NCBI GenBank assembly: GCA_051546255.1
Contig: CP128815.1
Coordinates: forward strand, 434,001-498,000
Source of the DNA: Meyerozyma guilliermondii
Lineage: Eukaryota
DNA: 64,000 bases
Reading direction: 5' to 3'
Shown here: positions 1 through 64,000 of the stretch, one piece after another
Position numbering within the stretch: the stretch's first letter is position 1
Layout of the letters: the number at the start of each line of letters is the position of its first letter
Notes under the pieces: model-generated
What the model was told of the DNA's origin: nothing
Database searches by the model: none
Seen by the model: only the letters and a program-made list of their open reading frames with translations
Translations under genes and position numbers: made by a program

Positions 1-8
1 GATTCGAG

Positions 9-34
9 TTAAAATTGAGGATGGGACGACCTTT
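9..34. repeat. Dispersed 26-bp repeat TTAAAATTGAGGATGGGACGACCTTT
   Basis: Identical at 43482-43507; a 21-bp core recurs at 43644-43664; downstream flanks are weakly similar. Confidence 0.85.
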
Positions 35-894
35 GTGGAATGGCTGCAAATTATTTCATCTATGTAGACTCGTTAGAGTTTTAGTGGGCATGTATATTGC
101 AGCTATAGGTAATTTCCTTGAAAATGACTTTTAATCTATCTCACCTTGACTCTTTGGTTACATCATCAATTCCAGTTCGAAACAGAGAGCCCGATTTTTA
201 ATAATAAACCAATCAAGTCACTAAGAGTTGGTTTAAGGGTACAGTACTGCCGCAAGTAATGCGAACCAAAAATAGCATCAGAGGCAGCAGAATTAGGAGG
301 GTTCATAAGTTTAGGAAAAAATAAATGGGAGTATAACTATGTGCGAAGTATTATTTAAGTACGAATAAAGCACTATTACAGTACTAAGTACTAATGAAGT
401 ACTATCCTCGTGTATCTCAAATGCTAGTGAAAACAGTGCAAGTGAACAATAGAACGATTTCACGAGGTTCTCGGAGCTACAATGCGACTGAGAGTATCAG
501 TTGACTTAATAAAAACATCCAAACTCACCGCATGTTATCTTATAAGACCTGTCTGGAGACCACTTCCCTTTACCTTTATTGAAGTCGCTCGAAGTATAAA
601 CAATGCTTCAAAATCATCATGCTGACTTGAAGCACCTCTTCATGGCAGACTTCATACAGGACAGCTGTCATTATATACAAGATCCAATCCTGTGATGGCT
701 TCAGATGTACGAGACTTTTTCACCAAACATGTGAATGATTTCACAAGGAACAGAACTAAGGTCGTAAGTTCATAATGGTCGGGTTAAAAGTAATCTCCCT
801 CAGATTTCTCATGTGATGGGCTCGATTGAAATTTCCTGCACACAACCGTGAGAAATCGTAACCAGATCCTGTCGTACGACAAACTAACAACTGT

Positions 895-2019
895 ATGCTT
901 CGACTACGCATTCTGACCGGTGTGTGCCAATACAGTACTGCAGCCCAGACACTGTACCACCCCGAAATATACAAGGATATCATCACATCGGGATATCTGG
1001 CGGTGAAAAATCTTTTACCTGAACAATGTTCTAACCAGCAATTTGTCACTGATAACGACGACGATTTGGAGGCGCTCGCACGGCGTTTTGACGGTCCGGT
1101 GGAGTTTACGTTTGGCTACGGGTCCGGGGTGTTTGACCAGGCGGGGTACACGAAGCGAGCAAAGCCGCAAATAGACATGATCCATGTAGTAGATGATGCT
1201 TGCAATTTCCACACCACCAATTTGCGACAGTTCGGCAACCATTATTCCGGTCTCAAGTATTTGGGCGGAGCCCCCACCATCCTGGCAGTCCAGCAGTGGG
1301 GTGGCGGAGTTTATTTTAATCCATTTGTGGCCATGGCTAGTGGCGGCAAAACCCATCTTCTCAAGTATGGTGTCACCACATTAGAGCTGTGTCTTCGAGA
1401 TTTGTGTGAGTGGAACTCGCTTTATGTTGCTGGCAGATTACAGAAACCGGTCAAATTTTTGCGGCAAGAAAACAAGTATATTGAACTTGTTAATCAGTAC
1501 AACTTGAAGAGTGCACTCACATTAGCATTATTATTGGCACCAGCCAAATTTGATGAAGTCAAGCTATACGAAACCATAACCCTGGTATCGTATATGGGAG
1601 ATCCCAGAATGGCAATTGGGGGCGAGAATCCCAAAAAAATACAAAATATTGTGAACAAACAATTTACAAAATTCCGCCATTTATATGCTCCGATCATGGA
1701 GCACATGGTGGATGGTCACACATTGGTGAGAACCGGGGGTGAGGTTGGTCGGTTTGAGAAAAAGGAGTTCACGCCGGAATACGTTAGCAGCCTTGTGCAG
1801 CAATTGCCAATTGGGTTCAGACGCACCCTCGGCGTCACTTCACCTTCTGGTGCGATGGAATTTGCATTGGATAAGAAACGCCGCAGCCGACTAATTTTGG
1901 CAGTGCGCCAAACAGTTAGGATACCTGCAGCCATTCAAACTCTCAAAGGTGTACTTACTGCGGGCATTACCAAGTCGGTCAAATATGCATGGGAGAAAAA
2001 TTCAAAATGGCGAGGCTAA
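895..2019 (+). CDS. TAM41: Mitochondrial phosphatidate cytidylyltransferase (Tam41/Mmp37)
   Basis: FGYGSGVFDQ, GGGVYFNPFV, KYGV, LYVAGRLQKPV and SYMGDPRM..GGENP motifs. Confidence 0.95.
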   Translation: MLRLRILTGVCQYSTAAQTLYHPEIYKDIITSGYLAVKNLLPEQCSNQQFVTDNDDDLEALARRFDGPVEFTFGYGSGVFDQAGYTKRAKPQIDMIHVVDDACNFHTTNLRQFGNHYSGLKYLGGAPTILAVQQWGGGVYFNPFVAMASGGKTHLLKYGVTTLELCLRDLCEWNSLYVAGRLQKPVKFLRQENKYIELVNQYNLKSALTLALLLAPAKFDEVKLYETITLVSYMGDPRMAIGGENPKKIQNIVNKQFTKFRHLYAPIMEHMVDGHTLVRTGGEVGRFEKKEFTPEYVSSLVQQLPIGFRRTLGVTSPSGAMEFALDKKRRSRLILAVRQTVRIPAAIQTLKGVLTAGITKSVKYAWEKNSKWRG

Positions 2020-2410
2020 ATGTTGAAAGAGCAAAATAGAAGAATACGATTATTTCGCGTCGCAAACGAAACACTATTTTTTAGTCACCTATGCAACAAC
2101 AATAGCCTACTTTAGCTATCATGCTGCAGATCTTTTATTGATCTTGTATTTTTTTTTTGTCACCGCCGCAGTGCATGAAAGATATGCATGATCAAATTAC
2201 AGTAAAAAAACGCTGCAGAAAAAGGGCTGCATGAAGAATACTTGCAGCAAGAATGGCCGCATTTGCATTATGTATGCAGTAGAATGATACACTAATATTT
2301 TTTTTAATACTACTAAACTCCGGAATAGTGGAACCTCCTATATGAAAATTTGCACCATCACATTTATGCTATGTTCGAATTCCATTTTATCAAGTAAATG
2401 CTCCTTTTGA

Positions 2411-3478
2411 TCAAGTGTTAGTGAAAGATTTATCCAAAGCTTTCAACGCATTTTCGTCATGGTCGGGTCTATTAAGATTGGACATTGGACGTCCGGGACC
2501 ATATTGTAGAAGTCCATGTATGTTACTCAATTGGGACTGCGGCGTAGTTGAAGGCACAGATGTAGATGTAGATGTAGATGTAGATGAAGAATGCGGCGGT
2601 GCTGCTGCTGGCGGCGGAGGAGGAGGCGGAGGGGGAGGAGGTGGTGGAGGAGGAGGCGTTGAAGGCGCTGAAGGATGCATAGGATGATGCGGAGCCATTG
2701 GCAGTTGCACATATGCTTGTGAGGTTGCTGGTCGTAATCCGGTCGGATTTGGTGACAGCAGTTGCAGGTCAATGGGGGCTTCTACCTGATAGTGCATTGG
2801 CATCCACCGCATAGGTGGCGGCTGATATATTATGGGAGGTTGTTGGGGAAGATGGTATGCATAAGGAGGGTGTTGGAATTGCATGTTTACCGGAGTCATC
2901 GTACCCGATCCGGACAGTTGAAGTACGGTTTCAGGATAAATGTCGGGTCCTGGGGTTAATCCGGCAAACATAGGGTCACGCGAAGGCACCTTGACGTACG
3001 GAGGCACTGCAATGCCGCAAGGATTGGACGACAGCAGCGGTGGCAGTGGCAGCTGCGGTGCATTGGGGAGGCTTTTATTAGATGAATGAGGCTCTGCCAT
3101 TGGGAGAGCATATGCAATGACATGTAGGCGATGATTTTGCTTTGTAGTAACGGAAAAACTTTGTTTGATTAATCCCATTGGTTTTGTATTTCTTTCACTG
3201 TCAAGTTCTCGGTAGGTAAGAAAAGGACCCTGAACCCTCGAAGCCAGCCAATTTTTGCCATCTGTCCATCGTTTCATACCGCAAGCAGTTTCATCCCATG
3301 CATAAACCATGTATGGAACAATATTATCACGCTGATGAGATGTAAGACGACGTTTAATTTCCGGGATGATGCCACGACGGCAGCCTTCGAGAATCAAGAG
3401 TGCATCGAACGCAGTGACCAAAGCCCCCAGGTAGCTTATTTCATCCGATGTAGTATTATATTCGGGGATGATGTGCAT
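2411..3478 (-). CDS. Gti1/Pac2 (WOPR) family transcription factor, Pac2/Pth2-like
   Basis: DALLILEGCRRGII..IKRRL and MKRWTDGKNWSASRVQGPFLTYREL (CUG=Ser); Pro/Gln-rich C-terminus. Confidence 0.9.
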   Translation of the reverse strand: MHIIPEYNTTSDEISYLGALVTAFDALLILEGCRRGIIPEIKRRLTSHQRDNIVPYMVYAWDETACGMKRWTDGKNWLASRVQGPFLTYRELDSERNTKPMGLIKQSFSVTTKQNHRLHVIAYALPMAEPHSSNKSLPNAPQLPLPPLLSSNPCGIAVPPYVKVPSRDPMFAGLTPGPDIYPETVLQLSGSGTMTPVNMQFQHPPYAYHLPQQPPIIYQPPPMRWMPMHYQVEAPIDLQLLSPNPTGLRPATSQAYVQLPMAPHHPMHPSAPSTPPPPPPPPPPPPPPPPAAAPPHSSSTSTSTSTSVPSTTPQSQLSNIHGLLQYGPGRPMSNLNRPDHDENALKALDKSFTNT

Positions 3479-4399
3479 GCCATGGGGATTGAACGCATGT
3501 ATGATCTAGAAATACTGGTTGATCCGTTTTAATGAAGGGGATCGAGGATATTTTATATAGTTTTCATGCAGCGCAAGTCATGCATGTACCGTACGATGAC
3601 AATTTTCTATTGGAGTCAATGGCTTCGATGCAATTATGTGAGGTTGCTGCAATTTCATGCGCCTTACGTGCCTGATCTGTACGATGTCAGCATGTTTGCA
3701 TGAAACAATAACAGTCTCCGAGTAGCAATATACCTGAGACGTGCATGGTGCGTCGCATCTTTCACCCGAGTCCCAAATTCTTATTGGTCAAAAGTGGTCC
3801 CTACCCGGATGATTTGCGTGGTAAAAAATACGAGTCGGGCAAAGCGCAGTTAAGATGGATTATCGCCGCACAACCACAATCGTGCATGAGGATATTTCAT
3901 ATCCAATTTAGGAAAGGCCTACAAGTTGTAAAACGCCGTGAATAAAAATTTTTTTAGACTTTTGATTCCACGACCGATAAATTCAACATGGGATTTCATT
4001 TTTTATCAACTTTAAAAATTCGGTTTTATCATTTAACGGCATTCGGCGGGTGGCTCCGAAAACGAAAAAAAAAAACTTTCCGTATGGGGTAAGTAGATAC
4101 ATGCTGTCGTTGGCGTGTTGCGTCTTGCATTCTCCAAAAGTTGCTATGTGAAACGTGCGGCTGCGTCCTAATCGGATTATGCCGCTGCTCGACAATCTGT
4201 CGTTAGGCTTCCTTGCGGCGTTCGGAAGACGCCGAGCGTGCCCGGACCGGCTTCCGAAAGGGAACTTGGTGCGCCGACACAACAGCACCCCAAAAAATTG
4301 TGTACACACCAGTACACCGCTACAGTACAGAGACCCCACTGCAAATACACCCGTGCACCACACACCACACTAATCTTTCTCACTGCATTACTTTCCATC

Positions 4400-4846
4400 A
4401 TGCCTCGCGGTAGAGAACCCACTTCAGAAACAGAAACGAAACAGCCGGTTTCGCGGTCTGCGAACAAAGCCAGATCTCAGGCAGCCCAATCTGCTCAGCA
4501 GGAGTTTTTGGCTCGTCATATAAATAGCAATGGACCTCAAGATAAACCAAAAGTTCATCCGCTCGATTTTTCCAGTCTTCCAGATAAGGCAATTCGATCG
4601 TATATGACCAAGCATTCGTTGCAGTATCCGGAACCTTCGTCGCTCAATGCAGATATCCTCAATCTGCACATCGGGAAGAAGACGCATTCGTATAAAAAGT
4701 CGCTGCAAACATTGATGCCAAAACGAGAGTTGGCGGAAAAAATGAGAGATCACTTTTTGGCGCTTCCATTTCGAGAAAACGAGATCATCACCAACTTCTT
4801 GTACAAGGTGAAGAACCAGGACCGGGACTTTAAGTTGACTTTTTGA
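4400..4846 (+). CDS. SAP30: Sin3/Rpd3L subunit Sap30
   Basis: C-terminal Sin3-binding motif ELA...RDHF....RENEIITNFLYKVK.Q...FKLTF; first in-frame ATG is at 4400. Confidence 0.85.
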   Translation: MPRGREPTSETETKQPVSRSANKARSQAAQSAQQEFLARHINSNGPQDKPKVHPLDFSSLPDKAIRSYMTKHSLQYPEPSSLNADILNLHIGKKTHSYKKSLQTLMPKRELAEKMRDHFLALPFRENEIITNFLYKVKNQDRDFKLTF

Positions 4847-5089
4847 TGTATGAGAGAAAGAAAGATTGAAATATCAAACACAAAAACAATCAAAAACCAA
4901 AAAACTAATAAACCAAATCATTGCAAACAACACAAATCATTACATCGAAACAAACCATCACAAGAAAATGAAGAAATGACCCTCAACTGACCTAAAGAAA
5001 GCAAACTACTACCAGCATCAGCACAGGTTCAGTTGGCACCCAGACACCCGCTACCCCCAAATAATTGATCGCATTTTTCATTCCACATT

Positions 5090-5701
5090 ATGGAGACTTC
5101 CACCGTGGTTTTTTTTGCCACCATTGTGGCCGGCTTTCTCATTTTGCGATGGCTCATCTCGCCCATTCCCGATCCGCTCGAGGAAGCAGCAGCTGCTCAT
5201 GCAACTCAACGCGATGGACGCAGACCAACGCCTTCCACTCGGTCTAGACGTCCGGTCACCGACAGCATGATAGACGTGGTTCAGGCAATTGCGCCGCAGC
5301 TCACGCGGGGCCAGATCCGCATGGACTTGGAGCGGTCGGGACTGGTGGAGGTGACGATTGACCGGTTTATGGAGGAGGGTACATTGCCAATGCCAGAAAA
5401 TCAAAACGATGAAGAAACTGAAGGAAATGGACAAGGTAACCAAGGTAACCAAGCCCAAAGCAACCAAGCCCAAAGCAATCAAAGCGAAGGAGGAAGCGGT
5501 ATCAAACCAGCAAACTTGATTGAGCGGTACGGATTGGAGTCGAAAATCGACCAGGATGTGTCGAATGCTGCGATCAACTCGGCCACTAATCAGGACAAAA
5601 TCGACTTGCTTAGTAGCAGACGCGAAGAAATGATCTTGAATGCACGGAAACGGTTGGCGGCGCAATTGAGCAACGAGATTGATGCCAATCCATTGATGTA
5701 A
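5090..5701 (+). CDS. ER membrane CUE-domain protein (Cue1/Cue4-like)
   Basis: N-terminal TM segment; CUE domain VTDSMIDVVQAIAPQL...QIRMDLERSG; NLIERYGL; C-terminal RREEMILNARKRL. Confidence 0.85.
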   Translation: METSTVVFFATIVAGFLILRWLISPIPDPLEEAAAAHATQRDGRRPTPSTRSRRPVTDSMIDVVQAIAPQLTRGQIRMDLERSGLVEVTIDRFMEEGTLPMPENQNDEETEGNGQGNQGNQAQSNQAQSNQSEGGSGIKPANLIERYGLESKIDQDVSNAAINSATNQDKIDLLSSRREEMILNARKRLAAQLSNEIDANPLM

Positions 5702-6002
5702 AATAGTGAATGAAGAGTAAAGGAGACTACAATTCAGAAGAGATCGATTTCTTAAAATTTTACTGGAGTCTGAACTTTTCGAACCGTCGTAAATTTGACT
5801 TTACCTCTATTAGTATGAAATGTTATTCCAGTCTTTAAAGTCTTTCTCAAACTCTTTTCTTAAGTCTATTTTAAACTTTGAAGTATTACCAAACTTTTTT
5901 GAGCCTATCGTATATCTGCGTCTGTTTAGTCTTGAAACTATAATCTTTTTCAGTTTTTCTTTCTCAATTTTCTTTCTCAGTTTTCATTCTCTGTTTTCTT
6001 TC

Positions 6003-7514
6003 TCAGTTTTCTTTCTCAGTTTTCTCGTAAACCTCTCCCAAATCCTCAAACGTCACAAGAGAACAAAACCCGTCGGCAGAGCTAACCACCAAGCTTTTTC
6101 CGTCTCCACTCCAACACAAATCTGTGATAGTCAGATAATGCAAATTCGAAACCAACCCCAACGGCTCAATTTGTTCGGTATCATACAACACTATCGAGTC
6201 TTGAGTAGCCACTGCAAATACCATTCGATAAGGAAGGGAAAATACTGCATTGTTGGTTCTGCGTCGGTAGAAAATTGGACTAAATTGCACGGCTATGGCA
6301 GGTTTTTTGAGTCCTGGAAGATGACATACTGGAGGTCGATGGAGTCCTGCTCGTGTATAAATGTAAGCTGTATTCGTTTCCGTGGAGTCTGATTCGGCAA
6401 CTTCCGATTCTGACGCTTTAGTGGCTTCGGTGAAACCGGCGTTTTCCGGGGTTTCGGCTGCACTTGCTTTGGCTGTGCTCTGTTCACATGCTTTCGTTTC
6501 CATGGCTGTGGGTGAAATTTTGCCTGTTTGTGCATTATCTTTGCCTGCTAGTGCATATTCTTTGGTTGTTTGTGCATTTTTTGTTGTTTGTGCATATTCT
6601 TCGGCTGCATTAGCCTCGTTATTCGAGTATGCAGCTGGATCTGGAAAAGCCGCAATTTTATCTGTTTCAGCCTTATTTTTGTTATTGGACGAATTTGAGC
6701 TTATCGCATTTGCTTCATTGGTTACTTCTTCTCTGTAGATTCCCAGCGGTGTTACAAGCAAACTGCCATCGGGAGAAAATGCTAATCGCCGAAAAAACGA
6801 CTGCAAAGTTTCCGAGTAGTATAGTTGAGCCAGCCGGAACGAGGCCAGCACCGATCTCAGTGTGGGCACATCGGCACGGCCGATTTTTTGAACCACCTTC
6901 AGGGTAAATGGTTGCAAATGTGTCAATGCATGTATATGCACCGTCCTGTCCGCCAGCTGCGTCGCCAAATAATCTCCGCATGGATCCCACGCAACACCTT
7001 GAACATAATGCCCATGTTCTGCAATTGCACCCACCTGACTACCATCTGCCGCCTTATAGATACGTGTGACATTGTCCATGGATCCCGCAGCAACATATTG
7101 CAGATCTGGACTCCATGCTATATCGTAGATCTCAGATGTGGACGTCCTGCAGACATGCCGCACCGTCCACGATTCCTGTATATCGTCGTCTTCATTGCCG
7201 TATTCCTTGACTATGGTATCAGATTTGGTCCAAAAAATTAAGGTTCCGTCGTCTCCGGCGGTAGCCAAGACCGTACCTTGAGGATCGAACCGCGCAACAT
7301 TTACTGCTTGAGTATGCTTTGAAAGTGTGCTCAAATACTCCACCGTTGGCGCGACCGGATCTTGGTTGCCCTCGGTATGCAAACGCCAGATGCGGACATT
7401 GTTATCGCCGCCTGCAGTCACTAATCGCCCATTGGCTTCGTTCTTTTGGAAATCCACCGAATAAATTGGCTGGTTTTCGTCGTGCCAATGCACGGTGAGG
7501 GTGGTGGAGTTCAT
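6003..7514 (-). CDS. CAC2: Chromatin assembly factor 1 subunit B (WD40)
   Basis: LTVHWHDENQPIYSVDF, TAGGDNNVRIW, LSKHTQAVNVARF, SFFRRLAFSPDG, FSLPYRMVFAVAT; start placed at MNSTT. Confidence 0.93.
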   Translation of the reverse strand: MNSTTLTVHWHDENQPIYSVDFQKNEANGRLVTAGGDNNVRIWRLHTEGNQDPVAPTVEYLSTLSKHTQAVNVARFDPQGTVLATAGDDGTLIFWTKSDTIVKEYGNEDDDIQESWTVRHVCRTSTSEIYDIAWSPDLQYVAAGSMDNVTRIYKAADGSQVGAIAEHGHYVQGVAWDPCGDYLATQLADRTVHIHALTHLQPFTLKVVQKIGRADVPTLRSVLASFRLAQLYYSETLQSFFRRLAFSPDGSLLVTPLGIYREEVTNEANAISSNSSNNKNKAETDKIAAFPDPAAYSNNEANAAEEYAQTTKNAQTTKEYALAGKDNAQTGKISPTAMETKACEQSTAKASAAETPENAGFTEATKASESEVAESDSTETNTAYIYTRAGLHRPPVCHLPGLKKPAIAVQFSPIFYRRRTNNAVFSLPYRMVFAVATQDSIVLYDTEQIEPLGLVSNLHYLTITDLCWSGDGKSLVVSSADGFCSLVTFEDLGEVYEKTEKEN

Positions 7515-7638
7515 CGAGCGCGTCTCAACTTGGCGATGCCCAAAAGCAGTGGGTGTTTGGATGTGGATAAGAAGTGCAACGCATGCAGGTGTCAAAAGAC
7601 GTACGGCTCCAGATAACCAGCACAAATATATCTCCAAA

Positions 7639-9177
7639 ATGGTGACTCTCCAAGACAGATGGGAACGAGTAGACAGCTGGATAGGGTCAGCAGAGTGCAG
7701 TATACAAGATATGGACGACTTTGATACGGAAACTCAAGATAGTTCAGAAGCTGTTTTTCCTCTAGATGAAGACGACTACTATGACGCTTTCTGTTCTGAG
7801 TACATGTCGTTCACCAACAACAACCCTACAACTTGCCATGCTGTTCAGTATATGAGCGAGATGCTTGAGGCCCGAGGATTTGTTTATATTCCAGAAACTC
7901 GACCCATTGATGAAAAAACTGCCCGGGCGATTATCAAGGGCGGCTGTTTCTACACAAGTAGAGGAGGGTTATCGCTTGTTGCTTTCATTATTGGGGGCCA
8001 ATGGCAACCAGAGAACGGTATTGGAGCCATAGGAAGCCATGTTGATGCTTTGACAGCAAAATTGAAACCATGTTCCATCAAGCCAAATGTGGATGGATAT
8101 CAAATGCTTGGTGTCGCCAACTATAGTGGAAGCCTTCAAAAAAACTGGCTAGATCGTGATTTAGGAATCGGAGGCGGGGTGATAATCAAGAAAAACGACA
8201 AAGTTTCTCGAAAAATCGTGAGTTCGGGTTCGTTTCCTATTGCGAGAATACCCTCATTAGCGGAACATTTTGGTGCTGTAGCCGATGGTCCTTATAACAA
8301 AGAGACACAGATGGTTCCTATTATAGGGTACGGCGAAGCCAAAGAAGCGTCAGAAACCGAAAAAAGTGCTCCTTTGTACGGAAAACATCCACTACCACTT
8401 TTGAGGTATGTTGCAACTCGAGCTGGCTGCAAATTGGAAGAAATTGTTGGTGTGGATTTGGAGCTCTATGATATCCAGAGTGCGTGCAGAGGAGGTCTAG
8501 ACAACGAGTTCATGTTTGCACCCCGGATAGACGACCGGTTGTGTTCTTTTGCTGCGATAAATGCCCTTCTTCTGTCGGCATCAGAGATCAAAAATTCCAC
8601 AACTTTAAAGCAATGGAATGGACTAAACATGGTTTTATTGGCTGATAACGAAGAGATAGGCTCAGGAAGCCGCACGGGTGCAAAGGGGAAGTTTCTTTCC
8701 ACAACTTTAAAAAGAATTTTATCGGCTCGCAATTTGCAACTTCAACACCTCAGTGTCACTTTTGCCAATTCCTTGATACTCAGTGCCGATGTTACCCATG
8801 CTTTGAACCCCAATTTCAAACTGGCGTACCTCGACAACCACTATCCTGTCCCCAACAAGGGACTAACTATCAAAATGGATGCAAATGGCCGGGTTATGAC
8901 CGACTCCATCGGTACGGCCATGATGCAAAAAATCGCCGAAAAAAACAATTTGCAATTCCAAACCTTCCATGTTCGAAACGACATGCCCAGCGGCAGCACA
9001 ATTGGCCCTATCTTGGCGGTGGAGACCGGAGCTCGTGTTGTGGACGTGGGATTACCCCAGCTTTCCATGCACAGTATTCGAGCCATGTGTGGCTACAAAG
9101 AAGCGGGTTTAGGAATCAAAGCGTTTGAAGCTTTCTTCCGTGATCGGACTACAGTAGCTAGAGCAGTATGTATTTGA
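7639..9177 (+). CDS. APE1: Vacuolar aminopeptidase I (peptidase M18)
   Basis: GSHVDAL, WLDRDLGIGG, RIDDRLC, DNEEIGS, SADVTHA.NPN, SGSTIGP, QLSMHSIR. Confidence 0.9.
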   Translation: MVTLQDRWERVDSWIGSAECSIQDMDDFDTETQDSSEAVFPLDEDDYYDAFCSEYMSFTNNNPTTCHAVQYMSEMLEARGFVYIPETRPIDEKTARAIIKGGCFYTSRGGLSLVAFIIGGQWQPENGIGAIGSHVDALTAKLKPCSIKPNVDGYQMLGVANYSGSLQKNWLDRDLGIGGGVIIKKNDKVSRKIVSSGSFPIARIPSLAEHFGAVADGPYNKETQMVPIIGYGEAKEASETEKSAPLYGKHPLPLLRYVATRAGCKLEEIVGVDLELYDIQSACRGGLDNEFMFAPRIDDRLCSFAAINALLLSASEIKNSTTLKQWNGLNMVLLADNEEIGSGSRTGAKGKFLSTTLKRILSARNLQLQHLSVTFANSLILSADVTHALNPNFKLAYLDNHYPVPNKGLTIKMDANGRVMTDSIGTAMMQKIAEKNNLQFQTFHVRNDMPSGSTIGPILAVETGARVVDVGLPQLSMHSIRAMCGYKEAGLGIKAFEAFFRDRTTVARAVCI

Positions 9178-9319
9178 GAATGGAGACAAAATCGACAAAA
9201 ATTGAGAACACAAAAAATGCGAGACTTAATTTTCGACAAAACTTCAAACTTTTCAATTTTTCTCAACTTAGTTTACTTTATCTTCACCCTCGGTCATTAA
9301 TCATCAATCCGGAACCCGG

Positions 9320-9676
9320 TCACAACATCCCCACGAGGCACGTAGCCATAAAAAATGCAGCCATCATCACCGACGACGGCGACAGACGAAATGAGTCGTT
9401 TTGCGAAGACGACGTTTCCAAACTGGAAACCGATGCCGACGACAATGTGACGTGATGTACCACCGAGGACTCGCTGAACGTACCCTTGGCGCTGGTTTCG
9501 GACGCAGAAGCAACCAATAACTCGTCCATAGACGGGTCAGAATCCGAATTGGTGATGGCGGCCTGCGCTTTAAAATTGCCGACGTTGGAAACCGATGTTA
9601 CCATTTGAAGATTTCCTAACGCCAGAGTGGTGGGCGTCTGTAATGATGTTGTGGAAGAGTCGATTAGCAAGGACAT
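9320..9676 (-). CDS. Small Ser/Thr-rich protein with a GPI-signal-like hydrophobic C-terminus
   Basis: ATG start; Ser-rich body; C-terminal ...SPSSVMMAAFFMATCLVGML; no clear signal peptide. Confidence 0.55.
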   Translation of the reverse strand: MSLLIDSSTTSLQTPTTLALGNLQMVTSVSNVGNFKAQAAITNSDSDPSMDELLVASASETSAKGTFSESSVVHHVTLSSASVSSLETSSSQNDSFRLSPSSVMMAAFFMATCLVGML

Positions 9677-10448
9677 GGAAAAAAGGAGCGTAAGGGTCTG
9701 TTTTTTTTGTGAGGAAACAAACTGTCCTTTTAAAGGAAAATCGTCGTTAAAACACCCATTGTCTTTTCAGGCACATACTGACGCAAAATCTTGCAGGCAG
9801 GGGTATGCATACGTGACGTCATGTGCGACAACGGCTCAATCAATAACCTACAAAAAACTGCAAATATATATCAATTCCACTCCAGGGTTTTGGAAACGCA
9901 CCAAGACAACACCCCAAACCACAACCTTCTTTCCACAAGCTCTACCAACTTTTAGCGCTGTACAAGAATCTTAGTCCGCGTCGCGCAACGACATTGTTTC
10001 ATAATACATATTGTGTCAACAACGTATGAGCCGCATGCGGCGCGGCGGCGCTCCCCGATCCGGCAACACTTTGGCGTAGCCGGCGCAACATAAAGCAGGT
10101 ACATGTTTGATGGCAGGAACAACTGCGACATTCCGCGAATAGCGGTCTGACTAGTGCCCTCAGTGCGTGCTCAGTGCGGGCTCAAGTCCTACATTCAATG
10201 AGTACCGTGTACACACCGGGTAGACGGGTATATTTCTATGGATATTAGAGCCTTTGTTACTGGAATTGCTTGTTTTGACTGAAATTCTGAAGACCGAGTC
10301 AGCCTGTGGTCCGATATATCTCCACGAGTCGATTCAATTGCACCTCTAGCTTCTCTCTACAACTCTCTAACCTTCTTTGCAACTCTTGCCCCAGAACTGA
10401 ATACTTCTTTTTCTTGACTTTTTCTTCATTTGATTGACTTTTTTTCTT

Positions 10449-12263
10449 TTACTGCATCAACTCCTCTTCATCACGGCCTCCTCCCAATCCCAATGCCCTC
10501 TTGAAAACATTGGGTCTTGACATCTCCTGTAATTTATACTTGTAAATCACATCAAAAGTAGGCGGTTCGATTTCCCGAGGGTGGACATTGACGTCTTGTT
10601 CCGCCAGCAGCGTAGACATATCCGACTTGGTGGGCATAAGAGGTGTGGTAGCTATTGGCGGTGGAGGAGTTCCGGTGATAATGCCATCGATTCTGTTGGC
10701 AGATGCGGGATTGCGTGCCAACAGCGCCGCCGATTGTCTGAATGCTTCGTTGTTAGCATGGTGCTCGGAAGTGCTGGTTCTACGGTCGGTGTTGTCGGAA
10801 GTGGCACCGTAGCTCGTTCTCCCGCCAGAATGATACGAGAAAATCGACGAGCTGTCGTCGAACACCGAACCCATGTCTTCGAGTGTCAAGCCTTTGGTTT
10901 CAGGAAAGAGCAAGTGGACACAGAAAAATGACAAAACACACGAGAGTGCTGGAATAAGGTAGGTTTTCCACTGGATAGAATCGAGGAGTATGGGGGTCAT
11001 TTCTCCAACGACAAAGTTAAATAACCAGTTGGTGGCTGTGGACATCGCTGCACCTTTGGACCGCACCGAGTTGGGAATCACCTCGTTCATCATCCAAGGA
11101 ATTGGACCCCAACTGGCGCCAAACGCAGCGTTGAATACAACCACACAAACCACCACCACCTGAGGAGTATACTCGTTGTTCACACACAAGGAAAATGCAA
11201 TTACGAGCAACGGAACTGCCATGAATACAGCACCCCACATCAAGAGCGGTTTGCGGCCCCAACCGTCAACCAAGTACCAGGGGGGAATTGTACTTGCGAC
11301 ATAAACCAACGAGTTCAATCCAGTCATAAGAATTGCCAGACGGCCGATCCAGCCTGCCAGCTCGAAAATCATGGGCGCATAGTAAGACACAATATTGATA
11401 CCGTTTAACTGGGCAAACATCTGCGAAAAGCAGGCCACCAGCACCCTCTTGGCATACCGATGGAGCATGTAGCGATAAGACCGTTCTCCGCCTTCAACTC
11501 GAGCAATAAGCACATTTTCCTTGATACTACGAAACTCGTTTTTGGCCACTTCGTCCTCAACGTCGCCGTCAGCATACAAATCCGAGATCACCACCATGCC
11601 CTCGATGTCGTGGTTGTGATCCAAGAGCCACCGTGGCGTCTCAACGATGATAAACAGTCCAAGAAACAAAAGAAATCCCATCACACACTGGATGAAAAGC
11701 GGAGTTCTCCACGAAAAATCGTTCTCCAAAAACGAGAATCCGTAGTCCACCCAGATACTCGACGAATAACCGATAATGTTGCCTGTAAATTCAAGACAAG
11801 CGTAGAATCCGCGGTCGTCTGGAGGACTGATTTCCAGCTGATAACATGGAATAATGGTGGTTAAAAATCCAATGGCAACTCCACTAATGAGCCGACCAAA
11901 CCCGAGGTTGATTATGTTGACAGATGTTGTCTGAATAAGTCCTCCTACAAGAAAAATAAATGACCCCAACCGAATGGTCTTGCATCGTCCAATTCGGTCC
12001 CCCACCTTTCCCGCCTCAAAAGAACTGAAAAGAGCCCCTATTTCCAAGATGGCAATCATGGTACCCACCTCAGCAGGCAGCGGCTCGTTGTAGTATGATT
12101 TAAAGTAGCTATTAGTCAAAAGGGACGACATCAAACCTTGTTCAAAACCAAACAAAAACACTCCCAAAGACACAAAAATCGACGTGAAGTTGAGGAGAGC
12201 ACGGCCCACAAGGTAGCTCTCCTTCATCTGGATGTTGTGGTGCAGATTACGACGAACCTCCAT
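10449..12263 (-). CDS. MFS sugar porter family transporter
   Basis: FLFGFEQG, GDRIGR, ETPRWL, QLNGIN.VSYY, VDGWGRKPLL, SWGPIPW, PETKGLTLE; about 12 TM segments. Confidence 0.93.
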   Translation of the reverse strand: MEVRRNLHHNIQMKESYLVGRALLNFTSIFVSLGVFLFGFEQGLMSSLLTNSYFKSYYNEPLPAEVGTMIAILEIGALFSSFEAGKVGDRIGRCKTIRLGSFIFLVGGLIQTTSVNIINLGFGRLISGVAIGFLTTIIPCYQLEISPPDDRGFYACLEFTGNIIGYSSSIWVDYGFSFLENDFSWRTPLFIQCVMGFLLFLGLFIIVETPRWLLDHNHDIEGMVVISDLYADGDVEDEVAKNEFRSIKENVLIARVEGGERSYRYMLHRYAKRVLVACFSQMFAQLNGINIVSYYAPMIFELAGWIGRLAILMTGLNSLVYVASTIPPWYLVDGWGRKPLLMWGAVFMAVPLLVIAFSLCVNNEYTPQVVVVCVVVFNAAFGASWGPIPWMMNEVIPNSVRSKGAAMSTATNWLFNFVVGEMTPILLDSIQWKTYLIPALSCVLSFFCVHLLFPETKGLTLEDMGSVFDDSSSIFSYHSGGRTSYGATSDNTDRRTSTSEHHANNEAFRQSAALLARNPASANRIDGIITGTPPPPIATTPLMPTKSDMSTLLAEQDVNVHPREIEPPTFDVIYKYKLQEMSRPNVFKRALGLGGGRDEEELMQ

Positions 12264-12366
12264 TTTGGGCGAAAGCGAAAGTGATCGAAATCAAATCGCT
12301 CGAGATCTATTTCTTATCTGCATTACGTCAGCGGACGGCACATCCAATGCACCCACACTATTAACA

Positions 12367-13902
12367 CTAGCGAATATTGTTCAACCGGGCGCTGTTCATG
12401 TGAACATTGATATCCAAACGGTCGGCATTTTCCTCGATATCCCGCAACCGGTTGTTCTGGCTCTCGACTTCCACGCCCATAGTCGATGCTGCGTTTTTCA
12501 ATTTCTTCAGATACAATCCAATTTGGTCCAAATTTGCAGCCAATTCTTTTTCCATTTCGTCGTCTTCAGAGTCGTTTTCAAACTGGTACCGCTTAGCGGC
12601 CGCGAGACTCTGGTCGTCCTTGTACTTTCTGTGGATCTCTGAGTTTGTGGCGTTCAGAGTTATGCCCTGTTTAAGACGCTGTTCCGAGGCGTATGCACCC
12701 TGGCGATTGGTCTCTCGCAAGTATTTTTCCTGGGTTTTTTGCGCCTTAATTTTCTCTTCCTGTTGGCGAAGCCGTGACTTTCTGTTGAATGGATTACCTT
12801 GTGCTGGAATGAAAATGCTTCGGTTTAACCGTTTCAACTCATTGACCTTATCGTGAGCAATATTCGTCTGAGTATCTGCCAACAAAAGATTCTGCTCGGC
12901 ATTATACAACCGCTCCGACTGCGACCCAAGCATGCCCATAGTATTAGTGGCCGATGCGTCGGCCTCCTGGGCCATTCGCAAAGTGTTGCGAGTCAGGGCC
13001 AAAGACTCTTGTTTTACAAACCGAATGTCTTGCTTGATACCCTCCACTTCTTCGTCTTCCGAGTTGACCTGTTCTTCCTCTGGAAGCTCATCTTCTACAT
13101 TCAAGTCGTCTTCCTCGGGAAGAGCGTTCAAGTCCAAAGTAGCATCGTCTGGCGTCTGTTTCGGAGGCCGCCGCATATACAGCTGATTCAGTGGAATTGC
13201 GTTCAAGTCAAGCGACTCTGTGTCGGCATCTCGATCCGACGCAACACTTTTGGTTTTATAGGGAGAGGCAGCAGAGCCAGCTACCTGCGTAGCGCGAGCA
13301 TACGGTCCATTCCGAGCGTTTGAGTTTTGACCATTTGCATTTGTGGCTTGTGCGTACGGACTCTTGGAAGGTCCAGAAGAATTTCCGCTCCTTCCAGCTC
13401 CATTAGAAGCGCTTCCATACGGAGAACTGGCTCCAGAATTACCATAAGGAGAACTGGCTCCAGCTCTATCATAGGGAGAATTACTAGCTCCAGCTCCATA
13501 AGGAGATGCTGAAGCTCCAGCTCCATAACCAGATGCTGAAGCCCCAGCTCCATATGGAGAGCCAGAAGCTCCAGATCCACCATTTTGAGTTCCATATGGA
13601 CTTGAATTATTTCCATGATTTCCATTTTGGCCACCGTACGGCCCAGCCGAGCTTCCCGCAGAGCCATTTCCCACATAGGGATTACCACCTGGCCCCGTTC
13701 CGCCACTAGATACATTGGCATATGGATTCTGTGGAGCCAAACCTGGCTTTCTTGCCTGGCGTTCTTGGGCATATTCCCTGAAAGCTCCAAACTTTTCCTG
13801 GCGTCCCTTGTTTGATTTTGTGGATACACCGATCTTGTTGAGGTCTTCTACGAGCTCTGCCTCCGTCGGGTCTTTTTTCTTGAAAATTGTCTTGATACCC
13901 AT
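12367..13902 (-). CDS. SEC9: Plasma-membrane t-SNARE Sec9 (SNAP-25 family)
   Basis: Two SNARE helices (IRFVKQES...LG.QSERL; ELAANLDQI...MGVEVESQN.RL..IEE.ADRLD); N-terminal SPYG repeats; start at MGIK. Confidence 0.95.
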   Translation of the reverse strand: MGIKTIFKKKDPTEAELVEDLNKIGVSTKSNKGRQEKFGAFREYAQERQARKPGLAPQNPYANVSSGGTGPGGNPYVGNGSAGSSAGPYGGQNGNHGNNSSPYGTQNGGSGASGSPYGAGASASGYGAGASASPYGAGASNSPYDRAGASSPYGNSGASSPYGSASNGAGRSGNSSGPSKSPYAQATNANGQNSNARNGPYARATQVAGSAASPYKTKSVASDRDADTESLDLNAIPLNQLYMRRPPKQTPDDATLDLNALPEEDDLNVEDELPEEEQVNSEDEEVEGIKQDIRFVKQESLALTRNTLRMAQEADASATNTMGMLGSQSERLYNAEQNLLLADTQTNIAHDKVNELKRLNRSIFIPAQGNPFNRKSRLRQQEEKIKAQKTQEKYLRETNRQGAYASEQRLKQGITLNATNSEIHRKYKDDQSLAAAKRYQFENDSEDDEMEKELAANLDQIGLYLKKLKNAASTMGVEVESQNNRLRDIEENADRLDINVHMNSARLNNIR

Positions 13903-14249
13903 GGTTGAGTAGTTTGTGAGGCGGAGCGAATTAGTATGACGTGCGGTGGTGCATGGGTGTGGGAGAGAGAGAAAAGAGACCAAAAGAAATACGGATTGAA
14001 GTGCCAGGGAAGGAGAAGAGTGGTGAAGACAAAAATGCGATTGGTGTGACATTGGGTTACTTTGGAATACTTTGGGATATTTGGAAGATGTACGTATTGG
14101 GAAAGTGTATTTAACCTTTGACACGTGGTCACGTGACACAGAACTCCAAAATGACCATCGTATAGTTTTCGATAACTGTCATTTCCATTTGATACCAATG
14201 CTTACCCCACCATAAACCCCGTCGTATTCTCCTCTTTCAATTTTCTCCA

Positions 14250-14313
14250 TTTTTCTTTTCCTTTTTCTTTTTCTTTTTCTTTTCTTTTCTTTCTTTCTCT
14301 CTCTCCTCCTTCC
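14250..14313. repeat. Polypyrimidine (CTTTT/CT)n tract
   Basis: Long C/T-only run in the divergent promoter between SEC9 and the 14366 ORF. Confidence 0.8.
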
Positions 14314-14338
14314 GCATTCGGAAACTACCCCAGAAAAT

Positions 14339-14351
14339 CTCATCTCATCGC
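14339..14351 (-). promoter_or_regulatory. PAC element (GCGATGAGATGAG)
   Basis: Full-length match to the ribosome-biogenesis PAC consensus just upstream of the 14366 ORF. Confidence 0.55.
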
Positions 14352-14365
14352 GTAGTTGCAACTCT

Positions 14366-14764
14366 ATGCTGGTGGTAGTCGAGGTCAGGCAACTTTACAA
14401 AAACTCGCATGCTGCGGAGGACCTCCAAAGTGAGCCTAAGCGACGAAAAGTGGCAGGGGAAGAAAGTATAGGCAAAAAATACCATTTTTCACAAAAAGTA
14501 CTGTTGAAAGACGAACCCTACAAAAGTTCAGAAACCGATATGGAAGCAATAGAATTAGCAAAAGACACGGAAATGGACACAGAAATGGACATAATAGGTC
14601 CTGAACCAGACATAATAGACACCGAAATGGTGCTCTCAGAAACAAAAACTACAATAGAATCCAACGAGTGTTCGTGTGGTTATCTTCATGGAGCAGGCCA
14701 GGGATTTCACCATGACAAAACAGCCACCGGACTTGGGATACCATTGCTTCGCGGTCCCGACTGA
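14366..14764 (+). CDS. Hypothetical small acidic protein with NLS-like PKRRKV
   Basis: 132-aa ATG ORF filling the intergenic gap; DTEM repeats; family not recognised. Confidence 0.55.
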   Translation: MLVVVEVRQLYKNSHAAEDLQSEPKRRKVAGEESIGKKYHFSQKVLLKDEPYKSSETDMEAIELAKDTEMDTEMDIIGPEPDIIDTEMVLSETKTTIESNECSCGYLHGAGQGFHHDKTATGLGIPLLRGPD

Positions 14765-14843
14765 ACAGCAAAAACCAACTACAAATTACCTACATCGTCA
14801 GCAAAGCTTATTATCGTAGCCAATTCATCATGTCTTATGTTAC

Positions 14844-15299
14844 CTACTCCAAACTGCTAATCTCCTTCACTACCTCGTCGTAGCTCTCTTTGTACTCATC
14901 GGTCTTGTCTGCGTTCTTCTTTGTCTTTCCTCCACCAGGAACCACCATCACACAAGAAGTGGGTCGTTTGGTGGCTCCGGCTGAACCCAAGTCTTCTTTG
15001 GAAGGAATGAAAACGTACGGAACACTCGAGTCTTCACACAAAACAGGAATATGTGAGATCACGTCGGGAGGAGAGATATCTCCGGCTATTATCACGAGTC
15101 CCTTCTCGCCTTTTCTCAATGCTTTGACCACTTCTTTGACTCCGCGCTTGACGTGTTTGGCCTTGGATGCTTTTTTGACGGTCTTAAGAATCTTTTTGTT
15201 CACTTTTTTTGGGGCCAACGGCTTGGCAAACGGCAAAATGGCCGCCATCCGCTTGTCGTAGTTGTCTTCTTCCTCGGAAACCTTGTCTTTTTTGGCCAT
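14844..15299 (-). CDS. NHP2: H/ACA snoRNP protein Nhp2 (L7Ae family)
   Basis: FAKPLA, KRGVKEVVKALRKGEKG, AGDISPPDVISHIPVLCED, KEDLGSAGATKRPTS. Confidence 0.97.
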   Translation of the reverse strand: MAKKDKVSEEEDNYDKRMAAILPFAKPLAPKKVNKKILKTVKKASKAKHVKRGVKEVVKALRKGEKGLVIIAGDISPPDVISHIPVLCEDSSVPYVFIPSKEDLGSAGATKRPTSCVMVVPGGGKTKKNADKTDEYKESYDEVVKEISSLE

Positions 15300-15320
15300 G
15301 TTGCACTAGCTATGTCAAGA

Positions 15321-15375
15321 TGAAAATTTCAAAAATCCAAAAATCGGTGCGCTTGTGCCGCGCACGCCCGATGAG
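15321..15375. promoter_or_regulatory. RRPE-like (TGAAAATTT) and PAC-like (GATGAG) sites in the NHP2 promoter
   Basis: Motifs at 15321-15329 and 15370-15375, upstream of a ribosome-biogenesis gene. Confidence 0.5.
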
Positions 15376-15413
15376 ATGCCCATAATCTCGTATCGTGGTT
15401 GTACTACTACACC

Positions 15414-16199
15414 ATGCCGAGGGACCGCATTCCGTCGCGGGGCCAATTGCTCAAGCGCAAGCGTCCACAAGACACCAAGAAGGTGTATGGCGAAGTTTTG
15501 CTCGAAAATCATACTTCTGACACCGATATTTTTCAAACTCCGGAAAACGAAATCATGATCAACGGAATCAAGAAACTCAAATCCGGTCCAAAACAGACGG
15601 AAACGAGCCAGAACTCAGCAACAGTGTGCTTGTTGGTCTCTGCTACCGAAGCAGACTACTTGGTAAACGACAATTCGTTGGATAGCCACCTTAAAATGGA
15701 TTTGAATATTGGCGAATTTTCCATCTCCAGTCCAATTGAAGGCTCAATTGATAGGTTTGTCTATATAAGTGGAGATAAGGTATGTGTGCTGCGGGCAGCT
15801 GTGTACCTCTCGTTTTTGCTTGCCGCGAGGGTCAGTAGCGTGGCTCGGTTGCAACCATTTACATTAAAATCGTCCAACTATTCACTCACTTTGGTGACGA
15901 AAAAACTCACAATTGCAACCCATAAATATTTGGTGGAAAATGCCGGTGCTGGCCGGTTCGAGTCTAGTACTTACGCATTGAACCCAGAAGCATCGCTTTT
16001 GTATGTCGCTGGCGACTTGGGAAGCTTGTATAACTTTTTGGTAGTGCTCACCAGTTCGTCCATTCTCGCTCCAGAAGAAGCACAGTTGTACCCAGCCGAC
16101 ATCTACGCCAACGTTAACAGTGCAGGTCTCTACAAACGGTCCCAGGAAAACGACACCCTTCTCAACTCGAAATCTCACGATATATTTCGTCATGTATAG
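15414..16199 (+). CDS. Hypothetical protein with degenerate KH-like domain(s)
   Basis: TVCLLVSATEADYLV...FSISSPIEGSIDRFVYISGD...V.RAAVYL follows the KH beta-alpha pattern but lacks GXXG. Confidence 0.6.
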   Translation: MPRDRIPSRGQLLKRKRPQDTKKVYGEVLLENHTSDTDIFQTPENEIMINGIKKLKSGPKQTETSQNSATVCLLVSATEADYLVNDNSLDSHLKMDLNIGEFSISSPIEGSIDRFVYISGDKVCVLRAAVYLSFLLAARVSSVARLQPFTLKSSNYSLTLVTKKLTIATHKYLVENAGAGRFESSTYALNPEASLLYVAGDLGSLYNFLVVLTSSSILAPEEAQLYPADIYANVNSAGLYKRSQENDTLLNSKSHDIFRHV

Positions 16200-16214
16200 C
16201 TTATTTTACACCTT

Positions 16215-19034
16215 TTAAACCTTTTGCACCTTGGCAGTCTGGTTGTTCTTCGAAATGGCCGCAACTCGATCTCCCAACGATAATGCTAATCCTTGTCCCT
16301 TGGATCTTATTCTCACATGACCAATGATTGGTCCGTCACTCTGCTGCTCAATGCACAAGTTGGCTAAAGCATCTTCTCCAAATGAGGATCGAGAATACAA
16401 ATTGGCCGACAAGAACAGACACTCTTGTCCCACCACTGCTCCCGGAGTAAGACAATTCATGTTGGTGCCGGACATAAGAACGTCCAAGTATTCCTTCAAC
16501 GACTTCATTTGCGACTTTATAGTGATCTTGTTCTCCCATTCAAATTCGTTCCACATCTTACGGAACGAACTTTCAGAGCACACCGCCGGCTTGATATAGT
16601 CCATAATATCAACGTGCACATCATTCAAGATGACAATTGTAGACTCATCCGAGTGCTGGCCATCGTAAACAATGTTACCAAAAATGACTCCGGTATCGGC
16701 AGAAGACACCTTAATTGTAGTTTGAACTTTGTGGAATCCATGAGGTCCAATGTTTGCACTAGCCGCTTTGTCGACCACCGTCAAATCTCCCAACGTAGCA
16801 AACTCTACCGACAAATTGCGCAATGTGCTTGTAGTCTGATTCACCAAAAGAACATCCAACACAACGTCGTATTGATGTACCTTAACATATGCTTCAGCAT
16901 AGATTGGATCGGAGAAACCAGTCAATTGAAGAATCTTGTTTAATCTGGAACTCAAGTCTTCCTTCTTGTTTGCTCCCATCAAGGTAACATCTTCATTTTC
17001 GACGTTCCGAGCAACGTCCTTTTCGAGCTGACGGAACAAAATCAAGTCGTCCACCTGCTCTGCATTATCGTGGAAATCCTTGGCTTCAGCTTCTGCCTTG
17101 CGCTCCTCACTAATCTTGATCTGGCTTCTGAATGCATCCTTTGTTTCATCCAAGAAACTCTTCTGGATGAGCTCGACATCTTCTTCATCGGACAAATACT
17201 TGATACACGAAAATATTCTATCAGCGGAATCTTCGTCAATCTTCTTTGTAACATACGACGATTCTCCCAATCGCAAAATCAGAACCATTATTAAGAGTGC
17301 TTCAGCTTTCAATGCATTAACGAGTTTATCAGGAGTTTGAAGACGTTGTAATCTCAAAATCAACTTCACCAATGTACTAGAGAACACCAGGGCAAGATAA
17401 AAGTCGCCTCCTAAAAGAAGCTTGCGGACTGGAGGCTTTTCTTCCTCTTGGTGAACCACATCCACTGTCATTGCGTTTTCAGTGGCATATGTGCCATCTG
17501 GAAGAACCACTGGTTTCTTTGTCAGTTTACCAGATGATTCCTCTTCTTGTTCATTGTCCTTCTCTTGCAATCTTTTTTCGCTTGCAACAATTGGGACCTC
17601 TCCGATGCTGGAACGCAAATACTTCCAAGCTTCACGAATCAACTTTTCTTCTTCGCAGTATTCACCGATAATCCAGAACGAGCCACGGAAAACCTTACCT
17701 GACTTGACGGAGGGCAATGCATCGATCAATCTGGTGATAATCAGCTGTCTAAGATCAGGGAACTTTTCTACAACTTCCTTGACGAACGTGATGACCTCAT
17801 AGGCAGCAGCGGTGTTGATAGTACCCATCGACTCGAGCAACAAATCAACAACACTAGCGGCCACCTCAACGAAGCGAATGGCCAATTGGTGGATAGCATT
17901 GATCAAAAGTTGTCTGTATTCAGCTGACTTTTCCTCCTCAGACAGCGAGCTCTTTTGAAGTTCTTTCTTCAAGAGTTTCACCACATCCTCCACGTTTCTG
18001 CTGGAGATCAACAGAAGAGTGACATCGATGGCCTTTTTGCGCACGTCCAAGTCTTGAGACGACAACACCCGTAAAATCTCCAACGAAAGGTCTTGGAGAA
18101 CACCGGGATTGGCACGATTGAGGTCGTTGATACGCTCCAACGTGATGATTTTGACGTTGTTATCGGTCTCCTTAGTAGCCAAATCGACAAATTTGTTGGC
18201 TGCCAAAAGAATGTGGTGGGAGCTCGAAGACAACAGGGTCAACGAAATTGCTGCTTCATACACCACCACGTTCGAAGGAGACTCGATCACCTCTTCGAGA
18301 AGCTGAGTATACTGCGGTTTCATACTTGGATTGCGGGCAGCATCACGGCGCAAGAACTCGATGAAAGCAAGCTGAATCAACAGATCCAAAGTCTCGATCA
18401 CCGCTACATTATCCTGGATATACTGGAGAGCAGCGTCGCGATTCAAGTCACCCAAACACACAAACGCATTACGCCGGCACACCGAGTCCAGTTCCTCGTA
18501 CAAGAACCGGTACACCAACTCGTCAGCATCGGGAGCAAGATGCTCGGCTACTTTGTAGATGGAGTAAAGAGCAAACACAGCATTTTTACGAACATACGCA
18601 TGACGATGTTCCAAGCATTGTCTCACGTTGGGCACCAAAGTCTCCAACAAATCAGGTTCCTTCAACTTGCTCAAAAATCTCAAGGTGTTTCCTCTAACAT
18701 ATTCGTTGGGATGTTGAAGATCACGCTGAATAGCATTGCACACCAAGATCATTTCCTGTCTCATTTTCCCCAGAGCATCGAGCTTGGGACACACTTCCCA
18801 GTAGAAGTAGAGCATTTTCTTGAGTTCCTTGTTTTTCAGCGGCATTACAAACCGAATAATATGCATCAACAAGTCGGGCAAAGGGTCACCATTGAGGATG
18901 GTGATCAAGATTTGTTTCATCGCTTCGATCTTTTCTTCGTCTTTTCCCTTCTCGAGGAGCTTGCGGAAGTCGTTGACCGATGCCTTCGACGCCCCATTGG
19001 GCTCGTAGATCATGGTGTAGCCTATATCCGACAT
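16215..19034 (-). CDS. SEC26: Coatomer beta subunit (beta-COP)
   Basis: MHIIRFVMPSKNKELKK (CUG=Ser), DLQHPNEYVRG.TLRFL, QLTGFSDPIYAEAYV, FRKMWNEFEWENKI, RIRSKGQGLALSLGD; start at MSDIG. Confidence 0.97.
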   Translation of the reverse strand: MSDIGYTMIYEPNGASKASVNDFRKLLEKGKDEEKIEAMKQILITILNGDPLPDLLMHIIRFVMPLKNKELKKMLYFYWEVCPKLDALGKMRQEMILVCNAIQRDLQHPNEYVRGNTLRFLSKLKEPDLLETLVPNVRQCLEHRHAYVRKNAVFALYSIYKVAEHLAPDADELVYRFLYEELDSVCRRNAFVCLGDLNRDAALQYIQDNVAVIETLDLLIQLAFIEFLRRDAARNPSMKPQYTQLLEEVIESPSNVVVYEAAISLTLLSSSSHHILLAANKFVDLATKETDNNVKIITLERINDLNRANPGVLQDLSLEILRVLSSQDLDVRKKAIDVTLLLISSRNVEDVVKLLKKELQKSSLSEEEKSAEYRQLLINAIHQLAIRFVEVAASVVDLLLESMGTINTAAAYEVITFVKEVVEKFPDLRQLIITRLIDALPSVKSGKVFRGSFWIIGEYCEEEKLIREAWKYLRSSIGEVPIVASEKRLQEKDNEQEEESSGKLTKKPVVLPDGTYATENAMTVDVVHQEEEKPPVRKLLLGGDFYLALVFSSTLVKLILRLQRLQTPDKLVNALKAEALLIMVLILRLGESSYVTKKIDEDSADRIFSCIKYLSDEEDVELIQKSFLDETKDAFRSQIKISEERKAEAEAKDFHDNAEQVDDLILFRQLEKDVARNVENEDVTLMGANKKEDLSSRLNKILQLTGFSDPIYAEAYVKVHQYDVVLDVLLVNQTTSTLRNLSVEFATLGDLTVVDKAASANIGPHGFHKVQTTIKVSSADTGVIFGNIVYDGQHSDESTIVILNDVHVDIMDYIKPAVCSESSFRKMWNEFEWENKITIKSQMKSLKEYLDVLMSGTNMNCLTPGAVVGQECLFLSANLYSRSSFGEDALANLCIEQQSDGPIIGHVRIRSKGQGLALSLGDRVAAISKNNQTAKVQKV

Positions 19035-19149
19035 GAGACGTGTTATTTGCGAGCGAATTGAAGAAAGGAAAAGGACATCTTTACACCAAGAATTAATATT
19101 CTCATTAGCAATAGCGCATCCATGCACCCGGTTATTCACTATACTATCA

Positions 19150-21045
19150 TTACATTTCATCGGGGTTGACGAGAACCAACCGCGGCTCGTAAACATACTG
19201 CTCTGGATCGTGTGATTCTTCGTCAGAGCCTGCGGTGTAAGCTGGATGTTGGTAGTAACCGCGAACCTCGTCAATGCTTCCAGAAGAAGAGCTACTCACC
19301 AGATCAGCAACCAGTTCTGGTACCAGTTCCGGTATCAGTTCCGGTATCAGAGCCGCCAGCGACGTCCTCACCGACCTGGCTTCGTCCTCCTTAGACGAGG
19401 AGCGCACCGGGCTGCTGCTGCTGGAAGTTTCGACGGCAGAATTGCCGGAAGCGGTGACCGATGTAGAAGAGTAGATAGAGGCTCTAGAATCTCTTGCCGA
19501 GCCGTGAGTAGAAGCCAAGCTGGAACCACCCAAATAAGGTCTTGAGTCACCCACTTCGGCTGCCAATAACCGTGGTTGCAAATGACCGTGTTTTAGCTCA
19601 ACTCCACTGGTTTTTTTCCTTCCTTGCGACACTCCAAGACGAAGATACCGGCCGTTGGAACTGGCCATACTGGCCCGTTTATCCACTGGGAGAATGCCCG
19701 TGGGAAGCTTCCACTTGTCCGGCGGAGAGTCGTTGACCGCAGTACCCATATACCTTCTTAGGGCCACTACGTATCGAGATTGTTCACCTTCACCTGGCTT
19801 GAGATCGAGGGTCCTTTTGAGGGTAGCCAAGTTGACGTTTTTGTTGGAGTTGGAGCTGTAGATGGAACTGAGCGATGTGGATTTACGGTGAAATGGAGGT
19901 GCTGCCAGCTGGGCAAATATATCGGATTGACGACTCATAATTCCACCAGAATTTTCGGTCAATGTGGTGCTGACTCCAGTTAGATTTGTGCTCACGGCTG
20001 AAAGTGAAGGTCTGTTGACGGGCACATCAGCCAAGCTTGTCTGCGAGGCCGCGGCATCGTCAGGAAAGTAGAAGTTGGATTTTGAAGGACTGTAGCCTGG
20101 CGACGGAACAGGAGAATCCGGCGATGGAACCACAGGAGAATCGAGCGGATATGGAGCCGAGGGTTCGTAGACATCGTAGGCATTAGCACTCTCAAAGGAA
20201 TGCGACAGCGACCGCTGGGACAGAGACCGCTGGGAAAGTGACCTTGGCTGAGAAATAACCGGCAGTTGGAGTGAATGATTGGCCAGACGAACAGACAGAC
20301 GAACAGACAGATTAGCTTCACTGGTTCGAGACAGCCACGACATATCAGCCATGTCTCTAGTTATGTCTCCCAAGTTTCTTGTATCCGTTGTGTTGTTTTC
20401 TGTGTTAAGTTCTGTGTTTCTATTCTCTCTAATTTGTGTGTCTTGGTCTTTTTGTGTGTTTCGATCTTTTTCTGTATTCTCACCAAACTGAAAATTGTCG
20501 ATTTCCAACTCCAACGTCTGGATGATATCCGAGAGGTTTTCCCTCCTGTTTTCGCCATACAGTTCCTGGCCCAGAAGCGAGCCAAGGGACCGAACTGGTG
20601 ACTGAATGGATGATTGGCTCGGTGATGGTTGGTGCCCAAATATCGACGTTTCGTGCTGAATCCGTGCCGGCAGCTCCAGGTAAAGCGTCAGCACCGGCAG
20701 GTACAGTTCAGAGGAGTTTGGGTCAGTTGCGGAGTGCTGGCGGTGGAGGGAAGTTGGACTCGAAAACTGGCTTGGGTTGGGTGTTGGTGAGTCCTGGTTA
20801 TTGTGCAATTGTGGGCTATTTGGAAAAGTTCCGGGATAATTTCCTGGATTAGACGCGTCTTCAAAGTCGGGTGGGGGCTTTCGTCTTCTTGTAGGAGCAG
20901 GCAGAACGCTTTTTTCCGGCTGGGAAGCAGCAGCCTTGTTGTGGAGAGCCGTTCGTAAAAGTGGAGTTTCCAGGTCTGGGGCGTTGAAAATGGAGGAGAG
21001 ACGGTGTCCGAGCAGCGACAGGCGCTTCTCTTTGTCTGGAGCCAT
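19150..21045 (-). CDS. Ser-rich, largely disordered hypothetical protein
   Basis: Long ORF with conserved-looking islands (RRRKPPP, WKLPTGILPVD, GVELKHGHLQPRLLA.EV, C-terminal LVLVNPD); start at MAPDK. Confidence 0.8.
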   Translation of the reverse strand: MAPDKEKRLSLLGHRLSSIFNAPDLETPLLRTALHNKAAASQPEKSVLPAPTRRRKPPPDFEDASNPGNYPGTFPNSPQLHNNQDSPTPNPSQFSSPTSLHRQHSATDPNSSELYLPVLTLYLELPARIQHETSIFGHQPSPSQSSIQSPVRSLGSLLGQELYGENRRENLSDIIQTLELEIDNFQFGENTEKDRNTQKDQDTQIRENRNTELNTENNTTDTRNLGDITRDMADMSWLSRTSEANLSVRLSVRLANHSLQLPVISQPRSLSQRSLSQRSLSHSFESANAYDVYEPSAPYPLDSPVVPSPDSPVPSPGYSPSKSNFYFPDDAAASQTSLADVPVNRPSLSAVSTNLTGVSTTLTENSGGIMSRQSDIFAQLAAPPFHRKSTSLSSIYSSNSNKNVNLATLKRTLDLKPGEGEQSRYVVALRRYMGTAVNDSPPDKWKLPTGILPVDKRASMASSNGRYLRLGVSQGRKKTSGVELKHGHLQPRLLAAEVGDSRPYLGGSSLASTHGSARDSRASIYSSTSVTASGNSAVETSSSSSPVRSSSKEDEARSVRTSLAALIPELIPELVPELVADLVSSSSSGSIDEVRGYYQHPAYTAGSDEESHDPEQYVYEPRLVLVNPDEM

Positions 21046-21169
21046 TTTAGAGACTGGAGTGCACCAAACTGAAAAAGCGGTTTGGCCTAGTTTGAGATTT
21101 GGACAATGAGATTTTGGTGCGACAGTGAATTTTGACTGTGAGTTTTCGCGCACTCTTCATCTCTCCACC

Positions 21170-22356
21170 ATGTCGAAACGTAAGTATTTGTTTTCAGCAC
21201 TCCCAGCGTCCCACTAACCCCAGAACCTTCCGTGGACTATTCCGTCGCCAACCCCGACGTCATCACCAAATATAAGACCGCAGGAGACATTTCCAGCCGG
21301 GTTTTGGACCAGGTGAAAAAACAGGTGGTGGCCGGTGCCAAGGTGTTTGACTTGTGCAAAGCCGGAGATGCTTTGATGGAGGAAGAATTGGCCAAGATAT
21401 ACAACAGCAAGAAAGCTGCCAAGATTTCCAAGGGAATTGCCTTTCCTACGTGTGTGAACCCCAACCAAATTCCCGGCCATTTTTCACCAGTCAGTGACGA
21501 TGACGAAGCAAACTGGACTTTGAAGGACGGAGACGTTGTCAATGTGATGTTGGGGGTCCAGATTGACGGGTTCCCAGCCATTGTGGCCGATACTACCGTG
21601 GTTTCCGGAGAGTCGAAGGTGACTGGTCAGAAGGCTGATTTGCTCCATGCTGCTTGGCTTGCTTCTGAAGCTGCTATCAGAACATTCAAGCCTAACAATC
21701 GTAACTGGGACGTAACCAATGTCGTGGACAAGGTGGTGAAGGATTTTGGATGCACGGCAGTGGAAAGTATGCTCACCCATAACCAAGAACGTAATGTGTT
21801 GTATGGCCCCAAAGAAGTCATTTTGAACCCCAATAAGGAAAACAAAAACCAGATGGACACCCACCGGTTCGAGGTCAACGAGGTTTACGGGTTGGATGTG
21901 TTGGTTTCCACGTCTGAAGACGGAAAAGTGAAGCCTTCCAATTTCAAGACGTCGTTGTACAAATTGACTGGAAACTCGTATGCGTTGAAGTTGAAGTCGT
22001 CGCACCAGATTTTGGGAGAGCTTAAGGCCAAGAGCAACGGTCCCTTTCCCTACAACGTGAGAAACCTCGACGATGCCAGAAAAGCCCGCATGGGGTTGAT
22101 CGAGTGTGTCAACCACCAGGTGGTTTTGGCGTACGATATCATGACAGAAAAGGAAGGAGAGTATGTTGCGCAATTCTTCACCACCTTTGCCATTACCCCC
22201 AACGGAATCGTCAAGTTTACTCACCCAACATTTAACTCAGAGGTCTACGAAACCGACAAGACCATTGGCGACGAAGAAATCAAAAATTTGATCAGCGAGC
22301 CACTCAAAAAGTCTGCCAAAAAGAAAAAGGCCAAGAAGAACGACAGTGCTGCGTAA
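21170..22356 (+). CDS. PA2G4/Ebp1/Cdb4-like M24-fold protein; spliced, exon 1 21170-21179 and exon 2 21224-22356
   Basis: VITKYKTAGDI, KGIAFPT.VN, HFSP, LGVQIDGF, Y.LKLKSS, VAQFFTT, Lys-rich tail; splicing joins ATG TCG AAA C|AA CCT TCC GTG in frame. Confidence 0.9.
21180..21223 (+). other. 44-nt spliceosomal intron
   Basis: GTAAGT donor, CACTAAC branch point (21212-21218), CAG acceptor; removal supplies an ATG in frame with the GTG-started ORF. Confidence 0.88.
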
Positions 22357-22501
22357 TGGCCCCTGTCTCTACTTGCTAAATACACTCACTTACTAGATAC
22401 TGTAGGACCCAACTCTGGGAAACTATTTGAATTTTCGCAAATTCGCATCTTTTTCGTTCAACATCCGTCTACTCTCTGCTAGTTCTTTGCCCAGCTCCAG
22501 C

Positions 22502-24631
22502 ATGCAAGCTGACGCCAGCGAGTCTCCCGACACGTCCCAGGACAATAGCTATATGGCAAATAAGGACAATTTTTCCCGGGACGTTCACGAAAATTTCCAC
22601 CAAAATTTCCACCAAGATCTTCATCCACAAATGCATTCACCACATGATTATTCCTTAGAGAAGTCCAAAAGACCGTACACGAAAAGACAAAAGGGCCAGC
22701 AGCCAAAGAGAAAGTCTTCTCGACTCATAGACAAGGATAGTGAGCCCAAATTAACCCTTCAACCAAGTTTAGCCATAACCGAGAAGACCAACCAAGTTGA
22801 CGAAAATCTTATAAAAGGGGTCATACGGCGTGGTGGAGAACATGTCTTCGTCGAGCCATCCGTAGCGGAACCGCAGGCGGTGTATACGGGGTTCCCGCTC
22901 GAAGTTCCGCCTCCAGCAAAGGCTATGAAAAGTAGTCGAGGCGGTCGAAAAGGTGTGTCAGGACGAGCAGTTACTCCCGATAGTGACCTCGAGGAGAGAC
23001 AAAAGTACTACCAGAGCCAGCTAGCACGAGAAGCAAAGCCAGAGCCCAGTTCTTTGCGGATAAAATTCAAGCCTTTGAGTCCGCCCGAGACCAAAAAGCG
23101 TCGCAAAAGAACTCACAACAAATTGGAAACGCCCAAGCAGCCCACCAGGGGCTCGTCAGTGACTCCAGCACTGGAGGGACGTCGCCTGATCCGAGGGTCG
23201 AAGCGGATAAAGGTGATCTCGCCCAAAAAACATGCCGCTACAAATCTCGCTCCGTCGTCCAACGGCACCATTACCGCAGCCGCCAGCGAGAGCGAACAGA
23301 CGGGCGACAACGACGACTTCTGTAGTACGTGTGGAGGTTCTGGCGTGTTCATATGCTGTGATTCCTGTCCCAAATCGTTCCATTTTCTCTGCTGTGATCC
23401 GCCTATTGAAGAGTGTCCCGAAGATAACTGGAACTGTCGAGAATGTACTTCCAAGAACAACCCACGACCCACGTTCAACTACTTGGGTCTTTTCGGCCAG
23501 CTTGTCAACCACATCGTCAACAAGGACCCTGCTGAGTTCCAGCTTCCCAAACGGCTTCGAGAATCGTTTGTTGGTGTAGCTACCGACGAGGACGGCTCGT
23601 ACACCGACGACCGGTTCAAACCCGAAATGTCCTTTAGTAAAAGAAACGGCTCTCAAATTCCTGGGTTCAATCGTGACGAGAATCTCGAAGTAGACTCGCT
23701 CTACGATAAAGATGGTCAACCACTTCTCTGCTACAAATGCAAGGAATCTGGACTTCCAAAGTCAAGAAATGGATGGAGAACAATGACATGCTGCGACTAC
23801 TGTGGCACATACTGGCACCTAGATTGCTTAAGCGAACCCATGTGTGTTGCCAAGACCATGGGAAGCAAGTGGATGTGCCCCAATCACGCCGACCAGCTTC
23901 TCCCCAACTACGTTTCCACCAGAAGATTCAAGGACGCTACCGTGGTCGACGCTAGCATGCACAACCATTTTGTCAAGATAGCCACCTACAATTCTTTCCA
24001 CATCAAGTATCGTGACCAGCTGTATATAAATGACGATATGAATGGGTCGGTGGCTCTTCAGGACTACCTCCGGTCTGAAGCTGGCGACGCCAAGGGCCAG
24101 GACAACCCCAACACTCAAGATGGAGATGTTCATCCCGACTTTAAGATTCCCGATCATTTGCAAACTTATGCTGGAGCCGGGGGAATCTACGCCAAGAGCG
24201 GAAAAAGGCTCAAGAAAGTGTTAACGTTGACCAACGAAGAGCAAATGGGCTCATTCGTTTATCGGGTTCCAGAAGAACTGATTCTTCTTGATTTTTTCAC
24301 AAAAGTGAACAAGTCGAAAAAGGCAGATATTCTTCGCAATTTGCAGCCTTACGAGGACATGAGTCGCTTGGAAACGAATGAAAGCGAGCGGGACGGCGTC
24401 TTGGGTCTCATAGATTTTCGACAAGTGCAGAGCATGGAAAAGAAAGACAAGTCGATTGACTTTGCGGAGTTGGTGGAGGTCGCTACCAGCCAGCTACAAT
24501 CGGAAAATTTTCAAAAGTTCTCAAAAAAAGACAAACAGCTCACTGAAGACGAGATCAGCGAGTTGGTGCAAATCAAGAAACTCATGCAAATCAAGGGCAA
24601 GAACCAGTTGATGGAGTTTTTGACTAGCTGA
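22502..24631 (+). CDS. RCO1: Double PHD-finger Rpd3S subunit, Rco1-like
   Basis: NDDFCSTCGGSGVFICCDSCPKSFHFLCCDPP...WNCREC; second PHD CYKC...CDYC...WHLDCL...KWMCPNH. Confidence 0.85.
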   Translation: MQADASESPDTSQDNSYMANKDNFSRDVHENFHQNFHQDLHPQMHSPHDYSLEKSKRPYTKRQKGQQPKRKSSRLIDKDSEPKLTLQPSLAITEKTNQVDENLIKGVIRRGGEHVFVEPSVAEPQAVYTGFPLEVPPPAKAMKSSRGGRKGVSGRAVTPDSDLEERQKYYQSQLAREAKPEPSSLRIKFKPLSPPETKKRRKRTHNKLETPKQPTRGSSVTPALEGRRLIRGSKRIKVISPKKHAATNLAPSSNGTITAAASESEQTGDNDDFCSTCGGSGVFICCDSCPKSFHFLCCDPPIEECPEDNWNCRECTSKNNPRPTFNYLGLFGQLVNHIVNKDPAEFQLPKRLRESFVGVATDEDGSYTDDRFKPEMSFSKRNGSQIPGFNRDENLEVDSLYDKDGQPLLCYKCKESGLPKSRNGWRTMTCCDYCGTYWHLDCLSEPMCVAKTMGSKWMCPNHADQLLPNYVSTRRFKDATVVDASMHNHFVKIATYNSFHIKYRDQLYINDDMNGSVALQDYLRSEAGDAKGQDNPNTQDGDVHPDFKIPDHLQTYAGAGGIYAKSGKRLKKVLTLTNEEQMGSFVYRVPEELILLDFFTKVNKSKKADILRNLQPYEDMSRLETNESERDGVLGLIDFRQVQSMEKKDKSIDFAELVEVATSQLQSENFQKFSKKDKQLTEDEISELVQIKKLMQIKGKNQLMEFLTS

Positions 24632-24654
24632 ATGATGCATTTACTATGGGCTAT

Positions 24655-25110
24655 TTACAATTCCTCACCGGCATGTTTCACGACGGGGATCTCTTCCTTG
24701 GGCACTGCCTTTGCCTCCGAGAGCGCTACAAGCTCCTTGAGAATTTTGTTTGAGTGCTTGTTGCTGCAATCAAGCTCTTGAACCGAGCCATCGGCATGAT
24801 GAAGTATTATCTTTGTGGGACACTTGGCCAAGTCCTCCTTGGTTTTGGTGGCTATTCTGGTGAGTACGAAGTCTACGTCGTCGTTGTGGAATTTGAGAGT
24901 GGGGAGATTCTGTCTCCAAAACCGACGAAGTCCAAAAGCCGGTGCAAAGACGTTTTTCTGGATGAGCAAAAGTTCGATTTTTGTGTACTTTGGATCGAAT
25001 TTGTAAGCTGTTTGAGGCGTTCCGGCGATCTGGTTTAGCCTCGCCGCCTGTTTCCATGTCCTGGAACTGGGAAGGCCCTTGAACATGGCAGTGCTTCCTA
25101 CCTTGGCCAT
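24655..25110 (-). CDS. MRP49: Mitochondrial large-subunit ribosomal protein mL61/Mrp49
   Basis: GLRRFWRQNLPTLKFHN motif of the L51/S25/CI-B8 domain. Confidence 0.8.
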   Translation of the reverse strand: MAKVGSTAMFKGLPSSRTWKQAARLNQIAGTPQTAYKFDPKYTKIELLLIQKNVFAPAFGLRRFWRQNLPTLKFHNDDVDFVLTRIATKTKEDLAKCPTKIILHHADGSVQELDCSNKHSNKILKELVALSEAKAVPKEEIPVVKHAGEEL

Positions 25111-25160
25111 GATTGAAACAGTTGAAAATTTCGAGGCACAAAAAAAGTCGCGAATGTGCG

Positions 25161-25176
25161 CACGTGACTTGACTCA
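25161..25176. promoter_or_regulatory. Adjacent Cbf1 E-box (CACGTGAC) and Gcn4 site (TGACTCA) upstream of ARG7
   Basis: Exact motifs ~50 bp upstream of an arginine-biosynthesis gene. Confidence 0.6.
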
Positions 25177-25223
25177 TAGATAAGCTCAAGTTTAAATTTT
25201 CCTTGGGACAATTTGTGAAAAAT

Positions 25224-26534
25224 ATGGTTGTCAACAAAGGTATTCGATTACTATCCACCAAGGCTGCGAGATTTGTACCCTCGGGGGGTGTGTATCCCAA
25301 AGGGTTTGTGGTTGGAGGCATTCACTGTGGAGTGAAAAAGGACGGAAAGTCGCCAGATTTGGCAGTTTTGCACAACACTTTTGGCCAGGATGCCAATGCT
25401 GCCGCTGTATTTACGAAGAATAAGTTCAAAGCAGCTCCTGTGCAAGTGCTGGCAGCCACAATCAAGCAAAAAAATGGCGTGGGTATCAATTCCATCATCG
25501 TGAACAGTGGGAATGCCAATGCTGTTACAGGTCAAAAAGGTATGGAAGATGCCAGAGCCATGGCTATGGTTACGGATTCTGTGTTTGGGGACCATAAGGA
25601 CTCTACCTTGGTGATGTCTACTGGAGTTATTGGAAACAAGCTTCCAATTGATAATATACTATCAGGTATACCCAAATTGGAACTGCAAGTAGGTGACTCC
25701 CACGACCACTGGTTAGCCTGTGCCAATGCAATTTGCACTACTGATACGTTTCCCAAGCTTGTTAGCAAGAGTTTTGAGATCAATGGCAACACATATACCA
25801 TGGCTGGTGTGGCCAAAGGCGCCGGTATGATATGTCCTAACATGGCCACATTATTGGGATTTTTCGTCACAGATGCTCCTGTTTCCGCCAAAGCTCTCCA
25901 GCAAATCTTGTCGTATGCCACAGATAGATCGTTCAACAGCATTTCTGTCGATGGAGACATGTCCACCAACGACACGATTGTGGCCATTGCCAATGGAGCT
26001 GCTGGAGGTGACTTGATCGACAACAATTCGTCATGTGCGGAGTCTTACTTTGAGCTTCAGAAGGAGGTGACATCTTTTGCTCAAAAATTAGCACAATTGG
26101 TTGTTCGCGATGGTGAAGGTGCGACGAAATTCATCACCTTGAAAGTCAAAGATGCTCTTTCATACAAAGACGCCAAGTCCATTGCTTCCTCAATTGCCAA
26201 TTCCTCCTTGTTTAAGACCGCCATGTTCGGCAAAGATGCCAATTGGGGCCGTATTTTGTGTGCCATTGGCTACTCTGACGTCAGCACTGCTCAGTCCATT
26301 ATTCCCGACAGAACAAGTGTAACTTTTGTCCCCACAGACGGCCTGGAACCATTGCCTTTACTTGTAGATGGCGAGCCTGAGTCTGTGGATGAAGCACGGG
26401 CAGCGCAGATTCTTGAGTTGGAAGACCTCGAAATCGAAATTGACCTCGGAACTGGAGGAGGCCAGGAAGCCAAATTCTGGACCTGTGACCTCAGTCACGA
26501 GTACGTTACCATCAACGGCGACTACCGGTCGTGA
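25224..26534 (+). CDS. ARG7: Ornithine acetyltransferase (ArgJ family), mitochondrial
   Basis: [78 protein letters not shown]. Confidence 0.97.
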
Positions 26535-26662
26535 CGAAAGACGAATGGCCATGAACTGAAAGAAAAATGACCGATATAAAAGTGAAGGTTTAGACTGCAT
26601 ATACCAACCGTTATACTTCATAAGTTCAAATCTCAACTCTAAATCTCAATCACCTCTCCACC

Positions 26663-27991
26663 ATGCCAGACGATTCCTGTCTCATATCGGACTTGCCCTA
26701 TGTCGAGTTATCCCAGGGAGTGTACAAGGACGTCTATGGGCTTCTTGTAGGAATAAAAATGGATACGGCACCCAAACCTTTAAGACTCGCAATTACTGAT
26801 TTTACCATGAACGAAAAGATAGGTTTGTATAACGCGATGGACCTTCCTGGAGGTCACTTGGACGCGTTGCAAGTGTTCCAGGTGGACGCTTATGTCAATA
26901 GATTCCAGGTGTTTTTCCAAATGTACCGAAATGTGTTCAGAGAGGAACTCTTAGAGCACGGGTCCACCTCCGAAGATATGATTCCATTGTTTCACCAGCT
27001 CTGCTTGGTCAAGGTACGGGTTCAATTGAAGAAATACGACGACATATTGGAAGGGAGACTTGTGAATATAGCTTTGGCGGATGGAAACTTGCGACACCAG
27101 AATTGGTCTCGAATACTTGTTCAACTAAATCAACTTTACCCACAATTAATTCATGAAAACCAAACAAGATTCGATATGGTCAACCGTCTACTTGGAAACC
27201 CTGTGCTGAAAACCACTGAAACCTCGCTGTCGGAGCTGGTGGTCAACAGAACCGAACAACCAGCACAGTCGCAAATCAAGCTCGAAGCCGCTGCCGAAGC
27301 GGAGTCCTTACAATTTCCAGACCGCCAGCCCACTCCACCTCTACACTCTACGGGGTCGTCTCAGGACCCTAGTGACAGCGATAATGACGATAATGATGAA
27401 ATACACCACATTTCTTTCGACAATGCTCAGCAAGCCTACAATACAGCCCAGTCCAACATTTCCACAAACAGCTCTGTCGTCGAAACCGAGGTGCCTGCCA
27501 GTAACCACCGCGCCATAGTAGAGGATGTAGTCCCCCTGTGGACGGTCTCTCGTCTTTTAAGCGCCAAGGAAGAGGACGTCGCTGGCCGCACTATAACCGT
27601 CAATGCGTTTGTAGTGGCTACGATTCCAGACGACTGGACGCTTGTTTGTGGAAAGCAGTACTTCCAGTCGCGAGGAAATAGCGTGGAGTTGGGAGATCCG
27701 TTCTACAGATCGTTGGAAATAATAATTTCAGATCACCGACCCCATTCGCAAGTTCTCGACCCAGAAACTGCTCTTTCCGTGAGACTACAAGACGACGATT
27801 TGGAGCTGTTTTTCAACAACGCTTCCGTCGAGTACAACTATACCCACATGGGCGGCCAAGCAGCTACATTGAAGTACCCAGACGAGCCATTGCAATTGCA
27901 TCTATACAGAAAAGACGTGAAGATTTCCTACAACATGTCGATGCCGATGTGGTCGGCCCGCGGCTTGTACATGAACGATCTCGTTGGCTAA
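26663..27991 (+). CDS. CDC13: Short-form telomere ssDNA-binding protein Cdc13 (DBD OB fold plus C-terminal OB fold)
   Basis: N-terminus aligns by eye with the S. cerevisiae Cdc13 DBD as I recall it (VYGLLVG..D.P..L.ITDFT.N; FQVDAYVNRF..F; LVKVRVQLKKY...L); acidic linker; second OB-like domain. Confidence 0.75.
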   Translation: MPDDSCLISDLPYVELSQGVYKDVYGLLVGIKMDTAPKPLRLAITDFTMNEKIGLYNAMDLPGGHLDALQVFQVDAYVNRFQVFFQMYRNVFREELLEHGSTSEDMIPLFHQLCLVKVRVQLKKYDDILEGRLVNIALADGNLRHQNWSRILVQLNQLYPQLIHENQTRFDMVNRLLGNPVLKTTETSLSELVVNRTEQPAQSQIKLEAAAEAESLQFPDRQPTPPLHSTGSSQDPSDSDNDDNDEIHHISFDNAQQAYNTAQSNISTNSSVVETEVPASNHRAIVEDVVPLWTVSRLLSAKEEDVAGRTITVNAFVVATIPDDWTLVCGKQYFQSRGNSVELGDPFYRSLEIIISDHRPHSQVLDPETALSVRLQDDDLELFFNNASVEYNYTHMGGQAATLKYPDEPLQLHLYRKDVKISYNMSMPMWSARGLYMNDLVG

Positions 27992-28917
27992 TTGAGTTGG
28001 TCAGCTGCATAGGTGCTCATACTGGTGTCGACTCCCGTCATACACCGAACAACTTCAGAGACCTGCCATGGAAGGCCACGGTAAAAAGGCAACAAATTGG
28101 TATAAAGCGGCCAGCGTACTTCGCCTCTCTGGCCCATAAGAATGGCTGTGACGATTCCTGCTGCCACATCCGTAGGTTCAAGCTGCGGAGCTATCCACGA
28201 CGGAGTGTGGACACCCAGAAACATCCCGGTCCGAATTTGACCAGGACAAATTAATAGCGTTTTGATTCCTCGGGGACTGGTCGACGGAGGTCCCAATTCG
28301 TACGTGAGCGACTCGTGCAATGCTATAAGTCCTGCTTTACTAGCACCGTAAGCAGAAAGCTGGGCGGGAGACATGTATCCCAATACCGATGCGACGGTGA
28401 CGATATAGCCTCGATGCTCCGCTATCATATCAGGAAGAAAAGCCTTCACGGTATAGAAACAGGCGGTCAAATTGACCGCTATAATGTGTTCGATTTCTTC
28501 AAATGTCAAATCAAGCACATTTTTTCCACTGGTAATTCCGGCATTGTTCACAAGAACGGTCACAATCCCAACATCCTTGAAGATTTTCTTTTGGCACTCC
28601 AAAACCTGGTTCTTGTCGCTCACGTCGCACTGATAGAAGTATAATCCTTCTCTTTCCGGCGGTGGCTGGACATCCATAACCACTACTACGCCTTGCAACT
28701 TGATCACCTGACAAGCTAACTCCCATCCCAACCCATGGGATCCACCAGTCACAAGTACAACATCCATTTTTGGGTCGTACCGGTGTCCGAGAAAGCGGGA
28801 TGAAAGCACCCCAAGCCCATTGCTAGCACGACATGCAAATGAAACGATCGACTCCGGATCCATAGACCTACTTTTGGGTGCAAAAACCTTTAATCTAACA
28901 GACTGCACACAAGCCAT
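27988..28917 (-). CDS. Short-chain dehydrogenase/reductase (retinol dehydrogenase/Tda5-like)
   Basis: LVTGGSHGLG, LVNNAGI, YGASK; the start may instead be 28863. Confidence 0.9.
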   Translation of the reverse strand: MACVQSVRLKVFAPKSRSMDPESIVSFACRASNGLGVLSSRFLGHRYDPKMDVVLVTGGSHGLGWELACQVIKLQGVVVVMDVQPPPEREGLYFYQCDVSDKNQVLECQKKIFKDVGIVTVLVNNAGITSGKNVLDLTFEEIEHIIAVNLTACFYTVKAFLPDMIAEHRGYIVTVASVLGYMSPAQLSAYGASKAGLIALHESLTYELGPPSTSPRGIKTLLICPGQIRTGMFLGVHTPSWIAPQLEPTDVAAGIVTAILMGQRGEVRWPLYTNLLPFYRGLPWQVSEVVRCMTGVDTSMSTYAADQLN

Positions 28918-28971
28918 TTTATTCGCGAGACTTCACCTAAATATTACGTCAGGCGAATTATCCAACGGACC

Positions 28972-29874
28972 ATGTCTGTTTCCCGCCCCAATGTGCTTCG
29001 AGTCAAGCGGAAAAGAGGTCAGGATCCTCTCCAGGCGCTCGTGCTTGAGAATGTTCCCGCTTCCAAACGTTCAAAACAAAACACCCCTGCCAATTCGAGA
29101 CCAGGTACTCCATTGAGAACTACCCCAACTTCCGGGGGTAGCAGCTACTACCTCTTGGCCCTGGCCGGGACCTCGGAATTAGCTGGCGATGCGGTCTTCT
29201 CAGTACTCGCTGAAGACGTGGGGGCCCTGAAAAAACGAAAATTTTACCTTCCAAAATCGCTGTGGGAGGACCCAGCAGTTCCCGATGAGCTCTCAGATAT
29301 GGTACAGTCTTTTTTGGATGTCAATGGCTCCGAAAACAATTCCAGTCATAAACGAAGGACAAGAAACCGTAAGGAAAATGCTGAGAATTCTGCTCCTGTT
29401 GAAATTCCTAGCGAATATGTTTATGATACCTACCACCTTTCGGAACCGATGACATCGGCCAACCATCCTCAATCCCAGATCGGTTACGTTCGTTTTTTCG
29501 ACGAGGAAAACGACTTGTACCAGTCCGATGAGGAAGACGATACGGCCCATAAGGTGTATTCCGACGACGAGGATTCCAATGCTGAATCTTTCTACCAAAA
29601 CGATTATCCCAGCGACGAAGATGCCGAGGGTTTGGACCCAGAAGTGATACTTCAGGATGGAGAAGAGGCACCAGACGAGCTCGGAAATACCGATGAACTT
29701 TACGAAAACTTCTTTCATGGCGACGATAGCCCAGTAAACTTTGTTGAAGATGGGTCTGAAAGCGAACACGAGCAATTTGAACGACAACGGTTTTTCGCCC
29801 ATGACGAAGACGACGAAGTGGCATTGCACCGTGATAAGATTTTCGGCAAATTGCAACGTATGATTGACGAATGA
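28972..29874 (+). CDS. IWR1: RNA polymerase II nuclear import factor Iwr1
   Basis: P.VLRVKRKR.QDPLQAL.LE, YVYDTY, DDEDSNAESFYQNDYP. Confidence 0.9.
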   Translation: MSVSRPNVLRVKRKRGQDPLQALVLENVPASKRSKQNTPANSRPGTPLRTTPTSGGSSYYLLALAGTSELAGDAVFSVLAEDVGALKKRKFYLPKSLWEDPAVPDELSDMVQSFLDVNGSENNSSHKRRTRNRKENAENSAPVEIPSEYVYDTYHLSEPMTSANHPQSQIGYVRFFDEENDLYQSDEEDDTAHKVYSDDEDSNAESFYQNDYPSDEDAEGLDPEVILQDGEEAPDELGNTDELYENFFHGDDSPVNFVEDGSESEHEQFERQRFFAHDEDDEVALHRDKIFGKLQRMIDE

Positions 29875-29895
29875 TGATTCTATGTACAGCTAAGA

Positions 29896-32800
29896 CTAAC
29901 TGAAGAAGTACTTGCTCTTTATCACATCTTCGATCTGCAAATCTCCCCTCTGTGGAGCCTCAAGAAGCCTTACTCTTGTGAAAACCGGAGTCCAGGTTTT
30001 AATACCTATGGAGCCATTTTTCACCTTGGTGGGATCGTCATATTGCATAAGTTTGCCAGCCATTTGGTGGTACAATTTCGGTTTGTACTTTTGGAGCAAT
30101 TCTTCCACCTGAGAATTGTCGGCTAATTCTCGTCTGAGAGCCCTATTGGTGCCGCTACTGGTGTGTCTATTTTTGAGTCCCCGAAGCACAACCAATTCCC
30201 GAACTAAAGACGCATTGGATTCATTTTCAAGCCAGACTAGCTGGTATGAGTTCCGAACGGTATTTTGCATATCCTCCAACAACGACTCGACAATGGGAGC
30301 AGAATAGAGTCTGGCAAACTCTTCCCTGATTATCGTCGATAACCGTTCAATGTCTCTCGAATGGGTCCAAAAAGAATCATGAACAGCCACAAACGCTATA
30401 TCTTCCGCCTTCGCTGCCAAACAAGTCATGAACATATGTACAGAGTCAAGCGAGTGGATAAAGTTGGGTGCAACTCCGTTCAATTGACGCTGGATATCCA
30501 CCGGCGAAGGTTTTGTCCATTTCTGAAGAGAGAACCTTTGCAATGATGTTTCCAAGATCTGTCGTTGAGGCTTGAGGTAGATTTGTACAACAGGAAAGCC
30601 ACTAACTGAAGTCCACATCATGGGCCGGTAAAACTTGTTGAGGAAAAAGTCCACCTCGATATTTTCCGACTCCAACGAAACCAAAGTTGCTTCATCCCAC
30701 GACGAAATGATCCTATAGCAGTTGAGAAGTAACCAGTCCTGTAGCCTTCTGGCACCACTGAAGAGCTCGGAGATGGAATCCAACACCATTTTTGAAAGAT
30801 AGAGGGCGATTTTATTTTGGTGAGTTTTGACCTCTTCTCGAATTTTAGGTTCTAGCTTATCGGCCAGGTCTATGACATCACTGATCCTGTTTCTTATCTG
30901 TGCTGCTGCTCCAAATGCCGTTACTCCATAAACACTGGTCATTACGGTTTGTTTTATGAGTTTTCTGGAGAGTAGATGTTTGGCCAATGAAGATGTAATA
31001 TTGGGTTCGTCAGCTTCACTCTTGAGTACCTTTTGAGTTACTATCTCCAACACCGCAGAGTACACATCCTGACGTACACCATTATCTTTTTCACTCGGCA
31101 TTACATTCACAGATTGGGCCCCCAATTTATCCGCTCCAAGTGCAGCATAGTGCTGAAGACCATTACACGAACCATCCAAAGAAATTGGAAGTCGACAAGG
31201 ATAGTCGTGGACACTTTTTCCTTCGGCGATATACTTTTGAAGCTTTGCAAATTCAAAACACATTGCTAGGGTTTGCCAGGGCTTTTCAGCTTTCTGCCAC
31301 CAAACTTCACCAAACGGATTTTGTGCACATTTCAAAATAGTTTCCATGTTATCAGCAACAAACTTTAACCTGCCATCAAGGCTCAACTTGTCCATGCCAT
31401 AATGTGCTGCTAATTGGTAACGGAGCCATTTATCTCCATCAGGTCCCAAGGGCTTAGAATGCCAAAATGTTAGTAAAGATCTCACGAGATCACTTTGATA
31501 ATGAGAGAGGACAGATACCATAGGGTATGCCCGGCTACGGAAATCAAGTTGGTGAGGAAGATACACCATATCTCCATTAGCACCAAATGCTCGAGCTGCC
31601 TTGAGTAGCGTTTCCAACTCCACACGAAGACCTTTCAAGTTGTGGAATTCCTGCAACCTTTTTTCTCGTTCTTTCTTGACGTTTTTCAATGCAATATAAT
31701 ATTCCGTTTCCGAACCAAAATCTTTCCGTGATGGGTTTGGAGGAATATTAACTTCCATGGATGATACTGGTGGTACTATATTCAACATTCCATCGCTGCG
31801 TTGCATTGCACTTGAAAATACCTCTAGCATAGACAAGTTGACCGCCCAAGCCTGGGAGCCAAGATAGTCAAGGCCCTTGAAAGTGGACTGTAGCTGACTG
31901 GTACGGTTTGCTAGGCGAAGATATTGCAAGGATTTTTCAGTAAAATCAGAGTGCAAAATTGGCTGCAAATCTCCAAGGTACCCACCTTCGTCTGGAGAAG
32001 TCCAGTTACGAGCGGGAACTAACATGGGAAGCAAAATGGATGTTGTTTCCGGCATTTCTTGTCTGCCTTTAAAATCATACACAAGAAACGGATGTGGAAC
32101 TATGGTGCCAACTTGGCGATATGAGGTTGAATCCGGCGACTTGATCATCAGAAGAATAAATGCTTGATTCTTGGAGAATGCACCCTTGGAGTCCAAGAGA
32201 TAATGGGTGTTTTTAGGAAACGATTTGTACACTAGTTGTGGTGGAATAGTACAATTTTCAATGGCCAACTTGACCAAATGGGAGAAGAGCCTTATACCAT
32301 CTTCTTTTGTGAAAACAGTGAAAAAATGTTTGCGAAAATTAGCAAACTCTGGCTGGGAAATTACAAGATGATTAAAAGAGTTCACGATTTTCTCCACCAC
32401 TCGAAACAGCTTAGCGTACCCTTTATCTGCTCGAACACAGAGCGAGTGGATGGTGTTGACAACAACAGTGCATATTGTAGGTTTAGGAATTAGTTCAAGT
32501 ATACCGGAATATGTGTGTAACACTTCGTCACTAGAGTGAGCTATTGCGTTCTCCAACTCCTTTGTCCACATATCAATCAAAAGTGAATGGGGATTTCGTT
32601 TCAGAACCGCTCGTTTTACCAACGAGGTGCAGTGTGCTTCCACATAGAGTTGTCGCTGTGTATTATGGGCCAAATACTCGGACATGAATTGTTCCTTTTC
32701 TGCCGGTGAAAGTTCCTGGTAAATTTGATACATAGGTTCCTCGGTTCCATATTTCAGAAACCTTGTAGACGATATATAGTCACACAAGTCCTTAAAGTTC

Positions 32801-33330
32801 ATTACGGCACCTTTGACCAGTGCCGTCTCGGTCGCAGGTAATGGTGAAATTTGGAACTTTTCATTTATGGAAGCCGCAAATTCATCTATGGCAGAAACGA
32901 GTGCCGGCGAGGTTCGGGGCAGCTGGCGTAATTGCTCGAGGCAATTGACCAACTTGGAAGCAATTGTGTTTGTATTGTCATTTTTCTCACTCTTTGCAAC
33001 ATTTGAACTCGAAATTTCATCGGCAATATATTTGATATCTTGAAGGTTTAGTCGTGGTCCCGCCTGCTGCAAGTATGTGGCGAAGAGATCGAGACAAGCA
33101 ATGTATACGGGAAGCGACTTCTGCGATGTGGTTTTAAGTTTAAGGTGTCGCAAGTAGGTGCGAGCATCGGTGATATTTTTCGTTGCAACGGCATGGAAAA
33201 AGTTGTTGACGATGTACCTGGTTTTGAACGACGGTCTCGATGGTGGCAGCGGAGTCAGAAGATGCAAATGGAGGTGTGGTTTGGGGGCGGTGGTCAAATA
33301 ACGATTGAGCCGAAATGGGCATCGGATCAT
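29896..33330 (-). CDS. T7/phage-type single-subunit RNA polymerase, RPO41-like but divergent
   Basis: Motif A DGSCNGLQHYAAL, motif B RKLIKQTVMTSVYG, PNFIHSLD, motif C VHDSFWTH, C-terminal SKYFFS; basic presequence-like N-terminus from MIRCPF. Confidence 0.92.
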   Translation of the reverse strand: MIRCPFRLNRYLTTAPKPHLHLHLLTPLPPSRPSFKTRYIVNNFFHAVATKNITDARTYLRHLKLKTTSQKSLPVYIACLDLFATYLQQAGPRLNLQDIKYIADEISSSNVAKSEKNDNTNTIASKLVNCLEQLRQLPRTSPALVSAIDEFAASINEKFQISPLPATETALVKGAVMNFKDLCDYISSTRFLKYGTEEPMYQIYQELSPAEKEQFMSEYLAHNTQRQLYVEAHCTSLVKRAVLKRNPHSLLIDMWTKELENAIAHSSDEVLHTYSGILELIPKPTICTVVVNTIHSLCVRADKGYAKLFRVVEKIVNSFNHLVISQPEFANFRKHFFTVFTKEDGIRLFSHLVKLAIENCTIPPQLVYKSFPKNTHYLLDSKGAFSKNQAFILLMIKSPDSTSYRQVGTIVPHPFLVYDFKGRQEMPETTSILLPMLVPARNWTSPDEGGYLGDLQPILHSDFTEKSLQYLRLANRTSQLQSTFKGLDYLGSQAWAVNLSMLEVFSSAMQRSDGMLNIVPPVSSMEVNIPPNPSRKDFGSETEYYIALKNVKKEREKRLQEFHNLKGLRVELETLLKAARAFGANGDMVYLPHQLDFRSRAYPMVSVLSHYQSDLVRSLLTFWHSKPLGPDGDKWLRYQLAAHYGMDKLSLDGRLKFVADNMETILKCAQNPFGEVWWQKAEKPWQTLAMCFEFAKLQKYIAEGKSVHDYPCRLPISLDGSCNGLQHYAALGADKLGAQSVNVMPSEKDNGVRQDVYSAVLEIVTQKVLKSEADEPNITSSLAKHLLSRKLIKQTVMTSVYGVTAFGAAAQIRNRISDVIDLADKLEPKIREEVKTHQNKIALYLSKMVLDSISELFSGARRLQDWLLLNCYRIISSWDEATLVSLESENIEVDFFLNKFYRPMMWTSVSGFPVVQIYLKPQRQILETSLQRFSLQKWTKPSPVDIQRQLNGVAPNFIHSLDSVHMFMTCLAAKAEDIAFVAVHDSFWTHSRDIERLSTIIREEFARLYSAPIVESLLEDMQNTVRNSYQLVWLENESNASLVRELVVLRGLKNRHTSSGTNRALRRELADNSQVEELLQKYKPKLYHQMAGKLMQYDDPTKVKNGSIGIKTWTPVFTRVRLLEAPQRGDLQIEDVIKSKYFFS

Positions 33331-33398
33331 GTAGGTAATATCGATGCAATGCAATGCGATGCGAAATGTCAAAATGCAGTTTTCGAGCGTGGTTTTAT

Positions 33399-34028
33399 TT
33401 AGTTATTTATCGACGTTTGGATGTTAAATGTCACTGCTGGAAACTGTGAGATCTCGGCACTAACTCCGCTTTCCACTCCAAAACTATAAAGTATACCCCT
33501 TATGACTCCACATGGATACCACAAATATGTGTGCGCTTTAGCTAACGTATCTGCAGTTCCCTTGGAGCTGCTTAGATGAGCTATCATTCTATGACCATTG
33601 TCTACAAGCACAAACGTTCCCCTGTGGTTCGTACGCAAGTTATCCATCTGCTTGCCGTACAACGCCTTCCATACATCGCGACAAACAAACTTCATTATGT
33701 CGAGAATATCCACCACTTTTCCACTGGACGGTCCAGAAAATGCTTTATATGCCAAAAGGTCGGCGAGCCGTATTCCAAGGTTATATCCACAGTTTTCTAT
33801 TCGGAGCGTCACATCATCACTATTAACGAGCTGTGAGTTGACCGCAGCCACCGAACCGGGAAAATCATTGGGAATCAGTGAAAGTTTCAGATCCACACGA
33901 GTAGCAATATCCGCGTCCGAATCACGCCCGGAAGTCTCCAGGAGCCTGCTGGACACACGGACCGCGGTGGGAACCAATTCCTGGACGAGAAAGTCTAAGC
34001 ATGCGGCATTGACGTTGGCGTCGTTCAT
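33399..34028 (-). CDS. TRS33: TRAPP complex subunit Trs33
   Basis: LDIMKFVCRDVW..LYGKQMDNLRTNHRGTFVLVD, PCGVIRGIL. Confidence 0.93.
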   Translation of the reverse strand: MNDANVNAACLDFLVQELVPTAVRVSSRLLETSGRDSDADIATRVDLKLSLIPNDFPGSVAAVNSQLVNSDDVTLRIENCGYNLGIRLADLLAYKAFSGPSSGKVVDILDIMKFVCRDVWKALYGKQMDNLRTNHRGTFVLVDNGHRMIAHLSSSKGTADTLAKAHTYLWYPCGVIRGILYSFGVESGVSAEISQFPAVTFNIQTSINN

Positions 34029-34586
34029 GGGGAGATAAGTGGGCAATTTCGAATCACATGTACTCTCACGTGATATGAGGCGCGTGACGTGAAGGCTGCA
34101 CGTGCTTGTGCGACGCACCGGCACGCCCGTTGGCCGGGTAATCCGCCCCCCAGCCCGCCCCACGCCAGCCCAAACGGTACTAGCGACCGGTCGCCAGCCA
34201 TTATAATTTTTTTGGTAGTGCGGACTGCACCGCAAATTTGGTGCGACAATTAAAAAATTAAAACCTTTGTGTCAAGGTGTATATACAGTCAACAGTCAGA
34301 AATCCTATTGCAAAACGCTTTGAACCATCATCAAGATCCGTGCTACCGACATCCTCAGTCCCCAAAGCTCATCCAATCCTCGTTTTTTCGCGTGTATCTT
34401 GCGTGCGAATCCTATTTTACTTGTTGCATTCGGTGTTGTTTTTGGGTCATAAATTGCCACAATTGTTTATAACCCAAACCTAATCAACCTACCGGTCATT
34501 GCTTCCTTATTGACCCTCCCCCAACCATTATATTTTAGCATCGACCTCCCGGTCGCATTTTGCATAACCACTGCATTGAACCCATA

Positions 34587-36356
34587 ATGACGTCCGAGGG
34601 ACCGTATTCCTTGGTGGCATCGAAGGGTTCACTCATGAACGAAGCGGCGTTTCCTCCACTTCCGTCGTCGTCGGCCCATGTTCCCCCTCCACTGCATCAG
34701 CCATCATCTCAACCCCACCAGCAACAGCAACAACAACCACCCCAACAACCCCAACCGCCTCAAAAGGGCCAATTGGGCCATATCGTTCTCAGTAATGTGC
34801 CATTGGATATCTCGCCTCGAGAAGCCGCCGCAATTTTTCTGTTGGTGTACGACGATGTAGAGTCCGTCGAGGTGTCTGAAGACCACAAGGTGCACGCCTG
34901 GTTTAAATCCGCCACCACCGCCGCTACAGCCGCACGCATGCTCGATGGCAGGGCTATTTTTGGCGCATCACTTGGTGCCATTCGAGCCGAATATGATGGG
35001 TCAATGGCTGCTAGCACCGCGACCTCCGGTGTTGGTTTGTCGTCCATGCTTGGCTCGTTGCGGTTATCCAATTCCGGCTTGCCGCCTCTCTCCATCCAAA
35101 CCAACCAACAACCCCAGCAGTTTGGTCCCGAGTCCAGCTCCGCGGCCCTGGCCGGTCCTCCTACCTCGGGCCACAGTTTCGAAGCATTCCCCAAACGCCT
35201 GAGCGTGGGAAACCAACGGTCTCGGTTTCTTTTCAGCGATCCGTTCACATCGGGCGCCCCTGCATCGGCATCTGGCGGTTCTGGACCGTCCATTGATCTT
35301 TCTGATATTACCGGAAAGTCGCTTTTGCTCATGGAGTCTCAAAGTGACGCTCGAGAATACGATAACCTTGTGCGCGATCCCTGGCTGGCGTCCGTGGGTA
35401 ACCTTCCTGCGGCCTCTGCGCCCCAGACTCCTGGAATGTCTTCGTCTTTTGACTGGACCTCCAACCCAGCGTCGTCTGACCGTCGGAGAACCTCGTCGGC
35501 TTTCTTCAGTGGCTCAAACAATATCCACCCTAACCTTTCTAATGGAGTCATACCAATGATGCAAGGACTTCCTTCGCAGTTTATGGATAATCAAAACTCT
35601 CAGGGCCAGTCCCCACAGAACCAAGGACCTGGTCAAAGTGTCAGCCAATCAGCGGGCGCTGCTTCCCAACCTTCTAAAAGCCAAGGAATGAACCCATCCC
35701 AACCACAAACCTCCACCGGTGGCCAGTCAGCACCTTCGTCATCTCAACAAAACCAAAGACAGCCTGCTGCCCCCACGCTATCCACCACGGGAACGCCTAC
35801 ATCTCAGCCTCAATCTCAATCTGGACAGTCTCTGCCTCCAGTGTCTGCTCAAGGTGCACAAACCAGTCTGGGACGCAAAGATGTTCCTGACTTGTCGCTC
35901 CTCGCCCGTGTACCGCCTCCAGCAAATCCCGCGGACCAAAACCCTCCATGCAATACTTTGTATGTTGGAAACCTTCCTCCAGACGCTACCGAAGCCGAAC
36001 TTCGGGCACTTTTCCTGCCCCAAAAAGGGTTCCGGCGTCTTTCATTCCGCACCAAAAACCAGTCTTCTGCTGGCCCCAGCAGTGCTACTAGTCATAATCA
36101 TGGGCCCATGTGCTTCGTTGAGTTTGAAGACGTCGCCCATGCAACCCGTGCTTTGGCGGAGTTGTATGGACGTGCACTTCCCCGTCCCAACGGAAGCAAT
36201 GGCAAAGGAGGAATTCGGTTATCATTTTCGAAAAATCCATTGGGAGTTCGTGGACCAGGAAACCCCCGTCGAAGTTCGGCTAATCAGGTACCAGGAACAG
36301 GTACATCTACCACCAATGCCAATGGCGTGAGCTATGGGTTCCAGTACCAGAAATAA
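34587..36356 (+). CDS. WHI3: Whi3-family RRM RNA-binding protein
   Basis: [22 protein letters not shown]...[10 protein letters not shown]...[11 protein letters not shown]...[19 protein letters not shown]-rich middle region. Confidence 0.9.
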
Positions 36357-36947
36357 AATAAGAACTCGGCAGTTAATTTCAATTTGTTGCTTAGTGTGTA
36401 ATTTAAGTGTGTATTATATGAGATCAACTAATTCATGTATAACGGAGACTCAATGTAGGTCAAAAGTACAAGATGAGTGGTCATTGATCAAAAAAGTTTG
36501 TTCAAATCTATTAACTAGCTTTTAGCCAAATTCACGACTTGACTTCGAAGATGCTACGAAACTAGAAGCCAAAAACAAAAACTTCATCTCAACTTTAGGC
36601 TTGAAACAAAATGAACTGACAAATAATATTAGAGGGCCCGGCGATACTTTATAAGCTTCGTATATACATTTATACATATGAACCTAGCTTCATTAACCTA
36701 AGATTCTGCAATTTATCAGTTTATGCCTTTCATATTCGTCAACCATAGACTTCAAATTAATGAAATTATACCTTGTCATTAATCTTAAAATACAATTCTC
36801 CATGACAGCTGTATCTTCTTTCATAACCCAAAATCTCAAGACTTACCAAAACCACATTCTTCTCATAACTCATAACAGTGAAAAGAGAAAAGACTTCATG
36901 TCATGACTCTTCACTCACAATTTCCAAACCATATATTGTCACCAGAT

Positions 36948-38138
36948 TCAACTGTACCTTCGTTCGTTAACTCGTAGCAAGTCTCCGGGCTTGGCCCACA
37001 CTTGTGTCAACCACTGAGACTTCAACAACTCATTGCACCCTAGACGTTTGTTATTGTCTGGGTGAAGAAGTTTAAGAAGTTCCACTCTGGCATCGTAATG
37101 AAGCTTGCGAAACACCCCCAAAGCAGGATTGGGCTTGGTACTGAAAGTTTTATCGTCCATTTGCTGGGCAACGTCAACCAAATGTCGTTGGTTCATAGGG
37201 TATAGTTCCGCGTACTTGACGTAATTTTTGTTGTCGGTGGTGGCATTGGTCCATGGAACTGTCATAATGGAGATGTTAAAGTAGAAAATGCCTAGCGACC
37301 AGCAATCGAGTGATTTGAAGTTAATATTCGTTCGAATCTCCAACATGGTATCTTTCTCGCAGTCGGCAGAATCCAATGCGGCTTCGAATTTGAAGAGTTC
37401 TGGTGCTTTGAAAGAGTTGGTTCCACAGCATACGGACTGTCGGGTTGCGAGAACCAGGTTCCAGAGCTCCTCGGGGTCGGAATTTAGATCGAGCGAGTAA
37501 CCGAAATCGGAGATTTTGATGCATCCTTCATCGTCGATGAGACAATTTTCCGGCTTCAAATCTCGATGAACAATATTTTTCGAATGAAGAAATGCGGTGC
37601 CGCGAACAATCTGCTTGAATATGGCGTCTCGGAGGTTTCCTGGAATATCGTTTTTGTTTCGGCGAACTTCGGAGAGAAATCCCAAAAGATCGCCCTGGGC
37701 AAAGTACGGTAATACGATAGCCAAAGTGCCATCATTCGGGTCCTGTGCCAACGCCACCGCCACACACACGTTCTTGTGGTGTCCACGTTTCATATTGAAG
37801 TACTCTCGTAACACCTGGTCATGGTAAGTTTGGAGATTTTCAGACTCCGGTCGCTTGAGATATTTGATGACAAAAGTGCCCACTTTTTTTGCATCCGTGG
37901 CCTTGTAAAGCACGCCACAAGCACCTTCATACAAAGGCTTGGTCGAGAGCTTCACGTAGTCCTTGCCAATGGCCACCATGTCGTCCATAGCGTCACCGGC
38001 GTCACTTTTCGTGGGCAGCGACATCGTCATCGGATCCGAAACCGGACTCATTGGGTCGATATCGAGCCCAGAACCATTCCTGGAGATCCTCGGGGACACC
38101 ACAGGCGTTTCCGGCAGCTTACACGAGTTCAGCAACAT
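36948..38138 (-). CDS. Ser/Thr protein kinase, NPR/HAL-like
   Basis: [32 protein letters not shown]; degenerate Gly loop. Confidence 0.9.
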
Positions 38139-38766
38139 TTTTTGACGGACATTGGTCAACCATCAACTGGCAAAGTTTATCAAGTGAGCGGGGCAAGACT
38201 CCCGTGCACCGGCGCGACAGATCGGCCGGCCGGTTGCGACCCCGATCCTGCACCGCAGTCAGCCGCGCGGTGCATCGACGTTCATTGCGGCGGGGCTTGG
38301 CTAGTCACGGCAACAGCAACGGCTGCGAAAATCTATGGTCACGGCGAGGCTGTGAACAGGCTATATAAGGCAGGAGAAGATGTTTGCAAGTGTTTGACAA
38401 CATCGATATCCGTGAGAAACAAAGAGCAAATTTGCAAAGAAATTAAAAATTAAAGGGTCCCTCAATTAGCTCGATTAGGACCAAAACAAACAGACAGCAA
38501 TCTATCTGAAATCAGGTACATAAGGTGAGGCTCGGTCACAGACTCAGAAAAAGTCATAAGACAGAGACAGAAAAAGTTTGTTATTAATCTAGCCAGTTCA
38601 AGGTTCCTAACAGTCATCAGTAATCGTATCAGTCTGAGAACTGTCACATTAAAAGAAAAAGAGTTTTGCGACAGAATTAACAGTCACTTCACTCACAGTC
38701 ATTCAGTCTCATTAGCAGTCACTTCCTATCTCATTTAGCAGTCTTTCACAGCCACTTAGTACCGTT

Positions 38767-39561
38767 ATGCTCAGACGAATCTTCACCATCGTGCCCTTGA
38801 TCCTCCTCTTGGGCTCGACATTGCTTCTTGTTTTCATGAACATTGTGGGTGCCAACAACTCATCTATTCTTGGTGACTTCTACTGGTCTGAAGCCGAAAC
38901 CAGCTCCATCTCCAAGGCCAACTTTCCAAAGACAAGATGGACTTCTTACAATATGTGTGGAGTCAAAGACGGTCGCAATTCCAACTGTTTGTCGGCTGCT
39001 CCAGCTTACCCTTTCTCGCCTCAAGACAACTTTTCCACCAAACAGGGCATTCCAAAGTCGTTTGTTTCTCATAGAGACACCTACTACTACTTGACTCGGT
39101 TCTCATATGTGTTCTTCCTTATTGGTATTTTCTTCACCGTGGTGGCATTGATTCCCGTTGCGCTTTCGATTTGTCTTTCTGGCTTCGTTTCCGGAATTCT
39201 TTCGTCATTGGCCGTTGGTCTTGCCTTATTGTTCGTGGCAGCCGGTGCATCAGTGATGACTGCTGCTCACGTTAAGGGAAGAAATGCGTTCAGAGACGCA
39301 GGAATGTCTGCAAACCTCGGCGTCAAGATGTTTGCCATTACTTGGGCAGCAGTAGCTTGCTTGCTTTTGAGTTTTATTTTCATGTGTGTGGTGAGTGGAA
39401 CAGCTGGTGCTCGCAAAGTGCAAAAGAGAACAGAACCTTATGAAGACAAGCCAGCACGCTCTACTTCGTCTTCGTCTTTTGACCGTACGGCAGTAGAGCC
39501 CTACGGCTCACAGCAGGCTCAGCCAAAGCACTTTTTCAAGTTTCGCCGTAACGAAGTTTAG
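38767..39561 (+). CDS. SUR7/PalI family tetraspan membrane protein
   Basis: TRWT.YNMC......NC....PAYPFSPQDNF, YYYLTRFSY; 4 TM segments. Confidence 0.9.
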   Translation: MLRRIFTIVPLILLLGSTLLLVFMNIVGANNSSILGDFYWSEAETSSISKANFPKTRWTSYNMCGVKDGRNSNCLSAAPAYPFSPQDNFSTKQGIPKSFVSHRDTYYYLTRFSYVFFLIGIFFTVVALIPVALSICLSGFVSGILSSLAVGLALLFVAAGASVMTAAHVKGRNAFRDAGMSANLGVKMFAITWAAVACLLLSFIFMCVVSGTAGARKVQKRTEPYEDKPARSTSSSSFDRTAVEPYGSQQAQPKHFFKFRRNEV

Positions 39562-39723
39562 GTGAGAGAGAAAGAGAACAAGAGAAAAGAGAAGAGAGTT
39601 GATAATTTTCAACTAGTTGAACAAGTTTATTAATAAAAGCCACAAAGCCCGAAGTCAATCTGAAGAAGGTGAATAATGAAGTCCTGCCAGTATATCAGTG
39701 ATACCTGTTTAGTCAATAAGAAA

Positions 39724-40392
39724 CTACATAATTGGTTGGAAGAACCAGTAAGTCAAGAATCTGGAGTTTTTCTTTGCATCTCTCTTTTCCACTTCATTAC
39801 CTCCCTCTCTTTTCATAATTGGTTGAAAGAACCAGTAGGTCAAAAATCTAGAGTTTTTCTTGGCTTCTCTCTTGACCATCTCGTCTCCAGCAACGATATC
39901 TTCTTCTCTCTTCATAATTGGCTGGAAGAACCAGTAGGTCAAAAATCTGGAATTTTTCTTAGCTTCTCTCTTCACTACTTCCGAGGTCTCTTCCTCTCCT
40001 CTCTTCATAATTGGTTGGAAAAACCAATAAGTCAAAAATCTCGAGTTCTTCTTGTCTTCTCTCTTCTCAAGGCTCGACTCAGGCACCAAGTTTTCAATGG
40101 GAAAGCTTTCCCGCTTCATATACTGAGCAGCATTGAATTCGTAGCCGGTTGCAACTTCACCAAGCTCACGTTTTTCTGGACTTTCCTCCTTAACGGTGGT
40201 GTTCACAAGGAAAAGGGTGATAGTTCCACTGTTGTTGAGGTAAATTGGAGCATTGGTTTCGTCAATAGTCACAATTTGGTTGACAGCACTCTTTGGGAAG
40301 GGAACTGGAATCTTATCAGATGCTGCAGCAAGAGGTGCGGCGGCAGCGTAGGTTGCAAATAAAGTAGAAACGAAGGCAGTTGAGAACTTCAT
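39724..40392 (-). CDS. MFalpha: Alpha-factor pheromone precursor with 4 copies of KKNSRFLTYWFFQPIM
   Basis: Signal peptide MKFSTAF...AAAAP, pro region, KR Kex2 sites with EA/DA spacers, four identical 16-aa peptides. Confidence 0.97.
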   Translation of the reverse strand: MKFSTAFVSTLFATYAAAAPLAAASDKIPVPFPKSAVNQIVTIDETNAPIYLNNSGTITLFLVNTTVKEESPEKRELGEVATGYEFNAAQYMKRESFPIENLVPESSLEKREDKKNSRFLTYWFFQPIMKRGEEETSEVVKREAKKNSRFLTYWFFQPIMKREEDIVAGDEMVKREAKKNSRFLTYWFFQPIMKREGGNEVEKRDAKKNSRFLTYWFFQPIM

Positions 40393-40678
40393 GTTGTTGG
40401 ATGATGATGTTATGAGTCGGAACCATGCCTCTTTATAGTTTTCGAAGCTCGGATCAAGTTTGGGACCACTTCTTTCTCCATTCAACTTGCATGAGAAATA
40501 TGCACATTCGATGCGGCAGACGACCCTTTCGCAGCCAAATCGGGCAACTAGATGGTGCCCGGAGATACACAAGGGAGGGCATATAGAGCTGACGGCAACC
40601 CACGGGCAGGCCACGGGCAAACCCGAAACAGCCATATAGGGGAGAGTGGGCGGAAAAGCGGAGGAGATAAAATGCGGA

Positions 40679-40685
40679 TGAAACA
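40679..40685 (+). promoter_or_regulatory. Possible Ste12/Cph1 pheromone-response element TGAAACA
   Basis: Exact 7-mer about 290 bp upstream of MFalpha; a motif this short can occur by chance. Confidence 0.35.
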
Positions 40686-42344
40686 GAAAGGCGGTTCAAG
40701 GACGAAAAGGGAAAGTCAAGAAAAGAAAGAGAAGGCATAGCTGCAGAACCTCGGGTTTAGGTGAAGCATGGAACGATATTCCGAGTGGTATTATGCACAA
40801 ATGTAAAGGGGAAAAGACAAAATGTGGATAGTGGTAGACAAGTGGTAGACAAGTAATGAAAAAATAATGAAAAATTTTTTAAAATGAAAAAATTAGAAAA
40901 ACACGGGTAAGCCTTGATTCAGTCTTGATTCCGTCACCACTGATAGTCACCTCTTCAGGTACGGGTCCTTAAGATGTTAACATACGGTCTGGGTAGTTTT
41001 TAACTAGTCCTCTCCGCAGCCACGGCACCTGCATAAAGCGGCTTCACATACTACTGGATTGCAAAGTTGACCTAAAAATAGCTGATAGTGTATGGCTCAT
41101 GGAAGAGATGGGTTCGACAAGATGAGCTAACATGATGCCTCAACAGTTAGGTAAAATCATTTGTGATTGTACAACATTGACATTTAGCCGATCATATAAG
41201 ACTATCGCATTGATGAAGAAATATGGTTGATTATTACCGAAAATCTTGAGATAAACGATGGAGTCTTGAAGATCAGGAAATAATGATTCCTCTTCCGAGT
41301 TGAAGTGAAGATTCTAGTTGATTTTTAAGAGTCAATTCCGATAAAGCTCTATACTTGTCTTAGACAGCCAAAGAGTACCAGAGAAGTTTTACCGACTTAA
41401 GCGGTTTCTCCTTTAGAGAGAATACTTCGAGGCAAGAATATAATGTCAGGTTGCAAAAAGGTAAGAGAGAACCTCCACTACAAGAACCAATGCAGGAACA
41501 AAAATAAGAAAATATGTGGTGATCGTTCAAACTGCCAACATCCTTGAAGCTAGAATAGACCAATTTGGGAATAAAGGAGTATGCTCTAAAGTTTATAATC
41601 ACTACAATTACCCCAGTGCTCTTCACAATTACTTGGAACTAAAAAATCCAGACACCCCAAGACATATATCCATTGAAATGATCAATACGTGTGTCGGGTC
41701 AGTAGTGCGCACATTTGTATAATGTCCAAAACTTTGCTAGTTAAAGCACATGCGCGCAACCGGGACTACATTGTGTATATTGTTTGAATTATGTTCACCT
41801 TGACGGATAACTAGTGTAAATCATTTTACACAACTTGAGGGTTCAAAAGCCAGCGGGAGCCCTGGGAATTCTGCAGAAGCTCAAGGGCGTTTCTGCAAAA
41901 TGTTCTCGCTCTAGCTCAAACTTGATTTACTTAGCGATATTCGTAACAATTTTCCAATTTTGCAATTTTTGAAAAATACAATTTTTATAATATAATTGAG
42001 CCCAGAGAAAAGGAAAGGGTATAGAAGAAATAGAACCCAACAAGATAGGCTGAACAATTAGGCAATATGATCATCTGCAATTGCACAACCTTGACATTCA
42101 ACCTATTATATACCTTAAATGCAGTGCGGAATACTGCTAAACAAACAAAGTTCAAAATGAGACTGAGATCGACGAAATTAGGATGCGTGATGCTACACGA
42201 TTCATACATCAAAATGTACTATTCCTCGTCGCCATACGTGAATTGAAGCCTTCTATAACATGACAATAACCTGATAACATAATAACAAGCTTAGTATTAC
42301 CTCATCATTCATGGGTTCAAAACTAGTTCAATTTTGACACAAAT

Positions 42345-42765
42345 TTTTTCAATATTGATCGGAGCGCTTCAAGATTGTAGCGGGCTAGAGAGCTCATGTG
42401 AACTAAATGGGTATTGTGCTCAATTTTGTTATACGATGATTTGCGGCTCCGGAAATTTGACATTTAGCCGCGACGACGGCTCGATCAAAACACTCAAAAT
42501 TGGTCCGGGCACTCCACAATTGTAGCGGCCGATAGAGCTCACGTGAACTAGATGGGCACTCCAGTCCATTTTGTTCTACGATGATTTGCGGCTCCGGAAA
42601 CTTGACATTTAGTCGAAAAAACGAGTTGATAAAAACTCTCAAATTGATCGGGACGCTCCAAGATTGGAGCGGCCGATAGAGTTCGGCTGACCTAGTTGGT
42701 CAATGTGACGCATGTTGTATCTTCATGTTTTGCGGCTCCGGAAAGTTGACATTTAGTCGAAATCG
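42345..42765. repeat. Three diverged tandem repeats of ~145 bp
   Basis: TGCGGCTCCGGAAAnTTGACATTTAG at 42442, 42587 and 42731; further shared blocks (ATTG.AGCGG..., AGAG.TC...GA.CTA). Confidence 0.92.
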
Positions 42766-43342
42766 GGGTCGCTTATGTCAGCTCGACCCTCATTTTAGTC
42801 AGCGAACCAAGGTCGAAACTTTATTTAGTATGGTAAATTCGTACTACAGTGCGAGGCAATACCTAGCTTTATCAGCTGTGGTCCGGTAGAAGACTGGGAC
42901 CAACGTAAGCGGGATGTTAATTATAGAAGTTAGTTGTCAGGGATTTCGAATAAGATACCACATATGTGCAGTATCTTTACTTTTAGGCTACAGAGGTTAT
43001 TTCACGGTCCGGTTCATTTGACCGTTTCCATTCTTAATCCCATTGACTTCCCCTTTTTTACGATTCTTTACTTTAGGTAGTTTTTACTTAGCTTGAGGTC
43101 TCGTAAACATGCTTTTAACAATCGATTCAGTGGAAGGTTAGAGTCAAGTTTCATATTCTCCGAAAATCTTTCAACTCTCTCAAATATTGCAAAAGACATA
43201 TATCAGAGTATAGTCTCTGGTATGAATACTCATCCTACCAAAGGTAACTGTAGTGTAAATGGCTATTGGCATTTTTAAGAGAAAAGTGGGAGGAAATTTT
43301 GATTATAGCGCGCGGCTGCAAACTTTTGCGCGCATGCATCTA

Positions 43343-43383
43343 GAAAAGTGGGACAGATTAACTGTTTATATGTCCCACTTTTC
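43343..43383. repeat. Perfect 13-bp inverted repeat GAAAAGTGGGACA / TGTCCCACTTTTC with a 15-nt spacer
   Basis: Read directly; related sites at 43281-43291 and 43431-43439. Confidence 0.9.
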
Positions 43384-45171
43384 GCGAATTTTTGGTGAGA
43401 AAATCCGAGCTACGTCACCCGAGATTGAAACTGTCCCACGCGCCAGAGGTTTGGTATGTCTCAAAAGTGCTAATTCGACTTTTAAAATTGAGGATGGGAC
43501 GACCTTTTCGATTGCCAGCCAATTATAACCCCTATGAGCTGGGAGGAGTCAGTGAACTTTAAAGACTAAAATTGTAACTCAAATGGCCTTCTCCGCATCT
43601 TCATACCTTGACTCTCCGGTGACTTATTCATAAACATATAAATATTGAGGATGGGACGACCTTTAAACTATGGTTCTGAAGCTAAAACATTTCAACTTTT
43701 ATTCATGCCCTATTCCCACCTTTTTAGACGTCTTACAGGACTGTGATTTGATAGGTGTTCAGTTTAGCTCTTGAAAGTTGGACAATTTTGATGACTTCCT
43801 TTGTTTTTGCAGATGTCAAGGTCCTAAAGTAATTCTATTTCTACTCTATCTAGAAGTTAACATTCTCAGTTTATATTGTGAGTTCTATGTTTAGAAAGAG
43901 TTGGATTTACCGCTTAACTCATGCCCAATAAGAGCCTCTATTACGGTGCTTCTTGTAATCTCAAGCAATTGTGGCTAACTACGTTTTAGTCACCGGCAAT
44001 ATCAGAATTTGCAGCCAATTTTGCGAGTACTCTACTCGAAGTTGTTGGCAGCTGTGCCACCTTTGGTACTTTCTCTGATCTACTCTTAAACTCCAGCCGA
44101 CTCCTTGAATCTCATCTGCCATGGAAGTATTGGCTTGTGACTCGAAGCTTCATTCGCACCTCGTTATCAGTTCTAGAGGGTACAATTGATTTAGGTTGTG
44201 AAATGTGGTGAAGAAGATTGCTCTGTTGAGGAGTTGAAGGAGCCCAGTTACTTCTTGGTGAGTTTCGAAGCTGTCAGTTTGGATCCTTTTTGAATTCTAA
44301 CCGCTCATCTGACTGCTTATGACAAGACCAGTGATGGGTGGTATGGAAGATACGTAAAAAGAATCATAGCTAGCAAGCTGAAATTAGTGAAGGGTACTAT
44401 AGGAGCCACTGTCGTGTAACTGTTTATTACTTTTCAAAAATAAATCACCAAATGATAATGGTCAATTTTTCAGGGTTTGCATTTTTCCAGAATTTTGTAA
44501 TTTCTCACTTCATTCAATTCATGAATCTACTTGAACATCGAATGCTGCTTTTTATTTGAGATTTCATTCAAATTGCTGGCTTAATCCCATTAGCATTCAG
44601 TTGATACATCGTATTCCTGTTTACTCACCATTGCTTTGTTACCAAAGGCTACTTTGTGCAGAGAAAAAACAGCAGAAATATCATTAATTCATTAGCTTTA
44701 AGTTAGTCGTATCTGAGCAAACTCCCTTAGATATCAAGAGATTGCCATTTTCTTTTTTTTCGAAGAGGGCCACTCTCACATTTTCGTTTCCCCTTTATTT
44801 CCTTACTTGCAAACATCAGTCATCAGAAGTTCCCTTGTACCACGTATGGCTGAATTGATGTTGCTCAACGTATGCTTTTACATCAATTTCATTTTGCACT
44901 GGCGGAACACTTGCATTTTTCACAGCAATTGCATAGTTTTGAGCGGTTTGGCGAGGTCTGGACATCCCCTTAGCACAATCTTGGAACAATAATCACGAAA
45001 GAAAAGCAGCACACTGTTCTGGAGACTATCATCATGGCTTCAAATTCAAGGTAATTTCTTGTTGTTCCAAATGGTTGCAAAGCAGTTTCTGGCCGTTAAG
45101 AATTATTCCTTTGGGCTGAAACTCAAACTGCTATTCTTTTGAGTAGGCAGCTAGAACTCTCCTTTTTTCAC

Positions 45172-46392
45172 TTATAAATAACTTGAATCGAGTAATCGGT
45201 AGGTTGCGAACACTTCAGGCGACTTGGAAACAAATTCCCGAAGAAGTTCATCGACCATTTCCTTGCTTCTTGAAGTGAATCTTTTTGTCACTCTACCACC
45301 CACCGATTCTGTTGATTCATTGAATGTGTTGATTTTCACCGATAATTGCAGTATTCTAAGTCCCTTTATGACTCGATAAAGCTCAAGAAGGTCCACTTGC
45401 AGAAAACCCTTTACAATCGGGGTGGTAAGCGATGAAATCCTCACATATTCAACCGTACATCGATGGAGCAGAATGTACTGTCTTTCTCTGGGACACTTTA
45501 CCCACTTACACGATTCAATATGGTTAAACTCTTCGATCAAAAGCGGAACTGTTTCAATACCGACGCCAAGTATACATGGTCTACCATCGGGGTAATTTGG
45601 GGGATCTCGGGATGGACGGACTTTTCCATTGCTCAAAGGAAGGTGGATAACTCTAGAATGAACGTTTTGCGTATTATCGATAGTCGGGGAGATTTGCGTA
45701 TTGTCGATAATTGTGGAGATTCGCATATTGTCGATAGCTGGGGAGATTTGCGGATTTTCGATAGCTGGCCGGCTTTGGACATCATGGTCAATAGTTGGCG
45801 AGATTTGCGTATTTTTGATAGCTGGGGAGATTCGCGTATCATCGATAATTGTGGAAATCTGCATATTTTCGATAGCTGGCCGGCTTTGGGCACAATGATC
45901 AATAGTTGGCGAGATTTGCGTATTGTCGATAGCTGGGGAGAATTGCGGATTTTCGATAGTTGGGGAGCTTTGCGTATCACAGTCAATAGCTTGCGGGCTT
46001 TGGGTATTATGGTCAATAGCTGGTGGGGTATCATCATCAATAGCTTGTGGGCTTTGTGTACCAACTTCGATTGGCGAGTTTTGCGTACTATTTTTAATTG
46101 GCAAGATTTGCGTAGTTGGCAGGCTTTGCTTTTGATTCATCATAGATTTGATTGTTTCAACAAGTTCTCTATGATTTTCTTCTTGGACTCTCATAGTTTC
46201 TTCATGAATCCACATAGTTTCTTCATAGTACCTCTTAGTTTCTTCATGGATTCTCCTAGTTTCTTCTCGGTACTTCCTAATTTCTTCGCAAAAAGCATGA
46301 ATGCTTTTGCTCCTCTCTTCGTATTCCGCCTCAATCGTACCGTGTCTTCGACGTTTCCTTTTTTGAATTGTATCATTAATGTGATCCGTCAT
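45172..46392 (-). CDS. GCR1_C-domain putative DNA-binding protein, copy A: coiled coil, internal repeats, GCR1_C
   Basis: C-terminal GIETVPLLIEEF....KW....ERQY....R..VEYV.....VDLLELYR...L...QLS.KI resembles the Gcr1/Msn1/Hot1/Ndc10 C-terminal domain; paralog at 58909. Confidence 0.7.
   Translation of the reverse strand: MTDHINDTIQKRKRRRHGTIEAEYEERSKSIHAFCEEIRKYREETRRIHEETKRYYEETMWIHEETMRVQEENHRELVETIKSMMNQKQSLPTTQILPIKNSTQNSPIEVGTQSPQAIDDDTPPAIDHNTQSPQAIDCDTQSSPTIENPQFSPAIDNTQISPTIDHCAQSRPAIENMQISTIIDDTRISPAIKNTQISPTIDHDVQSRPAIENPQISPAIDNMRISTIIDNTQISPTIDNTQNVHSRVIHLPLSNGKVRPSRDPPNYPDGRPCILGVGIETVPLLIEEFNHIESCKWVKCPRERQYILLHRCTVEYVRISSLTTPIVKGFLQVDLLELYRVIKGLRILQLSVKINTFNESTESVGGRVTKRFTSRSKEMVDELLREFVSKSPEVFATYRLLDSSYL
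45670..46070 (-). repeat. Coding minisatellite of 27-30 bp units (ISPAIDNTQ-like)
   Basis: Recurrent gatagctggggagatttgcg / tcgataattgtgg units. Confidence 0.9.
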
Positions 46393-47077
46393 TTCCCTTA
46401 TCAAGAAATTAATTAATTTCGCGTTTTAATGGTTGCAAATTATTGATCCGAAATCCCAGCTTGCATGCATGACGAAAATGAAGTCTTGAGATATTCAACA
46501 AGGTCAATGGATATTTAGGGAATTCTTAAAAGGCCATTGAAGCCTTCGTAGGCAATAATTGCACATTTAGAATCGATACACTCTTAGGTATTTTAAGAGT
46601 TATTAGTTTTCCTTGAGTTAATAACTAGTTTTCGATTTCTATCCTGATCCGAGATCAGAAACGAACTATTGCCTTGTAATTTAACTGGCTGATACAGTAG
46701 TTGGTAATTGTATGATTGTTTCTTGTCATAAGTTGAGAGCCTAGCATCGCATTTCTTTGGTGAACACTCAATTTCTTATACAAATGTCCAATTTAAGGAA
46801 GATTGCACGAGTACAATGCATAGTTTATCCTCACAATAGCCCGAGACCTTCGCTAACTATCCCATTGTTCAATGAAATAAGCCTTCCGTAAGCATTTATT
46901 TTTAGCACTCGCGAAATAGGCCATCGTACTTCAACCACCACCAAATAATATTAGGCGTTATCACAACAGATAAAACACCATGTGGGTGACCTCGCGGCTA
47001 AATAGGGATTTCTGTAGCGTATATAAAACGGGAGTATTGCAGATTTATAGTAGTTTTAAGTTTTACTCAATTGCAAT

Positions 47078-47449
47078 ATGTGGCCCAATATAGTAGCGTT
47101 GGAAGTGGGTTGTGGGGCAACCCGCACAACTTACACCACTTTTGACTTGAATCTGACTTTAGATGCATACTACTGTGGGCAAAAACAGACTTTTTATTCC
47201 ATGAAAAAAAAGTTGAAGAATGCGAGACTTACAGACGCTGAGATAACTGAGACCGGGTTGGTCTTGAAGTGTGGGGAAGGGTTTCAAAATTTAACCACAT
47301 TCAACTACAATCTGACTTTGAATGCATCGTATTGTGGGGGACAAGAGGGTGAGTACTTGGCAAAGCGCCAGTCAAATGCGGGGAGTGGTAGAGATGTTAA
47401 ACTTGCTTGGATTTGTCTTGTAGTTGTTGCTGCTACTTTGGTTCTTTGA
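47078..47449 (+). CDS. Novel small Cys-loop surface-type protein, family 1 copy 1 (two loops plus hydrophobic C-terminal tail)
   Basis: TATATAAAA about 55 bp upstream; 2 x CG-x-TTF.(Y/L)NSTL.A.YCG; GPI-like tail. Confidence 0.75.
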   Translation: MWPNIVALEVGCGATRTTYTTFDLNLTLDAYYCGQKQTFYSMKKKLKNARLTDAEITETGLVLKCGEGFQNLTTFNYNLTLNASYCGGQEGEYLAKRQSNAGSGRDVKLAWICLVVVAATLVL

Positions 47450-48029
47450 GTCTACTGAACTAGCTAAAAATGATCAATTTCGCTTCATTATGCGTGAGTA
47501 GAACCTTGACATGAGTTTACGAGCTTAATTGCATTGCATTACATAAAATTTACGAGGTTGAAAATTAGTGCAAATAGCCCAAGAAAAGCTGGTTCAGAAC
47601 TGAAAATGAGAATGTAATAGAACGATGTATAGTAGTTTATCCTCATATAGTCCGCGTGCGTCGCTGACTATCAGTTGTGCAAATATTTTTTAGGCACTCG
47701 CGCCATTTTATTTTCAGTCGATAACTAAATTAGTGGAGATGATGAATGTGAGAGTCTGTAAAGAACTTAGATCTAGCTGCTTCAATAGGCATCTGACCCT
47801 ATGAGAAGAGTAAGGGCCAATAAGTCAATAAGACAAGATACCAAGAATGCTTCTAGGGTAATTGTAGGATACCTTTTGATTAAATATGAAGATTTTCATC
47901 AAATTTGACTTTGGAAATTCCGTAACTGTCACTCCAACAAATAATACCGGATCCTCGAATGTTAGAGAGGGCTTATAGCTCATATAAATAGGCACTATTT
48001 TCATTTTTGTTTAACTCAAGTTCATTTCC

Positions 48030-48218
48030 ATTGACACGAGATGTGGGGAAGAATGGACTCATACCTACAACACTTTTTAACTACAATCTGGCTTTATCAG
48101 CATAAAACTGTGGGAAAGCAAGAGAATATACGAGTCCATGCACCCCAAGTGTAGCACGGCGAGTCGCAGAGATGCTAAATTTGGCTGAATTTGTCTTATT
48201 ATTAAGATAGTCCTCTGA
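48030..48218 (+). pseudogene. Degenerate family 1 copy
   Basis: tgtggggaa...acttttt aactacaatctg...gca TAA aactgtggg...gatgctaaatttggctgaatttgtctt; contains a stop and a frameshift. Confidence 0.7.
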
Positions 48219-48467
48219 GCCTATGTTTCACTAGCCATCGACAAAAATCATCTGCTGAAACCAAAATCGTGATTCATGGCTAAATTAGTTGCGCACCATA
48301 CGGTTACGATATCAATTTGCAGCCAATTCGCACTCGCTTAAAGATGCCATTTATTTTACGTTGGTGCCGTGCGAGTTCACTAAATAATATCAAGTAGTGG
48401 CTTTTATCTCTTATATAAAATGGGCATTATCTAAATTTTTAGTAGTTTCACTCAATAATTTCACAAT

Positions 48468-48863
48468 ATGTCCAATTTCTGGCCCCAAATGATAGAGTTG
48501 CAAGTGGGTTGTGGGGCAACCCGCACAACGTACACCACTTTTGATTACAATCTGACTGTAGATGCATACTATTGTGCGCAAAAAGATACTTTTTATTCCC
48601 AGAAAGACAAGAAGAAACGCAAACTCCCTGCAGTTCTCTCAGGTGCTACGATAACTGAGGAGGGCGAGTTGTTCTTGCAGTGTGGAGAAAATTCGAACCA
48701 AACGTACACCACTTTTAACTACAATCTGACTTTAAATGCATCCTATTGTGGAGGTCAGCAAGGTGAGTACGTGGTAAGCCGCCAGTCAAGCTCGGCAAGT
48801 GGTAAAGATGCTAAATTTGCTTGGATTTGTGTTATACTTTTTGCTGTTTACTTGGTGGTTTGA
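48468..48863 (+). CDS. Family 1 copy 2 (two Cys loops plus hydrophobic tail)
   Basis: Clear paralog of 47078; TATATAAAA upstream. Confidence 0.75.
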   Translation: MSNFWPQMIELQVGCGATRTTYTTFDYNLTVDAYYCAQKDTFYSQKDKKKRKLPAVLSGATITEEGELFLQCGENSNQTYTTFNYNLTLNASYCGGQQGEYVVSRQSSSASGKDAKFAWICVILFAVYLVV

Positions 48864-49412
48864 GAGTGAATTTTCTTAGCCGAAAATGATCATTTGTGAT
48901 TTGACATTAACATTGAATTCGCAATGGACTCTTCCACATCATGCGTGATAACATTGCTTTACGTGTTTAAGAAAATGAAAGGATTACTAGCATTTCCAAA
49001 GTTGAAAGCCCAAAGAAAAGTTTTCGAGATTGTAATTTCTGATTAGAACAATGCATAATAATTTTCACGTAGTCAGTGAGCTTCGCTGAATATGCAATTA
49101 TTTCTCCGGCACTCGATATCTATATTTAGTGCCGTTGTTAAGGTGGAGAGTCTGCACCAGAGCCTAATCTTTGCTTAGATAAGGTATCAGACCTTGAAAG
49201 AAGCAGTTAAGGCTAATACGTTTCCTTAGGACAAGGATGCCAAGACAAGAGTTAATGCCTCTAGGCTTATTGTGAGATATCCTCTAACTAGATATGGAAA
49301 TAAAACCACATTATCCCAACTGTCACTCCGACCTACTATTAATTTAGGATCATGATAGAGGGCTTAAATCTCATATAAAATAGGCATTACTTTGAATTTT
49401 CTCAAGTGTAAT

Positions 49413-49642
49413 ATGACCCCGTGTCAATCAGCGGTACCTGAGAACGGGCTGCACTTGGATTGTGGCGCACAGAACCTAACGATATACACTTTTGACTACA
49501 ATTGGACTATGGGTGCATAATATTGTGGGTTATACAGGGTGAGTACGAGGCAAAGCACCGCAAGTCAAACGGGGCGAGTCTTAGAGATACTAAATTGTCT
49601 TGGATTTGTCTTGTAATTCTAGCTGTTAACTTTGTCCTTTAA
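49413..49642 (+). pseudogene. Family 1 single-loop copy, disrupted
   Basis: Homologous to 51694; Tyr codon replaced by TAA in the AYYCG motif, followed by a 1-nt frameshift. Confidence 0.8.
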
Positions 49643-50166
49643 GTTACGTACTGATCTACAATCGATATCATCTACTATAAGCTTGCGAATTTGCAGCCAA
49701 TTTCCTCGCGTAAAGATGCCATTTTCGCGATACTAAAATTGGTGCCGTGCTGAGTGGATACAGTACCAATAATATCCGCTATCTTGCCTAAGAGGGCCAA
49801 AGCTCCACCGTCTGATAAGCCCATATAGTCAGATGTGGTTTTGAGGGATATCTTGAAACATCCACATTAATATGAAACTCCACATTAATCTAACATTAGT
49901 TAAGCAGTTGCTCGGTTCTGATCCAGGTACCCCTATTTCAACAGAGCTCTCTACAATTTTTATTCTAATTGAGAGGAAGAGATACTGTTCCACGTGAATA
50001 TCTACGTATGTAGTCGAATTGTTTTACGAAAGTATACGATAAGTTTATACAGTACGGGCATATGGTCTGCAGGATGGCGCATATTTCTTGCGTCAAAAAA
50101 GATTACTTAAACACGCCATTTGGAGAAGTTCGCACGACGAAAATTGATTCCATTTAATAGTCAGTA

Positions 50167-50915
50167 ATGCCCTATTATGCAATTATCAACGGTAGAGTGA
50201 CAGGAGTCTTACTGAACTGGCAAGATTGCAAAAATTCCGTCTTGGGATACAGCAATTCATGGTTCAGAAAGTTCGAAACAGAGGATGAAGCATGGGATTT
50301 TTTATGGAAAATCAGTCAGATTCATATTCGGATTCAGATTCATAAGAAAGTTACCTGTTAGGCTATGACGGAAGTGATTATTCCGTCACAAAGTCTGACG
50401 ACGAAGATGACGAAATCGAACATATCTACATTGATGGAGCTTGTAGAGGAAACGGAATGTATGATCGTCCTGAATCTGGATATGGTGTCTTTTATGGAGA
50501 TGGAGATGAGCGGAATGTTGCTGTTGCCTTATCAAGTGTTGATGATATACCAGGAACGAGCCAAAGAGCAGAATTGCACGCATTGGACCATGCTGTCTCC
50601 AATATTGCCGATTTCTTAGATGAATATAATCCAGATAAGGAGTATGTCATCCATACCGACTCGCAATACGTCATCAAGGCTACTACGGTCTGGATCAAGA
50701 AATGGAAGTCCAATGGCTGGACTACATCTTATGGGAAATCTGTGGCTAATCAAGACCTCATAAAAAGAATATTTTCGAACTTGAACCGTATCAATAAGGA
50801 ACTTGAAGACAACGGCTTTTCTGCGGTAAAGCTTGAACACGTTGCTGGCCATTCCGGAGACTACGGAAATGAAATGGCAGATCAATTGGCCAACGAGGGA
50901 GCTGACATGGATTAA
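50167..50915 (+). pseudogene. RNase H1 gene (one hybrid-binding domain plus RNase H domain), disrupted
   Basis: YYAI.NGR.TGV..NW.DCK..V.GY....FRKF.T..EA..F; IYIDGACRGNG, TSQRAEL, IHTDSQY, HVAGHSG..GNE.AD.LA; frame break near 50300 and TAA at 50343-50345. Confidence 0.85.
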
Positions 50916-51693
50916 TCAGTACTGAAATCTCTCGCAAACGGATTGCCCTACACTTTTGTGGATTGAGTTGTTCGCGGTTATGAAATTTTTCGTAAGTCTC
51001 TTTAAACTTTAATTCCGAAAGAGGAAGACTTATTGCTCAGATGTCTCAGCTCCAGTAGCTAACTTGGTCAAGTAAATATAGCTCCTTTTGTTTCGCTTAA
51101 AACAGCATTATGCCTTAACAGGCGTATCACTTATGTAGTGTTATTGAAGGGTGACTTTGAACGGAAAATATATTAGGGTTTGTATTGATCAGCCACATGC
51201 TCGTAAATGCATGCAAATGCAAATGCGAGTAACTGTACATCAATGCACCACGGAACCACGAAGGGTATCAATGTCAATTTGGGTGCAAAATGTGCCAAAT
51301 GTTTAAATTCAAAATGATAAAGAACTCAAATTAAAGTCAATTTCCACGATTGTGTACTTTGACCAAACATATATTGAAGACTCCATAACATTGACGAGCT
51401 TCAATAACATGGATCACTGTATTTCGTAGCAATTTCAACCTAAGAAAATTTCAAAAATTGTAACTGAGATTATAACGCAAACAATGAATAGTAGTTTATT
51501 CTCATACTAGTCCGTGAGCTTCACTTTTTTAATTGTGACAGTATTTTTTAGGGCATTTTATTTCCGCGATAATAAATTGGAGCCATGCTGAGTGGGCTCA
51601 GTACAAATAATATTAGTCGTTATCTTGTCTAGGGGCTTATTGCTAGTATCAAGGGCCGATGTTTTGATTATAGTATTTTGACTCAATTGTAAT

Positions 51694-51921
51694 ATGTCCC
51701 TGTGGCAACCAGAGGTACCGGGAGAGTTGCACTTGGATTGCGGGTGGGAGAACTTGACGGTATACAATTATGACTACAATTGGACTATGGGTGCATACTA
51801 TTGTGGGATATATAGGGGTGAGTATGAGAGAGATCACCGCAAGTCAGACGCGGCGAGCCTTAGAAGTGTAAAATTTGGTTGGATTTGTCTTGTAATTCTT
51901 GCTGTTACTGTAGTGCTTTGA
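51694..51921 (+). CDS. Family 1 copy 3 (single Cys loop plus hydrophobic tail)
   Basis: LDCGWENLTVYNYDYNWTMGAYYCG...GEY...KFGWICLVILAVTVVL. Confidence 0.65.
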   Translation: MSLWQPEVPGELHLDCGWENLTVYNYDYNWTMGAYYCGIYRGEYERDHRKSDAASLRSVKFGWICLVILAVTVVL

Positions 51922-51924
51922 GTC

Positions 51925-53220
51925 TACGAGCTACGATGTGAAATGCAAGACATGTTCTTTTACCGTATCCTGGACGTTTTGGATCAAAAGATAACTTGAT
52001 ATGGTAGTATAGAAGTCATATATAAATTTAGGACAGTATTTAACGGTAAGTCTCTTATAAATGTTTACTTATTGACCTTTAATAGGAGTTCATTTTAAGC
52101 AAACAGCGAAAGAAATTCTGACTTTTGGCAACTAATTTACTTTACAATTGATGAGGCGGTTCATTTTGGTCTTGCATGATCGGGATAATACAAACGGAGG
52201 CCCAGTAATGTGCCTCAACTCTAACTTCTCGAGTCTGTCGAAAATAGTGCGAGCTTTGACAAGTACGTGAGAAGAGAAAGAATAAGAAACAGTATAAGGA
52301 AGATCGAGAGAATGAAGGGAAAGTATAAGAGATGAAGTAGAAAGGGTAGCAGAATCAGTAGGCTGAACCTTTAGAGGCTTCCACTTTCTTTCGGTTTAGC
52401 TGTATATATTTACTTAGAAACTGAGTTTCGCAGCCACCTCTAATTTGGACAAAGATTTGACTGAACAAACTATGGCGACTCTGGGTTGCCTGAATAAAGA
52501 AAGCTTTCTTAGAAAAATTCAAAAAAAAAAACGACTCCAGAAGGAATGGCCTGAGGAGGAATGCCCTGATGTCGAAACGAGTATAATACCGTATTTAATC
52601 TTTTTTGGTATGTCGATGGGTTTGATCAGTATTTTAAGAGGGGTACATGAGCTAAGGGTTTCCCGTGAGCCATTAAAACTTATCCTCAGGTTCCTTCGTG
52701 TTGCTACGTGCGTTGTTGCGTGCGTTGTGACATGTTGCATCACTTTCAATTACTTCAGCCCATCATGGAAGATAACTATATCTGGAATTATCGATGTATT
52801 ACTCCACCAAGACTATGCAACTTTTGTTTTAGTTTGGGTATTAATTTTGATATTAACCCTATCAGCTCCACCCCGGAAGATCACAGAGGGAAAGGATGAA
52901 ATAAAAAACGAAAAGGATGAAATCAAAAACGAAAAGGATGCAATCAAAAAGGAATATGTTGAGGTATAATTACTTTGTGTTTAGAATGACTAGAAATGGT
53001 GGATCACCGTTCATGTTTTCTCGTTTTCGTCTTTAGTAATGTATGTTTGACCCACGTACTGTTTATCAGAAAGAAGAGATAGAGCAGAGAGTTTAAGGAA
53101 AATTGAGAGAATGAAGTAATCGGAAAGTATAAGGAAATTGAGAATAGATAGCAGAATCAGTTATCTCAGCGTCATTTTCAGGTTCTTTGACCTTCGGAAG
53201 CTTCCACTTTCTTTCGCGGC
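51925..53220. repeat. Segmental duplication; partner at ~56166-57895 carries a solo LTR
   Basis: Collinear shared sequence from acgagctacgatgt to ttccactttctttcgc. Confidence 0.9.
52472..52969 (+). CDS. Novel small multi-TM protein, family 2 copy 1
   Basis: About 3 hydrophobic segments, L.VSREPLKLILRF motif, KDEIKNE repeats; first ATG at 52472. Confidence 0.7.
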   Translation: MATLGCLNKESFLRKIQKKKRLQKEWPEEECPDVETSIIPYLIFFGMSMGLISILRGVHELRVSREPLKLILRFLRVATCVVACVVTCCITFNYFSPSWKITISGIIDVLLHQDYATFVLVWVLILILTLSAPPRKITEGKDEIKNEKDEIKNEKDAIKKEYVEV

Positions 53221-53294
53221 TCTAGGTTGGCAGATTACTTGCTGTATACGTTTACTTAAAACCCGAGTTTCGCAGCGCACCTAAAGGAAGAAAA

Positions 53295-53612
53295 ATGCTT
53301 GAAGTTGTGAGGGCAATCTTGACTGAAGAAGCTATGGAAGACGACATGCTGAAGTTGAAGACAGTGCACTTTTATACTATTATATTGTTTTGTTTTAGCT
53401 GGGTAGCACTTCTGGCTGATGAAATGATTGGAGGATATGCCTGGTTGTGTTGTGTGGCGATTCATGTGATCTGTACTGCTACATGGTTAAACATTGTAAA
53501 AGCTTCCCCTCGATATGAGGATCCATGGTGTATGATATATAGCTTATCTTGTCTTATTTGGTGGCTTCTGTCATGTTATGGGGTTTACGATATCTACTGC
53601 CAAGCAGAGTAA
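53295..53612 (+). CDS. Small 3-TM protein, possibly a distant member of family 2
   Basis: Hydrophobic 105-aa ORF behind the same purine-rich promoter block as 52472 and 57124. Confidence 0.55.
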   Translation: MLEVVRAILTEEAMEDDMLKLKTVHFYTIILFCFSWVALLADEMIGGYAWLCCVAIHVICTATWLNIVKASPRYEDPWCMIYSLSCLIWWLLSCYGVYDIYCQAE

Positions 53613-54222
53613 TACAACTACAAAGATTCTTCGTTACATCGTTCAGTACTTATATTTGCAGCTAGTCAGTGAATTGATATGTTTATGTTTAGTATTTGTA
53701 TTTTTCGTACTGTTTGTTTGAAATAGCATAGCTTTCTATTTGGTTGCAAATTCAGCCGCGCGCGGCTCGATAAGAGGCTGCATACATACGAAGTAGTGGC
53801 TTTTACCAGCCAAATTGTACACCAGTACACCAAAGGGTTCCTTATGACCGACCTTTTCACGGTATCACTCTAGAGCTCTTAATACTTTAAGAAAGTGATG
53901 CCAATGAACAATTTCGAGACATGATATCCAAGTATGCTGCTTCTAGGATTTAGGTGATAAAAGACCATTGATCGTAGCTTTTGTTGATGGTATATGTAGG
54001 ATTTCCCGGATTTAGTGTTATATGCAGTGCATATGACTGCTAAAATGTGGTACATCATCAACCCCCATTTGATAAGGAGGGTGACCTCTGACCCGCATGC
54101 TGCAGATACGGTGGCAAAAGTGGTGGCAACCCCGCTTTGCCAAGCTATAAATATGGGACCCATTCCAGGGGATAAATTCCAATCCTTTATCACATTAATA
54201 CTTCTGTAATTTTTGATCAGAA

Positions 54223-54672
54223 ATGGAAAATACGTCCAGACGTCAATGGGAAGAAATGACCGTAATTGAGCCCGGAACTACACCCGGAACTACACCGGAA
54301 GCTGGGCCCGATTCTTCATTTTATTGGAGAAAGCTGCCATTCGGGATTATTTTATTACTTCTTATATGGCCAAAGTTGTTCCCTACTTACTTCGATGAAG
54401 AGATCGAGGCTCCGCGTGGACTCGATATTTCTTGTTTTCTCTGGTGTGCGATGCTTACTACCGACCAGTTTGGGGCCCTACAAGTTTCCTTTGAACGTGA
54501 GTCATTAAAAAAAATATCATACAGATTATTTTCTTTGGCTACGTGCTTGTGTATATCGTACTACTTCCACGAGAGGGCATTTGATTCACCTGTTGATACT
54601 AGATATGATGTTTACGCTTCATGTCGAGATGTGATTATTCCCTTTATCATGAAGCATGCTGAGTTATGGTAA
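54223..54672 (+). CDS. Family 2 copy (MENT-type)
   Basis: ALQVSFERESLKKI..RLFSLATC motif; flanks shared with the 55535 unit. Confidence 0.65.
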   Translation: MENTSRRQWEEMTVIEPGTTPGTTPEAGPDSSFYWRKLPFGIILLLLIWPKLFPTYFDEEIEAPRGLDISCFLWCAMLTTDQFGALQVSFERESLKKISYRLFSLATCLCISYYFHERAFDSPVDTRYDVYASCRDVIIPFIMKHAELW

Positions 54673-55534
54673 CTTTGCGTTTGAAATGGCTAGAAATGAC
54701 TTGAAATGAGTGGATCTCCGTTCATTTCCATCGCTAAAATTGGGTATCAAACATTTGCTCTCCTTAGTTTAAACATGTTTTTTTGATTAATATATGTTTG
54801 ACCCACTTACCGTTCGTCTCAATCAGACTAAAAACCGACAAAGATCAAATCCGAGGCTGCACGAATATGCATATGGAGGGCTTCAAAAGATCAGCAAGGT
54901 CTAGAACTGTATTTGCGACATATTTGGTGGTCATTCTTCATGCATGTTGTGCATTTGGGTAGCGACCCTCCCCCCGCCCTTCCCGCATAAATGCAGAAGC
55001 ATAGTTTTTCGGACTAGAAGTAAATTCTAGGTTTCTCAAGCAACTTAAAGGTACTCAGAAGTCACCACCGAATGTTAAGATTGAAAGATATCTCATAAAA
55101 ATCATCAAAGATTGGCGAACTTAACAAGCCTATTTAGTGCAAGGCGCGGCTCGCTAAGCTCACACGATACGAGCTGCATGCATATTCAACTGCGAGATGA
55201 CGTAAGGGGCACATCCGAAAGGGAGAGGGTGTACATGTAACACCAAAAGATTCGCCACTACGTTTACGACCGGACCTTTTCACAGTGTAGTATAATCATT
55301 CTAGTTGCTCTTAAATACTTGAAGCAAGTGCGATTAATGAAAATTATTTCGATTCATAATATTTCAAGTATTTTGCTTTTAATATTTCAGGTGAATTGCA
55401 TGAATAGTTGCAGGGGTTGTCCCTTCGAAGCATGCAATGCCATGCAGCCGTTCGATTTGCATTTTGATCTGGACACGATCTACATATAAAAGACCATTGA
55501 TCGCAGCTCCCTCTTGTAATTTATTTGAACACAA

Positions 55535-55939
55535 ATGGAAAATACGACTACAACAACAAGGGCCATGACTCTGAATAACTGGAGAGCAGAGTTGAAAGCA
55601 ACGCTGATACTGCTTGCAGAAAAATGTCGTAAAACAGTTCGTGAAGAAAATCGTCTACACCAGAAGGCATCCCCTGGTGTCGGCATAAGAAGGGATAGAG
55701 CTCCGGATTATATCTGGTTTGGTACCTTAGTCATTTGTGTGATATATTTTGCAAGACGGGTGGATGCCTTAATCGTTTCCTATCGACGTGAGGAGCCATT
55801 AGAAAATGTTATGTCCAACTTTTTTTCCGTTGTTGTGTGCATTATTACATGTTATCTCGTTTACGTTTACTGCTACCTAGTTATAGAATCCATCTATATC
55901 CGGTACATTCAGCTGCTCGAATTATTAGCAATTTGGTAG
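55535..55939 (+). CDS. Family 2 copy (MENT-type)
   Basis: ALIVSYRREEPLENVMSNFFSVVVC; 3' flank ~55969-56125 nearly identical to ~54671-54825. Confidence 0.65.
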   Translation: MENTTTTTRAMTLNNWRAELKATLILLAEKCRKTVREENRLHQKASPGVGIRRDRAPDYIWFGTLVICVIYFARRVDALIVSYRREEPLENVMSNFFSVVVCIITCYLVYVYCYLVIESIYIRYIQLLELLAIW

Positions 55940-56537
55940 CTGACACGTGAAAGAATGCTGAGTTATAATAACTTTGTGTTTGAAATGGCTAGAAATGACT
56001 TGAAATGAGTGGATCTCCGTTCATTTCCTTCGCTAAAAATGTGGGTATCAAACATTTGCTCTCCTTAGTTTAAATATGTTTTCTGATTAATATATGTTTG
56101 ACCCACGTACTGTTCATCACAATCAGAACGAAGAATTGTAGGCTTGTCAAATCATTGCAATACTCACGAGCTACGATGTATGCAAGACAAGTTCTTTTTG
56201 CCTTATCCTGGACGTTTTGCATCAGAAGTTAGATCATTAAGTTGGTATGGTAGTATAGAATTCATATTCAAATTTTAGGACACCTATTTTATGGTAAGTC
56301 TCTTGTAAGTGTTTACTTATTGATTTCTAATAGATTTACAAGTTGGCTAGACTTATTCAGATATAAGCAAACAACGGAAAGAAAAACAGACTTCTGGCAA
56401 CTAATTTTCTTTACAATTGACCGGCAATTCTTTTAGGTTTTGCATAATCGGGATCCGGATCCAAATACGAACGGAGGCCCAGTAATGTGCCGCAACTCGG
56501 TAACTTCTCGAGTCTGCCGAAAGTAGTGCGAGCTCTG

Positions 56538-56877
56538 TGTTGGATTATTGGCAGATTACGTGATGATATCCTTCACCGTGGGTGTAGTGTTGTGTGAGCT
56601 ATCTGGAATTTACACTAGCACTATATTGGTGATATAATGTCTTCCTTAATTAGGTATCCGATCCCTAATTATCGATCGAAATCCTGCTGGAATCAACCGT
56701 ATTGTCCTTTAGATATTATATTAGTTTACTATCCTAATTAATAGATCTAAATTCTTCGCTTAAAATTCCATATTGGGAATTCTCTTCCCTTTATAGAGCC
56801 AGGAGCCATTATCCGGCGATACTGCCCTTATGGAGTATAACGTTGATTATCTAATAGAACTCCTGCTTAGTTCAACA
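56538..56877. mobile_element. Solo LTR, 340 bp
   Basis: TGTTG...CAACA ends; 5-bp TSD CTCTG at 56533-56537 and 56878-56882; absent from the paralogous site near 52255. Confidence 0.92.
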
Positions 56878-57123
56878 CTCTGTCTATCACGTAAGAGGAG
56901 AGTAAGTAAGAGAGAATAGAACAGAAAGTTTAAGAAAAATTGAGAGATTGAAGGAAATGGAAAGAATAAGAAATTAAGTACAAGAGATATCAGAATCAGT
57001 AGGCTGAACCTTCGATAGAGGCTTCCACTTTCTTTCGGTTTGGCAGATTACTAGCTAGAGCTAACTTAAAAACTGAGCTTCGCAGCCACCTCTAATTTGG
57101 ACAAAGATTTGACTAAACAAACT

Positions 57124-57600
57124 ATGGCGACTCCGGGTTGCCTGAAGAAAGAAAAAGCTCGTGAAAAATGGCTAAAAAAACAGAAAGGATCCCCTGATGA
57201 AAAAATAAGAGCGAATAAACACAATTCTTATTTCTGGTCCGGTTGTGCATTGTTTGTGATATGTGTAAGAGGGGTGCGTGCCCTATGGGTTTCCCGTGAG
57301 CCATTAAAACTTATCCTCAGGTTTATTCGTGTTGTTGTGTGCGTTGTTGCGTGCGTTGTGATATGTTGCACCGCTTTCAATTACTTCAGCCCATCATGGA
57401 AGATAACTCTATCTGGAATTATCGATGTATTACTCCACCTAGAATATTCAACTCGTGCTGATATTTTTCAATTTATTAGTATATCAATCCTATTAACTCC
57501 ACCCCCGAAGAGCACAGAGGAAAAGGATGAAATCAAAAACGAAAAGAATGAAATCAAAAACGAAAAGGATGCAATCAAAAAGGAATATGCTGAGGTATAA
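57124..57600 (+). CDS. Family 2 copy, close paralog of 52472
   Basis: Shares VSREPLKLILRF, FNYFSPSWKIT.SGIIDVLLH and KDEIKNE-type repeats. Confidence 0.7.
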   Translation: MATPGCLKKEKAREKWLKKQKGSPDEKIRANKHNSYFWSGCALFVICVRGVRALWVSREPLKLILRFIRVVVCVVACVVICCTAFNYFSPSWKITLSGIIDVLLHLEYSTRADIFQFISISILLTPPPKSTEEKDEIKNEKNEIKNEKDAIKKEYAEV

Positions 57601-58002
57601 TTACTCTGTGTTTAGAATGATTTGAAATGTGAGGTTCATCGTTCATTTTTTTGCTGTAAGCTGCTCTCATAAGTTTGTGGCTATCGCTTATTTCTCGTTT
57701 TCGTCTTTAGTAATGTATGTTTTTCCCACGTACTGTTCATCAGAAAGAAGAGATAGACCAGAAAGTTTAAGGAAAATTGAGAGAATGAAGTAATCGGAAA
57801 GTATAAGGAAATTGAGAAAAGATAGCAGAATCAGTCATCTCAGCGTCATTTTCAGGTTCTTTGACCTTCGGAAGGTTCCACTTTCTTTCGCAGCGCACCC
57901 CATTATGACAAGTTGCGGCCGACTACTTTATTGAGCTTCCAAATAATTTGCAGCCAATTTCGCAGTACTGCACTCGAAGTTGAAGGCTCTTGCACCTTTT
58001 TC

Positions 58003-58416
58003 TGTTAGAATATGCAGAACCTCGACATGTTGCATATGTAGGATCGAGTGAAGATCGGTGGAGCTGACCTTCGCCGATCCCAAGGCGGTTGCTAGCATGA
58101 AGGGCTGTTTGGAGCATATTACCCCTCACGGGAAAGCCTATATAAGGAGGTGCCACCAGCGGTAAAGAGCACGGTTTGAACGAGAGAAATATCGTATATC
58201 CCTAGCTAGGAAATATATACGATTGATGAACGAGATACTAGAATAAGTTGCAGCTATTCTAGGTTAATCTCTACTGCCACACACAACCACACTCACGTGA
58301 GAACATTGTTTATAGTCTGGCCTACGCAGAGTCACCAGACCCATAGTGACCCAAAGCGGAAGTCTTTTACCAATATACTACACCTGTATATTGGCCCCAG
58401 AAATTCTAGTTTAACA
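58003..58416 (+). mobile_element. Solo LTR, 414 bp, from a different family
   Basis: TGTTA...TAACA ends; 5-bp TSD TTTTC at 57998-58002 and 58417-58421; internal TATATAA near 58139. Confidence 0.88.
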
Positions 58417-58767
58417 TTTTCTGGCTCTTGGAATTAGCTCTGTAGTTGTTAGTGCTCGTGGAGTCCAGTCACATTAGTCTTATATGCTACTGGTTTAGCT
58501 TGGAATGGGAGCTTTTCTCCTTACCTAAAAGTGATTTTACGTTAAAGCCGCGCATATAGTTGCAAAAAGAGGACGGATTTAAGGTTGCAAAATAAGACGA
58601 CTCCCGGAAATAAGTATGGATATTTGGGTGAAAAATAGTGAGAATTTATTCGTGTTTTGAGGCTGATGACAATTTGAACACGAGTAAATTCAACCTGGAA
58701 ACTATCCAGCCAGTATAGTATACCGTACACTTACATTACACACTCTCTACATATACACTTAATATAC

Positions 58768-58830
58768 ACTTATACCAGTAACTTATACCAGTAACTTATA
58801 CCAGTGAATTATACCGGTACACTTGTACCA
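58768..58830. repeat. 13-bp tandem repeat ACTTATACCAGTA, about 4.5 copies
   Basis: Read directly. Confidence 0.9.
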
Positions 58831-58908
58831 CGTTCACTGATACTCTGCTGGAAATGATTGAAACTTCTACGTTTTCTTTTTCAGCCAATTGTCAAGGGAC
58901 GCCTCGCT

Positions 58909-59817
58909 TTACTCCAAATTCTCAATTCTAGAGCGTTTACTTTCTCTCAAACTCAATTCCAATCCGTACCTGGACGATATGGTAATAAAGTCCCGAAGAA
59001 GATCATCAACCTTTTCCTTGCTTGTGAGATTGAAATTTCTTCTCTTTCTACCACCAGCAGTTTCCGTTTCGTCACTGAATGATTTGATCTTGGTCGACAA
59101 TTGAGTCATTGTAAGTCCCTGTTTGTCTCTATAAAGTTCAAGTAGGTCCACTTGTCCAAACTCCTTTGCAAGAGGTTCACTCTTAGAAAGCCTGAGATAT
59201 TCAACGGTGGGCCGTCGGCGCATGAGGTATTGTCTCTCTTTGGCAGACTTTGCCCACTTACATGAGTCAATAAGGTTAAACTCTTCGATCAAAAGTGGAA
59301 CTGTTTTTATGCCTTTACCAAGTATACGTGGTCTGCCATTGAAATTTGGGGGACTTTGTGGTAAGCAAGCTCTTCCATTGCTCGAACCACGAGGAGGGTG
59401 TATCACTCTAGGATGCTCAATTTGCGTATCGATAGTTGGGGAGCTTGTTTCATGGTCAATAGCTGAGGAGCTTTGGGTATTGTCGATAGCTGGGGAGATT
59501 TGAATGTTATGGTCTATAGCTGGTGGGCTTTGAGTACTAACTTCAATTGGGGAGATTTGCGTACTGTCTTCAATTGGCGTTTGCGTAGTTTGCAGGCTTT
59601 GCTTCAGTCGCCATTGATTTATAAAGTCACTCATCATATGTTCGAGTTTCGTAAGTTTGTCCATTAGAGCCGTTAATTTCTCGTCCATAGCATTAATTTT
59701 CTCGTTCATATCACCAATTCGTTCGCAAGTCGCATCAATGCTTCTGTTCAACTTTTCGAATTCCGCCTCATACATATCGTCTCTTCGCAGTTTCCTTTCT
59801 TGCGACAAATCTCTCAT
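58909..59817 (-). CDS. GCR1_C-domain putative DNA-binding protein, copy B
   Basis: GIKTVPLLIEEF...KWAKSAKERQYLMRRR..VEYL...VDLLELYRDKQGLTMTQLS; N-terminal coiled coil; paralog of 45172. Confidence 0.72.
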   Translation of the reverse strand: MRDLSQERKLRRDDMYEAEFEKLNRSIDATCERIGDMNEKINAMDEKLTALMDKLTKLEHMMSDFINQWRLKQSLQTTQTPIEDSTQISPIEVSTQSPPAIDHNIQISPAIDNTQSSSAIDHETSSPTIDTQIEHPRVIHPPRGSSNGRACLPQSPPNFNGRPRILGKGIKTVPLLIEEFNLIDSCKWAKSAKERQYLMRRRPTVEYLRLSKSEPLAKEFGQVDLLELYRDKQGLTMTQLSTKIKSFSDETETAGGRKRRNFNLTSKEKVDDLLRDFITISSRYGLELSLRESKRSRIENLE

Positions 59818-60875
59818 ATGGTTTGTCTTCTCTCATATCAAGATTAATTAGTTTCGCGTTGATAATTTGCGAATTATTTTTTAATTCATAAGAAGTCAAA
59901 GTTGGTGAAATGGAAAATCAAGAGCGCGAAAAATTTGAGCACTGGGCTTGAACAAGTTCCTGAGCTTCAACGGCAGTCACTTTTGCAACTTGATCTTAAG
60001 GAGCCACTTTCCAAGTATTAACAACATTTTTCGGCAACAATTGCACATTTAGAATCGAGACACTCATACGTTTAAGAGCTTTCGCTTTTCTTGAGTAAAT
60101 TAGATAGCCAATTTTCGTTTTCTCTGATTTTCGTATAATAGCCAAGAGCCCTGTGAAAAGATCTCGATGTGGTTGATCTAACCTTTCATCTCGATCAATT
60201 CCCTAACGTCTCCATCAGCACTGTAATCATTTCCTCTAGAAAGAAGCCAAACTGTTGCTTTCAGTTAGTTTTTTTGTGGCTTGAGCGAAGACGTTGAGAA
60301 ACTTAATTCTTCCTTGTTGAGTCCATCAGGTAGTTAGACTTATTGAATGAGCTAGTTTCTCATCATTCCGGTTTGTGTCACAAAATCTTGGTGGTGATGG
60401 AAACAAAACCATCATTTTGAGTACTCTTCAGCTTCTATAATCATTTGAATTCTACTGGGGCTGCTTCGATTTCATAGTTGGTTTCAAATCCAATAATTAT
60501 TATTTTGAAATTTTGCAACCAATGATAAAAATACAAACCAGATTGCTTTAAGTAAGTCAGATTTTGAATGTCGCAAGAGGATAGTGGCCCGTTCATGCCA
60601 AGTCGACTAGAGAAGCGAGAAAAGTGATCTGATATAATCAGCTCATACGAGAACGGGTCACTACTCAAAGGTGGAAAGTTAATATCAACAATCTGTTTTC
60701 GCAATTCACATCCATTCACCAACGGACGTAGATCAAACCACTTCTTCGCACTGGTAAAGACACATCGGAGGTTATATCGCAGAATTATAATGTTAATCCC
60801 TACATAGATCTAGTTGTTACATTGTTGGATGACCTGTTGTCACTCTTTATTCATTTAGTTCTTTGATAGCTCGCT

Positions 60876-61547
60876 ATGAAGCTCAATTATGCAAAACCAT
60901 TATTGTTCTTAATTTTCAGTTGGTTTGTACTTGCGATTGACACACAGATTTACTTGAAAAGAGCCAATGATTCATGTCAATTGATTCCAGTTTTATACAA
61001 AGGTCGATTTTTACAGTACAATTGCCCTGGAGAGACACATTATATGCTTGCTGATGAAGAATTTATTGCATTAAGTAACATCACCAAAAATGTTCCCGAA
61101 CGGTTAACATTACTGAACGGAACGATTTTCAACTACAAGAAACAGCACTCGAATCGAAATTACACTCACCAACTAATTCGTTTCATTGACTATGCAACCG
61201 CTCACATTAAGCAAGTGAGTCTCAATATTGCAAATTACTTTCAGCTTCGAACAAAACCGTGTCAGATAAACCAAAAAATGGCCACCAGTAAGGATGGCAG
61301 CAAATATTTGCATATTCTGGTTGAAGCTACCAAAACCTGTGATAAGCTGGCACAAATTTCCGCAATTCTAGAATCCATGGAAGAGTGGTTAAAAAATCAC
61401 GAACATTATTGCGGTATATGGTGTACTCGTGAATCCGATAAAGGGACTTGGGCAGGGTTGATTCTGATTGGACTGAATAAAGCTTTTTCGTTGGAGTCGT
61501 GTGGTAATTATGGGACATATGGACAATGTGAAGAAACTAACGGTTGA
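60876..61547 (+). CDS. Secreted Cys-containing protein, CSS2/KHR1 killer-toxin-like C-terminus
   Basis: Signal peptide, KR site, N-glycosylation sequons; TCDKSAQISAI...YCGIWC.R.SDKGTWAG.I.IG...CG pattern (CUG=Ser). Confidence 0.65.
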   Translation: MKLNYAKPLLFLIFSWFVLAIDTQIYLKRANDSCQLIPVLYKGRFLQYNCPGETHYMLADEEFIALSNITKNVPERLTLLNGTIFNYKKQHSNRNYTHQLIRFIDYATAHIKQVSLNIANYFQLRTKPCQINQKMATSKDGSKYLHILVEATKTCDKLAQISAILESMEEWLKNHEHYCGIWCTRESDKGTWAGLILIGLNKAFSLESCGNYGTYGQCEETNG

Positions 61548-61853
61548 GTATGAAAATCAAAAGAAGGATACTAGAAACGCTGGCTCCAACTGAAACTTAG
61601 CATGCTTCAAAATAAATCTAGAAATATAGGAACGACTGCATCAGTTTTATTAGTCAGATTGCTCTCTAATTTCTTGCGTAAATTTCAAAGAAAGAAAGAA
61701 ACCATTTCGTAGTCATAGTGCGATTCATTTACGGTGTTTGCTGAGTCCTTATGGTTTCCGCAGCCACGGCACCTGCACACAAGCGGTTCCAGAGTTTCCG
61801 GATGTCACCCACGTCGCGGCCGATTTCCGACCATTTCCTCTACCATTCCGACC

Positions 61854-63629
61854 ATGTCGGTGCAGAAAATCAAATCCAACATGAATGTTTTCGGTTCCGC
61901 CGTCCTGGACAAAATTCGCCACCACCACCTGCAATTTTCCAATGAAGATGAGATCATCTTGCACTATCGAAATGACATCAAACAATCCATTTCTGGGTTA
62001 AAGTTTATCGTATCTCAAATGCATCGATTATCAAAAAATCACTGGAACAAATTATTCAAAACAAACTTAAAAATTTGCAAACAATTCATAGATCTTATTG
62101 GAGACAATTCCTTGCATTTTGAAGACATAGAAAAGTATTACCATCAATTTGATGCGTGGCAGGCTGAAGAAACCGTGCCACTGGTGCACCCAAAGGAAAG
62201 ACAGTTTTTGATAGAAAGTGTAAATCACCAATTGAGAAACTATCTGCTTACAATACAACAGCTTCGTGACCGCGTGGTGGGGGAGTGGGACTACCATGCT
62301 GAGTCGATGAAAATTCGAGTGGGGGAGATGATTGGGTATCTCAAACTGATTCTTCAGCTAATCAAGAAACGCAACAAGAAGAAGTCCAATTACGACAAAA
62401 TCCACAATAAGGTGGATAAACTCATGAAAAAGACAACCGAGCTCGAACCCAAAGAACGCAAACAACTAGAAGCTTTGGACCACGAATTGCTCGAAGCAGG
62501 TCGTATATTCACTCGGATCGACGAGAAACTAAAGGCTATACTTCCACACTCGTTATCTCTTCTTGACGAGTTTGTGGAAAATATCACGAAAATCACCTTC
62601 TGCAAGCAATTGGATCTCTACCAAGACATAGACGCATCGCTTCGTTACTTTGGTGAGTTCCAGGGCTTGTTAGATACCAAAGAAAAAGCTCCACATATAC
62701 CCCAATTGGACAAAATCGAAGACCTCTGGAACGAAGCGGTCACTCCTACTAGACTCCAGATCGAGTCTTTTATCTCCATAATCCACAACAAGCGCCCAGA
62801 ACTTCTTGATACCGAGATCGACGACCAGGACAAAACCCTGAAACTTTCCAATGCATGGACCAAAGTCACCAACAAAGTAGTGGACAAGAACCACGTAGTC
62901 AAGGCAAAGGACGAGAAGAACGGAATATTCACCGATTACTTGGAAGCAGACGCATTGCAGTCTTTTGAAAAGTTCAACAATCCCAAATACAACATTTCAG
63001 AAACCTACCATCCTCACAAAATCATAAAAGCTGACGACATAACTCCTCCACAATCTGCCGTGGCTGCTCCTCCACTTCCTCCCAGGACCAATACTGCTCG
63101 TAAGCTGGTTATTCCTCAGTTTCACAATGGTCCTCCTGTGCCTCGTCGTCATAACTCACAATGGTTTGTCCCAGCAGATAACGATTCGGATTCGGACTCG
63201 GCCTCAATTTCCTCAGCTTCTTCGATTTCTTCCTTTTCTAGTGTTAGTTCTCTACCAACAGAGTCAACTATGAGGGACGACGACTACAACAAGAATGTTT
63301 CCAAGCTATACAATTCAGCAAAAAATGAAATCACAGAGGCCCCAATTACAGCAGAGTTGCCTGATTTAGGCCATCATAGAGTTCCAGCTAACATCACCGA
63401 GCGATTATTTCTGCTTTCTGTGTACTTTGCAAAGCTAGTCGATGCTGCTGACGGAACCACAAAAACAGCCAAGTTTGATTTTGACGGTGTGGAGCCAGGC
63501 GATCTCTCGTTCCGCAAAGGCGATGTTGTTTCAATTGCATACGATTTGGGAACTTCAAAGTGGCTCGTAGGGTACATGAAAGGAAAGGACGATATGAGAG
63601 TTGGCTTTGTTCCCAGCAACTACTTTTAG
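61854..63629 (+). CDS. BAR-like coiled coil plus C-terminal SH3 protein
   Basis: Helical N-terminus with IKKRNKKK.NYD; PPLPPR motif; AKFDFDG.EPGDLSFRKGD...W..G...GFVPSNY. Confidence 0.85.
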   Translation: MSVQKIKSNMNVFGSAVLDKIRHHHLQFSNEDEIILHYRNDIKQSISGLKFIVSQMHRLSKNHWNKLFKTNLKICKQFIDLIGDNSLHFEDIEKYYHQFDAWQAEETVPLVHPKERQFLIESVNHQLRNYLLTIQQLRDRVVGEWDYHAESMKIRVGEMIGYLKLILQLIKKRNKKKSNYDKIHNKVDKLMKKTTELEPKERKQLEALDHELLEAGRIFTRIDEKLKAILPHSLSLLDEFVENITKITFCKQLDLYQDIDASLRYFGEFQGLLDTKEKAPHIPQLDKIEDLWNEAVTPTRLQIESFISIIHNKRPELLDTEIDDQDKTLKLSNAWTKVTNKVVDKNHVVKAKDEKNGIFTDYLEADALQSFEKFNNPKYNISETYHPHKIIKADDITPPQSAVAAPPLPPRTNTARKLVIPQFHNGPPVPRRHNSQWFVPADNDSDSDSASISSASSISSFSSVSSLPTESTMRDDDYNKNVSKLYNSAKNEITEAPITAELPDLGHHRVPANITERLFLLSVYFAKLVDAADGTTKTAKFDFDGVEPGDLSFRKGDVVSIAYDLGTSKWLVGYMKGKDDMRVGFVPSNYF

Positions 63630-63659
63630 ATAAAAATATCATATATGCATTCAATTTCG

Positions 63660-64000
63660 TTAGTCAATTTCTGTGGCGAGAAGATCAAAAAGCGAACCAA
63701 GTACCTTCGTAGAGTCCGCTCGAATGCCATCGTGGAAGAATTCACTGGTGATATACTGTCTTAAATTCTCAAATCCAAATATGGAGCGCTTGACTTTCAT
63801 CGTCGTATCAAAGTCCACATACTGGTCGTAGAAGTAGCTAGCCGCCACAATGGGCACATCTTTCCATTTTATCAGCTTGAGCTTGTCCACATCGTAGAGC
63901 TGGGTCCATCTTTTCCGGTTGTGCAAAGAATCAGCCACCAGTTTGAAGGGTCGCAATTCCGTGTAATCGTCAAACATGGACTTGTATACCATTTCTCCCG
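63660..64000 (-). CDS. Prolyl aminopeptidase/proline iminopeptidase (S33), 3' part only
   Basis: GEMVY..MFDDY.ELRP, W..LYD...L, VP..AA.Y..DQYVDF, YITSEFFHDGIR; the ORF runs off the window edge. Confidence 0.8.
   Translation of the reverse strand, partial: GEMVYKSMFDDYTELRPFKLVADSLHNRKRWTQLYDVDKLKLIKWKDVPIVAASYFYDQYVDFDTTMKVKRSIFGFENLRQYITSEFFHDGIRADSTKVLGSLFDLLATEID

Follow-up and report, generated by a model that had tools for sequence, protein, structure and literature searches.

Here we show that a ~21-kb low-GC island of Meyerozyma guilliermondii (40700-61600) is a birth-and-death hotspot collecting duplicated pieces of the genome. The island holds up as a feature, but not as a locus dedicated to a toxin and its immunity. 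Five of its genes belong to family B, which membership and hydropathy define as a genome-wide family of at least ~50 small membrane proteins. By analogy, we put a probability of roughly 40% on the reading that family B serves in toxin defense in the manner of DUP240 and KTD1 of Saccharomyces cerevisiae, and that the nearby secreted-protein gene T is a neighbor rather than a target. The island itself carries less weight than family B.

Composition of the island

Coordinates refer to the window, the whole stretch of 64,000 nucleotides analyzed here. The island has 39.3% GC, compared with 46.6% for bases 1-40000. It is flanked on the left by an alpha-pheromone-precursor-like gene (39724-40392, minus strand) with four KKNSRFLTYWFFQPIM repeats of 16 amino acids each, and on the right by a BAR-SH3 gene (61854-63629, plus strand). 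The left-flank gene is a putative alpha-pheromone precursor, named as in the initial annotation, and the part of it that was scanned gave no Pfam support. The initial annotation described ~21 kb of lineage-specific-looking content between core genes; the low-GC island was borne out but its uniqueness was not, as 9,819 of its 20,901 bases have matches elsewhere in the fetched sequence of this genome. Intact coding sequence accounts for 5,946 bases.

The island is a patchwork of duplications, with pieces that come from elsewhere in the genome. Its family B block (52271-56347) matches part of a larger array on contig C5 (G000:C5:1052777-1056643) at 80% identity with the same gene order. An RNase H1 pseudogene (50167-50915, plus strand; Cauli_VI E 4.6e-15, RNase_H E 8e-24) matches one member from the RNase H1 array at G000:C1:131-135 kb, upstream flank included, as a copy with 69% nucleotide identity; it has a frame break and an in-frame stop in the linker. 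A decayed gene fragment (44861-45029, strand not given) has 78% nucleotide identity to the end of a gene for a 1060-aa protein on contig C6 (G000:C6:741-744 kb), presumably an MTR4-like helicase. Genome matches also revealed a dispersed non-coding repeat (41627-44283, strand not given), which is 84% identical over 1.8 kb to G000:C6:751.8-753.6 kb and 86% identical over 0.94 kb to C8:238 kb, with its core also present at C1:433.8 kb, C1:539 kb, and C6:756 kb. Within this repeat are three 145-bp units (42349-42782) and a palindrome (43343-43383). The pseudogene, the fragment, and the repeat had all been overlooked in the initial annotation. Rfam families were absent from 39500-62000, and no tRNA was found in the window.

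The repeat also holds a repeated 19-mer with nine sites genome-wide. We considered a centromere in the ORF-free 40.7-45.1 kb, but the 19-mer occurs on three of the eight contigs, and several times on two of them, a distribution that does not fit one per chromosome and gives this idea low odds. The available text of two sources describes the centromeres of M. guilliermondii as unmapped (PMC2997560, PMC3649674).

Family B across the genome

Family B comprises 51 frames at 13 loci on seven of the eight contigs (E<=1e-3, 457 kb fetched), as counted with a fixed profile built from 20 members, with 31 of the 51 frames outside the profile. Near full-length ORFs make up 46 of these frames. Pseudogenes and split copies are common. 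The core consists of three hydrophobic segments, and no Pfam match was found for 20 members at E<=0.05 or for 40 relatives at E<=0.001. All five genes in the window lie on the plus strand: B1 (52472-52969, 165 aa), B2 (53295-53612, 105 aa), B3 (54223-54672, 149 aa), B4 (55535-55939, 134 aa), and B5 (57124-57600, 158 aa). The first hydrophobic segment is lost in B1, B4, and B5. B1 is the first gene of the block that matches C5, and B5 is a local duplicate of the B1 unit (51926-53220 compared with 56166-57894, 77-79% nucleotide identity). In the family tree, B2, B3, and the B1/B5 pair each have a C5 array gene as their sister; since these sisters lie in a block of the same order and 80% identity, the B genes of the window did not diversify beside T.

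Hydropathy gives family B proteins a three-helix core. Judging from charge, their charged N-tail would be cytosolic, and the first loop, which is short, would face the lumen or the outside. By analogy, they may form a polymorphic defense repertoire that resides in membranes of the secretory or endocytic route and catches protein toxins arriving from other yeasts, with the loop giving each copy a specificity of its own.

The family divides into two well separated but homologous subfamilies of 22 and 24 genes (support 100/99, hhalign 98%). B2 belongs to subfamily I, and the other four genes of the window belong to subfamily II. Both subfamilies are present at 13/13 loci, and 24 of 33 neighboring genes alternate between them (permutation p 0.009). 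The co-occurrence has a p of 0.07 after conditioning on how the loci were found, and the joint duplication of I-II blocks makes the loci non-independent. Many N-tails contain several in-frame Met codons. Chimeric alleles exist (P0037, P0062), and protein clusters suggest that copies have been gained, lost, and recombined between strains. Public contig counts are uneven, with B1 on 39 and B2 on 2, so that this locus may often carry a subfamily II gene alone.

This arrangement raises two further readings. Family B could be a convergent two-component repertoire in which linked I/II pairs, retained at 13 or more loci and caught in an arms race, act as anti-toxin receptors or as poison and antidote; we regard this as unlikely. 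If true, the paired receptors would make family B resemble innate immunity, with five times as many genes as DUP240 and no relation to it. It could also be a selfish poison-antidote system, with linked I and II pairs spreading in clusters like the wtf genes or other toxin-antidote drivers. The separated, alternating subfamilies at every locus, the multiple Met codons, the positive selection described below, the chimeras, and the dispersed clusters would all suit such a system, but the conditioned co-occurrence, the non-independence of the loci, the contrast between B1 and B2 contig counts, and the lack of wtf homology or a PY motif make it quite improbable. We know of no poison-antidote pairs in CTG-clade yeasts.

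A role for family B (or A) at the cell surface, in recognizing mates or telling self from non-self, would account for a cluster beside a pheromone-precursor-like gene, and both positive selection and copy variation between strains would fit it. However, the other 12 of the 13 family B loci lie elsewhere, where the neighbors are ordinary genes (ORFs of at least 90 aa in 15 stretches of 10 kb), and the exposed loop has just ~12 residues. We find such a role very doubtful.

B1 and B5 have NCBI records, while for B3 and B4 no exact sequence was found. The family B protein P0099 and the family A protein A2 had no first match above 0.82 in the ESM Atlas. A complex prediction for B3 and B2 that did not use alignments scored 0.00, which weighs neither for nor against an interaction.

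Positive selection in family B

Positive selection acts on family B, with the clearest signal in subfamily I and loop 1. Pooled over 11 non-overlapping pairs, the GY94 dN/dS was 1.74 (LRT 23.3, p 1.4e-6); it ranged from 1.69 to 1.80 across six models and was 1.53 without the most extreme pair. Every pair had a point estimate of at least 1.0, and 5/11 were significant alone. All codons up to three away from a gap were excluded, and the estimate is biased down because pairs were picked by protein identity. Differences occurred at 494 of 2498 0-fold sites and 34 of 324 4-fold sites (Fisher p 3e-5), with a non-coding control of 0.72-0.84; in the A, T, G, and RNase H pairs, 0-fold divergence was below 4-fold in all. 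Loop 1 had the highest 0-fold divergence (54/219 vs 1/31 at 4-fold sites). Subfamily II alone was not significant (216/960 vs 23/134, p 0.18). The seven region tests are uncorrected and draw on few 4-fold sites.

Within the window, dN/dS was 4.0 for B2 (p 0.021) and 2.2 for B3 (p 0.024) against their C5 counterparts, and 2.6 for B4 against C5:1055.9 kb (p 0.021). B1 gave 0.62 against its C5 counterpart, and the flank upstream of B1 shows much higher divergence (0.275). Across four of the five intergenic stretches of the duplicated block, divergence was 0.056-0.086, as low as at 4-fold sites; dN of B2-B4 was 0.18-0.42. These data bear on the idea that the island, together with family B, is for the most part expendable debris, with a high dN/dS produced by alignment, mutation bias, or synonymous constraint. 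The frequent broken copies, the half of the island that is duplicated sequence, and the small number of 4-fold sites per gene are what debris would look like, but the 46 near full-length frames, the removal of codons near gaps, the agreement of six models, a control below 1, the low intergenic divergence, and the downward bias from pair choice all speak against it. This idea is already largely refuted for subfamily I, and we give it little credence overall.

Positive selection fits any conflict and does not name the antagonist. Family B might instead answer a virus, a plasmid, a predator, host immunity, or chemical attack on membranes, and one of its clusters adjoins an RTA1-family gene, though a single neighbor among 13 loci is a weak pointer. 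We see this as rather unlikely compared with defense against protein toxins of other yeasts. In a biocontrol yeast and opportunistic pathogen, ~50 genes under such selection point to an unrecognized conflict.

Whole-gene dN/dS above 1 is rare among Candida-clade duplicates, with 12 of 901 tandem clusters above 1 in the available text of an earlier survey (PMC2880306). It lists tandem cluster 375, a C. guilliermondii-specific pair (PGUG_00269/PGUG_00270), with a dN/dS of 2.83 (Fitzpatrick et al. 2010, PMC2880306), and its cluster table shows just two genes without family, membrane prediction, or function. The family B tags PGUG_03371 and PGUG_04076 are absent from that table. Cluster 375 may be B1/B5, based on its low gene number, the NCBI records, and our own dN/dS of 2.35 for B5 against B1 (p 0.019). 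A search of mostly open literature found nothing on PGUG_00269/00270 or on PGUG_03371/04076, and its listings by topic held no description of family B.

Gene T, family A, and the G genes

Gene T (60876-61547, plus strand) lies outside G2 and encodes a 223-aa protein with eight Cys and a DUF6736/CSS2 C-terminal domain. It passes PF20521 with 33.2 bits against a cut-off of 27 (residues 108-205). A simple hydropathy scan, rather than a trained predictor, places an N-terminal signal at the hydrophobic stretch 9-25, and a KR/RR scan found a single dibasic site, KR at 28-29. One relative is named 'Secreted protein CSS2 C-terminal', a paralog with 47% identity lies at G000:C3:58.4 kb, and the genome has six DUF6736 copies at four loci. 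T is under purifying selection, its allelic differences cluster in the C-terminal domain, and a truncated 76-aa form is present on 32 public contigs. The low-confidence structure model (pLDDT 54) ends in a helix-strand-strand-helix-strand-strand domain, and residues 108-203 of that model resemble generic alpha/beta folds with Z up to 8.4 (rmsd 2.5, 74 aligned). Foldseek found nothing for the model at E<=0.001 in the pdb and viral sets, SMKT and KP4 were not among the 50 matches listed in a wide fold search, and a sequence search of the PDB gave 0 matches. Metagenome scans with A3 and T, which may leave out near-identical genomes, found no locus. No literature on DUF6736/PF20521/IPR046624 was found in a search that took in few subscription papers.

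T is a protein of the CSS2/DUF6736 type, apparently secreted and distantly Klus-like. The secreted killer-toxin-like gene of the initial annotation is secreted-type and sits at the edge as described, whereas the label of killer toxin is an inference from its family. T resembles CSS2 (YFR020W), Klus, and KHR in being secreted-type, Cys-rich, and in passing PF20521, and Klus is reported to be homologous to CSS2, which itself has no known function in the available text (PMC13211469). According to the same text, Klus and KHR have three or more dibasic Kex2 sites giving alpha/beta chains (PMC13211469). T lacks internal Kex2 sites and has its KR just after the signal. It may be a secreted protein of the CSS2 family that arose by a separate duplication, perhaps with weak or conditional antifungal activity, and would be a neighbor of the family B genes and not their target.

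G1 (45172-46392, minus strand, 406 aa) has a coiled-coil-like N-terminus, 9-aa repeats, and a divergent GCR1_C-like C-terminus. G2 (58909-59817, minus strand, 302 aa) is its paralog (53% identical). The 90% cluster of G1 is present on three public contigs and the cluster of G2 on 43, and the G genes, with three further relatives in the genome, are under purifying selection. These two minus-strand genes do bracket the arrays, as had been noted, but PF12550 (GCR1_C) matched neither of them, whole or in the C-terminal part. They are linked to GCR1_C only via a relative at G000:C1:539 kb (L033 frame), to which they align (hhalign 91%, E 9.5e-7, 82 columns) and which passes the cut-off with 28 bits vs 23. 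No recombinase domain was seen. G1 and G2 are probably DNA-binding proteins of a divergent GCR1_C type, and nothing found here links them to the arrays.

The same-strand arrays of two small membrane-protein families with pseudogenes were confirmed: beside the five B genes, the plus strand carries three intact and two broken members of family A. A1 (47078-47449, 123 aa) has two Cys-Gly...Tyr-Cys repeats, four N-glycosylation sequons, one C-terminal hydrophobic tail, and no N-terminal signal. A2 (48468-48863, 131 aa) shares these features at 63-67% identity, and A3 (51694-51921, 75 aa) has one repeat and the C-terminal tail. One pseudogene (48024-48212) has no start codon, stops, and frame breaks; the other (49413-49642) has one stop and one frame break, and 20 public contigs encode intact 76-aa proteins very similar to it. 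A1 and A2 have a TATA-like box 56-58 nt before the ATG. In GPI-anchored surface proteins, an N-terminal signal peptide is combined with a hydrophobic C-terminal tail that follows small residues and a polar spacer. By eye and hydropathy, family A has such a tail, but no hydrophobic N-terminus was found, and the frames are closed 3-6 codons upstream. The structure model of A2 (pLDDT 42) is too low in confidence for use.

The initial proposal of a toxin accompanied by immunity genes, possibly with regulators as well, is not supported. The families of B (13 loci), G (three further relatives), and T (six copies, four loci) are scattered genome-wide; family A is confined to the island. A relative of T lies near none of the other 12 family B loci, and the 20-30 kb retrieved around each of the three other DUF6736 loci contain neither A nor B genes. 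Under uniform placement, a DUF6736 locus would fall within 10 kb of some B locus with ~11% chance. As for the two families described as fast-diverging, B is under positive selection, and A leans purifying without significance (dN/dS 0.58, p 0.10). The idea of birth-and-death membrane proteins in conflict stands, and more strongly, as the genome-wide family B, because B is under positive selection rather than evolving neutrally.

Family A is the sole remaining possible local partner of T. A killer toxin T with immunity proteins or decoys, now most plausibly family A, would be in keeping with the DUF6736 match, the CSS2 name of a relative, the reported Klus homology (PMC13211469, available text), the clustering of T alleles in the C-terminal domain, and the confinement of family A, with its extracellular-type features, to the island. 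However, 9-14 kb, including the B block and G2, separate family A from T, and family A shows no positive selection and has no counterpart at the other DUF6736 loci, while T has one dibasic site where Klus and KHR have three or more. T is also truncated on 32 contigs, compared with intact A2, A3, and B1 clusters on 39-53, although this is not decisive because non-producers can keep immunity. We consider this arrangement highly improbable. The island instead shows that toxin-like, membrane, and regulator-like genes can become neighbors without forming a system.

Comparison with known systems

The wtf genes of fission yeasts are a dispersed, fast-evolving family of multi-pass membrane proteins with variable N-tails and chimeric alleles, and family B shares each of these traits. 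Family B proteins are much shorter and not homologous, however, and no ORF read here needs an intron. The PY motif was found in 0/46 family B proteins, and the WTF domain gave no Pfam match. Family B also has two separate subfamilies, whereas wtf has two isoforms of one gene.

Judged by analogy, family B appears to behave like the DUP240/KTD1 toxin-defense family, without homology to it. Both consist of small, multi-copy membrane proteins with expansion and contraction, and family B likewise shows clusters of several copies over its 13 loci with variation in copy number and alleles. In KTD1, selection was found in the helices and the luminal linker (PMC9974470, available text), comparable to the selection on helices and a short loop in family B, where the luminal side is assigned from charge. 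The two systems differ in that DUP240 proteins have two helices and a short linker rather than a three-helix core, ten copies rather than ~50, and ten selected codons rather than a whole-gene dN/dS above 1, as far as the available text describes them; family B also has two subfamilies in mixed clusters. The DUP domain PF00674 was not found in family B (20 members at E<=0.05, 40 relatives at E<=0.001), and a genome search with it gave no match, nor did its control. The absence of PY motifs from family B also counts against the comparison. The analogy is narrow, because among DUP240 genes, defense against K28 needed only KTD1, according to the accessible part of a preprint (bioRxiv 10.64898/2026.08.07.743514). 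In the available text, the KTD1 authors speculate that DUP240 is an anti-killer-toxin innate immune system (PMC9974470). With family B, their idea of membrane-protein repertoires against killer toxins becomes testable in a second, unrelated family.

Structure and origin of the island

The window is G000:C1:434001-498000 in a genome that totals 10.66 Mb in 8 contigs. Proteins that NCBI assigns to Meyerozyma guilliermondii match this genome at 98-99%, and it was therefore translated by table 12 (CTG=Ser). The island proposed in the initial annotation is real by its composition (39.3% GC vs 46.6% upstream) and the genes named within it are present, with 5,946 of its 20,901 bases in intact coding sequence. 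Its origin is a patchwork. Matches in other compared regions of the genome cover 9,819 of the 20,901 bases, a lower bound because the comparison covered 457 kb, window included. The stretch 52271-56347, comprising the small membrane protein genes B1-B4 (family B) and their spacers, resembles G000:C5:1052777-1056643 at 69-81% identity with gene order conserved, and B5 is a local duplicate of the B1 unit. The RNase H1 pseudogene RNH, disrupted by one frame break and one stop, is a 69% copy of one member of a tandem array at G000:C1:131-135 kb (L047, L048), which holds three intact genes and one decayed copy. Near-identical pieces of RNH and G2 also occur, with consecutive locus tags, as P0158 and P0019 (KAJ9097907.1, KAJ9097906.1) in an assembly labeled Naganishia cerealis; these are probably Meyerozyma DNA.

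The non-coding repeat at 41627-44283 is a dispersed element that recurs at G000:C6:751.8-756.5 kb (84% at 752 kb), C8:238 kb (86%), C1:433.8 kb, and C1:539 kb. Its features are 145-bp units in tandem, the palindrome GAAAAGTGGGAC...GTCCCACTTTTC, and a 19-mer that recurs, with 9 sites on 3 contigs. This element could be a non-autonomous mobile element or a binding-site array, and is less likely to be centromeric DNA. In two cases a copy is found downstream of a GCR1_C-like gene, G1 in one and the gene at G000:C1:539 kb (L007/L033) in the other; the domain of the latter gene is encoded in a frame that lacks a start codon of its own and was apparently separated from an upstream 89-aa ORF. The two genes described as GCR1_C members bracketing the arrays, G1 and G2, are both present; neither has a GCR1_C match of its own, and the link runs through a relative in this genome that scores above the cut-off and aligns with them (hhalign 91%, E 1e-6).

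Family A (A1-A3, 47078-51921) has no match elsewhere in the genome, with 5 of 5 matches local, and its only database relatives (8 matches among 273 candidates) look allele-like. Its Cys-paired repeats, 2-4 sequons, and GPI-like tail are predicted features that point outward, yet the proteins lack a signal peptide and their start codons appear authentic. One- and two-repeat forms coexist with chimeric alleles.

Public contigs were counted through protein clusters at 90%; a contig does not equal a strain, and gene-calling methods vary. A1 (53), A2 (53), A3 (45), B1 (39), and G2 (43) recur on many contigs, and intact counterparts of A pseudogene 2 are on 20. The low counts of B2, B3, and B4 (2 each), B5 (1), and G1 (3) suggest that these genes are confined to few strains. 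P0037 is a B1/B5 chimera, which fits recombination between the repeated units. Non-self recognition, the other role first suggested for the island, is a rival explanation for family B.

Family B is dispersed and under positive selection

With a fixed 20-member profile (E<=1e-3), family B comprises 51 frames, which occupy 13 loci on 7 of the 8 contigs. This is a lower bound because the loci were located with three subfamily II queries; a weaker frame at C3:860 kb and another at E 0.049 are left out of this count. In the family core, a charged N-tail precedes three hydrophobic segments; the first loop spans about 12 residues and closes with I-P-x-Y-x-W, and the second is basic. By the positive-inside rule, loop 1 would face the lumen. 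No Pfam family fits the 20 + 40 sequences compared. When 1.84 billion representatives were searched with a profile, 46 clusters came back; 44 of the 45 compared matched the frames included in that comparison (29-100%), and two of 10 distant clusters looked up were named, both M. guilliermondii.

The largest array, at G000:C5:1049-1071 kb (L035-L037, L052), has 15 frames at E<=1e-3, some copies being split or inverted, and encloses a sugar-transporter-like gene. At two chromosome ends, clusters (G000:C3:1-3 kb and C8:436-439 kb; L093, L088) directly adjoin the tandem repeats of the contig end, and an RTA1-family gene (L085:2594-3466) adjoins the cluster at C5:59-61 kb.

There are two homologous subfamilies (22 + 24 genes), found together at 13 of 13 loci (p 0.008; 0.07 after conditioning on how loci were found) and alternating in 24 of 33 neighbor pairs (p 0.009); owing to block duplication, the loci are not independent. 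Poison-antidote pairs are a rival explanation for family B.

Across 11 non-overlapping pairs (protein identity >=48%, codons near gaps dropped), family B is under positive selection, with a pooled dN/dS of 1.74 (LRT 23.3, p 1.4e-6). Five pairs are individually significant and none falls below 1.0. The estimate is 1.69-1.80 across six codon models and 1.53 without the most extreme pair (p 4e-4); non-coding DNA read as codons gave 0.72-0.84. Differing sites number 494/2498 at 0-fold and 34/324 at 4-fold positions. Subfamily I carries a clear signal (278/1538 vs 11/190 sites); subfamily II does not reach significance (p 0.18). By region, change is greatest in loop 1 and helix 1, and loop 1 and helix 2 are nominally significant (p uncorrected). 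Against their C5 counterparts, B2, B3, and B4 reach 4.0, 2.2, and 2.6, and B1 0.62; B1 vs B5 gives 2.35. Simple counting yields smaller estimates, and for B3 and B1-B5 the intervals reach 1. Divergence is 0.056-0.086 in four spacers of the duplicated block and 0.275 in the fifth, which lies upstream of B1. As controls in the same code, the toxin-like gene T against its C3 paralogue gave 0.33, the G pair 0.60, and family A 0.58 (not significant). Neutral evolution, which the initial annotation would have counted against its proposal, thus does not describe family B, and the same selection weighs against mere debris, the rival to which the island's decayed copies might point. Fitzpatrick et al. 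2010 (PMC2880306) report dN/dS >1 in 12 of 901 clusters, one a species-specific C. guilliermondii tandem pair at 2.83, which may be B1/B5.

The toxin-like gene family is not linked to family B

T (60876-61547) passes DUF6736 (33.2 bits, cut-off 27), and one relative bears the name 'Secreted protein CSS2 C-terminal'; T is a CSS2-family secreted protein. CSS2, whose function is not known, is described as homologous to Klus (PMC13211469, section 2.8). The same section has Klus and KHR cleaved at >=3 dibasic sites, whereas T has a single KR directly behind the signal. In a low-confidence model (pLDDT 54), the C-terminal part of T folds as an alpha/beta domain whose order of elements would be compatible; Foldseek gave nothing at E<=0.001, and the matches listed for residues 108-203 were generic alpha/beta folds (Z up to 8.4). 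T may be toxic. Among public contigs, 18 carry a full-length T call, 14 one that begins at an internal Met, and 32 a 76-aa piece; a separate downstream piece of 89 aa is present on 38. The genome has six DUF6736 copies at four loci, with gene pairs at G000:C8:313-315 kb and C1:1647-1650 kb (L041, L043, L044); a stop codon interrupts one of the C8 copies.

Family B and the toxin-like genes lack linkage. No A or B genes lie in the 20-30 kb around each of the other three DUF6736 loci, and no DUF6736 gene is near any other B locus, the nearest being 55 kb off on C3. In a simple hydropathy listing of 116 ORFs >=90 aa in 15 stretches around those other B loci, we saw no small secreted Cys-rich ORF. 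The one B-DUF6736 neighborhood has an 11% chance under uniform placement. A 46-gene tree gives B2, B3, and B1/B5 each a C5 gene as fully supported sister and puts B4, less strongly supported, in the same clade; therefore the window's B genes arrived as one block instead of radiating next to T. Cognate immunity to T, the rival suggested by this adjacency and the core of the proposed toxin and immunity locus, is not supported.

Comparison with known systems

What the island exposes is family B, of which we found no earlier description in the open-access literature. By analogy, we infer that it would be a defense repertoire of the DUP240/KTD1 kind. It is not a DUP240 member, since there is no homology and family B has three helices. 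For K28 defense, KTD1 alone of the DUP240 family is reported as needed (bioRxiv 10.64898/2026.08.07.743514). Selected sites in KTD1 are reported in the helices and luminal linker, and the authors of that study raise, as speculation, innate immunity against toxins (PMC9974470), the kind of role that family B may have. A rival explanation is that family B answers another antagonist.

Follow-up and report, generated by a model that had tools for sequence, protein, structure and literature searches.

The window, that is, the whole stretch of 64,000 nucleotides of Meyerozyma guilliermondii DNA that was analysed, carries at 47078-51921 a tandem cluster of short open reading frames (ORFs) whose products would end like GPI-anchored proteins and begin without a signal peptide. 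Its units lie head to tail on the + strand: three of the ORFs are intact, with 123, 131, and 75 aa, and two copies are broken. In every copy, the Cys-bounded module or modules are followed by a GEY motif, a small-residue patch and a 15-residue hydrophobic C-terminus. The 40-61 kb part of the window is a low-GC island of lineage-specific paralogues, and a neighbouring RNase H1 copy is a pseudogene too. The five copies are as follows.

47078..47449, + strand: c1, intact two-module gene, 123 aa (ORF, tblastn, motif scan); modules 47111-47176 and 47270-47335, hydrophobic tail 47402-47446
about 48024..48229, + strand: ps1, badly decayed one-module copy (tblastn, alignment)
48468..48863, + strand: c2, intact two-module gene, 131 aa (ORF, tblastn, motif scan); modules 48510-48575 and 48681-48749, tail 48816-48860
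49413..49644, + strand: ps2, broken one-module copy (tblastn); module 49461-49526
51694..51921, + strand: c3, intact one-module gene, 75 aa (ORF, tblastn, motif scan); module 51739-51804, tail 51874-51918

Copies were searched for by tblastn, with the three intact ORFs as queries against the whole window under genetic code 12. All five copies were linked to one another. The c1 query matched c2 with E=2.7e-50 (63% identity over 128 aa) and c3 with E=2.5e-14; c3 matched ps2 with E=3.6e-21, in two pieces lying in two frames, and ps1 with E=9.9e-5. Since the top match outside 47075-51918 reached only E=1.0, there is no further copy in the window. The code-12 translation of c1 is identical to the NCBI entry P0013. 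Compared with c3, ps2 has two lesions: at 49518-49520 the codon TAC has become the stop TAA, and near 49537 a run of G has lost 1 nt. In ps1, the start region is gone, the tail is shortened, and at least two frameshifts and several stops are present.

The module motif given in the original prediction was written as a strict regular expression and the six-frame translation of the window was scanned. Six matches were detected, all on the + strand and all inside 47078-51921. They are the six modules listed above, the ps2 match having its stop at an x position. No match was detected in 30 shuffled windows, and a seventh, degenerate module lies within ps1. The Cys-Cys spacing of the module is 21-22 residues and the GEY motif occurs only after the last module of each copy. 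An alignment of 13 members shows no change in the last-module Cys pair, in Y-N-x-T, in the first and third residues of GEY or in the tail I-C, and the E of GEY is kept in 12. Thus, the tblastn search and the motif scan confirm the predicted modular family of three intact and two broken copies.

The original prediction placed these proteins in no known family, and database searches agree. Pfam gave no family for c1 and c3 even at E<=10. The sole Pfam match of c2, DUF535 at E=0.1, was rejected because it scored 12.3 bits where 27 are required; PLDc_N, which matched one of 12 members at E=0.033, was also rejected, being below Pfam family level. NCBIfam, PDB, and Atlas contained no family or structural match. 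Language-model "recognition" was low, at 1658 and 1752, where 2300 is reached by 91 of 100 known-family proteins. When 1.84 billion proteins, with no restriction on length, were searched with a profile, four family members and two weak animal Ig-repeat matches were returned. A relationship to Ig repeats was rejected, the weak matches reducing to a 17-aa motif with E=0.014 (BLASTP). The PDB profile matches were all antibody VH, with E=0.11-2.1, which is not significant. The module does start with L-x-L-x-C-G and end with A-x-Y-Y-C-G, like strands B (L-x-L-x-C) and F (D-x-A-x-Y-Y-C) of the Ig V-set. However, its Cys spacing is about 20 residues, against about 70 in Ig, and there is no Pfam Ig match. 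We therefore treat the Ig likeness as chance or convergence.

All relatives that were found come from other assemblies and are near-identical alleles of the five loci, and the family is confined to one species. Every locus is intact in some assembly. The intact counterpart of ps1 is P0027 (71 aa, one contig of another assembly), and those of ps2 are P0031 (19 contigs), P0024, P0025, and P0030. The two copies predicted to be pseudogenes are thus pseudogenes in this strain but not elsewhere. The c2 allele P0004 is on 30 contigs and the c3 allele P0032 on 27; one source names P0032 "hypothetical protein". P0014 (33 contigs) is intact but without the first Cys of module 1, and P0007 and P0017 are likewise. 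The N-x-S/T sequon is lost in P0016, P0017, and P0021, the losses falling in module 1 and in module 2. Truncated or altered alleles are P0026 (62 aa), P0033 (4-aa tail deletion), and P0011 (another start), and gene conversion is evident from P0005, a chimeric allele. In the databases, P0008, P0010, and P0020 are longer because they read through TGA, translated as W.

An ATG with A at -3 occupies the homologous place in c1, c2, c3, and ps2. In-frame stops lie just upstream of it and the upstream frame is closed. Four of the five copies, the exception being c3, have a TATA box, which was duplicated along with the unit, and a non-coding element of about 55 nt (element X) recurs in the cluster.

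46808..46865, + strand: element X, upstream of c1
47020..47026, + strand: TATA box of c1, TATATAA, 58 nt before the ATG
47618..47678, + strand: element X, between c1 and ps1
47983..47989, + strand: TATA-like box of ps1, TATAAAT
48412..48418, + strand: TATA box of c2, TATATAA, 56 nt before the ATG
49044..49098, + strand: element X, between c2 and ps2
49374..49380, + strand: TATA box of ps2, TATAAAA, 39 nt before the ATG
51478..51535, + strand: element X, upstream of c3

A TATA box just upstream of the ATG in c1 and c2 had been predicted correctly. The distance between the two is a mere 56-58 nt, so that very little room would be left for a 5' UTR. The -60..-1 stretches of c1 and c2 align (z=7.0). 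Inspection by eye revealed no conserved donor, branch point or acceptor, either upstream or at the module border. Element X gave no RNA structure and no Rfam match. The unit may have a single exon: a TATA-box promoter precedes a short ORF whose ATG is in good context, and a spacer follows.

As predicted, no N-terminal signal peptide is present; sequence inspection found none in any copy or allele. Within the N-terminal 30 residues, stretches free of D/E/K/R/H/N/Q reach at most 6, 6, and 4 aa in the three intact proteins, against 14 and 23 aa in two secreted proteins of the window. The maximum KD(11) in the signal-peptide test is 1.62, 0.93, and 0.07. The hydropathy maximum is restricted to the last 11-15 residues, with no N-terminal hydrophobic segment; the last 15 residues have a mean Kyte-Doolittle value of 2.8, with K/R before them and nothing after. 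AlphaFold is confident solely for the C-terminal helix (residues 112-130 of 131 in c2 and 57-74 of 75 in c3, with a pLDDT of about 82 in c3) whereas its pLDDT of 28-53 leaves the modules without a confident fold. This is the layout expected of a tail-anchored protein, whose one transmembrane segment falls in roughly the last 30 residues. As to the length needed to cross the bilayer, strictly hydrophobic residues number about 15, and the predicted helix has 18-19 residues with polar flanks.

Because an N-terminal signal sequence is absent and basic residues precede the hydrophobic end, we infer a tail-anchor route. Our tentative preference is for a lineage-restricted, fast-evolving tandem family of tail-anchored membrane microproteins. 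Passages of PMC9520029 describe insertion of tail-anchored proteins by GET without translocation, and lead one to expect that a hydrophobic C-terminus without a signal sequence is handled as a tail anchor, with the modules cytosolic. The known GET/Get3 (TRC40) clients, such as SNAREs and Sec61-beta/Sbh1, are likewise small and without a signal peptide, and have one hydrophobic segment at the extreme C-terminus with basic residues on its N-terminal side. In contrast to them, the hydrophobic stretch here is short (15 residues), the sequon-rich, Cys-bounded modules, which would be cytosolic, look extracellular, and Pfam and profile searches found no sequence relation to tail-anchored families. 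CYSTM (Pfam) comprises small Cys-containing tail-anchored proteins; these are also microproteins with a Cys-containing C-terminal membrane segment and no signal peptide. However, the tail here has a single Cys and not a cluster, the N-terminal part differs, and there is no Pfam match.

Whether these ORFs are under selection as proteins bears on the next explanation, according to which the copies are decaying relics, 5'-truncated descendants of a secreted, N-glycosylated, GPI-anchored gene that lost its signal-peptide part. Their frames would be open as the copies are young and homogenised by gene conversion, and the protein would be absent or irrelevant. Between c1 and c2, the ORFs are 78% identical with four indels, all multiples of three, whereas identity drops to 63% in the adjacent spacer, where four of 19 indels are multiples of three (P=0.008, hand hypergeometric calculation). 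The ORF is open despite 82 differences; in neutral simulations, only 3-6% of ORFs were open after as many random substitutions. Amino-acid-changing codons are few compared with simulation (P<=0.008), but uneven divergence between parts of the gene, attributed to gene conversion, explains some of this, since module 1 has a dS of 0.15 and module 2 one of 0.88. By the Nei-Gojobori method, dN/dS is 0.54 for c1 versus c2 (Fisher p=0.03), and 0.60 and 0.69 for c3 versus c1 and c2. It is 0.215 in the last module (p=0.006), which was picked out post hoc. The start codon and its context are preserved between one- and two-module types, yet dS between them is 0.6-0.7. The in-frame indels, the open ORF, the low dN/dS of the last module, and the preserved start speak against decay, as do the intact alleles at each locus and the failure of every search to find a parent gene bearing a signal peptide.

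Other data favour it or weaken the case for coding constraint. In module 1 and in the tail, dN/dS is about 1. Third codon positions are not enriched in differences between c1 and c2 (26/22/34, p=0.26), and the c3 pairs give 24/20/24 and 33/27/25. Element X is conserved to about the same degree as the ORF, and so is the upstream region of ps1 and ps2, which shows 78% identity across 349 aligned columns, with an aligner that differs from that of the ORF comparison. Two of the five copies are broken in this strain, alleles with a truncation, an altered tail or start, or without the module-1 Cys or a sequon circulate, and the chimeric allele indicates conversion. The adjoining RNase H1 pseudogene and the low-GC island fit the same picture, and a truncated ancestry would explain lumenal-type features without a signal peptide. 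Coding constraint is thus present but weak: the purifying selection looked for is visible in the kept frame and the dN/dS of 0.54, but not as a third-position excess. Taken together, we regard pure decay as somewhat unlikely. The array itself may have begun as two genes that were duplicated together, giving c1-ps1 and c2-ps2 with a period of about 1.4 kb, to which a fifth copy was added, and may later have evolved by birth-and-death and gene conversion.

The original prediction pointed to lumenal or surface exposure, and one explanation takes this literally: the products would be GPI glycoproteins with disulfide-closed, N-glycosylated hairpins and the C-terminus as GPI-attachment signal, entering through an unannotated 5' exon, an atypical N-terminus, or the C-terminal signal alone. 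N-x-S/T sequons number 4, 4, and 2 in the intact proteins, where shuffling gives means of 1.3, 1.3, and 0.3. This excess is modest (P about 0.02 per protein versus composition shuffles) and the copies are not independent. As predicted, sequons are kept while x changes, at two positions (N-S-T under code 12 versus N-W-T, and N-L-T versus N-Q-T). The invariant last-module Cys pair also suits this explanation, as does the weak likeness to disulfide-bonded Ig strand motifs, though that similarity is not significant. The fungal GPI pattern consists of a small-residue patch, about 6 polar residues, and 15 hydrophobic residues. It fits all three proteins, whose patch lies 21-25 residues from the C-terminal end, and with the hydropathy of the tail it bears out the predicted GPI-like shape; but it is permissive, fitting also six of 146 other window ORFs of at least 60 aa. 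Predicted small GPI proteins of Candida and Saccharomyces share the omega-like patch, the short polar spacer, the hydrophobic end, several sequons, tandem duplication, and fast evolution. However, the family here is without their defining signal peptide and has no homology to GPI families. Sequon excess, Cys pairs, small-residue patch, and 15-residue stretch fit a lumenal rather than a cytosolic domain, but because there is no signal peptide, the GPI or lumenal explanation is without its entry step.

The GPI explanation is opposed by the absent signal peptide, the in-frame stops, the TATA box directly upstream of the ATG, the absence of conserved splice signals by eye, and the 240-nt spacer before c2, which contains no conserved hydrophobic ORF. 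Natural alleles that have lost the Cys and sequons of module 1 also weigh against this explanation. According to passages of PMC9520029, Get3/TRC40 binds GPI-attachment tails and helps to target some GPI proteins, but GET and SND "have no activity to translocate" clients, for which an N-terminal signal and Sec61/62/63 are required. Lumenal or surface exposure is thus only suggested, by the modest sequon excess, and a surface or lumenal glycoprotein appears quite unlikely. It is very unlikely that these are N-glycosylated, disulfide-bonded, GPI-anchored surface microproteins entering the ER lumen without an N-terminal signal, where the C-terminal segment would target the protein and an undescribed step would translocate the N-terminal part of 60-115 residues; if true, it would reveal a new way for small yeast proteins to enter the ER.

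GPI-like C-termini normally belong to longer secreted proteins, but an annotation artefact in which the ORFs are C-terminal fragments of a longer extant gene with missed upstream exons is highly improbable, since each of the five units has its own ATG and four a TATA box, the upstream frame is closed, the spacers are only 240-600 nt and contain broken copies rather than exons, none of 314 candidates scored in a search for longer relatives, and, read-through artefacts aside, neither this nor the profile search found a protein >131 aa with the module. The family is real, and its ORFs do not belong to any longer gene.

We return to the tail-anchored reading, in which the finished chain would be captured post-translationally by a GET/Get3-type route and inserted into the ER membrane. 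After insertion, the one or two Cys-bounded, beta-prone modules of each protein, joined to the tail by a short polar linker, would face the cytosol; on sequence grounds, they probably lie on the cytosolic face of the membrane. The W-I-C next to the membrane, which is invariant, would be placed where the bilayer meets the cytosol, as a candidate S-acylation site. The sequons and the omega-like patch would be unused, or relics of a secreted ancestor.

For annotation, each of these ORFs is a unit by itself, the longer versions in databases are artefacts of read-through, and function can be transferred from no known family. If not expressed, the cluster is ordinary decaying DNA in a lineage-specific island. 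One 5-kb locus illustrates the turnover of taxonomically restricted microprotein genes: copies are duplicated in tandem, undergo gene conversion and are broken in particular strains, and natural alleles lose "defining" residues. If expressed, the family would be a natural test case for the fate of a GPI-signal-like C-terminus without a signal peptide.

The window is yeast nuclear DNA. Its first part (1-40 kb) carries conserved genes (mitochondrial RNA polymerase, coatomer beta, a kinase and a SUR7 protein) at 43-53% GC, and positions 40-61 kb form an island of lower GC (38-41%) with sparse ORFs and several lineage-specific paralogue pairs. This island carries five homologous units of the microprotein array, all on the + strand:

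47078-47449, + strand: c1, intact ORF of 123 aa
~48024-48229, + strand: ps1, broken copy
48468-48863, + strand: c2, intact ORF of 131 aa
49413-49644, + strand: ps2, broken copy
51694-51921, + strand: c3, intact ORF of 75 aa

The five units were connected by tblastn (code 12, whole window) with E-values from 2.7e-50 to 9.9e-5, and no further copy with E < 1.0 was detected elsewhere in the window. A strict pattern of the Cys-bounded module of about 23 residues, which occurs once or twice per copy, gave six matches, all within the array, and none in 30 shuffled windows. A seventh module, decayed, is present in ps1. Thus, the tblastn and motif scan confirmed the modular family of the original prediction.

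The repeats are spaced by 778, 636 and 779 nt, with a period of ~1.4 kb for two longer ones. These spacings show that the c1-ps1 and c2-ps2 pairs are duplicates of a two-gene unit. An inserted stretch with a broken RNase H1 gene stands between ps2 and c3, flanked on either side by a duplicated piece of the promoter (49736-49775 and 51574-51613). The insert is ~1.7 kb long and splits the duplicated promoter stretch. The RNase H1 paralogue (50167-50915, +) has an N-terminal hybrid-binding domain (PF01693, E=4.6e-15) and an RNase H domain (PF00075, E=8.4e-24) in different frames, with an in-frame TAA within the acidic linker. A possible remnant of a sixth unit lies at 46765-46794 (+), a weak match of 30 nt with 73% identity to the c2 start region (CACTCAAT...ATGTCCAATTT). 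This 30-nt stretch passes directly into element X, as though the ORF body had been deleted. Element X is a non-coding stretch of ~55 nt (consensus around AGAACAATGCATAGTAGTTTATCCTCA..TAGTCCGTGAGCTTCGCTGACTAT) that recurs on the + strand in four units (46808-46865, 47618-47678, 49044-49098 and 51478-51535), and its conservation is about equal to that of the ORFs. No RNA structure was predicted for it (4 pairs at -1.55 kcal/mol only), and no match was found in Rfam. A structured or known RNA in the array or element X was rejected, the best candidate being one sub-threshold miRNA-model match (E=0.99). Element X may be regulatory.

Other genes were noted in and next to the island. The product of 39724-40392 (-) resembles an alpha-factor-type mating pheromone precursor, a reading based on its architecture: a signal peptide (MKFSTAFVSTLFATYAAAAP...), a sequon-bearing pro-region, and four copies of one 16-residue peptide that ends in ...FLTYWFFQPIM, each after KR and acidic spacers. 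The longer ORF of this candidate had no match to MF_alpha in Pfam at E<=0.001, and a full-text literature search for the peptide gave no match. Two paralogue pairs have no Pfam family. The pair at 45172-46392 (-) and 58909-59817 (-) possesses a charged, heptad-like N-terminal part, a tandem array of 9-residue repeats of the SPAIDNTQI type (period of 27 nt in the DNA) and a C-terminal domain that is conserved (…LLIEEFN.I.SCKW…QVDLLELYR…). The pair at 52472-52969 (+) and 57124-57600 (+) encodes small multi-pass membrane proteins that contain a Cys-rich segment (VVACVVTCC) and have KDEIKNEK repeats at the C-terminus; more membrane proteins of this island may be encoded by the ORFs at 53295, 54223 and 55535. 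At the right edge of the island, 60876-61547 (+) encodes a Cys-rich secreted protein that has a clear signal peptide and DUF6736 (E=6.2e-8).

The c1 and c2 ORFs are 78% identical and differ by four indels of 3, 3, 9 and 9 nt, whereas the spacers after them are 63% identical with 19 indels, only four of which are multiples of three (P=0.008, hypergeometric, calculated by hand). Between c1 and c2, dN/dS was 0.54 (Nei-Gojobori; Fisher p=0.03). It was 0.215 (p=0.006) in the last module, a region picked after seeing the data, and ~1 in module 1 and the tail. For c3 against c1 and c2, the values were 0.60-0.69. When 82 random substitutions were placed on c1, the frame remained open in 3-6% of 20,000 simulations. 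Furthermore, the Cys pair and Y-N-x-T of the last module, the G and Y of the GEY motif and the I-C of the tail were invariant in all 13 aligned members, and the E of GEY was kept in 12 of the 13. The differences were spread evenly over the codon positions (26/22/34, p=0.26), and some non-coding stretches of the unit match the ORF in conservation; both points count against coding, as do the dN/dS of ~1 in module 1 and the tail and the values for c3. Along the gene, dS ranges from 0.15 to 0.88, and this unevenness indicates that gene conversion confounds the coding tests. Frame 1 had the best codon-usage score of the + frames in all three ORFs (0.10, 0.13 and -0.06; six conserved genes used as reference score 0.18-0.35). 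Since this score largely mirrors the absence of stops, and one antisense frame of c3 scores equally high, little weight was given to it. We read these comparisons as selection on the frame and on the last module with its anchor, with the remainder nearly free. The array ORFs are probably functional protein genes.

The relatives of the array proteins in the databases are all 62-131 aa and 66-95% identical and are alleles of the same five loci in other strains. The intact counterpart of ps1 is P0027 (71 aa), and ps2 has intact counterparts in P0031 (19 contigs), P0024, P0025 and P0030. Therefore, the two pseudogenes of the original prediction are broken in this strain, but this status is strain-specific. 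P0005 has the front of a c2-type protein and the tail of a c1-type one, which we regard as a sign of gene conversion. In P0014 (33 contigs), the first Cys of module 1 is replaced by Ser. The module-1 sequon is destroyed in P0016 and P0017, and the first sequon of module 2 in P0021. These allelic losses count against coding.

At least two of the array ORFs are already in public records as unnamed or "hypothetical" proteins, and the family as such is unrecognised. Nothing significant was found for it in Pfam or NCBIfam. The profile search of PDB sequences gave antibody VH chains only (E=0.11-2.1), the best ESM Atlas scores (0.82 and 0.83) were under the lead level, and tblastn confirmed none of 107 pattern matches in JGI metagenome contigs. 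The family was not described in papers found by keyword for GPI, tail anchors and Candida gene families; having no name to search by, it may nonetheless be published. The absence of significant matches in Pfam, NCBIfam, PDB and the ESM Atlas upholds the earlier statement that no family was recognised. A profile search that covered every one of 1.84 billion representative proteins found four members of the family and two weak matches to Ig-repeat proteins of animals (E-values of 6.5e-5 and 6.5e-4, being sums across 6 and 8 repeats). The module resembles the Ig strand motifs L-x-L-x-C and A-x-Y-Y-C, not significantly. Ig-like homology, suggested by these matches and the VH chains, was rejected: BLASTP leaves a 17-residue motif with E=0.014.

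P0013, the NCBI copy of c1, is a code-12 translation in which CTG is Ser. In the coatomer-beta gene of the window, 12 CTG codons, mapped by eye onto an alignment with a solved homologue, stand opposite L, D, K, D, T, D, V, L, P, A, T and G, small or polar residues in nine cases. Reading CTG as Ser fits this alignment better than Leu. Since N-L-T and N-S-T are both sequons, the code choice is of little weight for the array.

The ATG, with A at -3, is at a homologous position in c1, c2, c3 and ps2, and the N-termini (MSNFWPQ... and MSSWQPE...) are homologous. Stops close the frame upstream of these ATGs. A TATA-like box is present 39-58 nt upstream in each of the five units except c3. The longer database forms P0008, P0010 and P0020 (165 and 239 aa) continue past the true stop and across the stops upstream of the ATG. 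They were rejected as gene-caller artefacts in which TGA is read as Trp. In a word-based search restricted to 231-2000 aa, none of 314 candidates scored as a longer relative.

No signal peptide was found at the N-termini of the array proteins, as the original prediction had stated. The longest uncharged runs are 6, 6 and 4 residues, compared with 23 in the pheromone precursor and 14 in the DUF6736 protein, the two proteins of the window that are clearly secreted. At the other end, the Kyte-Doolittle values of the final 15 residues average 2.8, no residues lie beyond them, and K or R stands 2-5 residues ahead of this stretch. A small-residue patch (SNAGSG, SSSASG, SDAAS) lies 21-25 residues from the C-terminal end. 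A fungal GPI C-terminal pattern fits all three array proteins and also 6 of the 146 remaining ORFs of the window. The array proteins contain 4, 4 and 2 sequons, against composition-shuffle means of 1.27, 1.31 and 0.31 (P ~0.02 each, the copies not being independent). With two family alignments, AlphaFold gave mean pLDDT values of 40.4 and 54.6; only the C-terminal helix was confident (residues 112-130 of c2, and 57-74 of c3 with pLDDT ~82 for the latter), and the modules scored 28-53. The paradox noted earlier is real. The modules and C-terminus look lumenal, as was proposed, but the entry signal is missing. The original interpretation holds in part, with lumenal exposure only suggested.

According to PMC9520029, the GET pathway inserts tail-anchored proteins without translocation, and Get3/TRC40 binds the hydrophobic attachment tails of some GPI proteins. 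The same source states that neither GET nor SND can carry clients across the membrane (they "have no activity to translocate" them), a step for which the N-terminal signal with Sec61/62/63 is required. On this basis, a tail-anchored outcome is expected from the C-terminus, the lack of a signal sequence and the positive charge on the N-side of the hydrophobic stretch. We therefore tentatively favour the reading that the array encodes tail-anchored microproteins. The finished protein would be tail-anchored with its modules facing the cytosol, and the invariant W-I-C would lie at the edge of the membrane on the cytosolic side, a position in which it could conceivably be S-acylated. In that case neither the sequons nor the omega-like patch would be used; they would be either structural, N-x-T being also a turn former, or inherited from a secreted ancestor.

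Alternatively, the ORFs could be relics, without function, of a GPI protein that was once secreted. With a nearly neutral module 1 and tail on one side and the in-frame indels and constrained last module on the other, this is unlikely, though to be taken seriously. Less likely again, they could be true lumenal or GPI proteins with an unrecognised entry route. The C-terminus and sequons suit such proteins, but the signal peptide is absent, and a signal-peptide exon was rejected when the upstream sequences were read by eye, since neither a conserved hydrophobic ORF nor a conserved donor, branch point or acceptor was seen. That they are C-terminal fragments of a longer extant gene, the refutation named in the original prediction, is highly improbable, because stops lie upstream, neither protein search gave a longer homologue and the longer database forms are read-through.

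Compared with known systems, the array family is closest in working mode to a small tail-anchored protein and closest in C-terminus to a small fungal GPI protein, with homology to neither. It differs from GPI proteins in their defining feature, the signal peptide. The sequences point to a new orphan family whose general kind is known: microproteins with a C-terminal anchor, duplicated in tandem and restricted to a lineage. Glycosylation or GPI anchoring without a signal peptide, if true, would sharply raise the significance of the array.
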